The translations under genes were made by a program, and so were the position numbers. From contig JANOBC010000045.1 in assembly GCA_031411455.1 (NCBI GenBank), forward strand, positions 1 through 40,616: a DNA stretch of 40,616 nt, in the 5' to 3' direction. This DNA is from Limisphaerales bacterium (GTDB lineage Bacteria; Verrucomicrobiota; Verrucomicrobiia; Limisphaerales; UBA11358). Positions 1-40,616 of this stretch are shown here, piece after piece. Below the pieces are notes generated by a model. It saw only the letters and a program-made list of their open reading frames with translations, had not been told where the DNA came from and did no database searches. Position 1 is the stretch's first letter; every line of letters begins with the position of its first letter.

Positions 1-45
1 GCGCGGCCGGGAGTCGTAAATCGGCGGCAAAGTTACGAGCGTGTG

Positions 46-804
46 TTAATTCAGCCCGTTGGTTCCGCGCACCGACTGGGCGTGCCAGTCGAAGAACAGC
101 ACGTTACGAAGATTGTTGCCATGGATAGCCGTGGGGGAGATTTCGTTAGCAGGCGGAGCTTTTTGCCAACTGGCAACCGATGGGGAATTATCGAGGATCA
201 AATCCACATCACGCAATGCGTAGAGGTCGCTCAAATTATTGGTATATTTTGTAAGCCCCAAAATTTTTAATGGCGGTGCTCCGGCAGGAAGAGCGGCAAT
301 CAGGCCGGGAGGATACCCAAAGGGCCTGGAGTAATCGTCAGATGATATTATTTTACCTCTCGTTGAATAAGTTATCCGCTTGCCGTCCAGAATCGGGGTT
401 TGAAGCTGTATTTTAATAGACGCTGGACAGGTAAAAATGGGAACGGAATTGTTTAAATCATTTACAGAAGTTCTAGCCGCAGGATCTGGCAGCCCCATAT
501 ATGGATAGAGGTAAACAACCGGCATGTATTTCATGGCCGTCCATACGCTGCCCGCCGCGCTGCCAGCCGCCACGCCGCGTTCCAACGGGCCGGCGCATAC
601 GTCTTTGTTGTCGTCCGCATACATCTGGAACGCCAAGCCCTGCTGCTTCATGTTATTGAGACACGCCGTTTGCACCGCCTTCTGTTTCGCCTTGGCGAGC
701 GCGGGCAGCAACATGGCGGCGAGGATGGCGATGATGGCGATGACTACGAGCAGTTCAATCAGGGTGAACGCGTGGCGGGAACGGATGGTGCAGGGATTGT
801 TCAT
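46..804 (-). CDS. Prepilin-type N-terminal cleavage/methylation domain protein (DUF1559 / H-X9-DG type)
   Basis: N-terminus [29 protein letters not shown], then CLNNMKQ and FTCPA; C-terminal [14 protein letters not shown], a variant of the H-X9-DG motif. Confidence 0.9.
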
Positions 805-807
805 TTT

Positions 808-2391
808 TTATTGTTCAGCTTTTGATTCCTTGAGTTGTGCCTTCAGCTTTTCCACCGGTAGTCTGGCCGTCCAGAAGATGGCATGAGGCACAAGGTCTTC
901 CAGCCCCTTCGTCTGTTCGGGATGCGGGCTGACGAAAACCAAGCGGCCTTTCTTGAACTCGGCCGCGAGCATCGCGGGTGAATTCACCATCACTCCGGCG
1001 GGTGAGCCGTTCGAGGCGACCTCGGTGCGGTAGTAGGCGAGCGCTTCAAAGTTCGGCAAAGTTTCCACACCGGCTGCGACCACGACCGGGCCGTTATGAT
1101 AAACCACGTCTAGGTTCGTCGCCGTCGTGCCAAGAATTTCCCGTCCGCGCGCGGTGGTTTCCACTTTGAGCGTGGTCCGTCCGCGCTGCCACTTGGGCGA
1201 AACCGTTTTTGCGTTCACAATTTTCAGGCTCCACGGATAACCGGCGGTGCAGAGATACGCGCCCGCGCAGATGCCGACGTAGCCGCCGCCGTTGGCAACG
1301 AAATCCACCACGTTGCTCCGGCCAACTTCGCCGATGGCCTCGGCTTCCTTGCTGCCGCTGCCGCCGCCGAAGATGATGACATCGTAATTGGTCACGGCGT
1401 TGGCTTTGACTTCATCGGGAGAAATTTCGGTGATGCTGGATTCTGGCGGATGATTGAGCCGCTTCATCAAACTCGGCGGGCCGGCGCCACCGGTTCCCGG
1501 GCCTTTGTAGAGCGCGATGCGGAGTCGCACGGTGTTTGTTGACGCTGCGGGCGCTGGCGTCGTGGCGGCAACGGCGATTAGGTGGAGAACCGAGTTGTCG
1601 GCGAGGATGGGGCGTCCGGGTATTTCGCCATCCATCATGCCGAGATGTGCCAGCAAGGTATGCACGAGGACTTCCTGCTGATGCACGCGCTTGTCCATCG
1701 GCTGCTTGGAGGTCGTCTCCAAAGTCATCGCGGGAATATGCAGGTGCTCACCACCAGCGCGGGCAAGGCTGCCGTCAATCGGCATATCGCGACGGACAAA
1801 TTTTAATTTTTCATCCGTGATTTCCCGGTTGACTGCCGCGAGCATTTTATCGGCAGCCGCCACGCCTTTCGGATTTGGAAAATTGATCACGGAACTGCCG
1901 ACACTTTTTTCGTTCACCTGATTAAAATCAAAACCCTCGTGCAAATCCAAGAGCCAGTCGGGCTTGAATTGCAACGCGAGGTTCCAAATCTCCGTGGCGA
2001 GTTCTCCGCGCGGGCCTTCGGTTTTTCCGGCGCGCGGATAGTTGCGGTTGAGGTTGTTCAAGTTGGTTTCCAAGCCGGGGATGAGCCGCTTGTTGGCAAT
2101 GAGTCCGGGAACATTGGCGCGCGGCACGACGACGAGCTTGCCTTTCAGCAACGGCCATTGGCGGATGACCTCGGCGGAGTTCGCGCCCGCAGGTTCGTTG
2201 CCGTGAACGCCGCCGCAGATGAAGATCGTCGGGCCGGGCACACCGGTGTCGCGCACATACCATTCCGTTGTGAAGCGAGTGCCCGGCAGTAGAAGATTGG
2301 TTGAGGACATTTCCGCCGCCGGAATTTTTTCCGCCGCCAAAACTCCGAGGCACAACAGAAGCGCCGCCAACTTGGTGTGTGATTTTTCCAT
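808..2391 (-). CDS. Secreted fusion of an M14 succinylglutamate desuccinylase/aspartoacylase-like zinc peptidase and a BPL_N-like class I glutamine amidotransferase domain
   Basis: Signal peptide; M14 motifs GGVHGNE, NLNRNYP, LDLHEG, TLET; C-terminal GGGSG, YVGICAGAY (nucleophile-elbow Cys) and SPHPE (His-x-Glu). Confidence 0.8.
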   Translation of the reverse strand: MEKSHTKLAALLLCLGVLAAEKIPAAEMSSTNLLLPGTRFTTEWYVRDTGVPGPTIFICGGVHGNEPAGANSAEVIRQWPLLKGKLVVVPRANVPGLIANKRLIPGLETNLNNLNRNYPRAGKTEGPRGELATEIWNLALQFKPDWLLDLHEGFDFNQVNEKSVGSSVINFPNPKGVAAADKMLAAVNREITDEKLKFVRRDMPIDGSLARAGGEHLHIPAMTLETTSKQPMDKRVHQQEVLVHTLLAHLGMMDGEIPGRPILADNSVLHLIAVAATTPAPAASTNTVRLRIALYKGPGTGGAGPPSLMKRLNHPPESSITEISPDEVKANAVTNYDVIIFGGGSGSKEAEAIGEVGRSNVVDFVANGGGYVGICAGAYLCTAGYPWSLKIVNAKTVSPKWQRGRTTLKVETTARGREILGTTATNLDVVYHNGPVVVAAGVETLPNFEALAYYRTEVASNGSPAGVMVNSPAMLAAEFKKGRLVFVSPHPEQTKGLEDLVPHAIFWTARLPVEKLKAQLKESKAEQ

Positions 2392-2433
2392 TGAAGCTGA
2401 AGCAGACTCTAACTGATATGACCGCGTCGAGGA

Positions 2434-2451
2434 ATATGACGTTTGTTATAT
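2434..2451. promoter_or_regulatory. Putative transcription-factor operator in a divergent promoter
   Basis: ATATGACG-TT-TGTTATAT, with the dyad extending to 2431-2454 (GGAATATGAC...GTTATATTCC); matches the palindrome at 11932-11949. Confidence 0.65.
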
Positions 2452-2536
2452 TCCCAACCGCGCGGAACGCGGTAAAATTCGGGTTAGTAATTTGCGACCA
2501 TCAACAAAACCAGCTCGCCGTCTACCCACCACGAAC

Positions 2537-5500
2537 ATGAAGCATCCTGCTCTGACTCCATCCGCCGGAAAAAATAAATTCATTATCGCCGGTTGGTTGG
2601 CGCTGCTGGTCGTCGGCGTTCTGTGGTGTGAGCACAGCCGCGCCGCTGACATCACTTGGACCGGCGGAACTAACGGCGTGAACACCGGCACGGCCTGGCG
2701 CAGCGCGACCAACTGGGATTCAATCACCGTGCCCACCAGCGCGGACAATGCGATTTTCGACAGCGCCGGAACCGTGACGACCTGTGCCATTGATTTGGGA
2801 GCCGCCGCCGGCACCCAGCAAATCGGCGCGGTGACGGTAGGCGCGGGACGCAGCGCCGCTCTGTCCATCCGCAATCTGACCACAAGCACCACCGACGGAA
2901 TTCTACGGTTGAATGGAGTCGGCGGAACGGTTCTGTCCAATGCCTCCACCACTGCCTCGCTGACCTTCACCAATGCCAGCACGGGCAAGTTGCTGGGTTT
3001 GGGACTCGCTACTGATGGAACGGTGTATTCCACTGATGGCGGCGGCACTGCCGGGCAAATCAGCGTCTTCAGCATTATCTCGGATGTCGGCGGTTCGCGC
3101 AGCATCACTAAAACCGGGAATGGCATTTTCTATTTGCGCGGCGTGAATACTTACTCTGGCACCACGACGGTATTGGCGGGCAACCTCCAAGTGGATGATG
3201 TCGGCACTATCGGCATCGGCACGAACACATTGTTTCTTTCCGGTGGCAATCTTCAATCCGGTGCGAACCGCAATGGCACGAGCAGCACGCCCATCGCCAA
3301 TCCGATTGTGATCACGCAGGACGCCTACATTCAGAACAAGACGGGCACAGCCACCACACGTTATCTGGCGCTGTCAGGAACGCTGAGTGGCAGCGCGGGA
3401 ACGTTGAAAATCGCCGACCCGACGAGTGCAGTGGGCAACACTTTTGCCGTCCGCTTTTTTAACACCAACATTAACTTCAGCCGCCCGATGATTGTCGGTG
3501 AATTTGGCTACGATCTGGCTTCCGCATTCTCGGTGATGGAAACTGCCAACACCAACGGCACGCAAATTTTCAGTGGCGACATCTCCGGCGTGGGCAGCAT
3601 CCGCCGGTTGAATCCTTTCACTTCGGGAGCCGCCGCTGGCACGACGGTTTTCTCCGGCAACAACACTTACTCGGGCGGCACGGCCATCACGGCAGGAACG
3701 CTGCTCGCCAACAATTCCACCGGTTCCGCCCTCGGCAGCGGTGCGGTCACGGTGACCGGCCTAAATTCCATTCTCGGCGGCAACGGTTCCGTCGTGGCAA
3801 CAACCACGGTGAACACCAACGCCACCGTTTCGCCGGGAACGAACGCCACGACCACCGCGAACTTGGGCATCAGTGATCTAACCTTGGGCGGCGGCGCGAA
3901 TTTTCTCTGGCAGATTAAGTCCGCCACTGGCATCGGCGGCACGGACTGGGATTTGATCACTTGCAGTTCCAGTTGGACCGATGCGGCCAGCAGCGGCAAT
4001 CCCATCACGATCAAAATTGATTCGCTCGGCGCGTCCCCGACCGGCTGGAATTCTTTGACCGCGCGCGACTACGTCATCATCCAGTCCAGCACTGCGAATA
4101 GTTTCGACGCCAGCCACTTTGCCCTCGACACGACCGCGTTCAGCGGAACCATCGGCGGCGTGTTCAGCTTGAGCGTCGTCAGCGGTGCGCTGCATCTGAT
4201 TTACACCCCGGCGGCGGACACGGTCATTAACGTCGCGTCCGGCTCGGTCACGCAAGGCGGTGTTTCGCCCACGCCCTATCCCAACATCAACGTCCCCGGC
4301 GGCATCGTGAAAGTCGGCAATGGCGAAGTGGTGCTGACGAATTCTGCGAATAGCTATCCCGGCTCAACGAAAATTTACGCCGGCACGGTGAGCCTCGCGG
4401 TGGACGCGCTCAACGGCTCCGGCGCGTTTGGCGCGGCCGCCACGGCGGTGCAACTTGGCAACATCACCGGCAACAGCAACGCCACGCTCAACATCAACAC
4501 CGCCGGCGTCACGATGGGTCGCTCGGTCGTCGTTCAATCCGGCAGCAGCGGCAGCAAGACCATCGGCACGAGCATCACGAGCGGCACGGCGACATTTTCT
4601 GGCGATGTCGCTTTGCAAGACAGCGCTTCACTGACCGCCCCTGTCGGCGGTTCCGTAAATTTTTCTGGCAACTTCACCGGCGCGGGCGGACTCACGCTCG
4701 GCGGCGGCGGCGCAATCACGTTGAGCGCGGTGAATAGTTACGCTGGCATCACGACGCTCGGCGGCGGCACGCTGAACTTGAACGACAAGGGGCTTGGCAC
4801 AAATACATTTACCATTTCCGCCGTCAGCACACTCGACAACACCAGCGCGAGCAGCGTGACGTTGAATAACTGCCCGCAAAACTGGAACGCCAATTTCTCC
4901 TTCACCGGCACGACGAATTTGAATCTTGGCTCCGGCCCGGTGACGATGAGCGCCTCGCGCACCTTGACCGTCAACGCCAGCACGCTCACCGTCGGCGGCG
5001 TGATTGGCGGCAGCGCCGGTCTTACCAAACTCGGCGCGGGAACGCTCGCGCTTTCCAGTTCGACGAACAGCACCTACACCGGCGGCACGACGAACGCGGC
5101 GGGAACTATTTCCCTCAATGGCACGGCCACGTTTGGCGACGGCACGGGAACGCTCGCGTTGAGCGGCGGAAATATTTTGAGCACCGCCACGCGTTCCAGC
5201 ACGCCGATTTCCAACTCCGTCGTGATGTCAGCGGACACGACGATCTACGGCAACAGCACCGCCACCGCGCCGTCCTCGCGCATATTTCCCTTCAACGGAA
5301 ACTGGACGCAATCCGCCGGCACACTGCGCGTTGGCAACACCGGTTCATCCAACAACACTTTCTTCGTGCGCCTGCTCGCGGGCAGCAGCTTCACCGGCGC
5401 CGCCATTGTCGGCGATCCGGCGTTCGACACGCCCGGCGCGATTTCTGTTTTGCAATTTTACCAAGATTCCAACGCCCCGGTGCAGACCGTGAGCGGCACG

Positions 5501-6658
5501 ATTTCCGGCAACGGCCAAGTCTGGCGCGGCAACCTCGGCGTCGGCGCGGGCGGCACGAGCATTGTCACCGGCAACAACACCTTCGCGGGCGGCTTCATCC
5601 TGAATTCTGGCACGCTCGGCCTCGGCCTCAACAGCACACCGACCACCGGCGTCGTGACTTCCGGCCCGCTGGGAACCGGCACGTTTGAAATCCAAAACGA
5701 TCCGGTCATCAACATCTTCGCCGTGGGCGGTGCGCGGACGATTGCGAACAACATCCTGCTCAACGGCGTGACGAACACTACCTTCACCGGCACGAACGCA
5801 CTGACGTTCAACGGCAGCGTCAACGTCGGCACGGTTGGAAAAACGTTGACGGTGAACAACACCGCGCCGGTTACGTTCGCCGGCACGATGACGAATACCG
5901 CTGCGCTCACGAAAGCCGGGTCGGGCACGCTGATTTTCTCCGGCGACAGCAGCTCGCGCACGAACGCCACCACCGTCAACGCGGGAACATTGCTCATTAA
6001 TAACCCCACCGGCAGCGGCACGGGCAGCGGCGATGTGACGGTGAATTCCGGCGGCACACTCGGCGGCACGGGCGCGATTGGTGGCGCGGTCACCGTGAAT
6101 GCGGGCGGCATCATTTCCGCTGGGGCGTCCATCGGCACGCTCACCATCAACAGCAATCTTACGCTCGTCGGCAACGTGCTGGTTGAGGTCAATAAATCTC
6201 TTTCGCCTTCGAACGATCTCATCGTTGTGAACGGTTTGCTGACCAACGCTGGCACGGGGACCATTACTGTCAGCAACCTTGGCCCGGCGCTGGCGGTCGG
6301 GAATAAATTCCAAATTTTCAGCGGCGCGGTGGCGAACGGCGGCGCGCTCGCCGTCACTGGCGGCGGTGTGAACTGGACGAACACGCTCGCGGTGGACGGC
6401 AGCATCGCGGTGCTTTCCATCGTGTCATCGGTGAACACGAATACCTTCACCATCGGCGCCAGCGTCAGTGGCAATAATCTCAACTTGAGCTGGCCGCCGG
6501 ATCGCCTGGGCTGGAAAGTCCAGACGCAAACGAACACTTTGAGCAGCGGCTTGAACACCAACTGGGTCACGCTGCCGGCCACGGCCACAGTGACGAATTA
6601 TACCGTCATCATCAATTCCGCCAATCCGACGGTGTTCATCCGCATGGTTTATCCGTGA
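2537..6658 (+). CDS. Large secreted autotransporter-associated beta-strand repeat protein without a beta-barrel
   Basis: ATG at 2537 preferred; signal peptide ending SRA-ADITW; many LTKxGxGTLxLxGxNTYSGxT repeats; C-terminal LSWP..LGW..QTN..NW..VFIRMVYP domain. Confidence 0.85.
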   Translation: MKHPALTPSAGKNKFIIAGWLALLVVGVLWCEHSRAADITWTGGTNGVNTGTAWRSATNWDSITVPTSADNAIFDSAGTVTTCAIDLGAAAGTQQIGAVTVGAGRSAALSIRNLTTSTTDGILRLNGVGGTVLSNASTTASLTFTNASTGKLLGLGLATDGTVYSTDGGGTAGQISVFSIISDVGGSRSITKTGNGIFYLRGVNTYSGTTTVLAGNLQVDDVGTIGIGTNTLFLSGGNLQSGANRNGTSSTPIANPIVITQDAYIQNKTGTATTRYLALSGTLSGSAGTLKIADPTSAVGNTFAVRFFNTNINFSRPMIVGEFGYDLASAFSVMETANTNGTQIFSGDISGVGSIRRLNPFTSGAAAGTTVFSGNNTYSGGTAITAGTLLANNSTGSALGSGAVTVTGLNSILGGNGSVVATTTVNTNATVSPGTNATTTANLGISDLTLGGGANFLWQIKSATGIGGTDWDLITCSSSWTDAASSGNPITIKIDSLGASPTGWNSLTARDYVIIQSSTANSFDASHFALDTTAFSGTIGGVFSLSVVSGALHLIYTPAADTVINVASGSVTQGGVSPTPYPNINVPGGIVKVGNGEVVLTNSANSYPGSTKIYAGTVSLAVDALNGSGAFGAAATAVQLGNITGNSNATLNINTAGVTMGRSVVVQSGSSGSKTIGTSITSGTATFSGDVALQDSASLTAPVGGSVNFSGNFTGAGGLTLGGGGAITLSAVNSYAGITTLGGGTLNLNDKGLGTNTFTISAVSTLDNTSASSVTLNNCPQNWNANFSFTGTTNLNLGSGPVTMSASRTLTVNASTLTVGGVIGGSAGLTKLGAGTLALSSSTNSTYTGGTTNAAGTISLNGTATFGDGTGTLALSGGNILSTATRSSTPISNSVVMSADTTIYGNSTATAPSSRIFPFNGNWTQSAGTLRVGNTGSSNNTFFVRLLAGSSFTGAAIVGDPAFDTPGAISVLQFYQDSNAPVQTVSGTISGNGQVWRGNLGVGAGGTSIVTGNNTFAGGFILNSGTLGLGLNSTPTTGVVTSGPLGTGTFEIQNDPVINIFAVGGARTIANNILLNGVTNTTFTGTNALTFNGSVNVGTVGKTLTVNNTAPVTFAGTMTNTAALTKAGSGTLIFSGDSSSRTNATTVNAGTLLINNPTGSGTGSGDVTVNSGGTLGGTGAIGGAVTVNAGGIISAGASIGTLTINSNLTLVGNVLVEVNKSLSPSNDLIVVNGLLTNAGTGTITVSNLGPALAVGNKFQIFSGAVANGGALAVTGGGVNWTNTLAVDGSIAVLSIVSSVNTNTFTIGASVSGNNLNLSWPPDRLGWKVQTQTNTLSSGLNTNWVTLPATATVTNYTVIINSANPTVFIRMVYP

Positions 6659-6670
6659 TGAATTTTTATC

Positions 6671-6706
6671 CGCAAAACCCGCGCTGGCAACGGCGCGGGT
6701 TTTGCG
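6671..6706 (+). terminator. Stem-loop (terminator or mRNA-stabilising hairpin)
   Basis: CGCAAAACCCGCGCTG-GCAA-CGGCGCGGGTTTTGCG: 16-bp stem with one G-T pair and a GNRA loop, between two co-oriented genes. Confidence 0.65.
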
Positions 6707-6718
6707 CGAAATTTTACC

Positions 6719-8905
6719 GTGATTTTTCCGTCCCTTAAAAACCTTTTTGCCGTGCTGTTCGCTGCGGTGGGAATTTTTTTATTCCTGTCCGCCGCGCGGG
6801 CGCAGACCTACGTTCCCGGCAGCAGTTATTTTGGCCGGAGCAATTACGTCCAATACATCGCGGGCGATCTGCCGATCATCATTTCCGCGCCGCACGGCGG
6901 CGCATTGACCCCGGCGGAAATTCCCGACCGCGTGGACGATGGCTCCGATCCCAACTACACCATTGTGACCGACTCGAACACTGAGGAAACCGCACTCGCC
7001 TTCCAGTCCGTTTTCGCCGCCACGTTCGGCCACAGCCCGCACGTCATCACCATGCGCTTGAGGCGGACGAAGGTTGACGCCAACCGCAGCCTCGCGCAGG
7101 GCGTTTATCAGACAAATACGTTTGCGACGCAGGCGTGGAATGAATTTCAAAACTGGATCAACACCGGCAGCAACGCCGCCGTGGCGTTGAGCGGACGCGG
7201 CTTCTACATTGACCAGCACGGCCAAGGCCACACGATCCAGCGGCTCGAACTCGGTTACCTCCTTTCCAGTTCGCAACTGATGAATTCAGACGCGACGCTC
7301 AACTCGACGACCTGTCGCAACCAGTCCAGCATCCGCACGCTCGGCACGCTCGTGAGCAATCAATTCGCGATTCCGTTCTCGCAAATTTTGCGCGGGAGCA
7401 ACAGTTTTGGCGGACTCATGGAAACGCGCGGTTACGATTCCGTTCCCAGCCCGCTGTATCCCGATCCCGGCAGCGGCAATCCGTATTTCGACGGCGGCTA
7501 CAATACCGACACGCACACCTCGCAAAGCGGCGGCCCGATGGACGGGTTGCAGATCGAGGCGAACCTCACTGGCGTGCGCGACACGTCGGCCAACCGCGCC
7601 GCCTACGCCCTAGCCGTCGCGCAGTCGCTGGATTTTATTTTCACCAATTACTACGGCATTGATTTGAGGCTGGCCGCGCCGTGCATCTGGGGCATCGGTT
7701 CGGGAAAATTTGCGACGGCGGCGAATTGGTCCAACGGCATCGTGCCGGTCGCGGGAAATTATCTTTTGTTCAGCGGCGCGGGCGGCGCGGTCAGCAACAA
7801 TCTCGCCGCGCTCACCACGGGCACGGGAAGAATCTATTCGCTGCTCTACGCCACGAACTGCGGCGGCAGCTACACGAACTACGGCAACCCCATCAGCCTC
7901 GTCGCGGGCGTCACAAATTTTTCTGCGTTCAGCCAGAACATCAGTAACGCCATCACGCTGCTCGCCGCGCAGAGTTTTTTCGCGAGCAACGCGCCGCTAA
8001 ATCTTTTCGGCAACCTCACGAACAGCGGATTTAATCTGTCATTCAATGCCGCAACCAATCTCACGGTGAGCGGCGTTATCAGCGGCGCGGGTGGACTCGT
8101 CAAAAACGGCGGCGGCGTTTTGACTTTGAATGCCGCGAACACTTTTTCCGGCGCGACGACGAATCTTGCGGGGCTTTTGCTCGCGAATAATTCCACCGGC
8201 AGCGCGAACGGCGGCGGCGCGCTGTTCGTCAATTCCGGCGCGACGCTCGGCGGCACGGGCATTGTCAGCGGGCCGGTTTCCATTTCCGGCAGCCTCGCGC
8301 CCGGCAATCCCATCGGCACGCTCACCGTTACGAATGGACTGATTTTCACCAATGGCGGCAGCTATTTCTGGACGCTCGCCGCAAACGCCACCAATTCGCC
8401 CGGCGTGAACTTTGACCAAATTATTTTGTCCGGCGGCACTCTGGTTTTGAATTCCAATTCACCGCTCGTCATTGCCTTCACCAATTCCGCCACCGCGCCC
8501 GCGACCAACGTGGCTTTCTGGCAGTCGCCGCGTTCGTGGAAAATTATTTCACTCGGCGCGGCGGCAACAAATCTTGGTCTCGCGAAGTTTGCTTCAATTT
8601 CTAATAATAATTTCACTGCTGGAAAGTTTGTCAGCACGGCGGACGCGCAAGGAAATGTGCTGCTGAATTTTCTGCCCACGCCGTCGCCAGTCGTTTCGCC
8701 CGCATTACCCGGCGCTGGCACGGCCAGCGTGAATGTGAGTTGGAGCGCCATCGCTGGCGTGACGTATCAGTTGCAGTCCAGCACGAATCTCGCGACGACC
8801 AACTGGCTGCCGCTCGGCAATGTCACCGCCGCTTCCACCAACGCGACGCTGTCAGACACGAACGCTGGTTCGCCGCAAAAGTTTTACCGCGTGGTCATTC
8901 CTTGA
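6719..8905 (+). CDS. Secreted N-formylglutamate amidohydrolase-like zinc hydrolase fused to autotransporter-associated repeats
   Basis: Signal peptide (ARA-Q); IIISAPHGG, VTDSNT, KVDANR, IDQHGQ, YFDGGY, LQIE; then LVKNGGGVLTLNAANTFSG repeats and a C-terminal W..YQLQSSTNL..W..FYRV domain. Confidence 0.75.
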   Translation: MIFPSLKNLFAVLFAAVGIFLFLSAARAQTYVPGSSYFGRSNYVQYIAGDLPIIISAPHGGALTPAEIPDRVDDGSDPNYTIVTDSNTEETALAFQSVFAATFGHSPHVITMRLRRTKVDANRSLAQGVYQTNTFATQAWNEFQNWINTGSNAAVALSGRGFYIDQHGQGHTIQRLELGYLLSSSQLMNSDATLNSTTCRNQSSIRTLGTLVSNQFAIPFSQILRGSNSFGGLMETRGYDSVPSPLYPDPGSGNPYFDGGYNTDTHTSQSGGPMDGLQIEANLTGVRDTSANRAAYALAVAQSLDFIFTNYYGIDLRLAAPCIWGIGSGKFATAANWSNGIVPVAGNYLLFSGAGGAVSNNLAALTTGTGRIYSLLYATNCGGSYTNYGNPISLVAGVTNFSAFSQNISNAITLLAAQSFFASNAPLNLFGNLTNSGFNLSFNAATNLTVSGVISGAGGLVKNGGGVLTLNAANTFSGATTNLAGLLLANNSTGSANGGGALFVNSGATLGGTGIVSGPVSISGSLAPGNPIGTLTVTNGLIFTNGGSYFWTLAANATNSPGVNFDQIILSGGTLVLNSNSPLVIAFTNSATAPATNVAFWQSPRSWKIISLGAAATNLGLAKFASISNNNFTAGKFVSTADAQGNVLLNFLPTPSPVVSPALPGAGTASVNVSWSAIAGVTYQLQSSTNLATTNWLPLGNVTAASTNATLSDTNAGSPQKFYRVVIP

Positions 8906-8940
8906 AACTGTCAACCGGGAATGAAATCATCAACTCCGCC

Positions 8941-10197
8941 ATGACTTCCCTCCTAAAAAAGATTTCGCTCACGCAATGGATTCTGGTCGCCATCGTTGTC
9001 GGCGTCACGGTCGGCTGGCTGTTTCCGGATGGATCACAAAACCTCAAGGTCGTCTCCAATCTTTTTCTTCACCTCATCAAGTGCATCATCGTGCCGCTGA
9101 TTTTCAGCACGCTCGTCGTTGGCATCGCGGGCCACACGGACGACATCAAGGCCGTCGGACGTCTCGCTCTGAAGTCCATCATCTATTTTGAGATCGTTAC
9201 CACGCTCGCGCTGTTTGTCGGGTTGGGCGCAGTTAATTTAATTCGTCCTGGCGATGGCATTGTGCTCGCCAAAAGCGCGGATGTTGGACAGAAATTCGCG
9301 CAGACCAAGGTGACGCTCGAAGGTGTGGTGGAACATCTCGCGCCGCAAAGTTTTTTCGACGCCGCTGCGCGCAATGACGTGTTGCAGGTAGTTATCTACG
9401 CGATTTTCTTCGGCATCGCGCTCACCCAGGTCACGGGCAAGCCGAAGCACACAGTGCTGGATTTTTTTGAGGGCATCACGGCGGTGATGTTCAAGTTCAC
9501 CGGGTTGGTCATGTGGTTTGCGCCGCTCGGTGTCGGGGCGGCGATCGCGGTCGCCGTCGGCGCGAATGGTCTGGGCATCCTCGCCAATCTCGGCAAGCTC
9601 GTGCTCACGCTCTACGGCGCGCTGCTGGTGTTCGTGGTGTGTGTGCTGATTCCGGTGATGTGGATTGCGCGCATCCCCGTGGTAAATTTTTTCCGCACGG
9701 TGCGGCAGCCGGCGCTGCTCGCGTTTTCCACGGCCACCTCCGAGGCGGCGCTACCCGACGCGTTGCGGCTCATGGAAAAATTTGGTGTGCCAAAACGCAT
9801 CGTCGCGTTCGTGCTGCCGACGGGTTACTCGTTCAACCTCGACGGTTCGACGCTGTATCTCGCGCTGGCGTCGGTGTTCGTCGCGCAGGCGGCGGGCATC
9901 GAATTGGATTTCAAGACGCAGTTGATGATGATGCTCACGCTGATGCTCACCAGCAAAGGCGTCGCCGCCGTGCCCCGCGCGTCGCTGGTGATTTTGTCCG
10001 GCACGCTCGTCACGTTCGGACTGCCGCTGGAAGGCGTCGCGGTGATTCTGGCGGTGGATGCGTTCCTCGACATGGCGCGCACGTCCATCAATCTCGTCGG
10101 CAACTGCCTCGCCTCGGCCGTGATGGCGCGCTGGGAGGGTGAGTTTGATGACGCTGCGGCGAATGGAGTTGCAACGGAACCGCCGGTCACTAGCTGA
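8941..10197 (+). CDS. gltP: Dicarboxylate/amino acid:cation symporter (GltP/GltT-like glutamate/aspartate transporter)
   Basis: ATG at 8941; motifs IIVPLIFSTLVVGIA, AFSTATSEAALP, LPTGYSFNLDG, LTSKGVAAVPRAS, DMARTSIN. Confidence 0.9.
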   Translation: MTSLLKKISLTQWILVAIVVGVTVGWLFPDGSQNLKVVSNLFLHLIKCIIVPLIFSTLVVGIAGHTDDIKAVGRLALKSIIYFEIVTTLALFVGLGAVNLIRPGDGIVLAKSADVGQKFAQTKVTLEGVVEHLAPQSFFDAAARNDVLQVVIYAIFFGIALTQVTGKPKHTVLDFFEGITAVMFKFTGLVMWFAPLGVGAAIAVAVGANGLGILANLGKLVLTLYGALLVFVVCVLIPVMWIARIPVVNFFRTVRQPALLAFSTATSEAALPDALRLMEKFGVPKRIVAFVLPTGYSFNLDGSTLYLALASVFVAQAAGIELDFKTQLMMMLTLMLTSKGVAAVPRASLVILSGTLVTFGLPLEGVAVILAVDAFLDMARTSINLVGNCLASAVMARWEGEFDDAAANGVATEPPVTS

Positions 10198-10219
10198 AAT
10201 TAGAACAATAAAAATTACG

Positions 10220-11914
10220 ATGTTTTTCTCATCTCCTAGCTTGTTGAACTCATCTGCGAGAATTTCTGTTTTAATTTTTTGCCTCGCCGCGAAGAGTATT
10301 TTTGCGGAAGCGCCAACGCACGGCATGGTTTCCTCAACGTATCCGCTCGCCACGGATGCGGGGGTGGACGTTTTGAAATCCGGCGGCAATGCGGTTGACG
10401 CGGCCGTGGCCGTCGGCCTCACGCTCGGCGTGGTGGACGGCCACAACTCCGGCATCGGCGGCGGTTGCTTCATGCTCATCCGCCGCGCGAATGGCGAAAT
10501 CATCGCGATTGACGGACGCGAGAAAGCGCCCGCCGCCGCCACGCGCGATATGTTCGTGCGCGAGGGCAAGGCCGACACGACGTTGAGCCAGACGGGGCCG
10601 CTGGCGAGCGGCGTGCCGGGAGAAATCGCGGCGTTCGATTACGCGGTTAAAAACTTTGGGAAGAAAAAATTTGGCGAACTCTTCGCCCCGGGGGCGAAGA
10701 TCGCCGAAGAAGGTTTTCCGTTGAAGGAGATTTATGCGGCGCGGTTAAAACTTGAAGCGGGCAACCTGAATCAATTTGACGATTCGCGGAAAATTTTTCT
10801 GACCAACGGTCTTCCGTTCAACGTTGGCGACATTTTGAAACAGCCTGACCTCGCCAAGACTTACCGCGCGCTGGCGGAGCAGGGGAGCGACTGGTTTTAT
10901 CGCGGCCCGTTTGCGCAGGCGACGGCGGCGTGGATGCAGGCGCATGGTGGCATCATGACCACGCAGGACTTTGCCGATTACTCCATCAAGCTGCGCGAGC
11001 CGGTGTCCACCGACTATCGCGGCTACAAAATCGTGACCTTCTCGCCACCGAGTTCTGGCGGGGTGCATTTGCTGGAGATGCTCAATACGCTGGAACATTT
11101 CGACCTGAAACAATTGGATGCGGCCACGCGGCTGCACGTTATCGCCGAAACGATGAAGCTCGCATTCGCCGACCGCGCGTATTGGTTGGGCGATCCTGAT
11201 TTTGTAAAAGTGCCGCGCGGACTCATCGCGAAAGATTATGGCGCGGCGCTTGCCAAAAAAATCAGCCTTGACCGCGCGGCGGAAGTTTCCGGCCACGGCA
11301 CACCGTCGGATGCCGCGACAAATGTTTTCTCCGATAAGCACACGACTCATTTTTCCGTGGCCGATGCGGAGGGCAATTGGGTCGCTTGCACCTGCACGGT
11401 GAATACTGGGTTTGGTTCTAAAGTCGTCGTGCCCGGCACCGGCGTTTTGTTGAACAACCAGATGGATGATTTTTCTGTGCAGGCGGGCGTGCGGAATCAT
11501 TTTGGTTTGGTCGGCGCGGAGGCAAACTGCGTTGCGCCGGGCAAGCGTCCGCTGTCGAGCATGACGCCGACGATTGTTTTGAAAGATGGCCAGCCCATCA
11601 TCGCGCTCGGCGCAGCGGGCGGACCGAAAATTATTTCCACCGTGCTGCTTGAATTGGTTGAGCTGCTCGACCTAAACCACACGCCCGCCGAGGCGGTGGC
11701 CGCGCCGCGTATTCATCAACAATGGTCGCCGGATGAATTGCTGGTCGAGCCATCCCTTTCCCTGGAGCTGCAAAAATCACTGGCTGGCCGTGGCCAGAAA
11801 ATCAGAGTGAGCAAAATCGGTTCAACCTCACACATCGTGGCGCGCAGTGCCGACGGGAAGGGTTTCATTGGCGCCGCCGACCCGCGCAGCGACGGCACGG
11901 CGACGGGTTGGTGA
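10220..11914 (+). CDS. ggt: Gamma-glutamyltransferase
   Basis: GGNAVDAAVA, SGIGGG, IDGRE, PPSSGG, catalytic Thr in HTTHFSV, LLNNQMDDF, KRPLSSMTP, GAAGG, ADPR; N-terminal signal-like segment; start at 10220 inferred. Confidence 0.93.
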   Translation: MFFSSPSLLNSSARISVLIFCLAAKSIFAEAPTHGMVSSTYPLATDAGVDVLKSGGNAVDAAVAVGLTLGVVDGHNSGIGGGCFMLIRRANGEIIAIDGREKAPAAATRDMFVREGKADTTLSQTGPLASGVPGEIAAFDYAVKNFGKKKFGELFAPGAKIAEEGFPLKEIYAARLKLEAGNLNQFDDSRKIFLTNGLPFNVGDILKQPDLAKTYRALAEQGSDWFYRGPFAQATAAWMQAHGGIMTTQDFADYSIKLREPVSTDYRGYKIVTFSPPSSGGVHLLEMLNTLEHFDLKQLDAATRLHVIAETMKLAFADRAYWLGDPDFVKVPRGLIAKDYGAALAKKISLDRAAEVSGHGTPSDAATNVFSDKHTTHFSVADAEGNWVACTCTVNTGFGSKVVVPGTGVLLNNQMDDFSVQAGVRNHFGLVGAEANCVAPGKRPLSSMTPTIVLKDGQPIIALGAAGGPKIISTVLLELVELLDLNHTPAEAVAAPRIHQQWSPDELLVEPSLSLELQKSLAGRGQKIRVSKIGSTSHIVARSADGKGFIGAADPRSDGTATGW

Positions 11915-11930
11915 GGACTTGGGCGGGAGT

Positions 11931-11950
11931 CATATAACAAATGTTATATG
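11931..11950. promoter_or_regulatory. Putative transcription-factor operator
   Basis: Perfect inverted repeat CATATAACA-AA-TGTTATATG upstream of the 12076 gene; same motif as 2434-2451. Confidence 0.7.
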
Positions 11951-12075
11951 GACGCTAAAATTGAAAGATGGGATGATTTCCCCGATTTGCTAGCCTAGGG
12001 AAAATCCGCAGCCAAAATTAGCAATCAAGTTTGTCAAACCGACCCGCTCAATCTGAACCCTGACTACTCCCAACC

Positions 12076-15000
12076 ATGAAAAAATTCCTTAATGTAATAT
12101 GTATTGTCATCGCGCTATTTTTCTCTGGCGCCGCCAACACATCTCTCGCGCAATCGGTTTGGACCAACGTTAGCGCCAGCACGACTTGGCTGGGTGCCTT
12201 AAATTGGAATCCAAACGGCTCGCCGACAAACGGGACGGAAGTCGCTCAGTTCAATGGCACCGCCCCCACCAGCGGCACCGTCGGCATTGGGATAAACATG
12301 AACACGCTGGGAGGACTGTGCAGGGTCGGGGCCATTGAAGTGACCAGCGCCCGCAGCAGCTTGAATTTGATAATTGCGGACAGCAGCACGACGGTCAGCG
12401 GCAGCTTGCAGCTCAATGGCGCTACGGTGAACGGTGTGGCCAATACAATTCTTCGCAACGCTGGAGCGGGCACGACTACCTTGATCCTGACGAACACTCT
12501 AACCACCGGCAATCAGACCATGTCCGTTAGCAACAATCTGGCAAATGCGCTCATTGACGCCAGCTCGGCCATCACCATTTACAGCATCATCACTGGCAAT
12601 GGCTTTACGAAGACCGGTGCGGGAGCTTTGACCTTGGTGGCGTCCAATCTTTATTCGGGCAACACGATCATCAGCAATGGCATCCTCGGGATCAATGACG
12701 GCGGCTACCTGAACAACTCGACCCTAGTGCTGGCCGGCGGCACGTTGCAGCGCAATGCGCAAAACATCACCCCGTCACGTGCGAACGCGTATCGTTCGCC
12801 GTTGGTGGTGTCCAACAGTTCGACCGCGCAAACGACGACCACCACCACCCGCACGATTAATTTCGAGGCTCCGTTCACCGCCGTGGCCGGCACCACGTTG
12901 ACCGTGACTAATACGGGCGCGGGCGGCACCAACCGTTTCCGTTTTTATGCCGGCGGTTTCACGAACGCAGGAAACATTGTTTTGGCTCCCAACATCAGCG
13001 GCGCCCTCGGCCGTGTGCAGTTGGAACTCTACAACTCCAACAACCCGGCAGGCGGCTCGGACATCCTTTTCTCGGGCATCATCAGCGGCGCTGGCACGCT
13101 TTATAAAAACATTGATGTCAACCCCGGCGGTAACGTCATTCTTTCGCAACCGAACACCTATACGGGCGGCACGGAAATTCGCGGCGGCTTTTTCGGTCTC
13201 GCCACAAACAACGCGCTCGGCTTTGGCAACGTCATCATCGGCAACGACCCGAACCCCATCGGGCTTTATGCCGTTGGCGCGGCCCGCTCGTTCACTAACG
13301 ATGTGACGGTGGATACGTCCTCGGCCAACACCACCAACCTCCAAATCAATGGCGCGCAAGACTTGACCTTGTCCGGCCGCGTTTTGATTCATAGCAACCT
13401 GATGTTTTTCACGGTCAGTAACACCGCCACGACCACGTTCTCCGGCACGGTGACGAACGCCTTTGCCAATGCGCTGGGTATCTCCAAACAAGGATCCGGC
13501 AAGCTGGTTTTGAGCGGCACGGCGGCTTACAGCGGAACCACCCGCGCGGCGGCTGGCACGCTCGCCTTGAGCGGGGCGGCGGTGCCGAACAATACCACCA
13601 ACCTCACCGTCTTTGGCGGTGCGACGCTGGACATTTCCGCCTTGAGCGGCACTTGGACGCTGGCAAATTCGCAATCACTGCAAGTCGCCAGCCCAGTCGC
13701 TTCCGCCACGCTGATTGGCAGCGGCTCGGTTGGATTGACGCTCGGCAGCACGAGTCCGCTGGTGCTGGCGTATTCCAATGGCATTCCCTCGCTCACCGTC
13801 ACCGGCGGCGTGCTGACTGTGGCGAGCGGCAATCCCGCGACGGTCACGGTCGCCAATGGCGGCTTCGGCTTGCCGGCGGGTGATTACAAATTGATTTCCA
13901 CCAGCAGCGGCGGTGCCGTGGCCGGCACCGCGCCGACTTCGGTCACGGTCAATGGCGATGGTCTTGGTGGCATTTCGCCCGTGCTGGTGATTTCCAACGC
14001 GGAACTTTATCTGCACATTGACGTATCGCCGACGCCGCCTGCCGTGCCCGTGGTGAAAGCCGCTTCCAGCACCAATATCACCGGCTTCACCGCCAGTTGG
14101 AATTCCGCCAGCGGCGCGACCGGCTACCGGTTGGATGTTTCCCTGGTGAACAATTTCAGTTCGTTTGTTTCCGGCTACAACGACCTTGATGTGGGCAACG
14201 TCGTCTCGTTTGCAGTGACCGGCTTGAGTCCGGCTACGACCTATTTTTATCAGGTTCGCGCCACGAACACTTTTGGCACGAGCGCCAGTTCGTCCGTCAC
14301 GAATGTGACCACGCTCGTCGCGCCGTATTTATGGAACGCGGGTAATGGCAACTGGAGCGATTCCTCAAGCTGGCAATACGCCAACGTCCCCGTCAACGGC
14401 GTCAGCCCCGGCTTCACCGGCGCGGGCGGCAATTCCACCAATGACCTTTCCAGTCTGCTGCTTAATTCAATCACGTTCTCGAACGGTGCCGGGGCTTACA
14501 CGGTTTCTGGCAACGGCCTCGTCGTGAGCAACGGCATTCTCAACAACTCGACGGCGGGGGAAACCATTTCCGCGCCACTGACCTTGGGGGCGGCGCAGAC
14601 CTTGAACGCTGCTGTCGGCGCGCTAAATATTTCTGGCCCGGTCACCAATGCCGGCAACACGCTTACTTTCAACGCCGCCGCCACTAGCACCAACAGCGGT
14701 TCCATCTCCGGCAGCGGCGCGCTGATTAAAAATGGTGCCGCCACGCTATTCTTGTCCGGTGCGAACACCTACACAGGTGCGACCACGAACAATGCGGGCA
14801 ACCTACAAGTGGCTGGCGGCTCCGCGCTGCCTGACGCGGCGACTCTGGTGCTGGCAAACACCGCCGGTGTCACCTTGACGGTTGATGCGAATGAAACCGT
14901 TGGTTCGATTTCCAGCGGCGACAACACCACGATTGCGCTCGGGGCAAACAATTTGACCGTTGGCGGCGACGGAACCTCCACCACGAACACCAGCGCCATC

Positions 15001-17184
15001 ACCGGCACCGGCAAGCTGGTCAAGACCGGCGCGGGAACCATGGTCTTGAACAAGGCCACGGCCTATGGCTCCAGCTTCAGCCTGCGCGTGGAAGGCGGCA
15101 CGGCTGACTTGAATCGCGGCGGCAATACATTGGCCGGAATCATTGGCAGCGGCAACACCGTTGAGCTGGCCGGCGGCACGTTACAATTGAGCGCGAGCCT
15201 GCAGGCCAATTTCGGAGTGACCTTCAACGCGTTGAACGTGATGGCGGATTCGACCTTCAGTTTCAATCGCACGGGCACTTCCAGCAGCCAGAGTCCGTTG
15301 ATTACCGCGCCGCTCAACTTCACGACCAATGCGAATTTGAGTTTCATTTATAACGCCCAGATAACCGGCGGCACCTCCACGTTCACCAACTCAACCATGA
15401 ATTTGCTTCAGGGCAATGCCACGCTCACGCTGGGCAGCTATGGGATCACTCTCGCCAGCCCCATCGGCGAATCCGGCGGCAGTTATTCGCTCACCAAGGC
15501 CGGGCCGGGCCAGTTGAACTTGAATGCCATCAACACCTATTCCGGCAACACCACCAATCTGGCGGGCATTTTGGCAGTCAATAGCACAGGCACTTTCGGC
15601 AATGGCAGCGGCTCGCTGGTTCTGGTCGGTGGCGACATCCTGTCAACCGGCACGCGCGCCAGTTCGCCCATCGCCAACCCGGTTGTGATCGCGTCGAGCG
15701 GCACCAATACCATCTACGGCGACAGCACCGCCACCGCCCCATCCACGCGCATCTTTCCGTTGAGCGGATCGTTGGGCGGCAGCACCGGCACACTGCGCGT
15801 CGGCAACAAGGGACTGGCAAATAATACTTTCGAGCTGCGTTTGAACGGCGGTGGTTACACGTTCACGCCGCCGGTCATCGTGGGCGATCCCAGTTTTGAC
15901 ACCAATGGAACCATCACCCTGCTGAAATGTTACAACGACACCAACACCGCCGCCCAAACTTTCAGCGGCGTGATTTCCGGCAACGGCAGCCTGGCGCGGG
16001 ATGCGTCGGTCCCTGGTTCCGGTGGCACCACGATTTTGTCGGGAGCCAACACTTATTCCGGTGGCACCACGATTTCCGCTGGATTCATCGGCTTCGGCAC
16101 CAATTCGACCTCGTCCGCCGGAGTCGTTACCAGTAGTCCAGTCGGCACGGCGACTCTGGAAATCAAAGATGATCCCAGCGTCGGCTTCTTCGCCTCCGGC
16201 GCGGCCCGGGTTGTGGAAAATAAAATTTTCCTGAATGGCGTCACCAACTTGCAAATCATCGGCACGAACGAACTGACGCTGGCCGGCTCTTGGAACATCG
16301 GCTCGGTGGCCAAAATGCTCACCGTGAACAACACCGGCCTGACGAGAATTTCTGGCGTCATCTCGAACATCGCCGCGCTCACCAAGGCCGGCAATGGCAC
16401 GCTCGCGTTGACCGCCACGAATCTTTTCACCGGCAACCTTACCATCGCGGGCGGCACGCTCGCGTTGAGCGGCAGCGGCTCCGTCTCGAACACGTCGGTC
16501 ATCACGATTGCGAACAATGCAACGCTCGACGCCAGCGGCCGCACTGATGGCACATTCACCTTGAACTCCGGCCAGTCGCTGAACGGCGTTGGCTCCGTGA
16601 TCGGCAGCGTCGTTGCCGCCAGCGGCTCGACGACCGCGCCCGGTTTTGCCTCGGCTCTCGGCGCGCTGACGGTTTCCAGCAACACCACCCTCGCTGGCCT
16701 GACTTACATGAAAATCAACCGTGACACCGCGACGAATGATGTGCTGTCCGCCGGCGGAACTTTGACGGAAGGCGGCACGCTGACGGTCACGAACATTTCC
16801 GGCACACTCGTGGCGAACGATACCTTCAAACTCTTCAGCGCCGGCATTGGTTTCAGCGGCAGCTTCGCGACAACGAATTTGCCCGCTCTCACTACGGGAT
16901 TGAAATGGGACACCACCACCCTCGCCAGCAGCGGCATCATCAAGGTAGCCGTGACCGTCAACACGAATTCGCCCACGCTCACCAATTCAGTGACCGGCGG
17001 CGTGCTGACCCTGACTTGGCCGACCGATCGCATCGGCTGGCGCTTGCAGGTGCAGACCAACACGCTCGCCGACGGCCTCGGCACGAACTGGCAGGACGTG
17101 GCTAATTCAACCACCACCAATCAGGTCAACGTGACAATTGATGCGGCCAGCGCGACGGTTTTCTACCGTATGGTTTATCCGTGA
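12076..17184 (+). CDS. Giant secreted autotransporter-associated beta-strand repeat protein with a fibronectin type III domain
   Basis: Signal peptide; many TKxGxGxLxLxxxNTYxG repeats; FN3 at about 14035-14315 (FTASW..GYRLDV..GLSPATTYFYQVRA); C-terminal LTWP..IGWRLQVQTN..NW..VFYRMVYP, paralogous to the 2537 gene. Confidence 0.85.
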   Translation: MKKFLNVICIVIALFFSGAANTSLAQSVWTNVSASTTWLGALNWNPNGSPTNGTEVAQFNGTAPTSGTVGIGINMNTLGGLCRVGAIEVTSARSSLNLIIADSSTTVSGSLQLNGATVNGVANTILRNAGAGTTTLILTNTLTTGNQTMSVSNNLANALIDASSAITIYSIITGNGFTKTGAGALTLVASNLYSGNTIISNGILGINDGGYLNNSTLVLAGGTLQRNAQNITPSRANAYRSPLVVSNSSTAQTTTTTTRTINFEAPFTAVAGTTLTVTNTGAGGTNRFRFYAGGFTNAGNIVLAPNISGALGRVQLELYNSNNPAGGSDILFSGIISGAGTLYKNIDVNPGGNVILSQPNTYTGGTEIRGGFFGLATNNALGFGNVIIGNDPNPIGLYAVGAARSFTNDVTVDTSSANTTNLQINGAQDLTLSGRVLIHSNLMFFTVSNTATTTFSGTVTNAFANALGISKQGSGKLVLSGTAAYSGTTRAAAGTLALSGAAVPNNTTNLTVFGGATLDISALSGTWTLANSQSLQVASPVASATLIGSGSVGLTLGSTSPLVLAYSNGIPSLTVTGGVLTVASGNPATVTVANGGFGLPAGDYKLISTSSGGAVAGTAPTSVTVNGDGLGGISPVLVISNAELYLHIDVSPTPPAVPVVKAASSTNITGFTASWNSASGATGYRLDVSLVNNFSSFVSGYNDLDVGNVVSFAVTGLSPATTYFYQVRATNTFGTSASSSVTNVTTLVAPYLWNAGNGNWSDSSSWQYANVPVNGVSPGFTGAGGNSTNDLSSLLLNSITFSNGAGAYTVSGNGLVVSNGILNNSTAGETISAPLTLGAAQTLNAAVGALNISGPVTNAGNTLTFNAAATSTNSGSISGSGALIKNGAATLFLSGANTYTGATTNNAGNLQVAGGSALPDAATLVLANTAGVTLTVDANETVGSISSGDNTTIALGANNLTVGGDGTSTTNTSAITGTGKLVKTGAGTMVLNKATAYGSSFSLRVEGGTADLNRGGNTLAGIIGSGNTVELAGGTLQLSASLQANFGVTFNALNVMADSTFSFNRTGTSSSQSPLITAPLNFTTNANLSFIYNAQITGGTSTFTNSTMNLLQGNATLTLGSYGITLASPIGESGGSYSLTKAGPGQLNLNAINTYSGNTTNLAGILAVNSTGTFGNGSGSLVLVGGDILSTGTRASSPIANPVVIASSGTNTIYGDSTATAPSTRIFPLSGSLGGSTGTLRVGNKGLANNTFELRLNGGGYTFTPPVIVGDPSFDTNGTITLLKCYNDTNTAAQTFSGVISGNGSLARDASVPGSGGTTILSGANTYSGGTTISAGFIGFGTNSTSSAGVVTSSPVGTATLEIKDDPSVGFFASGAARVVENKIFLNGVTNLQIIGTNELTLAGSWNIGSVAKMLTVNNTGLTRISGVISNIAALTKAGNGTLALTATNLFTGNLTIAGGTLALSGSGSVSNTSVITIANNATLDASGRTDGTFTLNSGQSLNGVGSVIGSVVAASGSTTAPGFASALGALTVSSNTTLAGLTYMKINRDTATNDVLSAGGTLTEGGTLTVTNISGTLVANDTFKLFSAGIGFSGSFATTNLPALTTGLKWDTTTLASSGIIKVAVTVNTNSPTLTNSVTGGVLTLTWPTDRIGWRLQVQTNTLADGLGTNWQDVANSTTTNQVNVTIDAASATVFYRMVYP

Positions 17185-17204
17185 CCGAGAATGGCTGCGG
17201 GTAA

Positions 17205-17233
17205 CCCTCTCCTCCCTCCGAGGGAGGAGAGGG
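17205..17233. repeat. Palindrome downstream of the giant gene (REP-like or terminator-like)
   Basis: CCCTCTCCTCCCT-CCG-AGGGAGGAGAGGG, a perfect 13-bp stem with no T-tract. Confidence 0.6.
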
Positions 17234-17371
17234 AGTCAGAATAAGAACAGTGTCAAGCTGCACCCCTCCGTCCGGCTGGAGTAACGCCAAGGCTTGTTAC
17301 CGCCCGTTTCTCTGCTACCTTCCACGCCCTTGTGAAAATAATTTTACGCGCGCGTCGCCACCAGCACTGAC

Positions 17372-19294
17372 ATGGCCACCATCATTTCAGCTTCCACTGT
17401 TTCGGTGCGCTACAACAACCGCACCATCCTTGACGAAATCACGCTCGGCATTCAGGAGGGCGAACGCATCGGCCTCGTCGGGCGCAACGGCTGCGGCAAG
17501 ACCACGTTCCTGAAAATTCTCGCGGGGTTGCAGCAACCCGATAGCGGTGAAATTTCCAAGCAACGTGACCTTGTGGTGAGTTATCTGCCGCTGTATTTCA
17601 TGCTCGATGAGACGAAGAATGTTTATGAAAACGTCCGCGACGGCGCGCAGCATGTCTTGAATCTCATCAAGGAATTTGAATCCCTCCCGCACGACTCCAA
17701 GCGCCACGAGCAATTGGAGCAGCGCATCATGATCCTCGACGGCTGGACGGTGGATCGCCGTATCGAAATTGCCCTGGCGCATTTAAATTGTCCGGCCGCC
17801 GACCGCCGCATTGAAACGCTTTCCGGCGGCGAGAAGCGGCGCGTGGCGATGGCGCGGGCGATTGTTTCGCAGCCGGATTTCCTGATGCTCGATGAGCCGA
17901 CGAACCATCTTGACCCGGAATCCATCGAGTGGGTCGCGGAGTTTCTTGAAAGTTTCAGCGGCAGTTATCTCGTCATCACGCACGACCGTTATTTTCTCGA
18001 CCGCGTCGCCACGACGATTCTTGAGTTGTATGACGGCAAGTTTTTTTCTCACGCCGGCAATTACACCGACTACCTCCTCGCCAAGGCCGAACGTCAGGAA
18101 GCCGACGCCACCATCGAACACAAGCGCCAGATGTTTCTGAAAAAGGAACTCGCGTGGGTGCGCCAAGGCCCGCGCGCGCAACGCAGCAAGCAGAAGGACC
18201 GCTTCGAGCGCTATTACAACGAAGCCGCCAAGGACGGCCCGATGATCGAGGAGGACATGGAGCTATGCATCCCGCCGCCGCCGCAACTCGGCAATCGCAC
18301 GGTGGATGTCACCGACCTCGGAATGGAACTCGGCGGGAAGAAATTATTTTCCGGTTTTAATTATTCGTTTCAGAACGGCCAGCGCATCGGCGTCTGTGGA
18401 CGTAACGGCCTTGGCAAATCCACGTTGCTCAAAACGATGATCGGCCAGTTGCAGCCGACGGAAGGCGTCGTGAAAATCGGCCAGCTCACGAAGTTCAACT
18501 ACGTTGACCAAGGCCGCCTGCATCTGAACGAAAACCGCACCGTGCTCGACGAAGCGTCGGACGGCACGGAGTTTGTCATCTGGGGCGACGCGAAAATTTC
18601 CGTGCGCTCCTATCTCAAGCGCTTTCTGTTTGCCGACGACCGCATCCTGACCGAAGTGCGGAAATTGAGCGGTGGCGAACGCAGTCGTTTGCTGCTCGCG
18701 AAGATTCTGAAATGCGGCGGCAACTTTCTCATCCTCGACGAGCCGACGAACGACCTCGACCTGCCGACCTTGCGTGTGCTCGAAGAAGCGCTTGTCGCGT
18801 TTCCCGGCTGCGTGTGCGTCGTGAGCCATGACCGTTATTTTCTCAATCGCGTCTGCACGGACATCCTCGCGTTTGAAGGCGACGGCAAAATCCATCACAG
18901 CGTCGGCGACTACGATTATTATCTGGAGAAAAAACAGAAAGCCGCCAAGGCGCAGGAGACCGCCGCCCGCGACCTCGCTGCCAAGTATGTCGCTGATGCC
19001 GCCAAAGCCGCCGCGCCGGAAAAGCCCAAGGCCAAGGCGCGCAAACTTTCCTTCAAGGAGATGCACGAACTCGCCGGGATGGAAGCGCACATCCACGCCA
19101 TCGAAGGCGAGATTGCTCGCATCGAAAATCTTTTCGCCGCACCGGATTTCCATCGCACGCACGCCGGACAGGCCAATCAACTGATGGCTGAATTGGAATC
19201 GGAAAAAGCCAACCTCGCCAAACTTTTCACTCGCTGGGAAGAACTGGAAGCGCGCAAGACCGAGACGGAGCCGGGGAACACCGACGCCAGCTAA
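17372..19294 (+). CDS. ABC-F family ATPase (Uup-like)
   Basis: Two nucleotide-binding domains (GRNGCGKTT/LSGGE/LDEPTNHLD and GRNGLGKST/LSGGE/LDEPTNDLD), no membrane segments, C-terminal KLSFKE..RWEELE coiled coil. Confidence 0.92.
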   Translation: MATIISASTVSVRYNNRTILDEITLGIQEGERIGLVGRNGCGKTTFLKILAGLQQPDSGEISKQRDLVVSYLPLYFMLDETKNVYENVRDGAQHVLNLIKEFESLPHDSKRHEQLEQRIMILDGWTVDRRIEIALAHLNCPAADRRIETLSGGEKRRVAMARAIVSQPDFLMLDEPTNHLDPESIEWVAEFLESFSGSYLVITHDRYFLDRVATTILELYDGKFFSHAGNYTDYLLAKAERQEADATIEHKRQMFLKKELAWVRQGPRAQRSKQKDRFERYYNEAAKDGPMIEEDMELCIPPPPQLGNRTVDVTDLGMELGGKKLFSGFNYSFQNGQRIGVCGRNGLGKSTLLKTMIGQLQPTEGVVKIGQLTKFNYVDQGRLHLNENRTVLDEASDGTEFVIWGDAKISVRSYLKRFLFADDRILTEVRKLSGGERSRLLLAKILKCGGNFLILDEPTNDLDLPTLRVLEEALVAFPGCVCVVSHDRYFLNRVCTDILAFEGDGKIHHSVGDYDYYLEKKQKAAKAQETAARDLAAKYVADAAKAAAPEKPKAKARKLSFKEMHELAGMEAHIHAIEGEIARIENLFAAPDFHRTHAGQANQLMAELESEKANLAKLFTRWEELEARKTETEPGNTDAS

Positions 19295-19318
19295 ACTCCG
19301 CCAGCCGGCAAAACTTTC

Positions 19319-19375
19319 AGACAGGATTAACAAGATTCACAGGATTGAATCCTGATAATCCGGTTAATCCTGTCT
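19319..19375. repeat. Inverted arrays of 9-bp tandem repeats
   Basis: ACAGGATTA-ACAAGATTC-ACAGGATTG followed by AATCCTGAT-AATCCGGTT-AATCCTGTC, between convergent genes. Confidence 0.8.
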
Positions 19376-19489
19376 AAAAAATCCGCTGAAAAACTGGCGA
19401 GTGTTAACAATTTTATTTCAGCGGCTCTGAAGGTTTGTTCGAGTGCAGCGGTCGATTGATGCGAAAGGTTTTAGCTTGGCGTCGCCGGT

Positions 19490-20701
19490 TCACTTCGGCT
19501 CGAACTTGACGGACACTTTCATCTTCGTGCTCATCGTCTGCTTTTGCTGACCGACGTTCATGGTCATGGTCGTGTCGGAGTTTGCATCCGACGTGGCTGA
19601 TACGGGCAGGAGATGGTTGAGGTCAACGCTGGCTTTGCTGGAGCCGGTGGTGACGAGTTTGACGAGATCCATTTTCATGCCGGGCATCGAGGGGTTTTCA
19701 ATTTTCTGATTGGCGGCGCTTTGCGTGACGGTGCATTTCAATTCCACCCGGTCGCCGTCCACGGACAACAGTTCCACGGTTTGCACTTGATCCACGGTCA
19801 TGCCCTGGGATTTAATTTTCGTGCGATGCTCCCACTTCGCACCGGAACCAACGGCTTCTTCGGGCAATGGCGTGGTCGCGCTGGCGGCGGACTCTTTCAT
19901 CTGATCAATTGTCTGTGCGAGCATCGGGTTGTCCTTCGCCGTGGATTTCATTTCCATGGTCTTCACGATGCCACGGTCGGAAATCTTGGCTTCGCCGGAC
20001 ATTTCACCCACGCTGCCGAGCGCTGCCTTCATCGCCGCGCCCGTGGGTGACTTCGTGTCCTCGATGTCCGTGCTGCCGAAATTAATTCCGTAGGTGATTT
20101 CACCGTCGTCGGAAATTTTTTTCACCTCGACCGACAAGGTCGTGCTCATCGCCGGCAGATCCATCGCCGGCATTTCGTTGCCGGCGGCCGACATGGTCAT
20201 GTTCATCTTGGTGGTCATCACCAGCGTCTGCTGGTCGCCCACGGCGGGATGCAGGCGCAGCACCGAGCGCGGCTCGCTGCCAGCGGAAATTAATTTCACT
20301 GCCGACTTGCCCGTTGTGGCCGCGCTGGCTTTGGTTTTAGAAGACAAATTGTCATTCGCCGCCGCCACCGCTTCGCCGGAGGTCTCCTTGATTTTATCGG
20401 CGAGATACGTCAGCCGGTAACCAACCATCTGGCTGTTCCAGCCGGAATTATTCTGGCGAAACTCGGCGAGTGAACGCTGGGCTGCAAGGTATTTCTTATG
20501 CGCCTCGGCGGTCTTGCCCTTGGCGTTCAGCGCGTCGGCCTGATCCATCACGCCGTAGATGATGAGGTAATCCGAGTCCGGCCCTTCCGCCTGCGCCGCG
20601 CCGAGCGAGAGGAACAACGCGAGCAAAATGCTGCGGGTGAAAATATTTTTCCGCGATGGCACACGGGTGGTCGCCGGTGAAGATGTTGGATGGAGATTCA
20701 T
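19490..20701 (-). CDS. Secreted hypothetical protein (possibly DUF6263-like)
   Basis: Long ORF with signal peptide, helical N-terminal part, then VKLISAGSEPR and PLPEEAVGSGAKW; start 20701 or 20710. Confidence 0.65.
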   Translation of the reverse strand: MNLHPTSSPATTRVPSRKNIFTRSILLALFLSLGAAQAEGPDSDYLIIYGVMDQADALNAKGKTAEAHKKYLAAQRSLAEFRQNNSGWNSQMVGYRLTYLADKIKETSGEAVAAANDNLSSKTKASAATTGKSAVKLISAGSEPRSVLRLHPAVGDQQTLVMTTKMNMTMSAAGNEMPAMDLPAMSTTLSVEVKKISDDGEITYGINFGSTDIEDTKSPTGAAMKAALGSVGEMSGEAKISDRGIVKTMEMKSTAKDNPMLAQTIDQMKESAASATTPLPEEAVGSGAKWEHRTKIKSQGMTVDQVQTVELLSVDGDRVELKCTVTQSAANQKIENPSMPGMKMDLVKLVTTGSSKASVDLNHLLPVSATSDANSDTTMTMNVGQQKQTMSTKMKVSVKFEPK

Positions 20702-20814
20702 GCGCCGCACCTTAATCCGTCGCCGCCGGAGGTCAAATCAAAATATGGCCTGCTTGAATCGGCGCGCCCAAATTAAATTGAATTCACCTGCCTGATTTCG
20801 TTTCATGCCCGCGC

Positions 20815-22434
20815 ATGAATTTACGGATGCTCTGGCTGGCGGCGTTGCTCGTCGTTGTGGCGGCGGCGGGGCTGCACCTGAATTTTTTCAGCCACGCCGG
20901 CGGCTTCTGGCGCGACGAGGTCAATACGATCAATGTGGCCAGCCACAATTCCCTCGATGAATTTCGCAAAGATTCTTTCCCGGTTTTATTTCCCTTGCTC
21001 GTGCACGGTTGGCTGAACTTCGGGCCGGGCGAATCCACTTTGCGCGTGCTTGGCCTGCTCATCGGTTTCGGCATTCTCGCCGCGCTCCTGCTCGCTGGTT
21101 GGAAGATAAACCACGCCCCGCCGCTGCTCGCGCTCGTGCTGTTCGCGCTGAATCCCACGCTCATCGTCATCGGCGATTCGCTGCGCGCCTACGGTCTTGG
21201 CACGCTGTTCATCGCGCTCGCGACGATGGCCGCTGCGTGGTTTTTGCTGAAGCCGGATTGGAAACGGCTTTTGCTTTTTGCCGTGGCCGGTTTGTTGGCC
21301 GTGCAAACGCTGTATCACAACGCCGTTTTCCTCGGCGCGATCTGTCTCGGCGCCATGGCCGTCTGCGCGCGGCGAAAAAACTTTTCCGACGCGGCGAAAA
21401 TTTTCGGCGCGGGCGCGCTCGCCGCTCTTTCCCTCGTGCCGTATGTGACCGGCGTCATCGCTGGCCGGGAGGGTTCCGCCTCGCTCCGCACCGGCTTGAG
21501 TCCCATCCGCCTTGTGAACGGACTGCTGGAAACATTCGGCTACCCGCGCGAGGAAATTTGTGCCGTCTGGCTCCTGCTATTCTTTGCCTTGCTCTGGCAC
21601 GGCTGGCAAATCTGGCGGCGGCAAGAAACTTCGCCCGTCGCTGCGGAAAATTTCCGCGCCGACCTCCCGCTCTTCGCCGCCGTCACGGTCGGCATTTCTG
21701 TTTTCGGCTTTCTCGGTTTTCTGTGGCTCGCCGCGCTGCCGTCGCAGTCGTGGTATTTCCTGCCGCTAATGGTGGTGAGCGCCCTTTGCTTTGACCTGGT
21801 GATTTCATTCTGGTCAAAAAAAATCCAGCTCACCTTCGCCGCGCTGTTCATCTTGCTCACTGCGCTCATCGTGCCCACTTCGTGGGGCATCCTCGCGGTG
21901 AAATACACCAACGTGGATGTGTGGACGCAGCAATTGGAAAAATCTGTCGCGCCGGAAGATTACGTCATTGTGGACCCGTGGTATTGCGGCATCACTTTTG
22001 CCTACTACTTCAGATCGGCGACCCCGTGGGACACGTTGCCGCCGCTCGCCGACCACGCTACGCACCGTTTTGACCTGGTGAAGCTGCAATTGCAAAACAC
22101 CAACGCTATCGCGCCCGTGCTGGAAAAAATTTCCACCACGCTCCGCTCCGGTCATCGCGTGTGGGTCGTGGCGCTCTCCGGGTGGATGGATGTTCCCGAA
22201 CCGGGCACGGTCGCTGCGCCGCCGTTGCCGCCTGCGCCGCTCGGCCGCTACGGCTGGTCGGAAGTTCCCTACACGATGTCCTGGGTCTCGCAAGTCGCGC
22301 ATCGCCTCGGCGACCAGAGCGAAACATTTGAACGCGTAAAAAATCCCGCCGCGCGCGGAACCTTCATCGAAGAGGCGGAACTCTTCGTCGCCCAAGGCTG
22401 GCGCGGGGAAACGAATTTTCCGGTGGTGAAATAG
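20815..22434 (+). CDS. Polytopic membrane protein, probable GT-C fold glycosyltransferase (GT39/PMT-like)
   Basis: FWRDE motif after the first TM helix, LRVLG, LRAYG, many hydrophobic helices and a soluble C-terminal domain. Confidence 0.7.
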   Translation: MNLRMLWLAALLVVVAAAGLHLNFFSHAGGFWRDEVNTINVASHNSLDEFRKDSFPVLFPLLVHGWLNFGPGESTLRVLGLLIGFGILAALLLAGWKINHAPPLLALVLFALNPTLIVIGDSLRAYGLGTLFIALATMAAAWFLLKPDWKRLLLFAVAGLLAVQTLYHNAVFLGAICLGAMAVCARRKNFSDAAKIFGAGALAALSLVPYVTGVIAGREGSASLRTGLSPIRLVNGLLETFGYPREEICAVWLLLFFALLWHGWQIWRRQETSPVAAENFRADLPLFAAVTVGISVFGFLGFLWLAALPSQSWYFLPLMVVSALCFDLVISFWSKKIQLTFAALFILLTALIVPTSWGILAVKYTNVDVWTQQLEKSVAPEDYVIVDPWYCGITFAYYFRSATPWDTLPPLADHATHRFDLVKLQLQNTNAIAPVLEKISTTLRSGHRVWVVALSGWMDVPEPGTVAAPPLPPAPLGRYGWSEVPYTMSWVSQVAHRLGDQSETFERVKNPAARGTFIEEAELFVAQGWRGETNFPVVK

Positions 22435-22459
22435 TTCTGCACCGCTGCGCCTTTGTTTC

Positions 22460-22566
22460 GGAGCGCGGGTCTGCGACCCGCAGTAGTTTCGCACGTCAGA
22501 ACGTGTTCGGAATAAATTGTAACAGCGGAAGGTTTGAATGTGCTGCGGCTCGCCGAGCCGCGCTCC
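22460..22566. repeat. Intergenic REP-like doublet (GGAG foot)
   Basis: GGAGCGCGGGTCTGCGACCCGCAG ... CTGCGGCTCGCCGAGCCGCGCTCC; each arm is itself a hairpin; same family as 28089-28197. Confidence 0.85.
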
Positions 22567-22626
22567 GCATCAGCCACGCCACGTCACAGTTGACGCCTGC
22601 GCGTTCTGCGGCAAACTTCCTCCCGC

Positions 22627-25600
22627 TTGCCGTCCAACGAACCTTCGTCAGCGACAAGCAATTTGTTCGCTGACATTCTGAAAGCTCCCGCTGTGCAAAC
22701 CCTCGCGCAGTGCGTGGAGCCGGGCGGAGCGCAGACTTTTTTAGGCATCGCCACGAGCGCGCAACCTTTCATCGCCGCGCTGCTGCAAAAGAAATTTCCC
22801 AATCATTCCATCGTCCTCGTCACGGAAAACTCGAAGGCGCAGGAAAGCTGCCAGCAGGATTTGGAAACATGGCTGGGCGAATCACCGCTGTATTTTCCCG
22901 CGTGGGAAATCCTGCCGCACGAAGGCAAACTCCCGCCCGCCGATGTCATCAGCGACCGCCTGCAAACCCTCGTCGCGTTGGCGGAAAATTCCGCACTCCA
23001 CGTTCCGCGCTCCGCACTGGTAGTCACTTCAGTCATCGCCCTGCTGCAAAAAACCTTTGCCGCCGCCGATTTGAAAAACCGCACGCGCTTGCTCAATCGC
23101 GGCGACCAAATCGCGCCGCTTGATTTGATCGAATGGCTGGAGGAGCAGGGCTACGAACCAGAAGCGCAGGTCACACAGCGTGGCGAAATCGCGTTGCGCG
23201 GCGGCATCGTGGACATTTATCCGCCCACGAGTCCGTGGCCGGTGCGGCTGGAATTTTTCGGCGACGAACTGGAATCGCTCCGCGAATTCGACCCGCTCAC
23301 GCAAGTCTCGCGCGGGGAAATTCTGTCCGTCACGCTGCCGCCGGCGGGTGAGATTGGGATTTTGAAACGTGAATGGGAGCGCGGCCTTCAGGCCGCTTCA
23401 CCATCCGAAGTGCAAGCGGCCTCCAATAATCCCGACTCACTTTCAGAAAGAACATTGAAGCGACCTGAAGGTCGCGCTCCGTTCGCCACGCTGCTCGACC
23501 ATCTGCCGCGCGAAACCATTTTTATTTTGTGCGAGCCAGACACGCTCGCCATCCGCGCCGAGGAATACGCGCTGCAAGTTCCGGCGGACGATCCGTTCCA
23601 CCTTGAGTGGCCGGATTTTTTGGTGGAATTAAATCGCCGTAAATTTACGTCCGTTGAATTGACTGAAGCGGATGCGAACGGAGCGCCGAGCGCCCGCTCG
23701 GCAAGTTCCGAATCTGATCAAGGTCAACTTGCCGAGCGGGTGCTCGGCGCTCCGCTATTCAGTTCGCTCGACGTCTTCCGCCCGCTCGCCGAGCGCCCGC
23801 CCGAGCCGCAGATTGCCGAGATGCAGCGGCGCGAATTTTTCCAGCAACTGCATCGCTGGCTTCGGCAAGATTACGCCGTGCACGTCTTTTGCAACAACGA
23901 TGGCGAACGCCAGCGGTTTGAGGAAGTGTGGAAGGAACTCGGCTTCGCTGACAGTCCAAAGTCTAAAGCCCAAAGTCCAGAGTCAGACGCGCGCGAGCAA
24001 CCTTGGACTTTGGGCATCGGACTTTGGATTCATTTAGGTTCGCTCGCGCGTGGTTTTATTTGCGATGACGTGAAGCTGGTCGTCGTCACCGATGCGGAAA
24101 TTTTCGGGCGCTACAAAGTTTTGCGTCCGCGCCGGCTCAAGACGCCGCACGCTTCCGCCGTGCGTTCCGCGATGGAGATTGATTTTGCGGATTTGGAATT
24201 TGGCGACTTGGTGGTTCATCTGCAACACGGCATCGGAAAATATCTTGGCCTGAAAAATTTGCCGACGACGAGCGCCAAATCTGGTAAGGGCGACCTGCGG
24301 GTCGGCCAAGACGCGCAGCAGCGCGTCCCTACCACGGAGGGCGGCACGGAATGTTTGGTCATCGAATACGCCCCCAGCGGCGATGCCGTCGAGCCGCCAA
24401 AACTTTACGTCCCCGTCAGCGAGGCGCATCTCGTCAGCAAATACGTCGGTGCGGGCAAAATAAATCCGCCGCTCAACCAGCTCGGCGGCACGCGCTGGGC
24501 GAAAGCAAAAGAGCAGACCGAGAAAGCCGTGCGCGATGTCGCGGCGGAAATGCTTCGCATCCAGGCCGTGCGCGAATCGCAGCCCGGCCATCCGTGCAAG
24601 CCCGACGTGCCGTGGCAACGCGAGTTCGAGAGCGCATTCATCTACGAGGAAACGGCGGATCAACTCACCGCCATCGCTGCGACGAAAGCCGATCAAGAGC
24701 GCGCCAAGCCGATGGATCGTTTGATCTGCGGCGACGTGGGTTTTGGCAAAACGGAAGTCGCCATTCGCGCCGCATTCAAATGCGTGATGGACGGCAAGCA
24801 AGTCGCCATCCTTGTGCCGACGACGGTTCTCGCGCAGCAGCATTTTAATAATTTCCGCGAGCGCATGGCGGATTATCCCATTCGCATCGAACTGCTCTCT
24901 CGCTACCGCACCAAACGCGAGCAGGACATCGTCGTGAAAAATCTCGTCGCTGGTTCGGTGGACATCGTCATCGGCACGCACCGCATTGTGCAGGACGACA
25001 TCGCGTTCAAAGATTTGGGCTTGGTCGTGATTGACGAGGAGCAGCGCTTCGGTGTGCAGCACAAAGAACAATTCAAGCGCCTCCGCACGATGGTGGACGT
25101 GCTGACGTTGAGCGCCACGCCGATTCCGCGCACGCTTTACCTCGCGCTCACCGGCGCGCGCGACATGAGCACCATCCAGACGCCGCCGCACGACCGTCTG
25201 CCCGTCGAAACCGTGGCGACGCCTTACGATGAGCGTTTGATCCGCGACGCCATCAAGCGCGAGATTGCGCGCGGTGGACAAACTTTTTTTCTGCACAACC
25301 GTGTGACGACGATTTATGCGATGCAGGCGAAGCTGCAAAGTTTGTTACCTGACGCGCGCATCGTCGTCGGCCACGGGCAGATGAATGCGGACGACCTTGA
25401 AGAAGTGATGACGAAGTTCGTCAATGGTGAAGCGGACGTTTTGCTCTCCACGACCATCATCGAGAGCGGCCTCGATATTCCAAATGCGAACACCATTATC
25501 ATTGACCGCGCCGACCGTTTTGGTTTGAGCGAGTTGTATCAGTTGCGCGGACGCGTCGGGCGCTACAAACATCAGGCGTTCGCGTATCTGCTGCTGCCGC

Positions 25601-26274
25601 GCCACGCCACGCTGCTGACCGACGTGCGCAAACGCATCAGCGCGATGAAGCAATACGCCTCGCTCGGCAGCGGCTTTAAGATTGCGATGCGTGATTTGGA
25701 AATTCGCGGCGCGGGAAATTTGCTCGGCTCCGAGCAAAGCGGCCACATCACCGCCGTCGGGTTTGAACTCTACTGCCAGTTGCTCAAGCAAAGCGTCGGC
25801 GCGTTGAAAGGTGAGAAGGTCAAGCCGCGTGTGGAAGTGCGCGTGGCACTGGATTTTTTGGAAATGAGCGGAAGTCGCGAGGCGGTGGGCGATGGGCGCG
25901 AGGACGGAAAAACCTCAAGCCCCGCGCCCCACGTCTCGCTGCCTGAATCCTACATCACCGAGCCGCAGCATCGCATCGAAATTTACCGCAAGCTCGCGCA
26001 GGCCACGGACAAGGCCGCGCTGGAAAGTTTGACGAAGGAATTGCGCGACCGCTTCGGCCCGCTGCCGCCGCCGGTGGAACTGCTGCTGGCCGTGGGTGAA
26101 CTGAAAATTCTCGCCAGCGAAAAATCCGTGACCAGCATCGAAGTCGAGGAAGACAAATTGAAGATCACGCAGCGCGGCAATTTCATCCAGCTCGGCGGCA
26201 AATTTCCGCGCCTCACGAAGAAGGAACCCAAGGCGCGGCTCAAGGAAATCAAACGGCTGCTGCTGGCGATTTGA
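22627..26274 (+). CDS. mfd: Transcription-repair coupling factor
   Basis: RGGIVDIYP, GDLVVHLQHGIGKY, DRLICGDVGFGKTE, DEEQRFG, LSATPIPRT, QLRGRVGR, DLEIRGAGNLLG; TTG start uncertain. Confidence 0.97.
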   Translation: MPSNEPSSATSNLFADILKAPAVQTLAQCVEPGGAQTFLGIATSAQPFIAALLQKKFPNHSIVLVTENSKAQESCQQDLETWLGESPLYFPAWEILPHEGKLPPADVISDRLQTLVALAENSALHVPRSALVVTSVIALLQKTFAAADLKNRTRLLNRGDQIAPLDLIEWLEEQGYEPEAQVTQRGEIALRGGIVDIYPPTSPWPVRLEFFGDELESLREFDPLTQVSRGEILSVTLPPAGEIGILKREWERGLQAASPSEVQAASNNPDSLSERTLKRPEGRAPFATLLDHLPRETIFILCEPDTLAIRAEEYALQVPADDPFHLEWPDFLVELNRRKFTSVELTEADANGAPSARSASSESDQGQLAERVLGAPLFSSLDVFRPLAERPPEPQIAEMQRREFFQQLHRWLRQDYAVHVFCNNDGERQRFEEVWKELGFADSPKSKAQSPESDAREQPWTLGIGLWIHLGSLARGFICDDVKLVVVTDAEIFGRYKVLRPRRLKTPHASAVRSAMEIDFADLEFGDLVVHLQHGIGKYLGLKNLPTTSAKSGKGDLRVGQDAQQRVPTTEGGTECLVIEYAPSGDAVEPPKLYVPVSEAHLVSKYVGAGKINPPLNQLGGTRWAKAKEQTEKAVRDVAAEMLRIQAVRESQPGHPCKPDVPWQREFESAFIYEETADQLTAIAATKADQERAKPMDRLICGDVGFGKTEVAIRAAFKCVMDGKQVAILVPTTVLAQQHFNNFRERMADYPIRIELLSRYRTKREQDIVVKNLVAGSVDIVIGTHRIVQDDIAFKDLGLVVIDEEQRFGVQHKEQFKRLRTMVDVLTLSATPIPRTLYLALTGARDMSTIQTPPHDRLPVETVATPYDERLIRDAIKREIARGGQTFFLHNRVTTIYAMQAKLQSLLPDARIVVGHGQMNADDLEEVMTKFVNGEADVLLSTTIIESGLDIPNANTIIIDRADRFGLSELYQLRGRVGRYKHQAFAYLLLPRHATLLTDVRKRISAMKQYASLGSGFKIAMRDLEIRGAGNLLGSEQSGHITAVGFELYCQLLKQSVGALKGEKVKPRVEVRVALDFLEMSGSREAVGDGREDGKTSSPAPHVSLPESYITEPQHRIEIYRKLAQATDKAALESLTKELRDRFGPLPPPVELLLAVGELKILASEKSVTSIEVEEDKLKITQRGNFIQLGGKFPRLTKKEPKARLKEIKRLLLAI
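22990..23017. repeat. Heptamer tandem array inside mfd
   Basis: TCCGCAC-TCCACGT-TCCGCGC-TCCGCAC, encoding SALHVPRSA. Confidence 0.6.
23376..23480. repeat. REP-like doublet inside mfd (GGAG foot)
   Basis: GGAGCGCGGCCTTCAGGCCGCTTCA ... TGAAGCGACCTGAAGGTCGCGCTCC, a 25-bp inverted repeat with 2 mismatches. Confidence 0.85.
23679..23754. repeat. REP-like doublet inside mfd (GGAG foot)
   Basis: CGGAGCGCCGAGCGCCCGCTCGGCAAGTT ... AACTTGCCGAGCGGGTGCTCGGCGCTCCG, a 29-bp inverted repeat with 1 mismatch. Confidence 0.88.
23953..24030. repeat. Inverted heptamer (AGTCCAA) arrays inside mfd
   Basis: AGTCCAA-AGTCTAA-AGCCCAA-AGTCCAG ... TTGGACT-TTGGGCA-TCGGACT-TTGGATT. Confidence 0.8.
24283..24333. repeat. 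REP-like doublet inside mfd (GTAG foot)
   Basis: GGTAAGGGCGACCTGCGGGTCGGCC ... GACGCGCAGCAGCGCGTCCCTACC; termini resemble the intergenic element at 31680-31733. Confidence 0.75.
25876..25940. repeat. Degenerate inverted heptamer arrays inside mfd
   Basis: CGCGAGG-CGGTGGG-CGATGGG-CGCGAGG ... CCTCAAG-CCCCGCG-CCCCACG-TCTCGCT. Confidence 0.55.
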
Positions 26275-26323
26275 TTGGGAACGGTTGACGCGTGATCCGT
26301 CGTTTGATCTAATTCGCTGGAAT

Positions 26324-27163
26324 ATGGCCGGAGTAAAAATAACTCTTTTCCTTCCCAGCGGAGATGCTCAAAGTTTTAGAACCGCTCAAATAGGCAATTG
26401 GACCGGAATGTCACTCGCCTGTCCGCGTTCAAAGATTGACGATTTATTTTGCCGCGAAGAGATTAGCAAGGCTGGTATTTATTTCTTGATAGGCACAGAT
26501 GCTTCCCTAAATAAGCCGAAGGCATATATCGGAGAAGGTGAAGATGTTGGCAAGCGGCTCAAGCAACATCGCGATAAAGATTTTTGGGTTCAGGTCATTG
26601 TTTTTATTAGCAAGGATGACAACTTAACCAAGTCGCATGTGCGATTTCTCGAAGGTGCGCTTATTGAGGAAGCGATAAAGATTGGGCGGTTCACTCTTGA
26701 GAATGACCAGACAAGCGGGGCAAAACTGCCCGAAGCTGACCGCGGAGAGATGGAGGATTTTCTGTCACGCATCCGCCAATTGCTTCCTGTAATGGGCTGT
26801 GATTTGCTAGTTCCGATGGAGCAGCCAGTCAAAAACAGCAGCCTGATTTGCAAAATTAAAAATCTGACCGCTCGCGGTCAGCGTAGCGCAAAAGGCTTCG
26901 TGGTTTACAAGGGTTCACAGGCCGCAGGCGAACTTCGTAATTCCGCTGCAACGCGCGGCGGTTGGATTATTAAAATCCGCAATCGTTTACTTGAATCCAA
27001 AATATTGGTTGCTGATGGGGGACATCTTTTTTTTGCACGCGATTATGAATTCGACAGTCCGAGTGCTGCCGCTGCAATCGTTCGTGGTGGAAATGCAAAC
27101 GGGTTGACCGAGTGGCGGACGGAAGAAGGCAAAACGCTAAAAGCGCTTGAATCTTTGGCTTAA
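26324..27163 (+). CDS. GIY-YIG nuclease family protein with C-terminal DUF4357 (RAMA-like) domain
   Basis: GIYFLIG..AYIGEGE..KRLKQH, LTKSHVRFLE; C-terminal FVVYKGS, FDSPSAAAAIVRGGNANGLTEW; more AT-rich than its neighbours; ATG at 26324 preferred. Confidence 0.85.
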   Translation: MAGVKITLFLPSGDAQSFRTAQIGNWTGMSLACPRSKIDDLFCREEISKAGIYFLIGTDASLNKPKAYIGEGEDVGKRLKQHRDKDFWVQVIVFISKDDNLTKSHVRFLEGALIEEAIKIGRFTLENDQTSGAKLPEADRGEMEDFLSRIRQLLPVMGCDLLVPMEQPVKNSSLICKIKNLTARGQRSAKGFVVYKGSQAAGELRNSAATRGGWIIKIRNRLLESKILVADGGHLFFARDYEFDSPSAAAAIVRGGNANGLTEWRTEEGKTLKALESLA

Positions 27164-28857
27164 TTTATTTTCATCCACACCGTTTTCAGATACGCCGGTT
27201 CATCGCGGCTGACGGGGAAATCCGGCGGTTGCGGGACGTAATGTTGTTTCAGAATTTTCCGCTTTGCCGCGCACACGGCGGTTTCCACGCTGGTGAGAAA
27301 TTTTTCCGGCGGCCAGTCCGCCGCGTTCGTCGAGGCCAGCAAAACTCCGCCGGGTTTCAAAACGGGCAGCGCGGCGGCCACGAGGTCACCAAAGTTTTTT
27401 TCCACGCGGAACACGCCGTTCTCCTTCGACTGCGAAAATGTCGGTGGATCAAGCACGATGGCATCGAACGCGCGGCCTTTCTTTGCCAGCCGCCGCAGCC
27501 AGTCGAACGTGTCGCCAAAAATAAAATCATGCGCCGCCGGGTCGAGGCCGTTGAGCGCGAAGTTACGCTTGCCCCATTCGAGATATTTTTTCGAGAGGTC
27601 GAGGCTCGTCGTCCGCGCACCGGACTTGGCCGCGCAGACGGAGAAACCGCAGGTGTAGGCGAAGCAGTTCAAAAGTCCAAAGTCCGAAGTCCAAGGCCCA
27701 AGGTCAAAATCGGCGGCGATGTGGCTGGTGAGCAGGCGGCGGCGGTTGTCGCGCTGATCTAAAAACAAACCGACGGAATAGCCTTCGTTGAAACTCATCT
27801 CGTAGCGGATGCCGTTTTCCAAAATTTCAAATCGTTCCGGCGCAGCTTCGCCGAGGACAAGTTGCGGGGAGGCGTCAGAGGTTTTGGATTGGCGGACATG
27901 GCGGGAAAGAATCTTGTGATACGCACCGCGCGAGTTGAAAACTTTTGCCAGCCGCGCCAGTTCCTCGCGCTGCGCCGGATTCAATTCACCTTCCGCCTGC
28001 GAGAGCAGCCAGTCGCCGAGTTTTTCCACGAACCAGCCCGGCCAGCCGTCGCTCGCGCCGTGGATTAGGCGGAAGGCGTTGGTCTGATGGAGCGCGGGTC
28101 TGTGACCCGCAGCGGCCTCGCCAATCGGGGCGCTTGCAAAATCAATTGAAGCGTCTTGAAATGTTCGGAAGTGCTGCGGGCCGCAGACCCGCGCTCCGGT
28201 GGAAACACACGCCTCGCGCAGCGCGAGACGTGGTTCGCGGTCGAAATCCACAGGCGCAGACAGCTTCAGTGAATTTCCGGTGACGGGATGAGTGAACTCA
28301 ATTTCTCCCGCGTGCAAATAAACCCGCGAGGATGCCGTGCCGCCGTAAAGTGTGTCGCCGAGAATCGGAAAACCGCTCTCCGCCGCGTGGACGCGGATTT
28401 GATGAGTGCGGCCGGTGAACGGTTCGGCGTGAACCATCTTCAATCCTGAAATCGCAAACTTGGCATCCGTGATGGGCGTGAATTTTGTCTCGGCTATTTC
28501 TCCACCGGAACGGCTCGCGTATTTCTCGCCGATGCGGAGCAGGGGAGTCTTCACCGTGAATTCTTTTTTTGGAACGGGCTTGTCCGTGAGCAGGAGGTAT
28601 TTTTTATGGACGCGGCGAGCGGTGAATTGTTCCGTGAGCGACTTGTTGGCGAGCGGCGTTTTGCCGAAGACGAGGATGCCGCTGGTTTCTTTGTCGAGCC
28701 GGTGAATGATCGCCAGCGTGGCCCAGCGCGGTTCGCGATTTTTCAGCCACTCATAAATTCCTTCGCCAGCGTAAGGTGATGGCGCGTGCGTGTTCCAGCC
28801 GGCGGGCTTGTGAACCGCTAGCAGGTGTTCGTCTTCAAATATCACGCACGGAACCAT
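27160..28857 (-). CDS. Fused RluA-family pseudouridine synthase and RlmI/RlmK-like SAM-dependent rRNA methyltransferase
   Basis: N-terminal HKPAG, HRLDKETSG, TGRTHQIRVH, PILGDTLYG; C-terminal GLFLDQRDNR, LNCFAYTCGFS, VLDPPTF, YLK; ATG at 28857 preferred. Confidence 0.88.
   Translation of the reverse strand: MVPCVIFEDEHLLAVHKPAGWNTHAPSPYAGEGIYEWLKNREPRWATLAIIHRLDKETSGILVFGKTPLANKSLTEQFTARRVHKKYLLLTDKPVPKKEFTVKTPLLRIGEKYASRSGGEIAETKFTPITDAKFAISGLKMVHAEPFTGRTHQIRVHAAESGFPILGDTLYGGTASSRVYLHAGEIEFTHPVTGNSLKLSAPVDFDREPRLALREACVSTGARVCGPQHFRTFQDASIDFASAPIGEAAAGHRPALHQTNAFRLIHGASDGWPGWFVEKLGDWLLSQAEGELNPAQREELARLAKVFNSRGAYHKILSRHVRQSKTSDASPQLVLGEAAPERFEILENGIRYEMSFNEGYSVGLFLDQRDNRRRLLTSHIAADFDLGPWTSDFGLLNCFAYTCGFSVCAAKSGARTTSLDLSKKYLEWGKRNFALNGLDPAAHDFIFGDTFDWLRRLAKKGRAFDAIVLDPPTFSQSKENGVFRVEKNFGDLVAAALPVLKPGGVLLASTNAADWPPEKFLTSVETAVCAAKRKILKQHYVPQPPDFPVSRDEPAYLKTVWMKIN
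27674..27708. repeat. Heptamer (AGTCCAA) array inside the methyltransferase domain
   Basis: AGTCCAA-AGTCCGA-AGTCCAA-GGCCCAA-GGTCAAA; same unit as in mfd 23953-24030. Confidence 0.8.
28089..28197. repeat. REP-like doublet inside the RluA-RlmI fusion (GGAG foot)
   Basis: GGAGCGCGGGTCTGTGACCCGCAGC ... GCTGCGGGCCGCAGACCCGCGCTCC; left arm differs by 1 base from the intergenic copy at 22460. Confidence 0.88.
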
Positions 28858-29146
28858 GCGCGGATGAAAACATTTTTCGGCGCGGGAATAAATCACGAAT
28901 GGACACCAATAAACAGGAATGCCATCGGAATTGGTTGCGTCGGAATATGCCGTGAAGGCCGTGTGATTGCTTGGATGGTGGCATTTGTCGCGCTGCGATA
29001 AATTTTACCTGCGAAGCAGGCACTGGCGGCGGGCAAACTTCAAGCGCGGTCATCCAACTCTTCCGTCGCCTGACGCTGTTGGGCGTAATTCCACCCCTCA
29101 CCCCAACCCCTTTCAAGGGGAGAGGGGGAAGCGATTCGAGTTGCGG

Positions 29147-29944
29147 TTATTTTCCCACCGCGCTGAAAACTTTTTGCATCAGGTCGGTCGTGCGGGACAG
29201 TGGGTTCTCACGGATTTTCTTTTCTTCGTCGGCAATCATTTTGAAGAGGCCGTCCAGAGTTTTGTTCGCTACATACGCGTCTACGTCCAGCGCGTCTGCA
29301 CCGAGATAATTTTTTGACAGCCCGCCGAGCGCGCTGCTGAATCCGGTGCTGCCGCTGCCGCCGACTTTTGCCATCATGTTTTTGTAGGAGCTGGTCACGC
29401 CGGTCTTGGCGGTGGCGGCCTGCACGATGGGCATAAATTTTGCGTAAAGATTTGTCTGCGTGGTGCGGCGGAAGTATTGCGTGGCGGAATCCTGCGGGCC
29501 GGTGAGAACGGCCTTCGCATCCGCGATGGACATGCCTTTCACGGCGTCGCCAAAGACGGACGCGGCCTGCGGCACGGCGGCTTCGGCGGCACGGTTCATG
29601 GTGGTGACGAATTCATCTGCGAGTTTTTCCTGCTTCACCGCGCGCAAAGCTTTTTCCACCGACTGCAATTTTTCCGGCAGCGGAATTTTCACCGCCGCGT
29701 TATTTAGAAAACCGCCGTCGTGGCCGAGGTTGGCGATGGCGTTTTGCAAGCCCTTGCCGAGCGCGTCCTTGAGTCCGCCCGCGACCTGCGTATCCGACAG
29801 GGCGTTGACTGCGGTTGAGGTCAAGGTTGTGTTCGTGGCAACGGCGTTGGTCGAAGTTTTATTCAGGCCAAGTTGTTCCAACCAGCCGGCGCGGGCGGAA
29901 AACATGGAAACGGCTAGGATAGTGGGGAGGAGAAATTTTTTCAT
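29147..29944 (-). CDS. DUF4197 domain-containing secreted protein
   Basis: Signal peptide; GLKDALGKG, VKIPLP, MNRAAEAA, SATQYFR, GLFKMIADEEKKIRENP; ATG at 29944. Confidence 0.88.
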   Translation of the reverse strand: MKKFLLPTILAVSMFSARAGWLEQLGLNKTSTNAVATNTTLTSTAVNALSDTQVAGGLKDALGKGLQNAIANLGHDGGFLNNAAVKIPLPEKLQSVEKALRAVKQEKLADEFVTTMNRAAEAAVPQAASVFGDAVKGMSIADAKAVLTGPQDSATQYFRRTTQTNLYAKFMPIVQAATAKTGVTSSYKNMMAKVGGSGSTGFSSALGGLSKNYLGADALDVDAYVANKTLDGLFKMIADEEKKIRENPLSRTTDLMQKVFSAVGK

Positions 29945-30197
29945 GGCCGTTAGGCAAACAGCAAAGTGGGTGGCGGTCAAGAAATCTCGCGGCGAAGCAG
30001 TCGAGGTGTCCCGCCTTTATGCTGCAAACCAGACATTTCTTGGCTAGCGGGCGGACGGGTCGTCCGCGCTCCGTGGCGGCGTTCGGAAAGTTGTCAGTTG
30101 TGTCACATCTCAAGACGCGGACGGACGGGGCGGGGCGGTTTTATTTGAAGGGACGGAAAAAAACAGTTGGCCTGCCATTTGCTGAATTAATTCCCGT

Positions 30198-30362
30198 ATG
30201 ACAAACACAAATTTTACCGTGCGTGAAAAAAGCGGAGTTGACCAGATCGGTTTGCTGCCGCAGAACAAACGTCAAGAGTCGCATTTCGGATTTATTGACG
30301 GGGCGCTGGTCGTCGGTTTTCTGACCGCGTTCGTCGGGCTGGTCTGCCTGCTCGCGAAATAA
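30198..30362 (+). CDS. Small 54-aa membrane protein absent from the ORF track
   Basis: MTNTNFTVREKSGVDQIGLLPQNKRQESHFGFIDGALVVGFLTAFVGLVCLLAK; C-terminal hydrophobic helix; fills an otherwise empty gap. Confidence 0.55.
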   Translation: MTNTNFTVREKSGVDQIGLLPQNKRQESHFGFIDGALVVGFLTAFVGLVCLLAK

Positions 30363-30401
30363 AAATCTCCCGGAACGCCCTAAGCCGCCGCCGCGGAAGA
30401 G

Positions 30402-31658
30402 TTACTTCTTCCTCGTCGGCGGCTGGTTCGTTTTGAAGGACGAGCGTAGCAGCCAGTTGCGCTTCAAGCCTTGCACCAAATCATCCGTATCAATGATGGT
30501 CTTATAGATTCCCCCCACCAAATTGGTGTTACCCCGGATTTGCTGGCTCAACTCGCCGGTGATGCGCGCGAGGTTGAAGATGAGCGGGGCAAGGTTTGTG
30601 TCCACGTTCACGAGCAATGAATTCAAATTGGTCAACGCGCCTTGCACTTGGAGATTTCCATTGGTTCCCAACGCCCACAGCAGCGGGCTGCCCGGCTCGC
30701 GCAAACCGCCGGTGATGTCGTTCAAGTTCGTGAGCATCGGCCCGGCGGTCGCGAGGGCGGAGCTTGCGAGAGTGAGCGTGGTGTTCAAATTGGAGGTGGC
30801 GACCACGGCGTTGTTTAAGATGGTCGCGAGCTGATTGGTGAGCGCGAGAATTCCCGGGATCGCACCTTGCACCTGTCCGACGATGGTATCCAGCCGCTCC
30901 GCAATCGGGACGGATTCAGCCGCGCGCAACTCCACGGGTGGATCCTTCAGATGATCGTAGCTTTCGTAGCGCTGCAATTCCTCACGCCACACGCCGACAA
31001 CATTTTTACCCTTTGCCCGGTTATTGTAAGCATAGACGGAATTCGATTCGAGATTCAGCGACGCGAGCAGGTCGAGGTTTGAGAGCGTGAGTCCATCGTA
31101 GGGCTGATAGGGAATGAAGACGATATTCGAGTGGCTGTCATAAACGTATTGTGAGAGCTGCCACTGGTTCGTTTCCGTGGCGACCAAGACGCGCAATTCA
31201 TCAATCGTCTTGTGGAAAACGGGCTGGGTAACGGTGACGGCAAAGGTTCCAATCTTGCCCCGCGTCACTTCCAATTGACTTTGCCCCAGGAAACCACCGT
31301 TGACTTTCACATACGAGCCACCGGAACGGATGTAGCGAAAGCCCGGCGCTTTAATCTCAAAATGCACTTCGACATTTCTGCGGTCATCCGGCGGGCAAGG
31401 CTTGATGGAAGTAATTTTCCCGACCTCCGAACCCATCATCAGCACCGGGTCGCCGACTTTCAGCCCGGCAGAACTTTGGATGTAGGTGCGGAACTGGGCT
31501 TTCTCCACGAACCACCCCTTGCGCTCCGCCGTGTGGTAAATGTAGTAGCCAAAACCAAATAGCAGCAGCGCGAGGGCGAGGAAGACGAACCAGCCCACGG
31601 ACTTCTCCACGCGGTTCAGGCGCGTGCGGAGTTGCGGAGTCAAATCTTGCAGTGGCAT
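30402..31658 (-). CDS. mlaD: MCE/MlaD family lipid transport protein
   Basis: N-terminal TM (VGWFVFLALALL), MCE motif SAGLKVGDPVLMMGSEVGKITSI, long helical tail; downstream of mlaE and mlaF. Confidence 0.8.
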   Translation of the reverse strand: MPLQDLTPQLRTRLNRVEKSVGWFVFLALALLLFGFGYYIYHTAERKGWFVEKAQFRTYIQSSAGLKVGDPVLMMGSEVGKITSIKPCPPDDRRNVEVHFEIKAPGFRYIRSGGSYVKVNGGFLGQSQLEVTRGKIGTFAVTVTQPVFHKTIDELRVLVATETNQWQLSQYVYDSHSNIVFIPYQPYDGLTLSNLDLLASLNLESNSVYAYNNRAKGKNVVGVWREELQRYESYDHLKDPPVELRAAESVPIAERLDTIVGQVQGAIPGILALTNQLATILNNAVVATSNLNTTLTLASSALATAGPMLTNLNDITGGLREPGSPLLWALGTNGNLQVQGALTNLNSLLVNVDTNLAPLIFNLARITGELSQQIRGNTNLVGGIYKTIIDTDDLVQGLKRNWLLRSSFKTNQPPTRKK

Positions 31659-31679
31659 AAAATTATTTCAATGTTCACA

Positions 31680-31733
31680 GGTAGGGCGGCTTTGCCGCGC
31701 CGCCTTTTGGCGAACCGGCAGGTTCACCCTACC
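31680..31733. repeat. Intergenic REP-like doublet (GTAG foot)
   Basis: GGTAGGGCGGCTTTGCCGCGCCGCC ... GGCGAACCGGCAGGTTCACCCTACC. Confidence 0.8.
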
Positions 31734-31740
31734 AAGTTTT

Positions 31741-32529
31741 TCAAAGGTTGGTCTCAACCGGCTCGGCCAGCAATTCTTTTACGGCGGGACTGCGGGCAAA
31801 GTCCTCGCCGTTCCACGCGCCCAGCCCGGAAAAATTTCCCTCGTGCAGCACGGCGAACTTCCGTTTCGGATGCTGCCATGCGCGCAAATCATCCGTCGTC
31901 ACCACGATGGTCATCGGGCAACCGCCAAAAAATTCATGGCCGGTGGCAAGCTGCTCCAGAAATTTCAGCAGCCATTGCCGGGGCCGCACGCCGAGGCCAC
32001 CCAGCGGATTATCCAGCAGCAGCAATTCCGGCTTGAGCACCAGCGCGCGTGCCAGGGCTGCCCGTTGCCGCCAACTGGATGCGAGGCTGCCCGGCGTGGA
32101 ATTCGCGAACGGCGTCAGCTCCAGCAATTCCAGCAGCAACTCCACCGCGCGCGCCGCCTCCGCCTCCGCTAGATTTTTATGGTAACGCAGCGGCAACGCC
32201 ACGTTCTCCGCGATGCTCAACTGGTTGAACAGCCGTCCATCCGCAAAAACAATGCCCACGCGCAGCCGCTCGGCGATTTGCTCCTCGTCAAACTCGCGCG
32301 TGTCGCAGCCGAACAGGCGGCACATCCCGCGTGCTGGCATCATCAAACCCGCCGCGTGCAGCAGCAAGTGGATCTTGCCGGAATGTTGCTGGCCCGCGAC
32401 GACCCAGAACTCGCCTGGCTGCACCGTCCACTCTACGTTCTCTACGACCGTGAACGACGCATCGCGCAGCGCGGTGATATCCGCGCCAAGCATTTCGATG
32501 ACGGCTGGGTTGAAGGTGGTTTCGTTCAT
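31741..32529 (-). CDS. MlaF-like ABC ATP-binding protein with degenerate catalytic motifs
   Basis: GQQHSGK, LFNQLSIAENVALPL, QRAALARAL, LLLLDNP; lies between mlaE and mlaD. Confidence 0.8.
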   Translation of the reverse strand: MNETTFNPAVIEMLGADITALRDASFTVVENVEWTVQPGEFWVVAGQQHSGKIHLLLHAAGLMMPARGMCRLFGCDTREFDEEQIAERLRVGIVFADGRLFNQLSIAENVALPLRYHKNLAEAEAARAVELLLELLELTPFANSTPGSLASSWRQRAALARALVLKPELLLLDNPLGGLGVRPRQWLLKFLEQLATGHEFFGGCPMTIVVTTDDLRAWQHPKRKFAVLHEGNFSGLGAWNGEDFARSPAVKELLAEPVETNL

Positions 32530-33386
32530 GTCACGAGATAAAGTATGATGAAAATGGCATCAATCAGCACGCATACCACGACGCCCTGCGTCACCGCGCG
32601 CACCGCCACGCGCGCGACATCCTCCAGCCGCAACGGTTGCGCGAGGCCGTGGTAGCAGGTCACGATGGCGATGAAAAAGCCGAACGTCACCGTCTTCAAC
32701 GCCAGCAGCGCGAAGTCCAGCCAGTTCAGCGCGCCCGTAATTTGTTTCAAGTAATCGCCCGGCGTCAGCGGCACGTCCTGCAAAAACGCAAACAGATACC
32801 CGCTCGCCAGCGCGCCGAGGATGAGATAAATCGTCAGTGAAAAAATTCCCAGCGCCATCCCGATGACGCGCGGCACGATGAGGTAATGCACCGGGTCAAT
32901 CCCCAGCGCCTCCAGCGCCTCGACTTCGCCGAGCGCCCGCGCCGTGCCGAGTTCGATGACGTTCGCCGTGCCGACGCGTGCCAGCACGAGCATCGCCGTT
33001 AGCAGCGGGCCGAGTTCCCGCACGATGACGATGACCATCGTGGAGCCGAGATAATTCGTCTGCCCCAGCCGTGCCAGCGCGGAAACCGCCTGCCCGACGA
33101 CGACGAATCCCAAAGCCAGCGCGACGAAAATAAACAGCGGCATCAACGCCGAGCCTGAACGGGAAATCTCCGCCCGCACCTGCGGCTGCACCACACTGCG
33201 CGCCACGGAAAATTTTTTAATCATGACGCCGAGCGTGATGAGCGCGAACGCCCCGAGACCCTGAATGGTGAGCAGCGCGAGAAATAATTTTCGCCCCAAT
33301 CGGTCGGCGTAGGATTTGGGTGTGACCGCGTGCCGGAACACTTGCGTGCCCGTCAGTTGAAACGCCTTTGCCAGTTCGCCGCGCAT
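32526..33386 (-). CDS. mlaE: MlaE family ABC permease
   Basis: IVRELGPLLTAMLVLARVG, ELGT..EVEALEALGIDPVHYLIVPRV, VTCYHGL. Confidence 0.9.
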   Translation of the reverse strand: MRGELAKAFQLTGTQVFRHAVTPKSYADRLGRKLFLALLTIQGLGAFALITLGVMIKKFSVARSVVQPQVRAEISRSGSALMPLFIFVALALGFVVVGQAVSALARLGQTNYLGSTMVIVIVRELGPLLTAMLVLARVGTANVIELGTARALGEVEALEALGIDPVHYLIVPRVIGMALGIFSLTIYLILGALASGYLFAFLQDVPLTPGDYLKQITGALNWLDFALLALKTVTFGFFIAIVTCYHGLAQPLRLEDVARVAVRAVTQGVVVCVLIDAIFIILYLVT

Positions 33387-33506
33387 GGTCGCAGCGTAGG
33401 CTGCTGCTGGCGCGCGGTCAAAAAAGATTTTCTACCAAAGTTGGCGGGCGACGACGCGTGACGTCAGTTGCCAGCAATCAGCAGCCTGAATTAATTCCCC
33501 AGCTAT

Positions 33507-34082
33507 TCAATCCTGCCCCAGCTTACGCCGCAAGTTGGTGACGAGCTTGTCGGCCATCCGCTCGAACGGCAGCAGCGGACGCCCGTGCAGTTTGATTTCG
33601 TCAATCGTCGCCAGCGCCATCCCGAAGTCGTAATCGTTCAGTGCGCGGTTGCGCTTGAGGCGGCGCACCCAGCGCGTCAGGTCACTGACCTCCTCGATGT
33701 CGCCCGCTGTTCCCGTGCGGAAGGAAATGTTCCACTCCTCGTGCCGCGAGAAACCATCGCGTTCTTGGCGTTGTTCCAGCAACGGATCGCAGAGCAAGAT
33801 GCACACGGATTTTTTTCCCGCTGTGCCGAGCCGGTAAAAAACGATCCGCGCCGCCGTCTCGGAAAAAATGTCGTAGGCGATCTCCAACGCATCGTCATCC
33901 GGCGGCGTGAACTTCGTCTGGAACCCCACGCGCAAACTATTGGTGATGGCGTTCTTTTCGATGCATAGGTTCTCGGGAAAAATCCACAACACGTCGGCAG
34001 GCAGGCCGGCGGCGGCAAGGGATTTCTGCCACGCGGTCAGCGCGGTGCTCAAAGACGGACGGGTGACGGTAGGTTTGCTCAT
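33507..34082 (-). CDS. Hypothetical protein
   Basis: 191-aa ORF starting 20 bp downstream of the epimerase stop on the same strand; no motif recognised. Confidence 0.65.
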   Translation of the reverse strand: MSKPTVTRPSLSTALTAWQKSLAAAGLPADVLWIFPENLCIEKNAITNSLRVGFQTKFTPPDDDALEIAYDIFSETAARIVFYRLGTAGKKSVCILLCDPLLEQRQERDGFSRHEEWNISFRTGTAGDIEEVSDLTRWVRRLKRNRALNDYDFGMALATIDEIKLHGRPLLPFERMADKLVTNLRRKLGQD

Positions 34083-34102
34083 TTAGTTTGCCTTGATGGC
34101 GC

Positions 34103-35059
34103 TTACTTCTGCCGGTTTTTGCGGAACCAATCAACAAAAAGCGGAATTCCTTTTTCCACCTTCACCTGCGGATGGTAATCCAGCTTCGCGCGGGCCTTGG
34201 AAATGTCGGCATACGTCACCGGCACATCGCCGGGCTGCAATGGCTGGCGGTCAATGATGGCTGTCTTGCCCAGCGCCGACTCGATGAGCGCGATGAGGGC
34301 GGACAATTTCACCGTCTGCGATTCGCCGAGGTTGAAGATGTCGAAACCAAATTCTCTGGTCGTGCAAGCGATGACGCCTTGCACAATGTCGCTGACAAAA
34401 GTGTGGTCGCGCGCTGTCGAGCCATCGCCGAAAACCGGAATCGGTTTGCCCGCATCAATCAGCCGCGTGAATTTGTGAATCGCCAAATCCGGCCGCTGGC
34501 GTGGGCCATAGACCGTGAAGAAACGCACCATCGCCACATCCATTTTATAGACGTGATGATACGTGTGACCCAGCGCCTCGCACGCGAGCTTGCTGGCCGC
34601 GTAAGGCGAGATGGCAGAAAAAATCGGGTCGCTCTCGCTGAATGGCACCTTGGCATTCACGCCATAAACCGACGACGACGACGCGAGTGTGATTTTTTTC
34701 ACGCCGGTTTTCCGCGCGGCTTCGAGGAGGTTCACCGTGCCCTCGACATTCACGCGCTGATACAACGCCGGTTGCTCTAAACTCGGCCGCACCCCGGCCC
34801 GGGCGGCGAGGTGAATGACCTGATCAAACTTCACGGACGAAAAAATTTCATTCACCGCTTCCACGTCGCACAGGTCGCCATGGAAAAATTCAAAGGGCTT
34901 GGCGAGCGACTGGATGTCGCGGAGATTCGCGCGCTTGAGCTGCGGGTCGTAGAAATCATTCAGCTCATCAAACGCCCAGACGGCATGGCCATCATGCAGG
35001 AGGCGTTCGCAAACGTGCGAGCCGATAAAGCCCGCGCCGCCGGTGACGAGAAAATTCAT
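34103..35059 (-). CDS. NAD-dependent epimerase (UDP-glucuronate 4-epimerase-like)
   Basis: LVTGGAGFIGSH, HLAARAGVRPS, SSSSVYG, YAASK, RFFTVYGPRQRPD, QPGDV; ATG at 35059. Confidence 0.9.
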   Translation of the reverse strand: MNFLVTGGAGFIGSHVCERLLHDGHAVWAFDELNDFYDPQLKRANLRDIQSLAKPFEFFHGDLCDVEAVNEIFSSVKFDQVIHLAARAGVRPSLEQPALYQRVNVEGTVNLLEAARKTGVKKITLASSSSVYGVNAKVPFSESDPIFSAISPYAASKLACEALGHTYHHVYKMDVAMVRFFTVYGPRQRPDLAIHKFTRLIDAGKPIPVFGDGSTARDHTFVSDIVQGVIACTTREFGFDIFNLGESQTVKLSALIALIESALGKTAIIDRQPLQPGDVPVTYADISKARAKLDYHPQVKVEKGIPLFVDWFRKNRQK

Positions 35060-35154
35060 GGACAAACGCTAACAACGGAAGGGAAAACTGTCGAGCATCC
35101 CAGTGGGTCAGTTTGAAAGCCGGTGGGGCGAGCGTCCTGCTTTGTTTTCTGAAA

Positions 35155-35925
35155 CTAAAACCGCAGATGCTTTACCGTCAGCGCGCCGTTGATGAGCTGC
35201 TTCAATGAATCAATCCCGATGCGCAGATGTTTGTCGAGAAACACCTGCGTCACCTTCTCATCACTCTTGGCCGTCTTCACGCCGTCCGGCGTCATCGGTT
35301 GGTCGCTCACGAGCAGCAACGCGCCCGTCGTGATTTCGTTGTGGAAACCCGTGATAAAAATCGTCGCTGTCTCCATATCAATACCGATGCAGCGGAGCTT
35401 CTTTAGATATTTTTTGAACTCATTGTCATGTTCCCACACGCGGCGGTTCGTCGTGTAAACTGTGCCCGTCCAGTAATCGCGCTTGTGATCGCGGATGGTT
35501 GTGGAGATGGCTTTTTGCAAACTGAACGCGGGCAACGCGGGAACCTCCGGCGGATAATAATCATTCGACGCGCCCTCGCCGCGAATCGCCGCGATGGGCA
35601 AGACGAGCGAACCGAGTTTCGCGACGTGCTTCAACCCGCCGCACTTGCCGAGGAACAACACCGCTTCGGGTTTGATGGACGAAAGCAAATCCATGATCGT
35701 TGCCGCGCTCGCGCTGCCCATGCCGAAATTGATGATTGTGATGCCATTCGCCGTGGCGTTGGGCATCGGCTTGTCCGCGCCGCGAATGGGGACCTTGTGC
35801 CACTTGGCGAACATCTCCACGTAGTTGTTGAAATTGACGAGCAGGATGTGCTTGCCGAAATCCTTGAGCGGCGTGCCCGTGTAACGCGGCAGCCAGTTTG
35901 CGACGATGTCAGCCTTGGTTTTCAT
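35155..35925 (-). CDS. amn: AMP nucleosidase (short PNP/UDP phosphorylase-family form)
   Basis: IVANWLPRYTG, INFGMGS, FLGKCGG, AIRGEG, TTNRRVWE, DMETAT, LLVSD; ATG at 35925. Confidence 0.9.
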   Translation of the reverse strand: MKTKADIVANWLPRYTGTPLKDFGKHILLVNFNNYVEMFAKWHKVPIRGADKPMPNATANGITIINFGMGSASAATIMDLLSSIKPEAVLFLGKCGGLKHVAKLGSLVLPIAAIRGEGASNDYYPPEVPALPAFSLQKAISTTIRDHKRDYWTGTVYTTNRRVWEHDNEFKKYLKKLRCIGIDMETATIFITGFHNEITTGALLLVSDQPMTPDGVKTAKSDEKVTQVFLDKHLRIGIDSLKQLINGALTVKHLRF

Positions 35926-35984
35926 TCGTTGCCAACGTGTTTTCACATAGAACTCCCGCGACGGCAAGTGGAAACCTAACCAAA

Positions 35985-36575
35985 TTAAATTTTTACTCCC
36001 AACGTGCGAAGGAGTTCAACAACCTTCCGATAATTTTCTGGTTTTAATTCCTTTTTGAACGCATCAACAATTAATGATTGATGCTTTCTTAGTTCGTCCA
36101 AATCTTTCTGCAATTGAACCAACTGATCGCTTTTTGAGTGACCATGAATCGACTCTTGTCCCTCTTGCCGTGATTCCGGTGTGGTTTGCAAAGATTTTGA
36201 CCAGAGTTCTTCGGAAATAATCTGGCATTTTGCGCCGGAACTTTTGAAATCCAGCACGGCCATGATTTTTCTTCCGAAACTTCCATGTCCCCAAGAAGGT
36301 TCAGCATAATTTCCAACAACCAAATAATTGAGTGCACGGTTGGGACGCTCGTAACAAAATCCACCGCGCAGTTTGGTCTCAGACTCGCATTGATTTCGGT
36401 CGCCATCGGCAAAATCAAAAACTCCCGTGAAACAAAAGGAACGGCCTTGAAAAATGATTTCAGGAGCAGGCGTGTCCAAAAATTCCTTCGACGAGGGAAC
36501 GAGTTTAGCAGACTTGTTCTTGGCTGAAGATTTATAGGGCTTCAGCACATAAACTTTTTTGTTTTGCGTTGGCAT
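35985..36575 (-). CDS. Stand-alone BRCT domain protein
   Basis: FQGRSFCFTG..GG..LNYLVVG..SWGHGSFGRKI..IISEELW; starts 1 bp after the ligA stop; AT-rich. Confidence 0.75.
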   Translation of the reverse strand: MPTQNKKVYVLKPYKSSAKNKSAKLVPSSKEFLDTPAPEIIFQGRSFCFTGVFDFADGDRNQCESETKLRGGFCYERPNRALNYLVVGNYAEPSWGHGSFGRKIMAVLDFKSSGAKCQIISEELWSKSLQTTPESRQEGQESIHGHSKSDQLVQLQKDLDELRKHQSLIVDAFKKELKPENYRKVVELLRTLGVKI

Positions 36576-36576
36576 T

Positions 36577-39126
36577 TTAGAACAGCTCGTTTTTTGGCTT
36601 TGATTTTCGCCCCAACATTTCCAGAAATTCTTTCTCTGTTAGGATTTTTGTGCCGAGTTCTTTTGCTTTATCCAATTTTGAACCCGCTTCTTCGCCAGCG
36701 AGCAGGAAGTCTGTTTTTGTGCTGATTGAACCAGTGACATTGCCGCCAGCTTCCCGAACCATTTCCGAAGCCTCATCGCGTGACAGGCTTGGCAGCGTGC
36801 CGGTAAGCACGAAGGTTTTTCCGGAAAATTTTCCTTCTGTCGTTAATCTTGAGGAGGAAACGGGATGGATGTGAAGTTCATGCAATCGGCTCAATAGTTT
36901 CTTGCCCAGCTTCGTGCTGAAAAAAGAAAGGACATTTTCGGCAGGCACATAGTCAATTAGCGGTAAAAAACTTGGAACAGCTTTACTTCCCTCCTGTTCT
37001 AGCTTTGCCCAGTTCCCACTTTTTTTAACCCAGCCGGCTTCGACCAATCGATTTCCAAATTCAAGAAGCTCTTGTTTTGTTTTTTTGAACAGTTCTTTCC
37101 GGGAGGACTTTTCGTCTTGAGATAAATTATCGGTATGCGGAGAGCAGGCTGTCAGGGCCGCATATAAATCTCCTAGTGCTTTGATTTCTCCCAACATTTT
37201 TGAAGTAGCGACTTGTTCCAGATCATTGTGGAACTTCGCGATGTCTATTGCAGTTACTTCGCCAACATTTGGAATTCCGAGGGCAAAAAGCCAGCGGGAC
37301 AGCGGCGCGGTCTTGGCGCGCTGGAGTGCGTCGAGAATCTTCGTGGCGTTCTTCTCGCCGAACGTGCGCGGCTCGTCGTCCGTGCCGAGATTCAGTTTGC
37401 CGAGCACTTCCAGTTTCAAATCGAACAAATCGAGCGGGTCTTTCACCAGCCCGCGTTCAACAAGTTTTTCCGCCACGATGCCGCCGAGCGATTCGATGTC
37501 CAATGCCTTGCGTGCGGCGAAGTATTCCACGCGCCGCGTGAGTTGCGCCGGACAGCCCGCAATGTTCTGGCAACGCCAGGCGACTTCTTCATCAACGCTC
37601 GGAGGGACGAGCTCCGGGAGTCCCTGACTAATTCCCTGGCTTTCGTTTTTTGATTTGGGACTCGTGGAACTCGTCCCTCCGGCTTTTATATCCTTCGCAA
37701 TCGGCCCGCCGCACGCCGGGCATTTCCCGCCGACGTGTTGGAACAAATCAAACTCCTTCGCGCCGGGCGGGCGTTTGGTTTTCATCACCTCAAAAATTTC
37801 CGGGATGACCATGCCCGCTTTGCGGATGACCACGGTGTCGCCGATGCGAATGTCTTTGCGGCGGATTTCATCCTCGTTGTGCAATGTCGCGCGCGCAACG
37901 GTCGAGCCTTGCACGAACACCGGTTCCAGTTCCGCCACGGGCGTGAGCACGCCGGTGCGGCCGACTTGAATCGTGATGGCTTTGAGAATCGTTTCCGCTG
38001 GCGTAATCCACGGCACGGGTTTGTGGACGATGGCGTAACCTGGTGCGCGGCTGCGTCCGGGAATCTTCGCCCAATCCGCGAGCGTGTTCACCTTGAGCAC
38101 GATGCCGTCGATCTCGTAGGGCAACTGCCGCCGCAAATCCTTGTCCTCGTCGTAATGCGCGACGATTTTCTCGCGGTAAATTTTCAAAACCTCCTCAATC
38201 CCATCGCAGACCCACCATATTTTTTGCGTGGGCAAACCAAACTTGGCGAGCGCTTCGAGCATCTCGGAATGGGTCTTGAACTCAATGCCATCAATCGCGC
38301 CAGTCGCATAAAACACCGCGCGAATCGGGCGCTGGGCGACAATCTTGGGGTCGAGTTGCTTGAGCGTGCCAGCGGTTCCATTGCGCGCATTGGGCAAAGT
38401 TTTTTCACCGGCGGCGGCAAGCTTGGCATTGAACGCGTCAAATTCCTTGATCGTCATGTAAGCCTCGCCGCGCACTTCGAGCAAAGTGGGACAGGCATCT
38501 TGCCTGTCGAGTTCTTGTTTGGTTTTAGAATTTTTTCCTGACACTGACTGAACAGGCGAGACGCCTGTCCCACTACCCAACTCCAGCGGAATCGAGCGGA
38601 GCGTCTTGAGATTGGCCGTGATGTCATCGCCTTCCGCGCCGTCGCCGCGCGTGACGCCGAGCGCGAGCTTGCCCTCGCGATAGTGCAGGCTGATGGAAAC
38701 GCCGTCCGCTTTCGGCTCGATGACGTATTGAACTTGGTCACGGCCAAGCTGCTTGCAGATGGTCGCATCGAACGCGCGAAGTTCGGCGAGCGTGTTCTCG
38801 TCCTGCGCGCGATTGCGTTGGTCGCGGTCGGGCATCTCCTCTTTGGTCGGCGAATCGCTGGCGGAAACTTTGTCGAGCGAGAGCATCGGCACGAGATGTT
38901 TCACGCGCACAAATTTTTCGCTGGGCGCACCGCCGACGCGCTGCGTGGGAGATTCCGGCGTGGCGAGGTCAGGAAAATTGTTCTCCAACGCCTGAAGCTC
39001 GCTGAACAGCGCGTCGTATTCGCGGTCGGAAATTTTTGCCTCGCCCTCGACGTAATAGGCGTGGTCGTGCCGGCGAATTTCATCGGCAAGTTGCGCGTGG
39101 CGTTGTTTGGCGGCGGCGGGCGTCAC
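36577..39126 (-). CDS. ligA: NAD-dependent DNA ligase
   Basis: AYY..ISDREYD, SPTQRVG, PMLSL, EPKADG (KxDG), TRGDG..G, EVRGE, DGIVLK, QVGRTG, ATLHN, zinc finger CPAC..C..C, HhH, C-terminal BRCT (FVLTGTL); GTG at 39126 preferred. Confidence 0.96.
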   Translation of the reverse strand: MTPAAAKQRHAQLADEIRRHDHAYYVEGEAKISDREYDALFSELQALENNFPDLATPESPTQRVGGAPSEKFVRVKHLVPMLSLDKVSASDSPTKEEMPDRDQRNRAQDENTLAELRAFDATICKQLGRDQVQYVIEPKADGVSISLHYREGKLALGVTRGDGAEGDDITANLKTLRSIPLELGSGTGVSPVQSVSGKNSKTKQELDRQDACPTLLEVRGEAYMTIKEFDAFNAKLAAAGEKTLPNARNGTAGTLKQLDPKIVAQRPIRAVFYATGAIDGIEFKTHSEMLEALAKFGLPTQKIWWVCDGIEEVLKIYREKIVAHYDEDKDLRRQLPYEIDGIVLKVNTLADWAKIPGRSRAPGYAIVHKPVPWITPAETILKAITIQVGRTGVLTPVAELEPVFVQGSTVARATLHNEDEIRRKDIRIGDTVVIRKAGMVIPEIFEVMKTKRPPGAKEFDLFQHVGGKCPACGGPIAKDIKAGGTSSTSPKSKNESQGISQGLPELVPPSVDEEVAWRCQNIAGCPAQLTRRVEYFAARKALDIESLGGIVAEKLVERGLVKDPLDLFDLKLEVLGKLNLGTDDEPRTFGEKNATKILDALQRAKTAPLSRWLFALGIPNVGEVTAIDIAKFHNDLEQVATSKMLGEIKALGDLYAALTACSPHTDNLSQDEKSSRKELFKKTKQELLEFGNRLVEAGWVKKSGNWAKLEQEGSKAVPSFLPLIDYVPAENVLSFFSTKLGKKLLSRLHELHIHPVSSSRLTTEGKFSGKTFVLTGTLPSLSRDEASEMVREAGGNVTGSISTKTDFLLAGEEAGSKLDKAKELGTKILTEKEFLEMLGRKSKPKNELF
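37601..37680. repeat. REP-like doublet inside ligA (GGAG foot)
   Basis: GGAGGGACGAGCTCCGGGAGTCCC ... GGGACTCGTGGAACTCGTCCCTCC, lying between the zinc-finger cysteine pairs. Confidence 0.85.
38485..38574. repeat. REP-like doublet inside ligA (GTGG foot)
   Basis: AGTGGGACAGGCATCTTGCCTGTC ... ACAGGCGAGACGCCTGTCCCACT, 90 bp, just before the EVRGE motif. Confidence 0.88.
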
Positions 39127-39314
39127 GCGGAAAAGTTTAGCGGTGAACCAACTAAAAGAAAAGGCGGGCGCGTAGCTGATCGCACTTTGGGTAGGGCTGC
39201 CGGGTGAATGGGAATTTCCTTTCTTCCATCCTCGCAACGGCGAAAGACCCGAAAGAATTTTTCCAACTGTCGAAAAAACTCGCGGATGAGGCGTCTGCCC
39301 TTCATTTTCTCCGC

Positions 39315-40391
39315 GTGCATCTGGCTCATCTGCGACTCCGCGACTTCCGCAACTACGCGCGGTTGGATGCGGACTTTTCGCCGGGCTTCCATCTTTTGCT
39401 CGGCGACAACGCGCAGGGCAAGACGAACATCCTTGAAGCGGTTTACCTCATGGCCACGCTGCGTTCCTTTCGCGGCGTGGGCGGCGCGCAGATGATTCGG
39501 CATGGCGCGAAAGGTTATTTCGTCGGTGGCAATGTGGTGGGGCAGGGTGAGCATGAGATTAAAATCTACTGGTCAGCGCGCGAACGGAAACTTGCGCTCG
39601 ACAATCAGCCGGTAAAAAAACTCACGGACTATTTTGGCGCGCTGCGGACGGTGGTTTTCTGCACGGAAGATCTGCAACTGGTGAAAGGTTCGTCGCGTTC
39701 GCGACGGCGGTTCATTGATCTGCTGCTGGCGCAGACGCAGCCGGGTTATCTCGCGTTGCTCCAACGTTACATGCACAGCGTTCGCGCGCGCAATGCGCTC
39801 TTGAAGGCGCGCGTCACGGACGAGGCGGCGCTGGAAAGTTTTTCTGCCGAACTCGTGAAGCTGGGCAACGAACTCATCCGCGCCCGTCGCGAACTGGTGC
39901 CGAAATTTTCCCCGCTCGCTCGTCTCGCCTATCGCCGTATCTCAAATGACGCGGAGGAATTACGCATCGAATACCAGCCGAGCGTGAAGCAGGATTTTGC
40001 GGTGGAACTCGCGTCGTCGCGGGCGCGGGAGAAAACGTTTCGCGCCACGCTGGTCGGGCCGCATCGCGATGACTTGTCGTTGTTGCAGAACGGAAAATCC
40101 GCCGCGCAGTTCGGCAGCGAGGGGCAGAAGCGGACGCTGGCGATTGCGTTGAAGATGGCGCAGGCGGAATTTCTCACGGGCATCCACGGCTCGCCGCCGG
40201 TGCTGCTGATTGATGATGTGATGGGCGAGTTGGACGTGAAGCGGCGGAGCGGTCTGCTGCCGTTGCTCGCGCGCTCGCGTGAGGCGAGCGGGCAGGTGTT
40301 CCTGACCTGCACGGATGAGAACTGGCCGAGTGAACTGGGAAAAGAGTTGCAGCGTTGGACGGTGAAGCAGGGGACGATTCAGCGGAGTTGA
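39315..40391 (+). CDS. recF: DNA replication and repair protein RecF
   Basis: LRDFRNY, GDNAQGKTNILEAV, GPHRDDL, SEGQKR, LLIDDVMGELD; GTG at 39315 preferred. Confidence 0.95.
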   Translation: MHLAHLRLRDFRNYARLDADFSPGFHLLLGDNAQGKTNILEAVYLMATLRSFRGVGGAQMIRHGAKGYFVGGNVVGQGEHEIKIYWSARERKLALDNQPVKKLTDYFGALRTVVFCTEDLQLVKGSSRSRRRFIDLLLAQTQPGYLALLQRYMHSVRARNALLKARVTDEAALESFSAELVKLGNELIRARRELVPKFSPLARLAYRRISNDAEELRIEYQPSVKQDFAVELASSRAREKTFRATLVGPHRDDLSLLQNGKSAAQFGSEGQKRTLAIALKMAQAEFLTGIHGSPPVLLIDDVMGELDVKRRSGLLPLLARSREASGQVFLTCTDENWPSELGKELQRWTVKQGTIQRS

Positions 40392-40434
40392 AGCAAATAA
40401 AAACTTCGGCCTATCTCCATATTAGGCCGCGTTG

Positions 40435-40616
40435 TCATGCTGTCGTCTCAATGAACTGATGATAACACTCGCTGCAAATCCACCGCCGACCATCGGTGTA
40501 GCCAACGGAGTGCTCCTCGTCACCTCCCTCTGACAAGGACCACCAACAAATCTCGCAATGGTCGTGACTCCAGCCGCCGCGAACCAACTCGTAATACGCC
40601 GGGTCGTATCGCTGGC
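40435..40616 (-). CDS. Partial gene (3' end) for a small putative zinc-binding protein
   Basis: Reading frame open from the window edge: QRYDPAYYELVRGGWSHDHCEICWWSL...GYTDGRRWICSECYHQFIETTA*, with two CxxC pairs. Confidence 0.7.
   Translation of the reverse strand, partial: QRYDPAYYELVRGGWSHDHCEICWWSLSEGGDEEHSVGYTDGRRWICSECYHQFIETTA

What the first reader, a model, noticed from the sequence alone, without database searches (positions are those of the whole stretch)
2431..11950. Shared 18-bp operator-like palindrome ATATAACA-NN-TGTTATAT in both promoter regions
11932-11949 is a perfect dyad. 2434-2451 (ATATGACGTTTGTTATAT) matches 14 of the 16 arm positions, and a further ATATGAC half-site lies about 18 bp upstream of it. 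Two AT-rich dyads placed upstream of the two paralogous giant genes, one in the divergent promoter, are unlikely by chance in GC-rich DNA. This is direct sequence evidence that the locus is one regulon. No regulator gene is in the window.
Basis: seen in the sequence. Interest (0 to 1): 0.72.

Follow-up and report, generated by a model that had tools for sequence, protein, structure and literature searches.

The report
Activator box of a two-component regulator
The two palindromes are real and conserved in related bacteria, and are most likely docking sites where a sensor-controlled regulator encoded just beyond the window's left edge switches on a gene cluster predicted to digest glutamate- and aspartate-rich peptides: a familiar kind of switch on an unusual cargo.

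Summary
Observation confirmed; reading refined. The two sites are the only matches within 3 mismatches in the 3.5-Mb genome. A third copy lies on contig C158, which a contig from a second sequencing study joins to the window's left edge. C158 carries the missing regulator: a beta-propeller sensor kinase and a NarL/FixJ-family response regulator about 5.5 kb away. Site 1 is the only conserved island in the same intergenic region of four other genomes from three families. The word is better written 7-4-7 (ATATRAC-N4-GTYATAT). It follows regulators with a GTVR[VI]HL recognition helix: 19 of 22 such genomes have an exact site, against about 13% of others, and 1 of 80 loci around other helices has one. 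A -10-like hexamer lies 23 nt downstream, putting the dyad at about -43.5, as for NarL at yeaR. So it is probably an activator site, not a repressor operator, and site 1 would drive both divergent promoters. The cargo (gamma-glutamyltransferase, Glu/Asp transporters, a poly(aspartate) hydrolase-1 homologue, amidohydrolases, PEP carboxykinase) suggests use of acidic isopeptides. Binding, start sites and signal are untested. Known kind, new member.

The parts
2434..2451 (.). Site 1: 7-4-7 dyad (one G-type and one A-type half) in the divergent promoter; predicted response-regulator box serving both directions
   Evidence: conserved in G226, G272, G362, G394
11932..11949 (.). Site 2: perfect dyad (two A-type halves) between ggt and the second giant gene
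   Evidence: a 1-mismatch dyad lies after ggt and before a large secreted-type gene in G362; that gene's available N-terminal part did not align to the window's gene
2473..2479 (+). Predicted -10 element of the rightward promoter (22-23 nt after the 16-bp core)
   Evidence: inferred, no start-site data
2406..2411 (-). Predicted -10 element of the leftward promoter (23 nt after the core on the other strand)
   Evidence: inferred
11972..11977 (+). Predicted -10 element of the second giant gene (23 nt after the core, with TG one base upstream)
   Evidence: inferred; a consensus scan preferred another hexamer 6 nt after the dyad
2416..2422 (+). Extra half-site 18 nt upstream of site 1; probably incidental
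   Evidence: present, not conserved in the four other genomes
46..804 (-). Prepilin-type N-methylation / DUF1559 protein, predicted co-transcribed with the next gene
   Evidence: Pfam; orthologues 62-75% in G362 and G226
808..2391 (-). Secreted-type fusion of an AstE/AspA-like Zn amidohydrolase and a BPL_N (class I amidotransferase-like) domain
   Evidence: Pfam; HxxE, GxCxG and HPE motifs present; orthologues 59-72%
2537..6658 (+). Giant beta-strand-repeat (PATR) protein 1
   Evidence: ATG at 2537 lines up with the G226 start; the longest ORF starts at 2492
6719..8905 (+). N-formylglutamate-amidohydrolase-like domain fused to PATR repeats
   Evidence: many close homologues carry PF05013; no direct Pfam hit for that domain at E<=0.001
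8740..10197 (+). Dicarboxylate/amino acid:cation symporter (GltP/DctA family; below both curated cut-offs); true start probably downstream of 8740
   Evidence: G272 has a GltS Na+/glutamate symporter at this position
10139..11914 (+). Gamma-glutamyltransferase
   Evidence: TIGR00066 above cut-off; PDB hits; nucleophile Thr motif present
12076..17184 (+). Giant PATR/fn3 protein 2, paralogue of protein 1
1..240 (.). Left edge, homologous (78%) to the end of contig C158. Beyond it lie site 3 (19 to 2 bases left of position 1), the operon pckG-dctA-PahZ1-like-hydrolase, and the kinase/regulator pair (C158 4619-7588 and 7643-8293)

Best explanation
The dyad is most likely the binding site of the NarL/FixJ-family response regulator encoded about 5.5 kb left of the window on contig C158, which is predicted to activate these promoters from position -43.5. 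Inferred working: the upstream membrane kinase (beta-propeller Reg_prop repeats, Y_Y_Y, HisKA_3) would sense a breakdown product and phosphorylate Asp59. The regulator would dimerise and place recognition-helix residues R187, V188 and H191 (aligned to NarL K188, V189, K192) on the two 7-bp arms. It would then recruit RNA polymerase to weak promoters whose -35 position begins right after the dyad. Three sites would drive four transcription units: amidohydrolase-pilin (leftward) and PATR1-amidohydrolase-symporter-ggt (rightward) from the single site 1; PATR2 from site 2; pckG-dctA-PahZ1-like-hydrolase from site 3. The likely job is to break down acidic isopeptides (gamma-glutamyl and beta-aspartyl peptides or polymers), import Glu/Asp and feed gluconeogenesis. 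Shown: sites, rarity, conservation, linkage, helix co-occurrence, fixed spacing. Inferred: binding, activation, operon limits, signal and substrate. Confidence is about 0.8 for the regulator and activation, about 0.5 for the substrate class.
For: Rarity. With A/G allowed at arm position 5, the genome has 2 exact, 1 one-mismatch (site 3) and 3 two-mismatch hits. Linkage: one 1,096-bp contig of run X3 (study P2) covers window 1-754 and C158 from 13460. In G362, another family, kinase (68%), regulator (84%), hydrolases, pilin, amidohydrolase, site 1 and PATR1 lie on one contig. Footprint. Helix: only the C158 protein among 12 close paralogues has GTVR[VI]HL. Exact site in 12 of 14 genus genomes with that helix against 18 of 136 without, and in 7 of 8 order genomes against 39 of 292. 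Held out from the 4 genomes that defined the helix: 16 of 19. In 12 of 22 the exact site is on the regulator's contig within 14 kb; the 3 lacking an exact site have 1-2 mismatch sites beside the regulator or kinase. Negative control: 1 of 80 loci (1.24 Mb) around other-helix regulators has a site within 1 mismatch, and that one has a near-identical helix. Two regulator lineages share helix and word, and the AU test rejects them as one clade with the helix columns dropped (p 6e-54; 0.0018 with their nearest relatives added). Spacing: xAxxxT hexamer exactly 23 nt after the core in 16 of 33 de-replicated gene-facing flanks, against 3 of 22 non-facing flanks; the null for the best offset had maximum 11 in 5,000 shuffles. 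All 4 gene-facing directions in this genome have such a hexamer at 22-23 nt. NarL binds at -43.5 at yeaR and reads bases through K188/V189/K192 (PMC10853779, passages); alignment. Cargo.
Against: No binding, start-site or expression data. The helix pattern was derived from motif-bearing loci, and kin are not independent; the two-lineage comparison is only n=2. Genus-wide the word is not enriched: 30 of 150 genomes hit, against about 40 for the reversed control by my count of the table. The same letters occur without this helix: 10 copies in G347, with -35-like words 4-7 nt away (10 of its 21 regulator hits were read), and one beside a TetR-like ORF in G097 (family recalled from sequence). 11 of 80 control loci have 2-mismatch hits, so such hits are weak. 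18 of 44 gene-facing flanks lack a good -10 at 22-24. The window-C158 join rests on contigs of a strain about 97% identical plus a short X1 contig, not on this assembly. 0 of 29 pckG orthologue loci in the genus carry the dyad, so site 3 is lineage-specific. The PahZ1 homologue was found in 3 of the 5 genomes with this regulator lineage.
Confidence: 0.8

Rival explanations
1. The dyad is a repressor operator of an unrelated one-component regulator (for example TetR family) that blocks promoters it overlaps; each half resembles a -10 hexamer.
For: All-A-type versions of the word occur near -35-like words in G347 and beside a TetR-like ORF in G097. A consensus scan placed a promoter across site 2. 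The genome has one TetR gene, on C317.
Against: Does not explain the tracking of one recognition helix in two lineages, the 23-nt spacing on gene-facing sides only, or linkage to the kinase/regulator pair. The hexamer 6 nt after site 2 is absent at the matching G362 site, which has one at 23 nt.
Confidence: 0.07
2. The dyad is read by a different NarL-type paralogue, in trans or missing from this 91%-complete assembly, and the C158 pair is only a neighbour.
For: The genome has 12 close paralogues. Regulators with slightly different helices (GTVRNHL, GTVRAHL) also sit by such dyads.
Against: None of the other 11 has the helix. The C158 orthologue stays with these genes in G362 and next to dctA or pckG in G226 and G272.
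Confidence: 0.06
3. The same regulator binds here but represses some or all of these promoters.
For: The dyad abuts the -35 position; no expression data exist.
Against: The spacing equals the activating geometry of NarL at yeaR and of class II tra boxes. The bases at the -35 position are degenerate beyond TTG.
Confidence: 0.05
4. The two sites are leftovers of the duplication that made the paralogous giant genes, or chance AT-rich palindromes, with no shared regulator.
For: The two genes are paralogues; perfect palindromes are common in the genome.
Against: A third copy precedes unrelated pckG. The dyad is conserved while its flanks are scrambled across three families. In relatives it also precedes glycoside hydrolase operons and a glutamate dehydrogenase.
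Confidence: 0.02

Closest known systems
E. coli NarX/NarL at the yeaR promoter (PMC10853779, passages read)
   Same: NarL/FixJ-family regulator with a HisKA_3 kinase; one 16-18-bp dyad centred at -43.5, just upstream of -35; specificity expected from the same three helix positions.
   Different: Different word (7-4-7 here, 7-2-7 for NarL), different helix residues (R-V-H against K-V-K), a large beta-propeller sensor instead of NarX, and a small local regulon instead of a global one. Below the NarL equivalog cut-off (132 against 250 bits).
TraR at tra box I, Ti plasmid (PMC3907764, passages read)
   Same: One 18-bp inverted repeat about 45 nt upstream of the start activates two divergent operons through a LuxR-type helix-turn-helix.
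   Different: TraR is switched by a quorum signal; here a receiver domain and a kinase are present.
Bacteroidota polysaccharide utilisation loci with Reg_prop/Y_Y_Y hybrid sensors (recalled, no call)
   Same: A beta-propeller sensor controls a local cluster of secreted hydrolases, surface proteins and transporters.
   Different: Here kinase and regulator are separate and the DNA-binding domain is GerE/LuxR, not AraC; no SusC/SusD pair was seen; the cargo is peptidase-like, not glycosidase.
PahZ1 poly(aspartic acid) hydrolase-1 (PDB 6ve6; PMC13017698, passages read)
   Same: The C158 gene 9674-10555 aligns at E 2e-34 and keeps residues matching the Ser/Asp/His triad and the Arg.
   Different: Activity untested; it scores as well against a putative PHB depolymerase (3d0k, E 1e-33). 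The passages read discuss synthetic polyaspartate; 'natural substrate', 'operon' and 'Verrucomicrob' had no occurrence in that paper's main text.

Membership tests
NarL/FixJ-family response-regulator activator site | Linked regulator with receiver plus GerE/LuxR helix-turn-helix and intact phospho-site residues | tested here: met
   Pfam Response_reg + GerE; D13-D14, D59, T87, K109 present
NarL/FixJ-family response-regulator activator site | Adjacent HisKA_3 kinase | tested here: met
   HisKA_3, HATPase_c, Reg_prop, Y_Y_Y; H, N and G boxes
NarL/FixJ-family response-regulator activator site | Inverted repeat of about 16-20 bp conserved upstream of orthologues | tested here: met
NarL/FixJ-family response-regulator activator site | Centre near -42 to -45 relative to the transcription start | tested here: inconclusive
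   Fixed 23-nt spacing to a -10-like hexamer implies -43.5; no start site was mapped
NarL/FixJ-family response-regulator activator site | Site word follows the recognition helix | tested here: met
   19 of 22 genomes with the helix against 18 of 136 and 39 of 292 without; 1 of 80 control loci
NarL/FixJ-family response-regulator activator site | Phosphorylation-dependent binding and activation | not testable with these tools
   needs EMSA and in vitro transcription
E. coli NarL 7-2-7 site proper | NarL orthologue with K188/V189/K192 and the NarL heptamer | tested here: not met
   R187/V188/H191; below equivalog cut-off
Repressor operator (TetR-like) | Repressor gene adjacent, dyad overlapping -10/-35 | tested here: not met
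   single TetR gene on another contig; spacing places the dyad upstream of -35
Structured RNA (Rfam) | Match to a covariance model | tested here: not met
   0 matches in window 1-20000 at gathering thresholds
PahZ1 poly(Asp) hydrolase (regulon member) | alpha/beta hydrolase with Ser-Asp-His triad and substrate-positioning Arg | tested here: met
   alignment to 6ve6 read against residues named in PMC13017698
PahZ1 poly(Asp) hydrolase (regulon member) | Cleavage of beta-aspartyl amide bonds | not testable with these tools
   needs an enzyme assay

The most novel reading that the evidence does not exclude
This is a PUL-like locus for natural acidic polyamides (gamma-glutamyl and beta-aspartyl polymers) under its own two-component switch, which gives PahZ1-type enzymes, studied on synthetic polyaspartate, a native context and inducer. 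In addition, the paralogous Verrucomicrobial regulators follow a readable recognition code: two separate lineages use GTVR[VI]HL helices on the same dyad, with R-V-H going with A-type halves (11 of 16 halves, 8 of 8 sites) and R-I-x with G-type halves (49 of 50), so regulons could be assigned from the helix alone.
Probability: 0.3. Interest if true: 0.65.

Novelty: new member of a known kind. Interest (0 to 1): 0.42.

Why it matters
These uncultured Verrucomicrobia carry a dozen look-alike two-component regulators per genome, and this ties one of them to a defined DNA word, promoter geometry and gene set, which is directly testable in vitro. The regulon groups orphan hydrolases (a PahZ1 homologue, a formylglutamate-amidohydrolase-like surface protein, an AstE/BPL_N fusion) with Glu/Asp uptake, giving a lead on how sediment bacteria recycle acidic isopeptides. 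The switch itself is of a well-known kind, and this scan's earlier notes describe several similar cases.

Tried and rejected
A position-weight-matrix scan was not run, so weak sites are known only from mismatch counts. A CcpN-like link (recalled, because of pckG) was dropped: 0 of 29 pckG orthologue loci carry the dyad. De novo dyad listing on the contigs of the other 11 regulators showed no recurring word I could assign (one arm length and one spacer were printed). The first search for orthologues with the amidohydrolase in 60 relatives gave only partial-domain hits, and none of those loci held the dyad; true orthologues came later through the helix pattern. Automatic alignment of site 2 with the G362 region did not align the dyads. 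PDB sequence searches found nothing for the amidohydrolase-like domain or the second C158 hydrolase; the G226 M28 peptidase did not hit PahZ2. No RNA holder was listed among sequencing runs. Literature: no paper on this motif or regulator was found in searches (listings and abstract starts only; subscription journals are mostly not covered; supplements were not read). One search gave nothing used. Look-ups of earlier findings by place and by sequence were blank. No structure or complex prediction was run.
Full report
Observation. Shuffles of the window never gave a match. In the whole assembly (3.54 Mb, 444 contigs, 57% GC) these are the only two matches within three mismatches. The window is contig C45, bases 1-40616. 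The closest named relatives of its regulator are Verrucomicrobia, and the runs holding it are sediment metagenomes.

Anatomy. Site 1 lies between a leftward pair (AstE/AspA-BPL_N fusion, prepilin-type DUF1559 protein) and a rightward run (giant PATR protein, amidohydrolase-like PATR protein, GltP/DctA-family symporter, gamma-glutamyltransferase). Site 2 follows ggt and precedes a second giant PATR protein. A near copy of site 1 is at C158:13783-13800, upstream of PEP carboxykinase (GTP), DctA, a PahZ1-like hydrolase and a second hydrolase-like protein.

The missing regulator. The last 237 bases of C158 are 78% identical to window 1-240. One 1,096-bp contig of run X3, from a second study, covers window 1-754 with 23 differences. 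A contig of the same length and depth covers C158 from 13460, with few differences up to 13801 and many after. A short X1 contig across 13478-13831 carries the window's base at 13808. I read this as the window continuing into C158 at about 13801, with C158's tail being a minor variant. Site 3 then lies 19 to 2 bases left of position 1, and a Reg_prop/Y_Y_Y/HisKA_3 kinase and a receiver-GerE regulator lie about 5.5 kb away. Independently, G362 (another family) has kinase, regulator, hydrolases, pilin, amidohydrolase, site 1 and PATR1 on one contig.

Footprint. In G226, G272, G362 and G394 (three families counting this genome's) the region before the PATR1 homologue is unalignable except for the dyad; in G394 the leftward gene was not identified. 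The conserved word is 7-4-7 with A or G at arm position 5. The extra half-site is not kept. G362 also has a 1-mismatch dyad after ggt and before a large secreted-type gene, though that gene's available part does not align to PATR2, and another before a glutamate dehydrogenase.

Which regulator. The genome has 12 close paralogues. Only the C158 one has the helix GTVR[VI]HL, which it shares with regulators beside the dyad in three relatives. I turned that helix into a pattern and searched. In the genus sample, 14 of 150 genomes have it; 12 of those have an exact dyad, against 18 of 136 without (Fisher p 4e-8, overstated by kinship). In the order sample, 8 of 300 have it; 7 have an exact dyad, against 39 of 292. 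Leaving out the genomes that defined the helix, 16 of 19 hold. In 12 of 22 the dyad is within 14 kb on the regulator's contig. The three exceptions have 1-2 mismatch dyads beside the regulator or kinase; 2-mismatch hits are weak, as 11 of 80 control loci have them. Around 80 regulators with other helices, only 1 locus has a dyad within one mismatch, and its helix is nearly the same. The helix positions align to NarL K188, V189 and K192, the base-reading residues (PMC10853779, passages).

Two lineages. The tree puts this regulator with those of G226, G272, G362 and G394 (R-V-H), apart from an R-I-x clade whose loci encode GH10, GH43, GH3, GH98, arabinofuranosidases and esterases (22 chosen proteins). 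With the helix columns dropped (31 of the rows), the AU test rejects joining the two. R-V-H sites have A-type halves in 11 of 16 cases and R-I-x sites in 1 of 50. This fits a recognition code but rests on two lineages. A sister pair with R-A-H has no dyad within two mismatches.

Activator geometry. Over 33 exact sites from helix-bearing genomes, 26 of 44 gene-facing flanks have a -10-like hexamer 22-24 nt after the 16-bp core (shuffle mean 6.1, maximum 14); 5 of 22 non-facing flanks do. Because I chose that window after looking, I repeated the test on 33 de-replicated flanks against the best of all offsets: 16 at offset 23, null maximum 11 in 5,000. Twenty-three bases is a -35 hexamer plus a 17-nt spacer, and the commonest first three bases are TTG. 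The core then spans -51 to -36, centre -43.5, the position of NarL at yeaR. Site 1 has such a hexamer on both sides, like tra box I, which activates two divergent operons (PMC3907764, passages). Loci of G173, G209 and G441, which have dyads and related but non-matching helices, were left out of these counts.

Against. The word is not enriched genus-wide over its reversed control. The same letters serve other purposes: ten copies in G347, placed like repressor sites, and one beside a TetR-like ORF in G097. A consensus scan read site 2 as overlapping a promoter. pckG is not under this dyad in 29 genus orthologue loci. Nothing was measured in vitro or in RNA.

Cargo. GGT is above its curated cut-off. 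G272 has GltS where this genome has the GltP/DctA-family symporter, G362 puts the dyad before glutamate dehydrogenase and has a glutaminase nearby, and G226 adds an M28 peptidase. The C158 hydrolase matches PahZ1 at E 2e-34 with its catalytic residues, and nearly as well a putative PHB depolymerase; it was found in 3 of 5 genomes of this lineage. PahZ1 cleaves beta-aspartyl bonds (PMC4456602, listing and start of abstract only). I infer a locus for acidic isopeptides, with Glu/Asp uptake and entry to gluconeogenesis. The substrate is the weakest step.

Verdict. A real, well-supported regulatory signal of a familiar kind. My five paper searches found no description of this motif or regulator. 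Earlier notes of this scan report several comparable Verrucomicrobial response-regulator boxes (unchecked, not independent), which lowers the surprise. What this case adds is the regulator recovered across an assembly break, the helix-word link in two lineages, and the peptide-type cargo. Interest 0.42.

Noticed in passing
G000:C158:13802-14038 (L010): The contig's last 237 bases are a 78%-identical variant of window 1-240, at lower depth in run X1 (3.9 against 9.2): probably a strain bubble that broke the assembly here.
   Followed up: yes
G347, loci L136-L142: Ten all-A-type dyads on different contigs (7 read), most with a -35-like word 4-7 nt away; no matching helix among the 10 of 21 regulator hits read. 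Looks like a separate repressor regulon using the same letters.
   Followed up: partly
L073-L092, L123-L126 (G162, G091, G143, G064, G135, G017 and others): Xylan-type glycoside hydrolase clusters (GH10, GH43, GH3, GH98, arabinofuranosidase, esterases) carry the G-type dyad with the R-I-x regulator clade: a second predicted regulon.
   Followed up: partly
L156, L157: Sister regulators (67-69% identical) with an R-A-H helix and no dyad; L156's neighbours look sugar-related. A natural test case for a changed site word.
   Followed up: no
window 19313-19386, 22458-22569, 28089-28200, 28973-29078: Short intergenic repeats, some palindromic, with copies on many other contigs (REP-like).
   Followed up: no
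window 36577-39237 (-): NAD-dependent DNA ligase of 886 aa with its adenylation domain in two stretches, longer than usual by recall; GC drops to 44% at 36001-37000.
   Followed up: no
window 19490-20710 (-), 20815-22434 (+), 33507-34082 (-), 35985-36575 (-): ORFs of 406, 539, 191 and 196 aa with no Pfam hit.
   Followed up: no
window 26285-27163 (+): DUF4357 protein in a lower-GC patch (50%) right after mfd.
   Followed up: no
L169, L172: Records labelled Bifidobacteriaceae carry regulators that group with this genome's paralogues; the labels may be wrong.
   Followed up: no
G000:C158:2570-4510 (L010, -): Membrane-type esterase divergent from the kinase, conserved in G362 (65%) and G226 (78%); no dyad within 3 mismatches before it in this genome.
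   Followed up: partly

Follow-up and report, generated by a model that had tools for sequence, protein, structure and literature searches.

Two giant proteins encoded in a 40,616-nucleotide stretch of DNA from a Limisphaerales bacterium (hereafter the window, i.e. the whole stretch that was analysed) share a recurring module with conserved arginines, and the same locus encodes an AstE/AspA-like and GATase-like protein, an FGase-like amidohydrolase fused to PATR, a GltP/DctA-type symporter and a GGT. The question raised by this arrangement is whether the arginines form a ladder along a beta-helix face for binding or cleaving poly-gamma-glutamate on behalf of the neighbouring genes, as the original prediction proposed, or whether the module has a role of its own in the giant proteins.

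Results

Two paralogous PATR proteins carry four copies of the module

The first giant protein, P0001 (2537..6658, + strand), was delimited from the ORF list, its translation, Pfam PATR and TIGR02601. The listed ORF begins at TTG 2492 and a hydrophobic signal-like stretch follows ATG 2537, making the latter the more plausible start as judged from the sequence. The second, P0002 (12076..17184, + strand), aligns with P0001 in BLASTP at 44% over 685 aa (E 1e-122) and at 29% over 438 aa (E 8e-11). As whole proteins, P0001 (71.2 bits, E 7.1e-20) and P0002 (79.9 bits) both exceed the curated cut-off of 27 for PATR (PF12951) as well as that of 19.85 for TIGR02601 (65.6 bits, E 2.4e-18 and 76.7 bits, respectively), which places them among the PATR proteins. 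At E <= 0.01, the Pfam scan of the whole proteins detected PATR only in P0001, and PATR, fn3 and Pur_ac_phosph_N in P0002, where the FN3 domain at 14068-14307 separates two units; no autotransporter barrel family was found in either protein. A classical type Va autotransporter was rejected, the C-terminal beta-barrel translocator domain not being found by Pfam in P0001 or P0002. The C-terminus of the giants consists of a domain of ~70 aa common to 22 frames of the genome. Both proteins are rich in G, T, S and N (48.8-49.9% together), as had been claimed, and contain 3.2-3.5% K+R.

A family profile delimited four related modules of ~185 aa, all on the + strand, close to the four copies proposed at 3140-3679, 5069-5593, 12643-13170 and 15529-16065, bounds that translate to 175-180 aa. 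Copy 1, in the N-terminal unit of P0001, spans 3134..3700 (E 2.4e-59, profile positions 2-187 of 187) and has Arg codons at 3269-3271, 3359-3361, 3452-3454 and 3605-3607; copy 2, in the C-terminal unit, spans 5060..5614 (E 3.8e-61), with Arg codons at 5192-5194, 5279-5281, 5369-5371 and 5525-5527. In P0002, the N-terminal unit contains copy 3 (12637..13191, E 1.6e-45), a divergent subtype with Arg codons at 12850-12852 and 12940-12942 and a Lys codon at 13105-13107, and the C-terminal unit contains copy 4 (15520..16086, E 1.3e-66), the copy that was modelled, with Arg codons at 15655-15657, 15748-15750, 15838-15840 and 15997-15999. The fourfold repeat was confirmed by pairwise BLASTP, with E values from 1e-5 to 1.6e-60: 40.9% over 181 aa for copies 1 and 2 (E 1.6e-26), 41.6% over 185 aa for copies 1 and 4 (E 1.8e-32), 56.5% over 177 aa for copies 2 and 4 (E 1.6e-60), 33.9% over 186 aa for copies 3 and 4 (E 2.5e-13), 31.6% over 196 aa for copies 1 and 3 (E 1.1e-5) and 35.5% over 107 aa for copies 2 and 3 (E 6.8e-6). 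The likeness of copies 2 and 4 at the DNA level, also predicted, was recovered: the quoted pattern occurs exactly twice, at 5245-5289 and 15714-15758 (0 expected from 100 shuffles), and the two copies are identical at 331/525 nucleotides (63%). By these alignments, P0001 and P0002 are paralogs, each with one module in its N-terminal and one in its C-terminal unit, which accounts for the four copies in the window. A further module-like stretch at P0002 residues 893-1014 (14752..15117, + strand) is weak and partial; it scores 19.1 bits with the family HMM, covers profile positions 2-116 only and was already faint with the four-copy HMM.

PATR motifs bound the module

An NxY/FxG motif stands at both ends of each copy, in agreement with the flanks described originally, and the motifs listed by a PF12951 search of the window's own genome score as PATR. 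An example is LTKAGPGQLNLNAINTYSGNTTNLAGILAV (15490..15579, + strand); the other bounding PATR motifs lie at 3104-3193, 3635-3706, 5021-5113, 12604-12687 and 16021-16083. Copies 2 and 3 have no listed PF12951 hit at their 3' ends, but the motifs NTFAGG and NTYTGG are present there. The fourth basic site of the module falls on the generic 'LTK' position of PATR, at which 31 of the 32 PATR matches in this genome beginning at model position 1 have K. The module is nevertheless no general property of PATR proteins, a possibility that was rejected: of the 15 open frames with PATR in this genome, the family HMM matches 4, leaving 11 without the module, and the module is found in a minority of genomes.

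Three arginines are conserved across the family

Four matching basic places had been claimed. In the four-way alignment, the second (TRYL/SRIF/TRTI/TRIF) and the third (VRF/VRL/FRF/LRL) are invariant columns, and the fourth is a single column reading R/R/K/R in copies 1-4. The first place stands only in part, with R in copies 1, 2 and 4 and N in copy 3 (12763-12765), where the arginine of PSR is offset five residues downstream (12778-12780). At the first three places, R is retained in 93, 69 and 92 of 104 family domains, respectively. Alignment across the family thus indicates that the module arginines are under selection, three of them being conserved family-wide. The signature residues (core numbering) are R15, N22-P23, R42, N61, R72 and N104, and they are specific to the cassette. 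Among the acidic residues of the core, D29 alone reaches 69/104, and there is no conserved acidic cluster that could form a Ca site.

The module defines a family with three old subtypes

Between its PATR motifs the module has a core of 112 residues. For copies 1 and 4, this core matches no Pfam family at E <= 10, and profile comparison sets the module apart as a distinct family for which Pfam holds no model. Among 1,835,955,588 proteins searched with the core profile, 108 representatives matched at E <= 1e-3, of which 34 reached E <= 1e-10, and almost all matches extend over the entire core. The module was found in 21 of the 201 genomes of the order sample and, in the phylum sample, in 6/401 genomes with a broad profile and 3/401 with a narrow one; the window's genome is counted in each sample, and all these frequencies are lower bounds, 8 to 16 first-look candidates having been scored per genome. 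The ESM Atlas search returned PATR-type clusters only. In the literature, no paper joining 'autotransporter-associated beta strand repeat' with Verrucomicrobia was found, and the papers listed for PATR and Verrucomicrobiota are, by title and abstract, microbiome papers.

A tree was built from 57 module cores of the 43 lowest-numbered proteins; in it, the modules group by position and not by protein. Copies 2 and 4 fall in one clade (support 96/80), copy 1 lies beside the N-terminal modules of P0001-like proteins, and copy 3 belongs to a separate clade with P0042, P0043 and P0036. According to this tree, the four copies represent three old subtypes, all of which have orthologs in other genomes; recent tandem duplication was therefore rejected as their origin.

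The module is a predicted right-handed parallel beta-helix

The AlphaFold2 model of copy 4 (15517-16086, P0002 residues about 1148-1337) is confident (pLDDT 95.4, pTM 0.91) and all-beta, with 16 short strands recurring at a period of 21-29 residues (DSSP). This model and its matches to solved right-handed beta-helices support the beta-helix that had been predicted. A total of 34 chains match at Z >= 8, which assigns the model to the right-handed parallel beta-helices; among the best 50 structural matches, all those at an rmsd of 3-4.5 A are right-handed beta-helices, and the remaining high-Z ones are left-handed beta-helix acyltransferases at an rmsd of ~12 A. The top of the list is a plateau formed by the PL3 pectate lyase 1ee6 (Z 11.2), the adhesin 4wa0 (11.1) and 7jvi (10.7), and continued by Hbp (3ak5, Z 10.0) and Pet (4om9, Z 9.6). 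The modelled copy thus matches right-handed beta-helices only generically. Foldseek returned no match of the model to the PDB at E <= 0.001 and 95 matches at E <= 10, and comparison of the module profile with PDB sequences gave chance matches only, to antibody light chains (E 0.35-0.51).

With regard to the arginines, the DSSP cycle and the alternation of hydrophobic and polar residues would place the four basic sites on rungs 2, 4, 5 and 7, each at a lateral position of its own. Of 52 aligned members, which are 31-73% identical to copy 4, 49 retain the predicted exposed arginine at model position 108. On successive rungs, its register reads P in 29/52, then R in 49/52, then E/D in 26/52 or Q in 9/52; we therefore infer from DSSP strings and sequence alternation a charge pair and not a stack of arginines. 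Three of the arginines may nonetheless form a basic patch on or beside one sheet of the model, on rungs 4-7. The net charge of the copies is 0, 0, +1 and +3, and the mean over 52 family members is -0.7.

The module occurs largely regardless of the glutamyl locus

The locus GGT (10139-11914), symporter, AstE/GATase and FGase-like domain (6800-7720) were searched by tblastn against 36 module-bearing loci of other genomes, corresponding to 35 distinct places, several of which end at contig ends (5-14 kb). In the fetched DNA of 33 of the 35 places none of these genes was found. Matches were obtained at two places only, G474:C23 (L012) and G520:C165, both of which carry P0001-type orthologs with two modules; the symporter was matched at the former only, and the contig of the latter ends inside GGT. 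Pfam analysis of six other loci identified gyrB, GT2, MFS, response regulators, AdoHcy hydrolase, GH16, sulfatase and thioredoxins. Since two other genomes share the GGT locus, it is plausible that this locus has a glutamyl-substrate theme, one that would belong to the neighbouring enzymes rather than the module. In the 6719-8905 protein, the N-terminal domain has an FGase-like fold: it resembles N-formylglutamate amidohydrolase (2q7s, 2odf; Foldseek E 5.3e-6) and, more distantly, phage PghP (3a9l; E 4e-3, prob 0.98-0.99). These two likenesses concern the neighbouring gene only and do not extend to the module.

Enzymes known to degrade gamma-PGA belong to the PghP-type zinc hydrolase, GGT/CapD and NlpC/P60 PgdS types. 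No likeness of the module to these families was found by the Pfam core scan, the PDB-sequence profile or the fold, which is a beta-helix, unlike these alpha/beta enzymes. The literature yielded no paper joining beta-helix, polyglutamate and depolymerase, and nothing on such a locus among the matches listed for poly-gamma-glutamate, Verrucomicrobia and GGT.

Discussion

We favour, at a probability of roughly 55%, the reading that the module is a lineage-restricted structural cassette and not a polyglutamate-specific arginine ladder. The cassette would comprise seven to eight rungs of right-handed parallel beta-helix, ~185 residues with a PATR motif at each end, built into some of the large secreted PATR proteins found within one order of Verrucomicrobiota, with the conserved Gly, Asn, Pro and Arg as its family signature. 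The arginines would mainly hold the helix together, two lying at sheet corners, one exposed and paired with an acidic residue of the next rung, and one in a turn. We infer a role as rigid stalk or spacer of a surface protein, and the cassette may also aid export and folding, as PATR does in autotransporters.

The polar surface residues are more conserved than a passive stalk usually needs, and a shared ligand or partner is therefore possible. The conserved Arg and Asn could form an adhesin-type face for a common anionic or polar ligand, for example a cell-envelope or matrix polysaccharide, either the same in all loci or with the site's flanks varying with the locus. We consider this unlikely, although it deserves more weight than the other alternatives: R at three sites, N22, N61 and N104 are kept family-wide, three sites would lie on or beside the same sheet (rungs 4, 5 and 7 of the DSSP cycle) and adhesins (4wa0, 7o9p, 7o9q, 5nxk, 3syj) are among the top structural neighbours, but the net charge is about zero, the exposed Arg has an acidic neighbour in half of the members (26/52) and the structural matches are a generic beta-helix plateau. 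A ligand-recognition or catalytic domain is improbable in the form in which Arg 47, 78 and 108 and the PATR Arg 161 (model positions) make an anionic-polymer site, two sites per giant capturing or nicking a glutamyl polymer, poly-gamma-glutamate or another, at the cell surface and feeding the FGase-like amidohydrolase, GGT and glutamate symporter. The arginine ladder specific to poly-gamma-glutamate, serving the GGT, symporter and amidohydrolase genes, is more improbable still. A glutamate-themed locus, conserved at two other places beside two-module P0001-type orthologs, speaks for it, but the comparison does not support the claim: the fourth 'Arg' is a generic PATR lysine, the P-R-E/D register predicts no in-register stack, the module is nearly net-neutral and matches no known PGA hydrolase family, no paper joining its fold with polyglutamate and depolymerase was found, and 33 of 35 places elsewhere lack all four locus genes. 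Occurrence regardless of locus, which the original prediction had named as refuting it, is thus largely what was observed.

In PL3 enzymes, catalysis relies on Lys/Arg on the beta-helix face and on Ca-binding acidic residues. A cryptic catalytic beta-helix, such as a small PL3-like polysaccharide lyase core using Arg as base or neutraliser, is the least probable of the readings. Its best argument is Pel-15 (1ee6), a similarly small beta-helix and the top VIA match (rmsd 3.2 A over 157 of 197 residues), followed by the pectate lyases 4u49, 3b90 and 7xks. Identity to Pel-15 is however 9%, its Z is tied with adhesins and autotransporter stalks and does not stand out from unrelated beta-helices, neither core searched (copies 1 and 4) matches a Pfam lyase family, no acidic cluster is conserved, and two copies per protein in a stalk-like arrangement would be unusual for an enzyme. 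As for the module being chiefly an export or folding element, an enlarged PATR unit nucleating beta-helix folding during secretion, the bounding PATR motifs and a terminal PATR with R/K at the canonical basic site are in its favour, and PATR is described in PMC9977779, which cites Doyle et al. 2015, as important for efficient passenger secretion. We nonetheless consider it improbable, given that 11 of 15 PATR frames in the genome lack the module and that P0001 and P0002 have no autotransporter barrel, so that their secretion route differs.

The structural cassette is best compared with PATR proteins (PF12951, TIGR02601), with which it shares membership of both giants above the cut-offs, the PATR motif at both ends and the last basic residue at the 'LTK' position, and from which it differs in a 112-residue core without a Pfam model, in its restriction to 4/15 PATR frames and in the missing barrel. 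The type Va stalks (Hbp 3ak5, Pet 4om9, Hap 3syj, IgA1 protease 3h09, Ssp 8e7f, Ag43 7koh) are likewise right-handed three-faced beta-helices, matching with Z 7.9-10.0 over 148-164 aligned residues at an identity of only 9-12%, and the Ssp stalk is reported to contain PATR (PMC9977779); the giants differ in lacking a translocator domain, in belonging to an environmental Verrucomicrobia lineage and in their cassette-specific signature residues. The C-terminal beta-helix domains of tapirin-type adhesins (4wa0 and 6n2b, Z 11.1 and 8.1) are among the first-ranked Foldseek matches, which are non-significant (E 0.9-1.7), and show no sequence relation.

In Verrucomicrobiota, the large PATR proteins rank with the biggest and most poorly understood genes. 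A defined and well-folding cassette of 185 residues with signature residues makes it possible to divide them into domains, can seed a family model and provides an expression construct. Polymer binding by its arginines would make the cassette a new domain for surface capture; on present evidence, it counts as an ordinary structural element of beta-helical surface proteins, and the conserved enzyme set beside it is the more promising lead for glutamyl-polymer use.

Four related cassettes in two giant PATR proteins

The genome carrying the window (3.54 Mb, 444 contigs, 91% complete) encodes here, near a DUF1559 pilin gene at the window start (46-804), two giant proteins, P0001 (open frame 2492-6658, + strand, 1388 aa) and P0002 (12076-17184, +, 1702 aa). 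Both score above the curated PATR (PF12951) and TIGR02601 cut-offs, consist of 49-50% G+T+S+N and only 3.2-3.5% K+R, and start with a signal-peptide-like segment (read from the sequence; in P0001 after ATG 2537), and a Pfam scan revealed no autotransporter barrel family in either. With 44% identity over the C-terminal 685 residues (E 1e-122) and 29% over the N-terminal ~438 residues (E 8e-11), they are paralogs. In each protein, the N-terminal and the C-terminal unit contain a single module apiece. It should be noted that a fibronectin type III domain (14068-14307, +; Pfam E 1.5e-5) separates the two units of P0002, a spacer that P0001 lacks.

The original prediction that four stretches of these proteins are copies of one module was borne out: their translations (175-180 aa as first delimited; with the family profile, copies 1 to 4 are slightly longer, at 3134-3700, 5060-5614, 12637-13191 and 15520-16086) resemble each other well beyond shared composition, with composition-adjusted BLASTP E values from 1.1e-5 (copies 1 and 3) to 1.6e-60 (copies 2 and 4), and their alignment contains 26 invariant columns. 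At the DNA level, copies 2 and 4 share 63% identity, and the nucleotide pattern said to link them has exact matches at 5245-5289 and 15714-15758, against a chance expectation of none. In copies 1 and 4 a PATR match covers each end, in copies 2 and 3 the 5' end. At 14752-15117 lies a fifth copy, faint and partial (19 bits with a 52-sequence family HMM).

The module as a rare family with old subtypes

Between its PATR motifs the module has a core of 112 residues, for which Pfam searches with copies 1 and 4 gave no family even at E <= 10. A profile of the four cores, searched over 1,835,955,588 representative proteins, gave 108 matches at E <= 1e-3, of which 34 passed E <= 1e-10 and 2 passed E <= 1e-30; almost all span the complete core. 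A word-index search with the copy 4 core returned 12 proteins including the query, each a PATR protein between 1373 and 1867 aa long. Among 19,279 six-frame ORFs of the window's genome, the four-copy HMM matched only P0001 and P0002; the 52-sequence HMM added two more distant members on short contigs, C427 (152-691, -, 63 bits) and C57 (frame 3-1391, +, 37 bits), bringing the module to 4 of the 15 PATR-bearing open frames. With the window's genome counted, the module is present in at least 6 of 401 genomes of the phylum sample with a broad profile (E <= 1e-10), at least 3 of 401 with a narrow one (E <= 1e-5) and at least 21 of 201 of the order sample, frequencies that are lower bounds because scoring was limited to 8 to 16 first-look candidates in each genome. 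These sequence comparisons indicate that the module is a rare family of its own. Literature searches, covering the PATR passages of PMC9977779 and otherwise search listings, found no description of it.

In a maximum-likelihood tree of 57 cores from 43 proteins (those with the lowest numbers in two database searches), position and not parent protein decided the clustering. Copy 1 grouped with modules from the N-terminal units of proteins like P0001, copies 2 and 4 fell together in a C-terminal clade (support 96/80), and copy 3 belonged to a third clade alongside the module-bearing proteins P0042, P0043 and P0036. The four copies represent old subtypes with orthologs in other genomes, and an origin by recent repetition is rejected.

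Predicted fold and placement of the arginines

An alignment of 52 modules was assembled from the four window copies, copy 4 first, and 48 of 79 flanked matches. The AlphaFold2 model of copy 4 (15517-16086; pLDDT 95.4, pTM 0.91) comprises 16 short strands and no helix, the strands repeating in threes with rungs of 21-29 residues. Foldseek found no PDB match at E <= 0.001. Against 48,161 chains, VIA-align gave 34 with Z >= 8, and those at rmsd 3-4.5 Å were right-handed beta-helices without exception: PL3 pectate lyase 1ee6 (Z 11.2, rmsd 3.2, 157 aligned), adhesin domain 4wa0 (11.1), 7jvi (10.7), Awp3b (10.2), Hbp (10.0) and Pet (9.6). Left-handed helices reached similar Z, yet only at rmsd about 12 Å. 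No structural family clearly outscored the others, and the modelled fold is that of a generic right-handed beta-helix with seven to eight rungs.

The original prediction further proposed that basic residues at four matching places form an arginine ladder that binds or cleaves a polyanion, which would fit polyglutamate. The second and third arginines are indeed invariant and the fourth site (R/R/K/R) occupies one column, but the first is N in copy 3, which has an arginine five residues downstream. Among 104 family domains (each with at least 95 profile positions matched and at least 30 bits), arginine is retained at core positions 15 (93/104), 42 (69/104) and 72 (92/104), which makes these arginines a real family signature. 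Positions 82 (R in 60/104) and 60 (41/104) are partly basic, and G6-G7, N22-P23, G55-T56-L57, N61, F69, P83, L100 and N104 are also conserved.

If the first strands of the rungs are taken to form one sheet, the model of copy 4 (whose numbering is used here) places R78, R108 and R161 on it, in rungs 4, 5 and 7, and R47 in a turn of rung 2. A hydrophobic residue stands at positions 80, 82, 105, 109, 136 and 159 in 50-52 of the 52 family members (at 138 in 42, at 107 in 36), an in/out alternation from which position 108 would face outward. In its register, position 81 of the preceding rung is P in 29/52 and position 137 of the following rung is E/D in 26/52 and Q in 9/52. R78 would be in register with F105 at the leading corner of the sheet and R161 at the trailing corner. 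We infer this side-chain geometry from the strand pattern and the alternation of family columns, not from coordinates.

A glutamate-themed locus beside the modules

The locus comprises, in order, an AstE/AspA-like plus GATase-like protein (808-2391, -), P0001, an FGase-like plus PATR protein (6719-8905, +), an SDF glutamate/dicarboxylate symporter (8740-10197), GGT (10139-11914) and P0002. As listed, the symporter ORF shares 166 bases with the gene before it and the GGT ORF 59 bases with its own predecessor; since the Pfam domain starts at residue 77 in both, the true starts probably lie downstream of the listed start codons. The order through GGT (808-11914) is repeated on a contig of a same-genus genome (L012, 2823-14440; 63-83% identity), where no counterpart of P0002 was seen after GGT and an M28 peptidase lies upstream. 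Elsewhere in the window, a single 578-aa frame (27160-28896, -) carries two domains, an RluA-type pseudouridine synthase at residues 24-172 and an RlmI/RlmK-like SAM methyltransferase at 276-571.

The 6719-8905 protein combines a secreted zinc-amidohydrolase-fold (FGase-like) domain, a PATR beta-helix and the C-terminal domain described below. Its N-terminal 300 residues match FGase (PF05013) only weakly (E 0.015); their homologs number at least 1053, and many of these carry a PF05013 annotation or a fusion to T9SS or Ig-like domains. The AF2 model of this domain (about 6800-7720; pLDDT 92.7) best matches FGase structures in the PDB (2q7s, E 5.3e-6), next cell-wall amidases and carboxypeptidases, and more weakly the phage PGA hydrolases 3a9l and 21dc (E 4e-3). 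From these matches, a glutamyl or N-acyl-glutamate substrate is plausible for the locus, polyglutamate being one among several candidates.

A domain of ~70 residues ending exactly at the stop codon occurs in 22 open frames of this genome: the window's three PATR proteins (6431-6655, 8678-8902 and 16960-17181), which share the terminal motif F-[YI]-R-[MV]-V-[YI]-P, and 19 others. At least 13 fetched loci also hold module proteins that end in it. Its only Pfam match is faint (F5_F8_type_C_2, E 0.022), and it looks like a sorting/anchoring domain serving a secretion route other than that of autotransporters.

Genomic context and role of the module

Up to 20 kb was fetched around module matches in other genomes, yielding 36 loci; L012 and a second locus, L045, are apparently one contig, so the distinct places number 35. 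These were searched by tblastn (E <= 1e-5) with the window's GGT, symporter, AstE/GATase protein and FGase-like domain. Only two places matched: the same-genus contig, G474:C23, and G520:C165 from another family of the order, which has part of the gene set and stops within GGT, the symporter not being seen. All four genes were absent from the other 33 places, several of them shortened by contig ends. Pfam neighbours in six of the 33 included gyrB, a glucodextranase-like protein, GT2, MFS, response regulators, AdoHcy hydrolase, SAM synthetase, an HD protein, GH16, a sulfatase, Sir2 and thioredoxins. The original prediction named as its own refutation a module that occurs in repeat proteins whatever the locus, and these contexts largely bear that out: the cassette goes with PATR proteins rather than with glutamate genes.

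The nature of the fourth basic site, the inferred geometry, the charge and the context speak against a ladder for a polyanion. PATR matches starting at model position 1 in this genome read x-x-K in 31 of 32 cases; the fourth basic site is the canonical PATR basic residue, which argues against the ladder, as does the net charge of the module (0, 0, +1 and +3 in copies 1-4; on average -0.7 in 52 family members). We consider a conserved binding site possible but less likely, and one specific for polyglutamate unlikely.

Taken together, the module is a real, conserved and confidently folded cassette, as first observed, and its role in these PATR proteins is most likely structural (probability about 0.55).

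Follow-up and report, generated by a model that had tools for sequence, protein, structure and literature searches.

REP-like hairpin doublets in frame within mfd, ligA and a rluA-rlmI fusion gene of a Limisphaerales bacterium

How do genes for essential enzymes come to hold palindromic repeats of the REP type, whose normal place is extragenic, and still keep their reading frames open? The question is raised by a 40,616-nucleotide stretch of DNA (the window) from an uncultured member of the Verrucomicrobiota (Limisphaerales, subdivision 3). The genome, labelled G000, is a metagenome-assembled genome (MAG) of 3.54 Mb in 444 contigs, 91% complete and with an estimated contamination of 4.25%. Three genes, assigned by Pfam, are at issue: mfd, for the transcription-repair coupling factor (22627-26274, plus strand, 1215 aa), a rluA-rlmI fusion gene (27160-28896, minus strand, 578 aa) and ligA, for the NAD-dependent DNA ligase (36577-39237, minus strand, ORF of 886 aa). 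A preliminary description had listed six in-frame doublets (three in mfd, two in ligA and one in rluA-rlmI) and two intergenic copies. All of them are present, the intergenic ones at 22454 and 31680, and none of the three ORFs shows a frame break across the inserts; the list was incomplete, and elements at 24286-24338, about 27670-27711 and 19315-19379 are added here.

Palindromic elements of the window

Four elements are housed in mfd, all on the plus strand. The first (mfd1, 23376-23480, z -5.5) is a family A2 doublet with the foot GGAGCGC, lies directly past the UvrB-interaction domain and encodes ERGLQAAS...LKRPEGRAP. The second (mfd2, 23679-23754, z -11.6), a near-perfect doublet of family A3 with the same foot, resembles the repeats around a RAYT gene on contig C116. 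The third (mfd3, family D, 23955-24028, z -5.8) is built from repeats of an octamer similar to CCAAAGTC, arranged as two inverted runs; its arms have no foot and no hairpin inside an arm, and it does not look like a REP. The fourth (mfd4, family F, 24286-24338, z -3.8) combines two different GC hairpins bounded by GTAAGGG and CCCTACC, sits in the RID domain and encodes RVGQDAQQRVPT; the arms of its family have 7 copies. In the fusion gene, a full REPIN of family A1 (rlu, 28089-28197, z -6.4) coding for about 37 residues occupies the linker joining the pseudouridine synthase and methyltransferase modules, and a half element of the octamer family D, on the minus strand at approximately 27670-27711 in rlmI, encodes DFDLGPWTSDFGLL. 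The two elements of ligA are a family C doublet with the foot GGAGGGAC, placed between the two zinc-finger cysteine pairs (lig1, 37600-37681, z -5.7), and a family B doublet with the foot GTGGGAC in the adenylation domain, encoding ...DRQDACPT (lig2, 38485-38574, z -7.2). Between genes, a family A1 doublet with the foot GGAGCGC and the hairpin GGGTC..GACCC lies upstream of mfd (22454-22572, z -4.5), a single GGTAGGG...CCCTACC stem structure represents family E, which has 11 arm copies (31680-31733, z -3.2), and a doublet of a separate, GACAGGATTAAC-type family begins 21 nt past the stop codon that ends ORF 17372-19294 (19315-19379).

The feet can be read as a tetranucleotide plus a short extension: GGAG-CGC in mfd1, mfd2 and rlu, GGAG-GGAC in lig1, GTGG-GAC in lig2, and GTAA/GTAG-GG in mfd4 and the 31680 element. 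The elements had been said to share one design with a unique spacer. A foot followed by a hairpin is indeed found in mfd1, mfd2, rlu, lig1, lig2, mfd4 and the 31680 element, whereas mfd3 is made of inverted octamer repeats. The unique spacer does not apply to family A1, to which rlu and the 22454 copy belong: its 17 full doublets have conserved arms and homologous, diverged spacers, and can be aligned end to end. When nine window elements were folded as single-stranded DNA, z ranged from -3.2 to -11.6, and for each of them none of 200 dinucleotide shuffles folded equally well. A search of the whole window with Rfam gave no family at the gathering score. The coding DNA concerned has 6 doublets in 8 kb, against some 14-24 per Mb on average across the genome, the window having been selected for this feature.

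Filled and empty sites among relatives

The inserted peptides had been described as foreign to their protein families. In the Mfd, LigA and RluA-RlmI alignments most orthologues are short and non-palindromic at these sites, and conservation of the peptides in orthologues free of palindromic DNA was not found. The mfd sites were compared in an alignment of 29 ORFs. At the mfd1 site, 16 of 28 ORFs are at most 8 aa longer than the shortest one, and genome G031 has a single REP from a different GGAGCGC subfamily where G000 has the doublet. Inverted repeats with arms of at least 12 nt occupy the mfd3 site in 13 of 28 ORFs, and 10 are short; across species the arms at this site stay complementary despite their different sequence (CCAAAGTCC vs CCACAGTCC), and older copies have decayed, for example in L015 and L027. 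At lig1, inverted repeats of several families are present in 9 of 29 ORFs and 20 of 29 are short, while at lig2, where 18 of 28 are short, genomes G020 and G010 have the same family at the same site. In other species, the same loops of Mfd and LigA are filled by other families. The ligA of G031 was left out as a close outgroup, its two contigs being merely 75-76% identical to the query.

The rluA-rlmI fusion is retained in 29 of the 31 genomes searched. Its rlu insert occurs in none of the 28 other ORF rows of the alignment and is shared with G031. Comparison of the G000 and G031 copies shows 2 differences in the 50 positions of the arms and about 12 in the 56 of the spacer (hand count on the alignment). 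Empty orthologues resemble the foot loosely at this place (CCGGAAGC vs CCGGAGCGC). As modelled by AlphaFold (mean pLDDT 79.3, pTM 0.72), RluA-RlmI has one long stretch of low confidence, residues 217-256, which is the insert; with a pLDDT of 26-28 and no secondary structure, it is predicted to be a disordered linker loop.

Both states of the mfd2 site were found in nearly identical DNA. An environmental contig from a different study, 99% identical where it aligns (19 differing letters in 1693 nt), is without the 66 nt at 23676-23741, which amount to 22 codons. The same contig retains mfd1 and mfd3, and a second contig from the same run retains rlu. The absence of these 66 nt from a strain so close means that the gain or loss was recent and in frame. 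In the empty allele ADA is joined directly to LGAPLF, which is also the state in the relative L007. In the empty allele, 12 nt still agree fully with the right arm's end, foot included, which could be a foot-like target site or the trace of an imprecise deletion.

Repeat families, RAYT genes and the origin of the coding copies

The genome contains dozens of such families. Arm motifs were searched allowing up to 3 mismatches, or up to 2 in the case of the family D 20-mer, and the resulting counts replace earlier ones made with blastn-short. For the families of the window, the arm copies number from 4 to 43 per family in the whole genome, against 0 or 1 in a shuffled genome; a family lacking other genomic copies was not found. 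A de novo scan gave 329 doublets in 87 clusters; by a crude gene caller (2729 genes, 84% coding), clusters of at least 3 members have 156 doublets between genes and 43 within them, with another 55 at gene edges, and doublet density is 281 per Mb in non-coding vs 14 per Mb in coding DNA. The first such scan, with an exact seed of 10, missed mfd1, mfd3 and lig1, and its totals are lower bounds. The 17 doublets of family A1 are distributed as 13 intergenic, 1 at a gene edge and 3 in genes, and its extragenic copies have 1 to 4 of the 6 frames open. By the same crude gene calls, families B, C, D and fam10 lie mostly within ORFs, which departs from the extragenic norm of REPs (17 of 27 arms of family B and 14 of 18 of fam10 are in genes); the two-REP units of family B (7 doublets) and of fam10 (6 doublets) were aligned as well. 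As a rough check, with simplistic hairpin detection, a hairpin comes after 187 of the 880 occurrences of GGAGCGC, compared with about 5% for six control heptamers.

Altogether, 57 ORFs of at least 250 aa bear an element at least 40 aa away from both ends. Nineteen of these were scanned and 17 had Pfam families, among them HrpA-like, UvrD (2), RecQ, DnaX, class I aaRS, AlaRS, GlmS and glycosidases. The host ORFs exceed the average in length (median 515 vs 408 aa), which alone favours multi-domain enzymes. The foot-to-foot lengths of intragenic doublets are mostly no multiple of three, so that the inserted unit is not simply the sequence from foot to foot.

The preliminary description had proposed a search for RAYT genes flanked by these families, and RAYTs flanked by REPINs with GGAGCGC or GGAACGC feet are present in G000, outside the window, on contigs C44 and C116. 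The genome has at least three RAYT-type and three IS200-like genes. The ORF on C44, with GGAGCGCGGCTGTGT repeats on either side, scores 82.4 bits on the model of REP-associated tyrosine transposases NF047646 (cut-off 80) and 17.5 bits on the IS200 model; among PDB entries it matches only one, the TnpA-REP of E. coli (4ER8, E 3.8e-6), in an alignment that spans the vmpnHvH and yiesNP segments. The second RAYT (C116, 2948-3715) is flanked by GGAACGCCGAGC... doublets similar to mfd2. On C309, fam10 repeats flank a RAYT domain scoring 70.3 bits on NF047646, under the cut-off of 80. The genes on C168, C218 and C146 match the IS200/IS605 model, not RAYT. No RAYT adjoined by the exact families A1, A2, B, C or D was found in this 91%-complete MAG of 444 contigs; for families B, C and D this absence is weak evidence because the genome is incomplete and fragmented. 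From flanking position and homology, we infer that the RAYTs and REPs of this genome are paired. The REP/REPIN likeness and the in-frame position claimed earlier are supported, the likeness for all elements except mfd3 and its family D.

We regard it as probable that the doublets are non-autonomous mobile elements of the REP/REPIN type, moved by RAYTs and surviving in tolerant coding loops, with turnover still going on. Judging from homology and from the biochemistry of other RAYTs, a RAYT-type HUH tyrosine transposase would bind foot and hairpin on single-stranded DNA, cut and rejoin it; the tetranucleotide foot is reported to direct RAYT cleavage, with a GTGG variant shifting the target (PMC8266576). 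The majority of copies would land or survive between genes and a minority in coding DNA, where they would persist given a net length that is a multiple of three, a stop-free frame and 20-40 residues placed in a surface loop or inter-domain linker. The insert would then be translated, as the open frame suggests, into a loop computed to be disordered. Long multi-domain nucleic-acid enzymes have many tolerant loops and may therefore take up several inserts each, and identical loops would be struck repeatedly across species, with continuing gain and loss.

An unlikely alternative is that the intragenic copies are kept for a function, either at the DNA or RNA level (pausing, attenuation, mRNA stability, gyrase or RAYT binding) or as useful protein loops. 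The better conservation of the arms than of the spacer and flanks between the rlu copies of G000 and G031 might reflect constraint beyond neutrality, but it is equally expected if mobilisation or conversion needs intact arms. Persistent complementarity at the mfd3 site and the filling of the same loops in many species also speak for retention, yet unrelated families occupy one loop in different species, close relatives have none, the older copies in L015 and L027 decay, and filled and empty mfd2 alleles exist side by side at 99% identity. Nor is a useful loop suggested by the predicted disorder of the rlu insert. Nucleic-acid enzymes are numerous among the hosts, as in Di Nocera 2013 (PMC3733652), but host length by itself would favour multi-domain enzymes.

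Considerably less probable is that the palindromes are made or renewed locally, by template switching or fold-back at a short seed or by gene conversion from extragenic copies. The 12 nt of right arm, with its foot, already present in the empty mfd2 allele would fit such an origin, as would the single REP of another subfamily at the mfd1 site of G031 and the foot-to-foot lengths that are not multiples of three. However, rlu matches its 17-member family over its full length, spacer included, which local fold-back cannot yield; moreover, one family is found at unrelated loci throughout the genome, and RAYTs flanked by like repeats exist in it. That the inserts are assembly or binning artefacts is hardly credible. 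The fragmentation and contamination of the MAG and the contig ends that often fall in repeats (C309, C44) invite this explanation, but the same inserts were recovered in independent assemblies from four runs and two studies, G031 has the rlu insert, and many other genomes, some of 1 to 10 contigs, have the same type of insert at the same loops.

If the inserts are RAYT-mobilised REP-type elements, as we favour, such elements keep adding loops of 20-40 residues to essential multi-domain enzymes across a bacterial order, as seen from the orthologous empty sites and the one segregating allele. The automated annotations and protein alignments of these lineages would then contain numerous "foreign" segments, peculiar to one lineage or another, that are in fact mobile DNA. 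The repeatedly struck loops would chart where Mfd, LigA, RluA-RlmI and other enzymes are permissive, and filled/empty polymorphisms would make it possible to follow the turnover of the elements in nature.

In-frame insertion had been thought to be known mainly from Rickettsia, which overlooks the in-frame REP dimers of Opitutus terrae in Di Nocera 2013 (BMC Genomics 14:522, PMC3733652). According to that paper, more than half of the GTAG REP inserts in ORFs are dimers or grouped repeats encoding 20-30 residues, and they are most numerous in this verrucomicrobium. Genes of DNA synthesis and repair are frequent among their hosts (in O. terrae DNA ligase and RNA helicases; in other species pseudouridine synthase genes), and recB of two Xanthomonas species has different REPs at about one site (PMC3733652). 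In-frame REP dimers in repair genes were thus already reported in 2013, and G000 is a new and rich example. It resembles these cases in its singles and dimers within ORFs and its repair-gene hosts, and differs in the order (Limisphaerales), the families and the feet, mostly GGAGCGC, GGAGGGAC and GTGGGAC rather than the canonical GTAG. New relative to that paper are the many families per genome, the several inserts per gene, the empty and filled sites in about 30 genomes and the segregating 66-nt allele.

With REPIN-RAYT systems, or REPtrons (E. coli TnpA-REP, Pseudomonas REPINs), the elements share foot and GC-rich hairpin, inverted doublets, conserved overall length and copies in the tens that are mostly extragenic; G000 also has RAYTs with repeats on their flanks (C44, C116 and C309), and HUH and tyrosine motifs are present. 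Unlike the norm of these systems, in which RAYTs are typically single-copy (Bertels et al. 2017), G000 has at least three RAYT-type genes, dozens of repeat families, a large intragenic share for families B and fam10, and one RAYT lineage in frame within host genes. The likeness to Rickettsia palindromic elements (RPEs), also palindromic repeats retained in frame in coding genes, is a functional one, and the G000 elements come from a different phylum. The intragenic REPs of R. conorii are equated with RPE-4 and RPE-6, and the CGTC class, which includes RPEs, is reported as having no association with transposase genes (Di Nocera 2013, PMC3733652).

RAYT genes nested in alaS, thrS and priA

In the alaS gene on contig C309 of G000, a fam10 doublet, a RAYT and a second fam10 doublet follow one another in a single open frame. 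The same nesting was found in other genomes across the order: in complete alaS ORFs (at two sites), in priA and thrS, and in a pair of methyltransferase-like genes. Each of the 13 long-frame RAYT loci retrieved lay inside an identifiable host ORF. A pattern search located the HUH and tyrosine motifs in 11 of 12 alaS-nested copies. The nested RAYTs form one clade with 100/100 support, separate from the free-standing RAYTs. In a comparison of alaS-nested copies that weighed vertical inheritance against homing, the pairwise identity of the host N-terminus is only weakly related to that of the RAYT (Pearson 0.17, p 0.23). Like inteins and homing endonucleases, a nested RAYT gene belongs to a selfish element, codes for an enzyme that cuts DNA and occupies, in frame, conserved positions of the essential genes alaS, thrS and priA in many species; unlike inteins, it is an HUH tyrosine transposase with REPIN-derived linkers. 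Pfam and NCBIfam reported no intein or Hint domain in 22 nested-RAYT ORFs, and hence there is no sign of protein splicing in them.

It seems to us an evenly balanced proposition that a distinct RAYT lineage of Limisphaerales-type Verrucomicrobiota resides in frame in essential genes, where REPINs of its own serve as linkers, presumably as an internal domain of AlaRS, ThrRS or PriA, and that the REPINs found in frame in the three host genes mfd, ligA and rluA-rlmI represent the non-autonomous part of a system adapted to coding DNA. If so, the locking of a RAYT lineage into alaS, thrS and priA would be a new route of persistence for a REPIN-RAYT element, and the host proteins a natural example of an essential enzyme bearing an HUH nuclease domain. 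REPIN-RAYT systems are discussed as long-lived and vertically inherited. The in-frame nested lineage looks unreported: no published description of RAYTs nested in frame in host genes was found, the available portions of Bertels 2017 and Di Nocera 2013 included.

An AlphaFold model of an AlaRS with a nested RAYT (genome G054, 1117 aa, alignment of 17 rows) was poor (mean pLDDT 55.4, pTM 0.32); the RAYT stretch, about residues 345-445, reached a pLDDT of 66-84 between flanks below 50, in a model in which the AlaRS core itself was badly reproduced. At E <= 1e-20, the nested-RAYT domain matched 1752 database proteins of 388-1236 aa. Among the 120 matches listed, 109 belong to the AlaRS family and 10 to ThrRS families, and one is a partial protein; names assigned automatically at JGI take the form [quoted passage not shown].

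Doublets in mfd, rluA-rlmI and ligA

Inverted-repeat scans recovered all the hairpin doublets that the preliminary description had placed in three core genes and at 22460, which confirms the observation. The host genes, identified with Pfam, are mfd (22627-26274, plus strand), a fusion of a pseudouridine synthase and an RlmI-type methyltransferase (rluA-rlmI; 27160-28896, minus strand) and the NAD-dependent DNA ligase gene ligA (36577-39237, minus strand). Three elements lie in mfd: mfd1 (23376-23480) and mfd2 (23679-23754), both with a GGAGCGC foot, and mfd3 (23955-24028), made of inverted octamer runs. The fusion gene carries one doublet, rlu (28089-28197, GGAGCGC foot), and ligA two, lig1 (37600-37681, GGAGGGAC foot) and lig2 (38485-38574, GTGGGAC foot). 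The intergenic doublet at 22454-22572 belongs with rlu to family A1, and the element at about 31680 consists of one stem structure bounded by GGTAGGG and CCCTACC. Three more elements had not been listed: within the RID domain of mfd, an element of two hairpins, of the form GTAAGGG...CCCTACC (24286-24338); in rlmI, a half element of the octamer family; and, between genes, a doublet at 19315-19379. Folded as single-stranded DNA, nine elements gave z-scores of -3.2 to -11.6, and for each of them none of 200 dinucleotide shuffles folded as well. No Rfam family matched anywhere within the window. The three host ORFs are free of stop codons through every insert, as had been claimed.

The single design attributed to these elements, a foot followed by a hairpin, describes mfd1, mfd2, rlu, lig1 and lig2. 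It does not extend to mfd3, in which each arm repeats a CCAAAGTC-like octamer and lacks both foot and inner hairpin; the family of mfd3 is one of several octamer-type inverted-repeat families in the genome.

Two patches of low GC were observed in the window, at 26285-27163 and 35985-36575 (GC is 0.505 for 26001-27000 and 0.44 for 36001-37000, compared with about 0.58 elsewhere). The first holds the gene of a DUF4357 protein, between mfd and rluA-rlmI, and metagenome-contig coverage falls to zero at about 26599-26819. This segment (26285-27163) may be recently acquired or strain-variable.

Repeat families and transposases of the genome

The window corresponds to contig C45 of G000, a genome assembled from a metagenome (3.54 Mb; 444 contigs, 91% complete, 4.25% contamination). 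At least 329 doublets in 87 sequence clusters emerged from a de novo search that required an exact seed of 10 nt, so that the count is a lower bound. Relative to the genes of a purpose-written, crude gene caller (2729 genes, 84% coding), the clusters with at least three members comprised 156 intergenic, 55 gene-edge and 43 intragenic doublets, a density of 281 per Mb of non-coding versus 14 per Mb of coding DNA. The families of the window have further copies in the genome: each arm motif occurs 4-43 times, versus 0-1 in a shuffled genome, when three mismatches are allowed, or two in the case of the 20-mer from family D (that of mfd3). This removes one of the two grounds for refutation named in the preliminary description, a lack of further copies. 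Seventeen A1 doublets, 13 of them intergenic, align foot to foot; their two arms are well conserved and differ slightly from each other. The spacers have diverged and are clearly homologous, which contradicts the unique spacers of the preliminary description.

In many other doublet families, each doublet consists of units of 7-8 nt (CGCAAAG-, CACAGATGAAA-, GGATTAAC- and TCATCCTCATCG-type) repeated in inverted runs that lack a foot or inner hairpin. These families mostly adjoin gene ends, as exemplified by window positions 19315-19379 and by contigs C12 (451-546) and C397 (1373-1547); mfd3 is in the same class.

As previously noted, no transposase lies within the window; transposases are present elsewhere in the genome, where the Pfam IS200-like model matches five places. 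NCBIfam models assign the genes on contigs C168, C218 and C146 to the IS200/IS605 type, distinct from the genes of the REP-associated tyrosine transposase (RAYT) type; that on C146 lies between doublets of its own. An ORF on contig C44 scored 82.4 bits on the RAYT model (cut-off 80), and the one solved structure that it matches is E. coli TnpA-REP (4ER8), in an alignment that spans the HvH and NP segments of the query. It has GGAGCGCGGCTGTGT repeats on both flanks. On contig C116, GGAACGCCGAGC... doublets resembling mfd2 flank its paralogue (52% identity). No adjacent RAYT was found in G000 for the families of rlu (A1), mfd1 (A2), lig2 (B), lig1 (C) and mfd3 (D), which is weak evidence as this genome is fragmented and incomplete. 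According to published biochemistry (PMC8266576), the tetranucleotide foot directs RAYT cleavage and a GTGG variant redirects it, a mechanism consistent with the GGAG, GTAG and GTGG feet seen here. The reading of the doublets as REP/REPIN elements linked to RAYTs has support in the GGAGCGC-type families; it is plausible for the other families and fails for mfd3. A GGARCGCCGAGC-type REP arm was also observed at 3490-3512 of C116, within the coding sequence of the free-standing RAYT (...AERRAPSRPV...), so this gene itself carries a repeat of its own type.

Probable recurrent insertion into the same loops

We compared the three host genes with those of 30 relatives, of which 18 belong to the same genus and 12 to other families of the order. 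At rlu, the linker block of some 37 residues is missing from all 28 other ORF rows, and three relatives have unrelated inserts near that site. The lig1 site lies between two zinc-finger cysteine pairs; here 20 of 29 ORFs are at most 8 residues longer than the shortest, and nine of the 29 contain inverted repeats (arms of at least 12 nt) that encode several unrelated groups of peptides. At lig2, 18 of 28 ORFs are short, and the same family occupies the same place in two relatives (G020 and G010). Short ORFs number 16 of 28 at mfd1, 6 of 28 at mfd2 and 10 of 28 at mfd3, with inverted repeats in 11 ORFs at mfd2 and 13 at mfd3. Because sites are empty in relatives, the peptides are not conserved parts of these proteins, in agreement with their earlier description as foreign to the family. 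The same loops are filled repeatedly by different elements. The ligA genes of the relatives (L036-L065) were also seen to encode two types of LigA within one assigned genus, about 50% identical to each other, one of them with a conserved, non-palindromic segment of 23 residues (PTKEEMPDRDQRNRAQDENTLA) and an extended helix-hairpin-helix region; one relative, G031, has two ligA contigs.

In an AlphaFold model of RluA-RlmI (25-row alignment; mean pLDDT 79.3, pTM 0.72), the rlu insert corresponds to residues 217-256, the sole long stretch of low confidence (pLDDT 26-28), without secondary structure and situated between two well-modelled modules. Extragenic A1 copies are stop-free in one to four of the six frames, so a stop-free reading is not rare. 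The foot-to-foot length of intragenic doublets is mostly not a multiple of three, and selection keeps the net inserted length in frame (66 nt in the single measurable case). The favoured and quite likely explanation is that insertion recurs and selection acts as a filter: elements would enter repeatedly, and those that preserve the frame, bring no stops and fall in a tolerant loop would be retained.

G031, about 89% identical in DNA to G000 across the region, shares rlu at the same position, with perfect arms; the G000 copy differs from it at 2 of 50 arm positions and roughly 12 of 56 spacer positions (counted on the alignment). At the mfd1 site of G031 (contig C613, L195; about 23365-23485 of the window) there is a single REP of the GGAGCGCGGACGGCTCGTCCGC GGAGCGC-foot subfamily where G000 has a doublet; here elements that share a foot replace one another at a single site. 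We also compared contigs from four public sediment runs of two studies over 22400-29000. The same inserts are present in independent assemblies. One contig of the second study (19 differing letters over 1693 nt) skips exactly 23676-23741, a gap of 66 nt (22 codons) in mfd2, and retains mfd1 and mfd3; rlu is retained in another contig of that run.

The skipped allele reads ADA|LGAPLF, the state of a distant relative (L007), and still contains a 12-nt stretch that matches the right arm's outer end exactly and includes a GCGCTCC foot. IS200/IS605 elements insert beside foot-like targets, and by analogy mfd2 may have inserted in this way; alternatively, the skipped allele may be an imprecise deletion. 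Under either reading the gain or loss of mfd2 is recent and frame-preserving.

Elements also occur beyond these three genes. A search with just fifteen arm motifs places an element at least 40 residues from either end in 57 ORFs that are 250 residues or longer. Pfam families at E <= 1e-8 were assigned to 17 of the 19 hosts scanned: an HrpA-like helicase, two UvrD-type helicases, RecQ (insert in the zinc-binding domain), DnaX, a class I aminoacyl-tRNA synthetase, AlaRS, GlmS, a MiaB-like radical SAM enzyme, a flavoprotein subunit, two glycosidases, a sigma-70 region 4 protein, a TPR-repeat protein, DUF4450 and DUF455 proteins and a protein with phosphoesterase and beta-propeller domains. Host genes exceed the average gene in length (median 515 versus 408 residues, p 9e-6).

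In-frame coding insertion had been presented as nearly new, a view that lacks support: Di Nocera et al. 2013 (PMC3733652) already report REPs wholly inside ORFs, many in DNA synthesis and repair genes, with DNA ligase and RNA helicases as hosts in O. terrae and pseudouridine synthase genes in other species, and name RPE-4 and RPE-6 as the intragenic Rickettsia repeats. The inserts of the window are a further, unusually rich example of that phenomenon. What is new here is the number of families per genome, several inserts per gene, loops filled recurrently across the order and a segregating allele.

RAYT domains nested in host ORFs

The family fam10 is mostly intragenic in G000 (14 of 18 arms, 5 of 6 doublets). 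Contig C309 (404-2521, L176) carries the 5' part of alaS, in which GKKYGSTLP is followed, stop-free, by a fam10 doublet, a RAYT domain of 150 residues (70.3 bits on NF047646; HVH and YICRNP motifs), a second fam10 doublet and the continuation of AlaRS. The gene is split over at least two contigs (C309 and C380, L218), both broken at or near fam10 repeats, and, in addition to the RAYT, contains fam10 elements in at least four places (C309 1346-1486, 2009-2144 and contig end; C380 434-570). Relatives have complete alaS ORFs with a RAYT nested in the same arrangement, such as one of 1217 residues in G016, which lies on a contig of 291 kb and is that genome's only alaS match. Across the order the hosts are alaS, priA, thrS and two methyltransferase-like genes.

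RAYT matches (E <= 1e-10) occur in 121 of 151 sampled genomes of the order versus 2 of 14 control genomes. All 13 fetched matches with long open frames are nested in recognisable host ORFs (alaS 8, priA 3, thrS 1, DUF1156 protein 1). Two different alaS sites are used; other hosts are priA in G013, G016 and G030 and a PglX-like methyltransferase in G010 (nested-RAYT loci L176, L178, L188, L189, L190-L193 and L220-L232). Of 12 alaS-nested copies, a pattern search detected both the HUH and the tyrosine motif in 11. In a tree of 23 domains the alaS-, thrS-, priA- and methyltransferase-nested copies form a clade (support 100/100), within which the priA copies cluster together (97/100) and the two alaS sites are intermixed; a second clade, across a long branch, unites both free-standing RAYTs of G000 with the DUF1156-nested copy. 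A structure model of one AlaRS-RAYT chimera was too poor for use.

A full-text literature search found no publication on nested RAYTs; a term look-up met none of the relevant terms in the available text of the bioRxiv version of Bertels et al. 2017, and section 16 of Di Nocera 2013 (PMC3733652) does not mention them. The nested lineage looks new and merits separate study. The RAYT domain is matched at E <= 1e-20 by 1752 protein-database clusters of 388-1236 residues; among the 120 matches listed, 109 have the AlaRS family, 10 have ThrRS families and 1 is a partial protein. Automatic JGI names include 'alanyl-tRNA synthetase/REP element-mobilizing transposase RayT', and chimeric RAYT-host proteins in public databases number hundreds.
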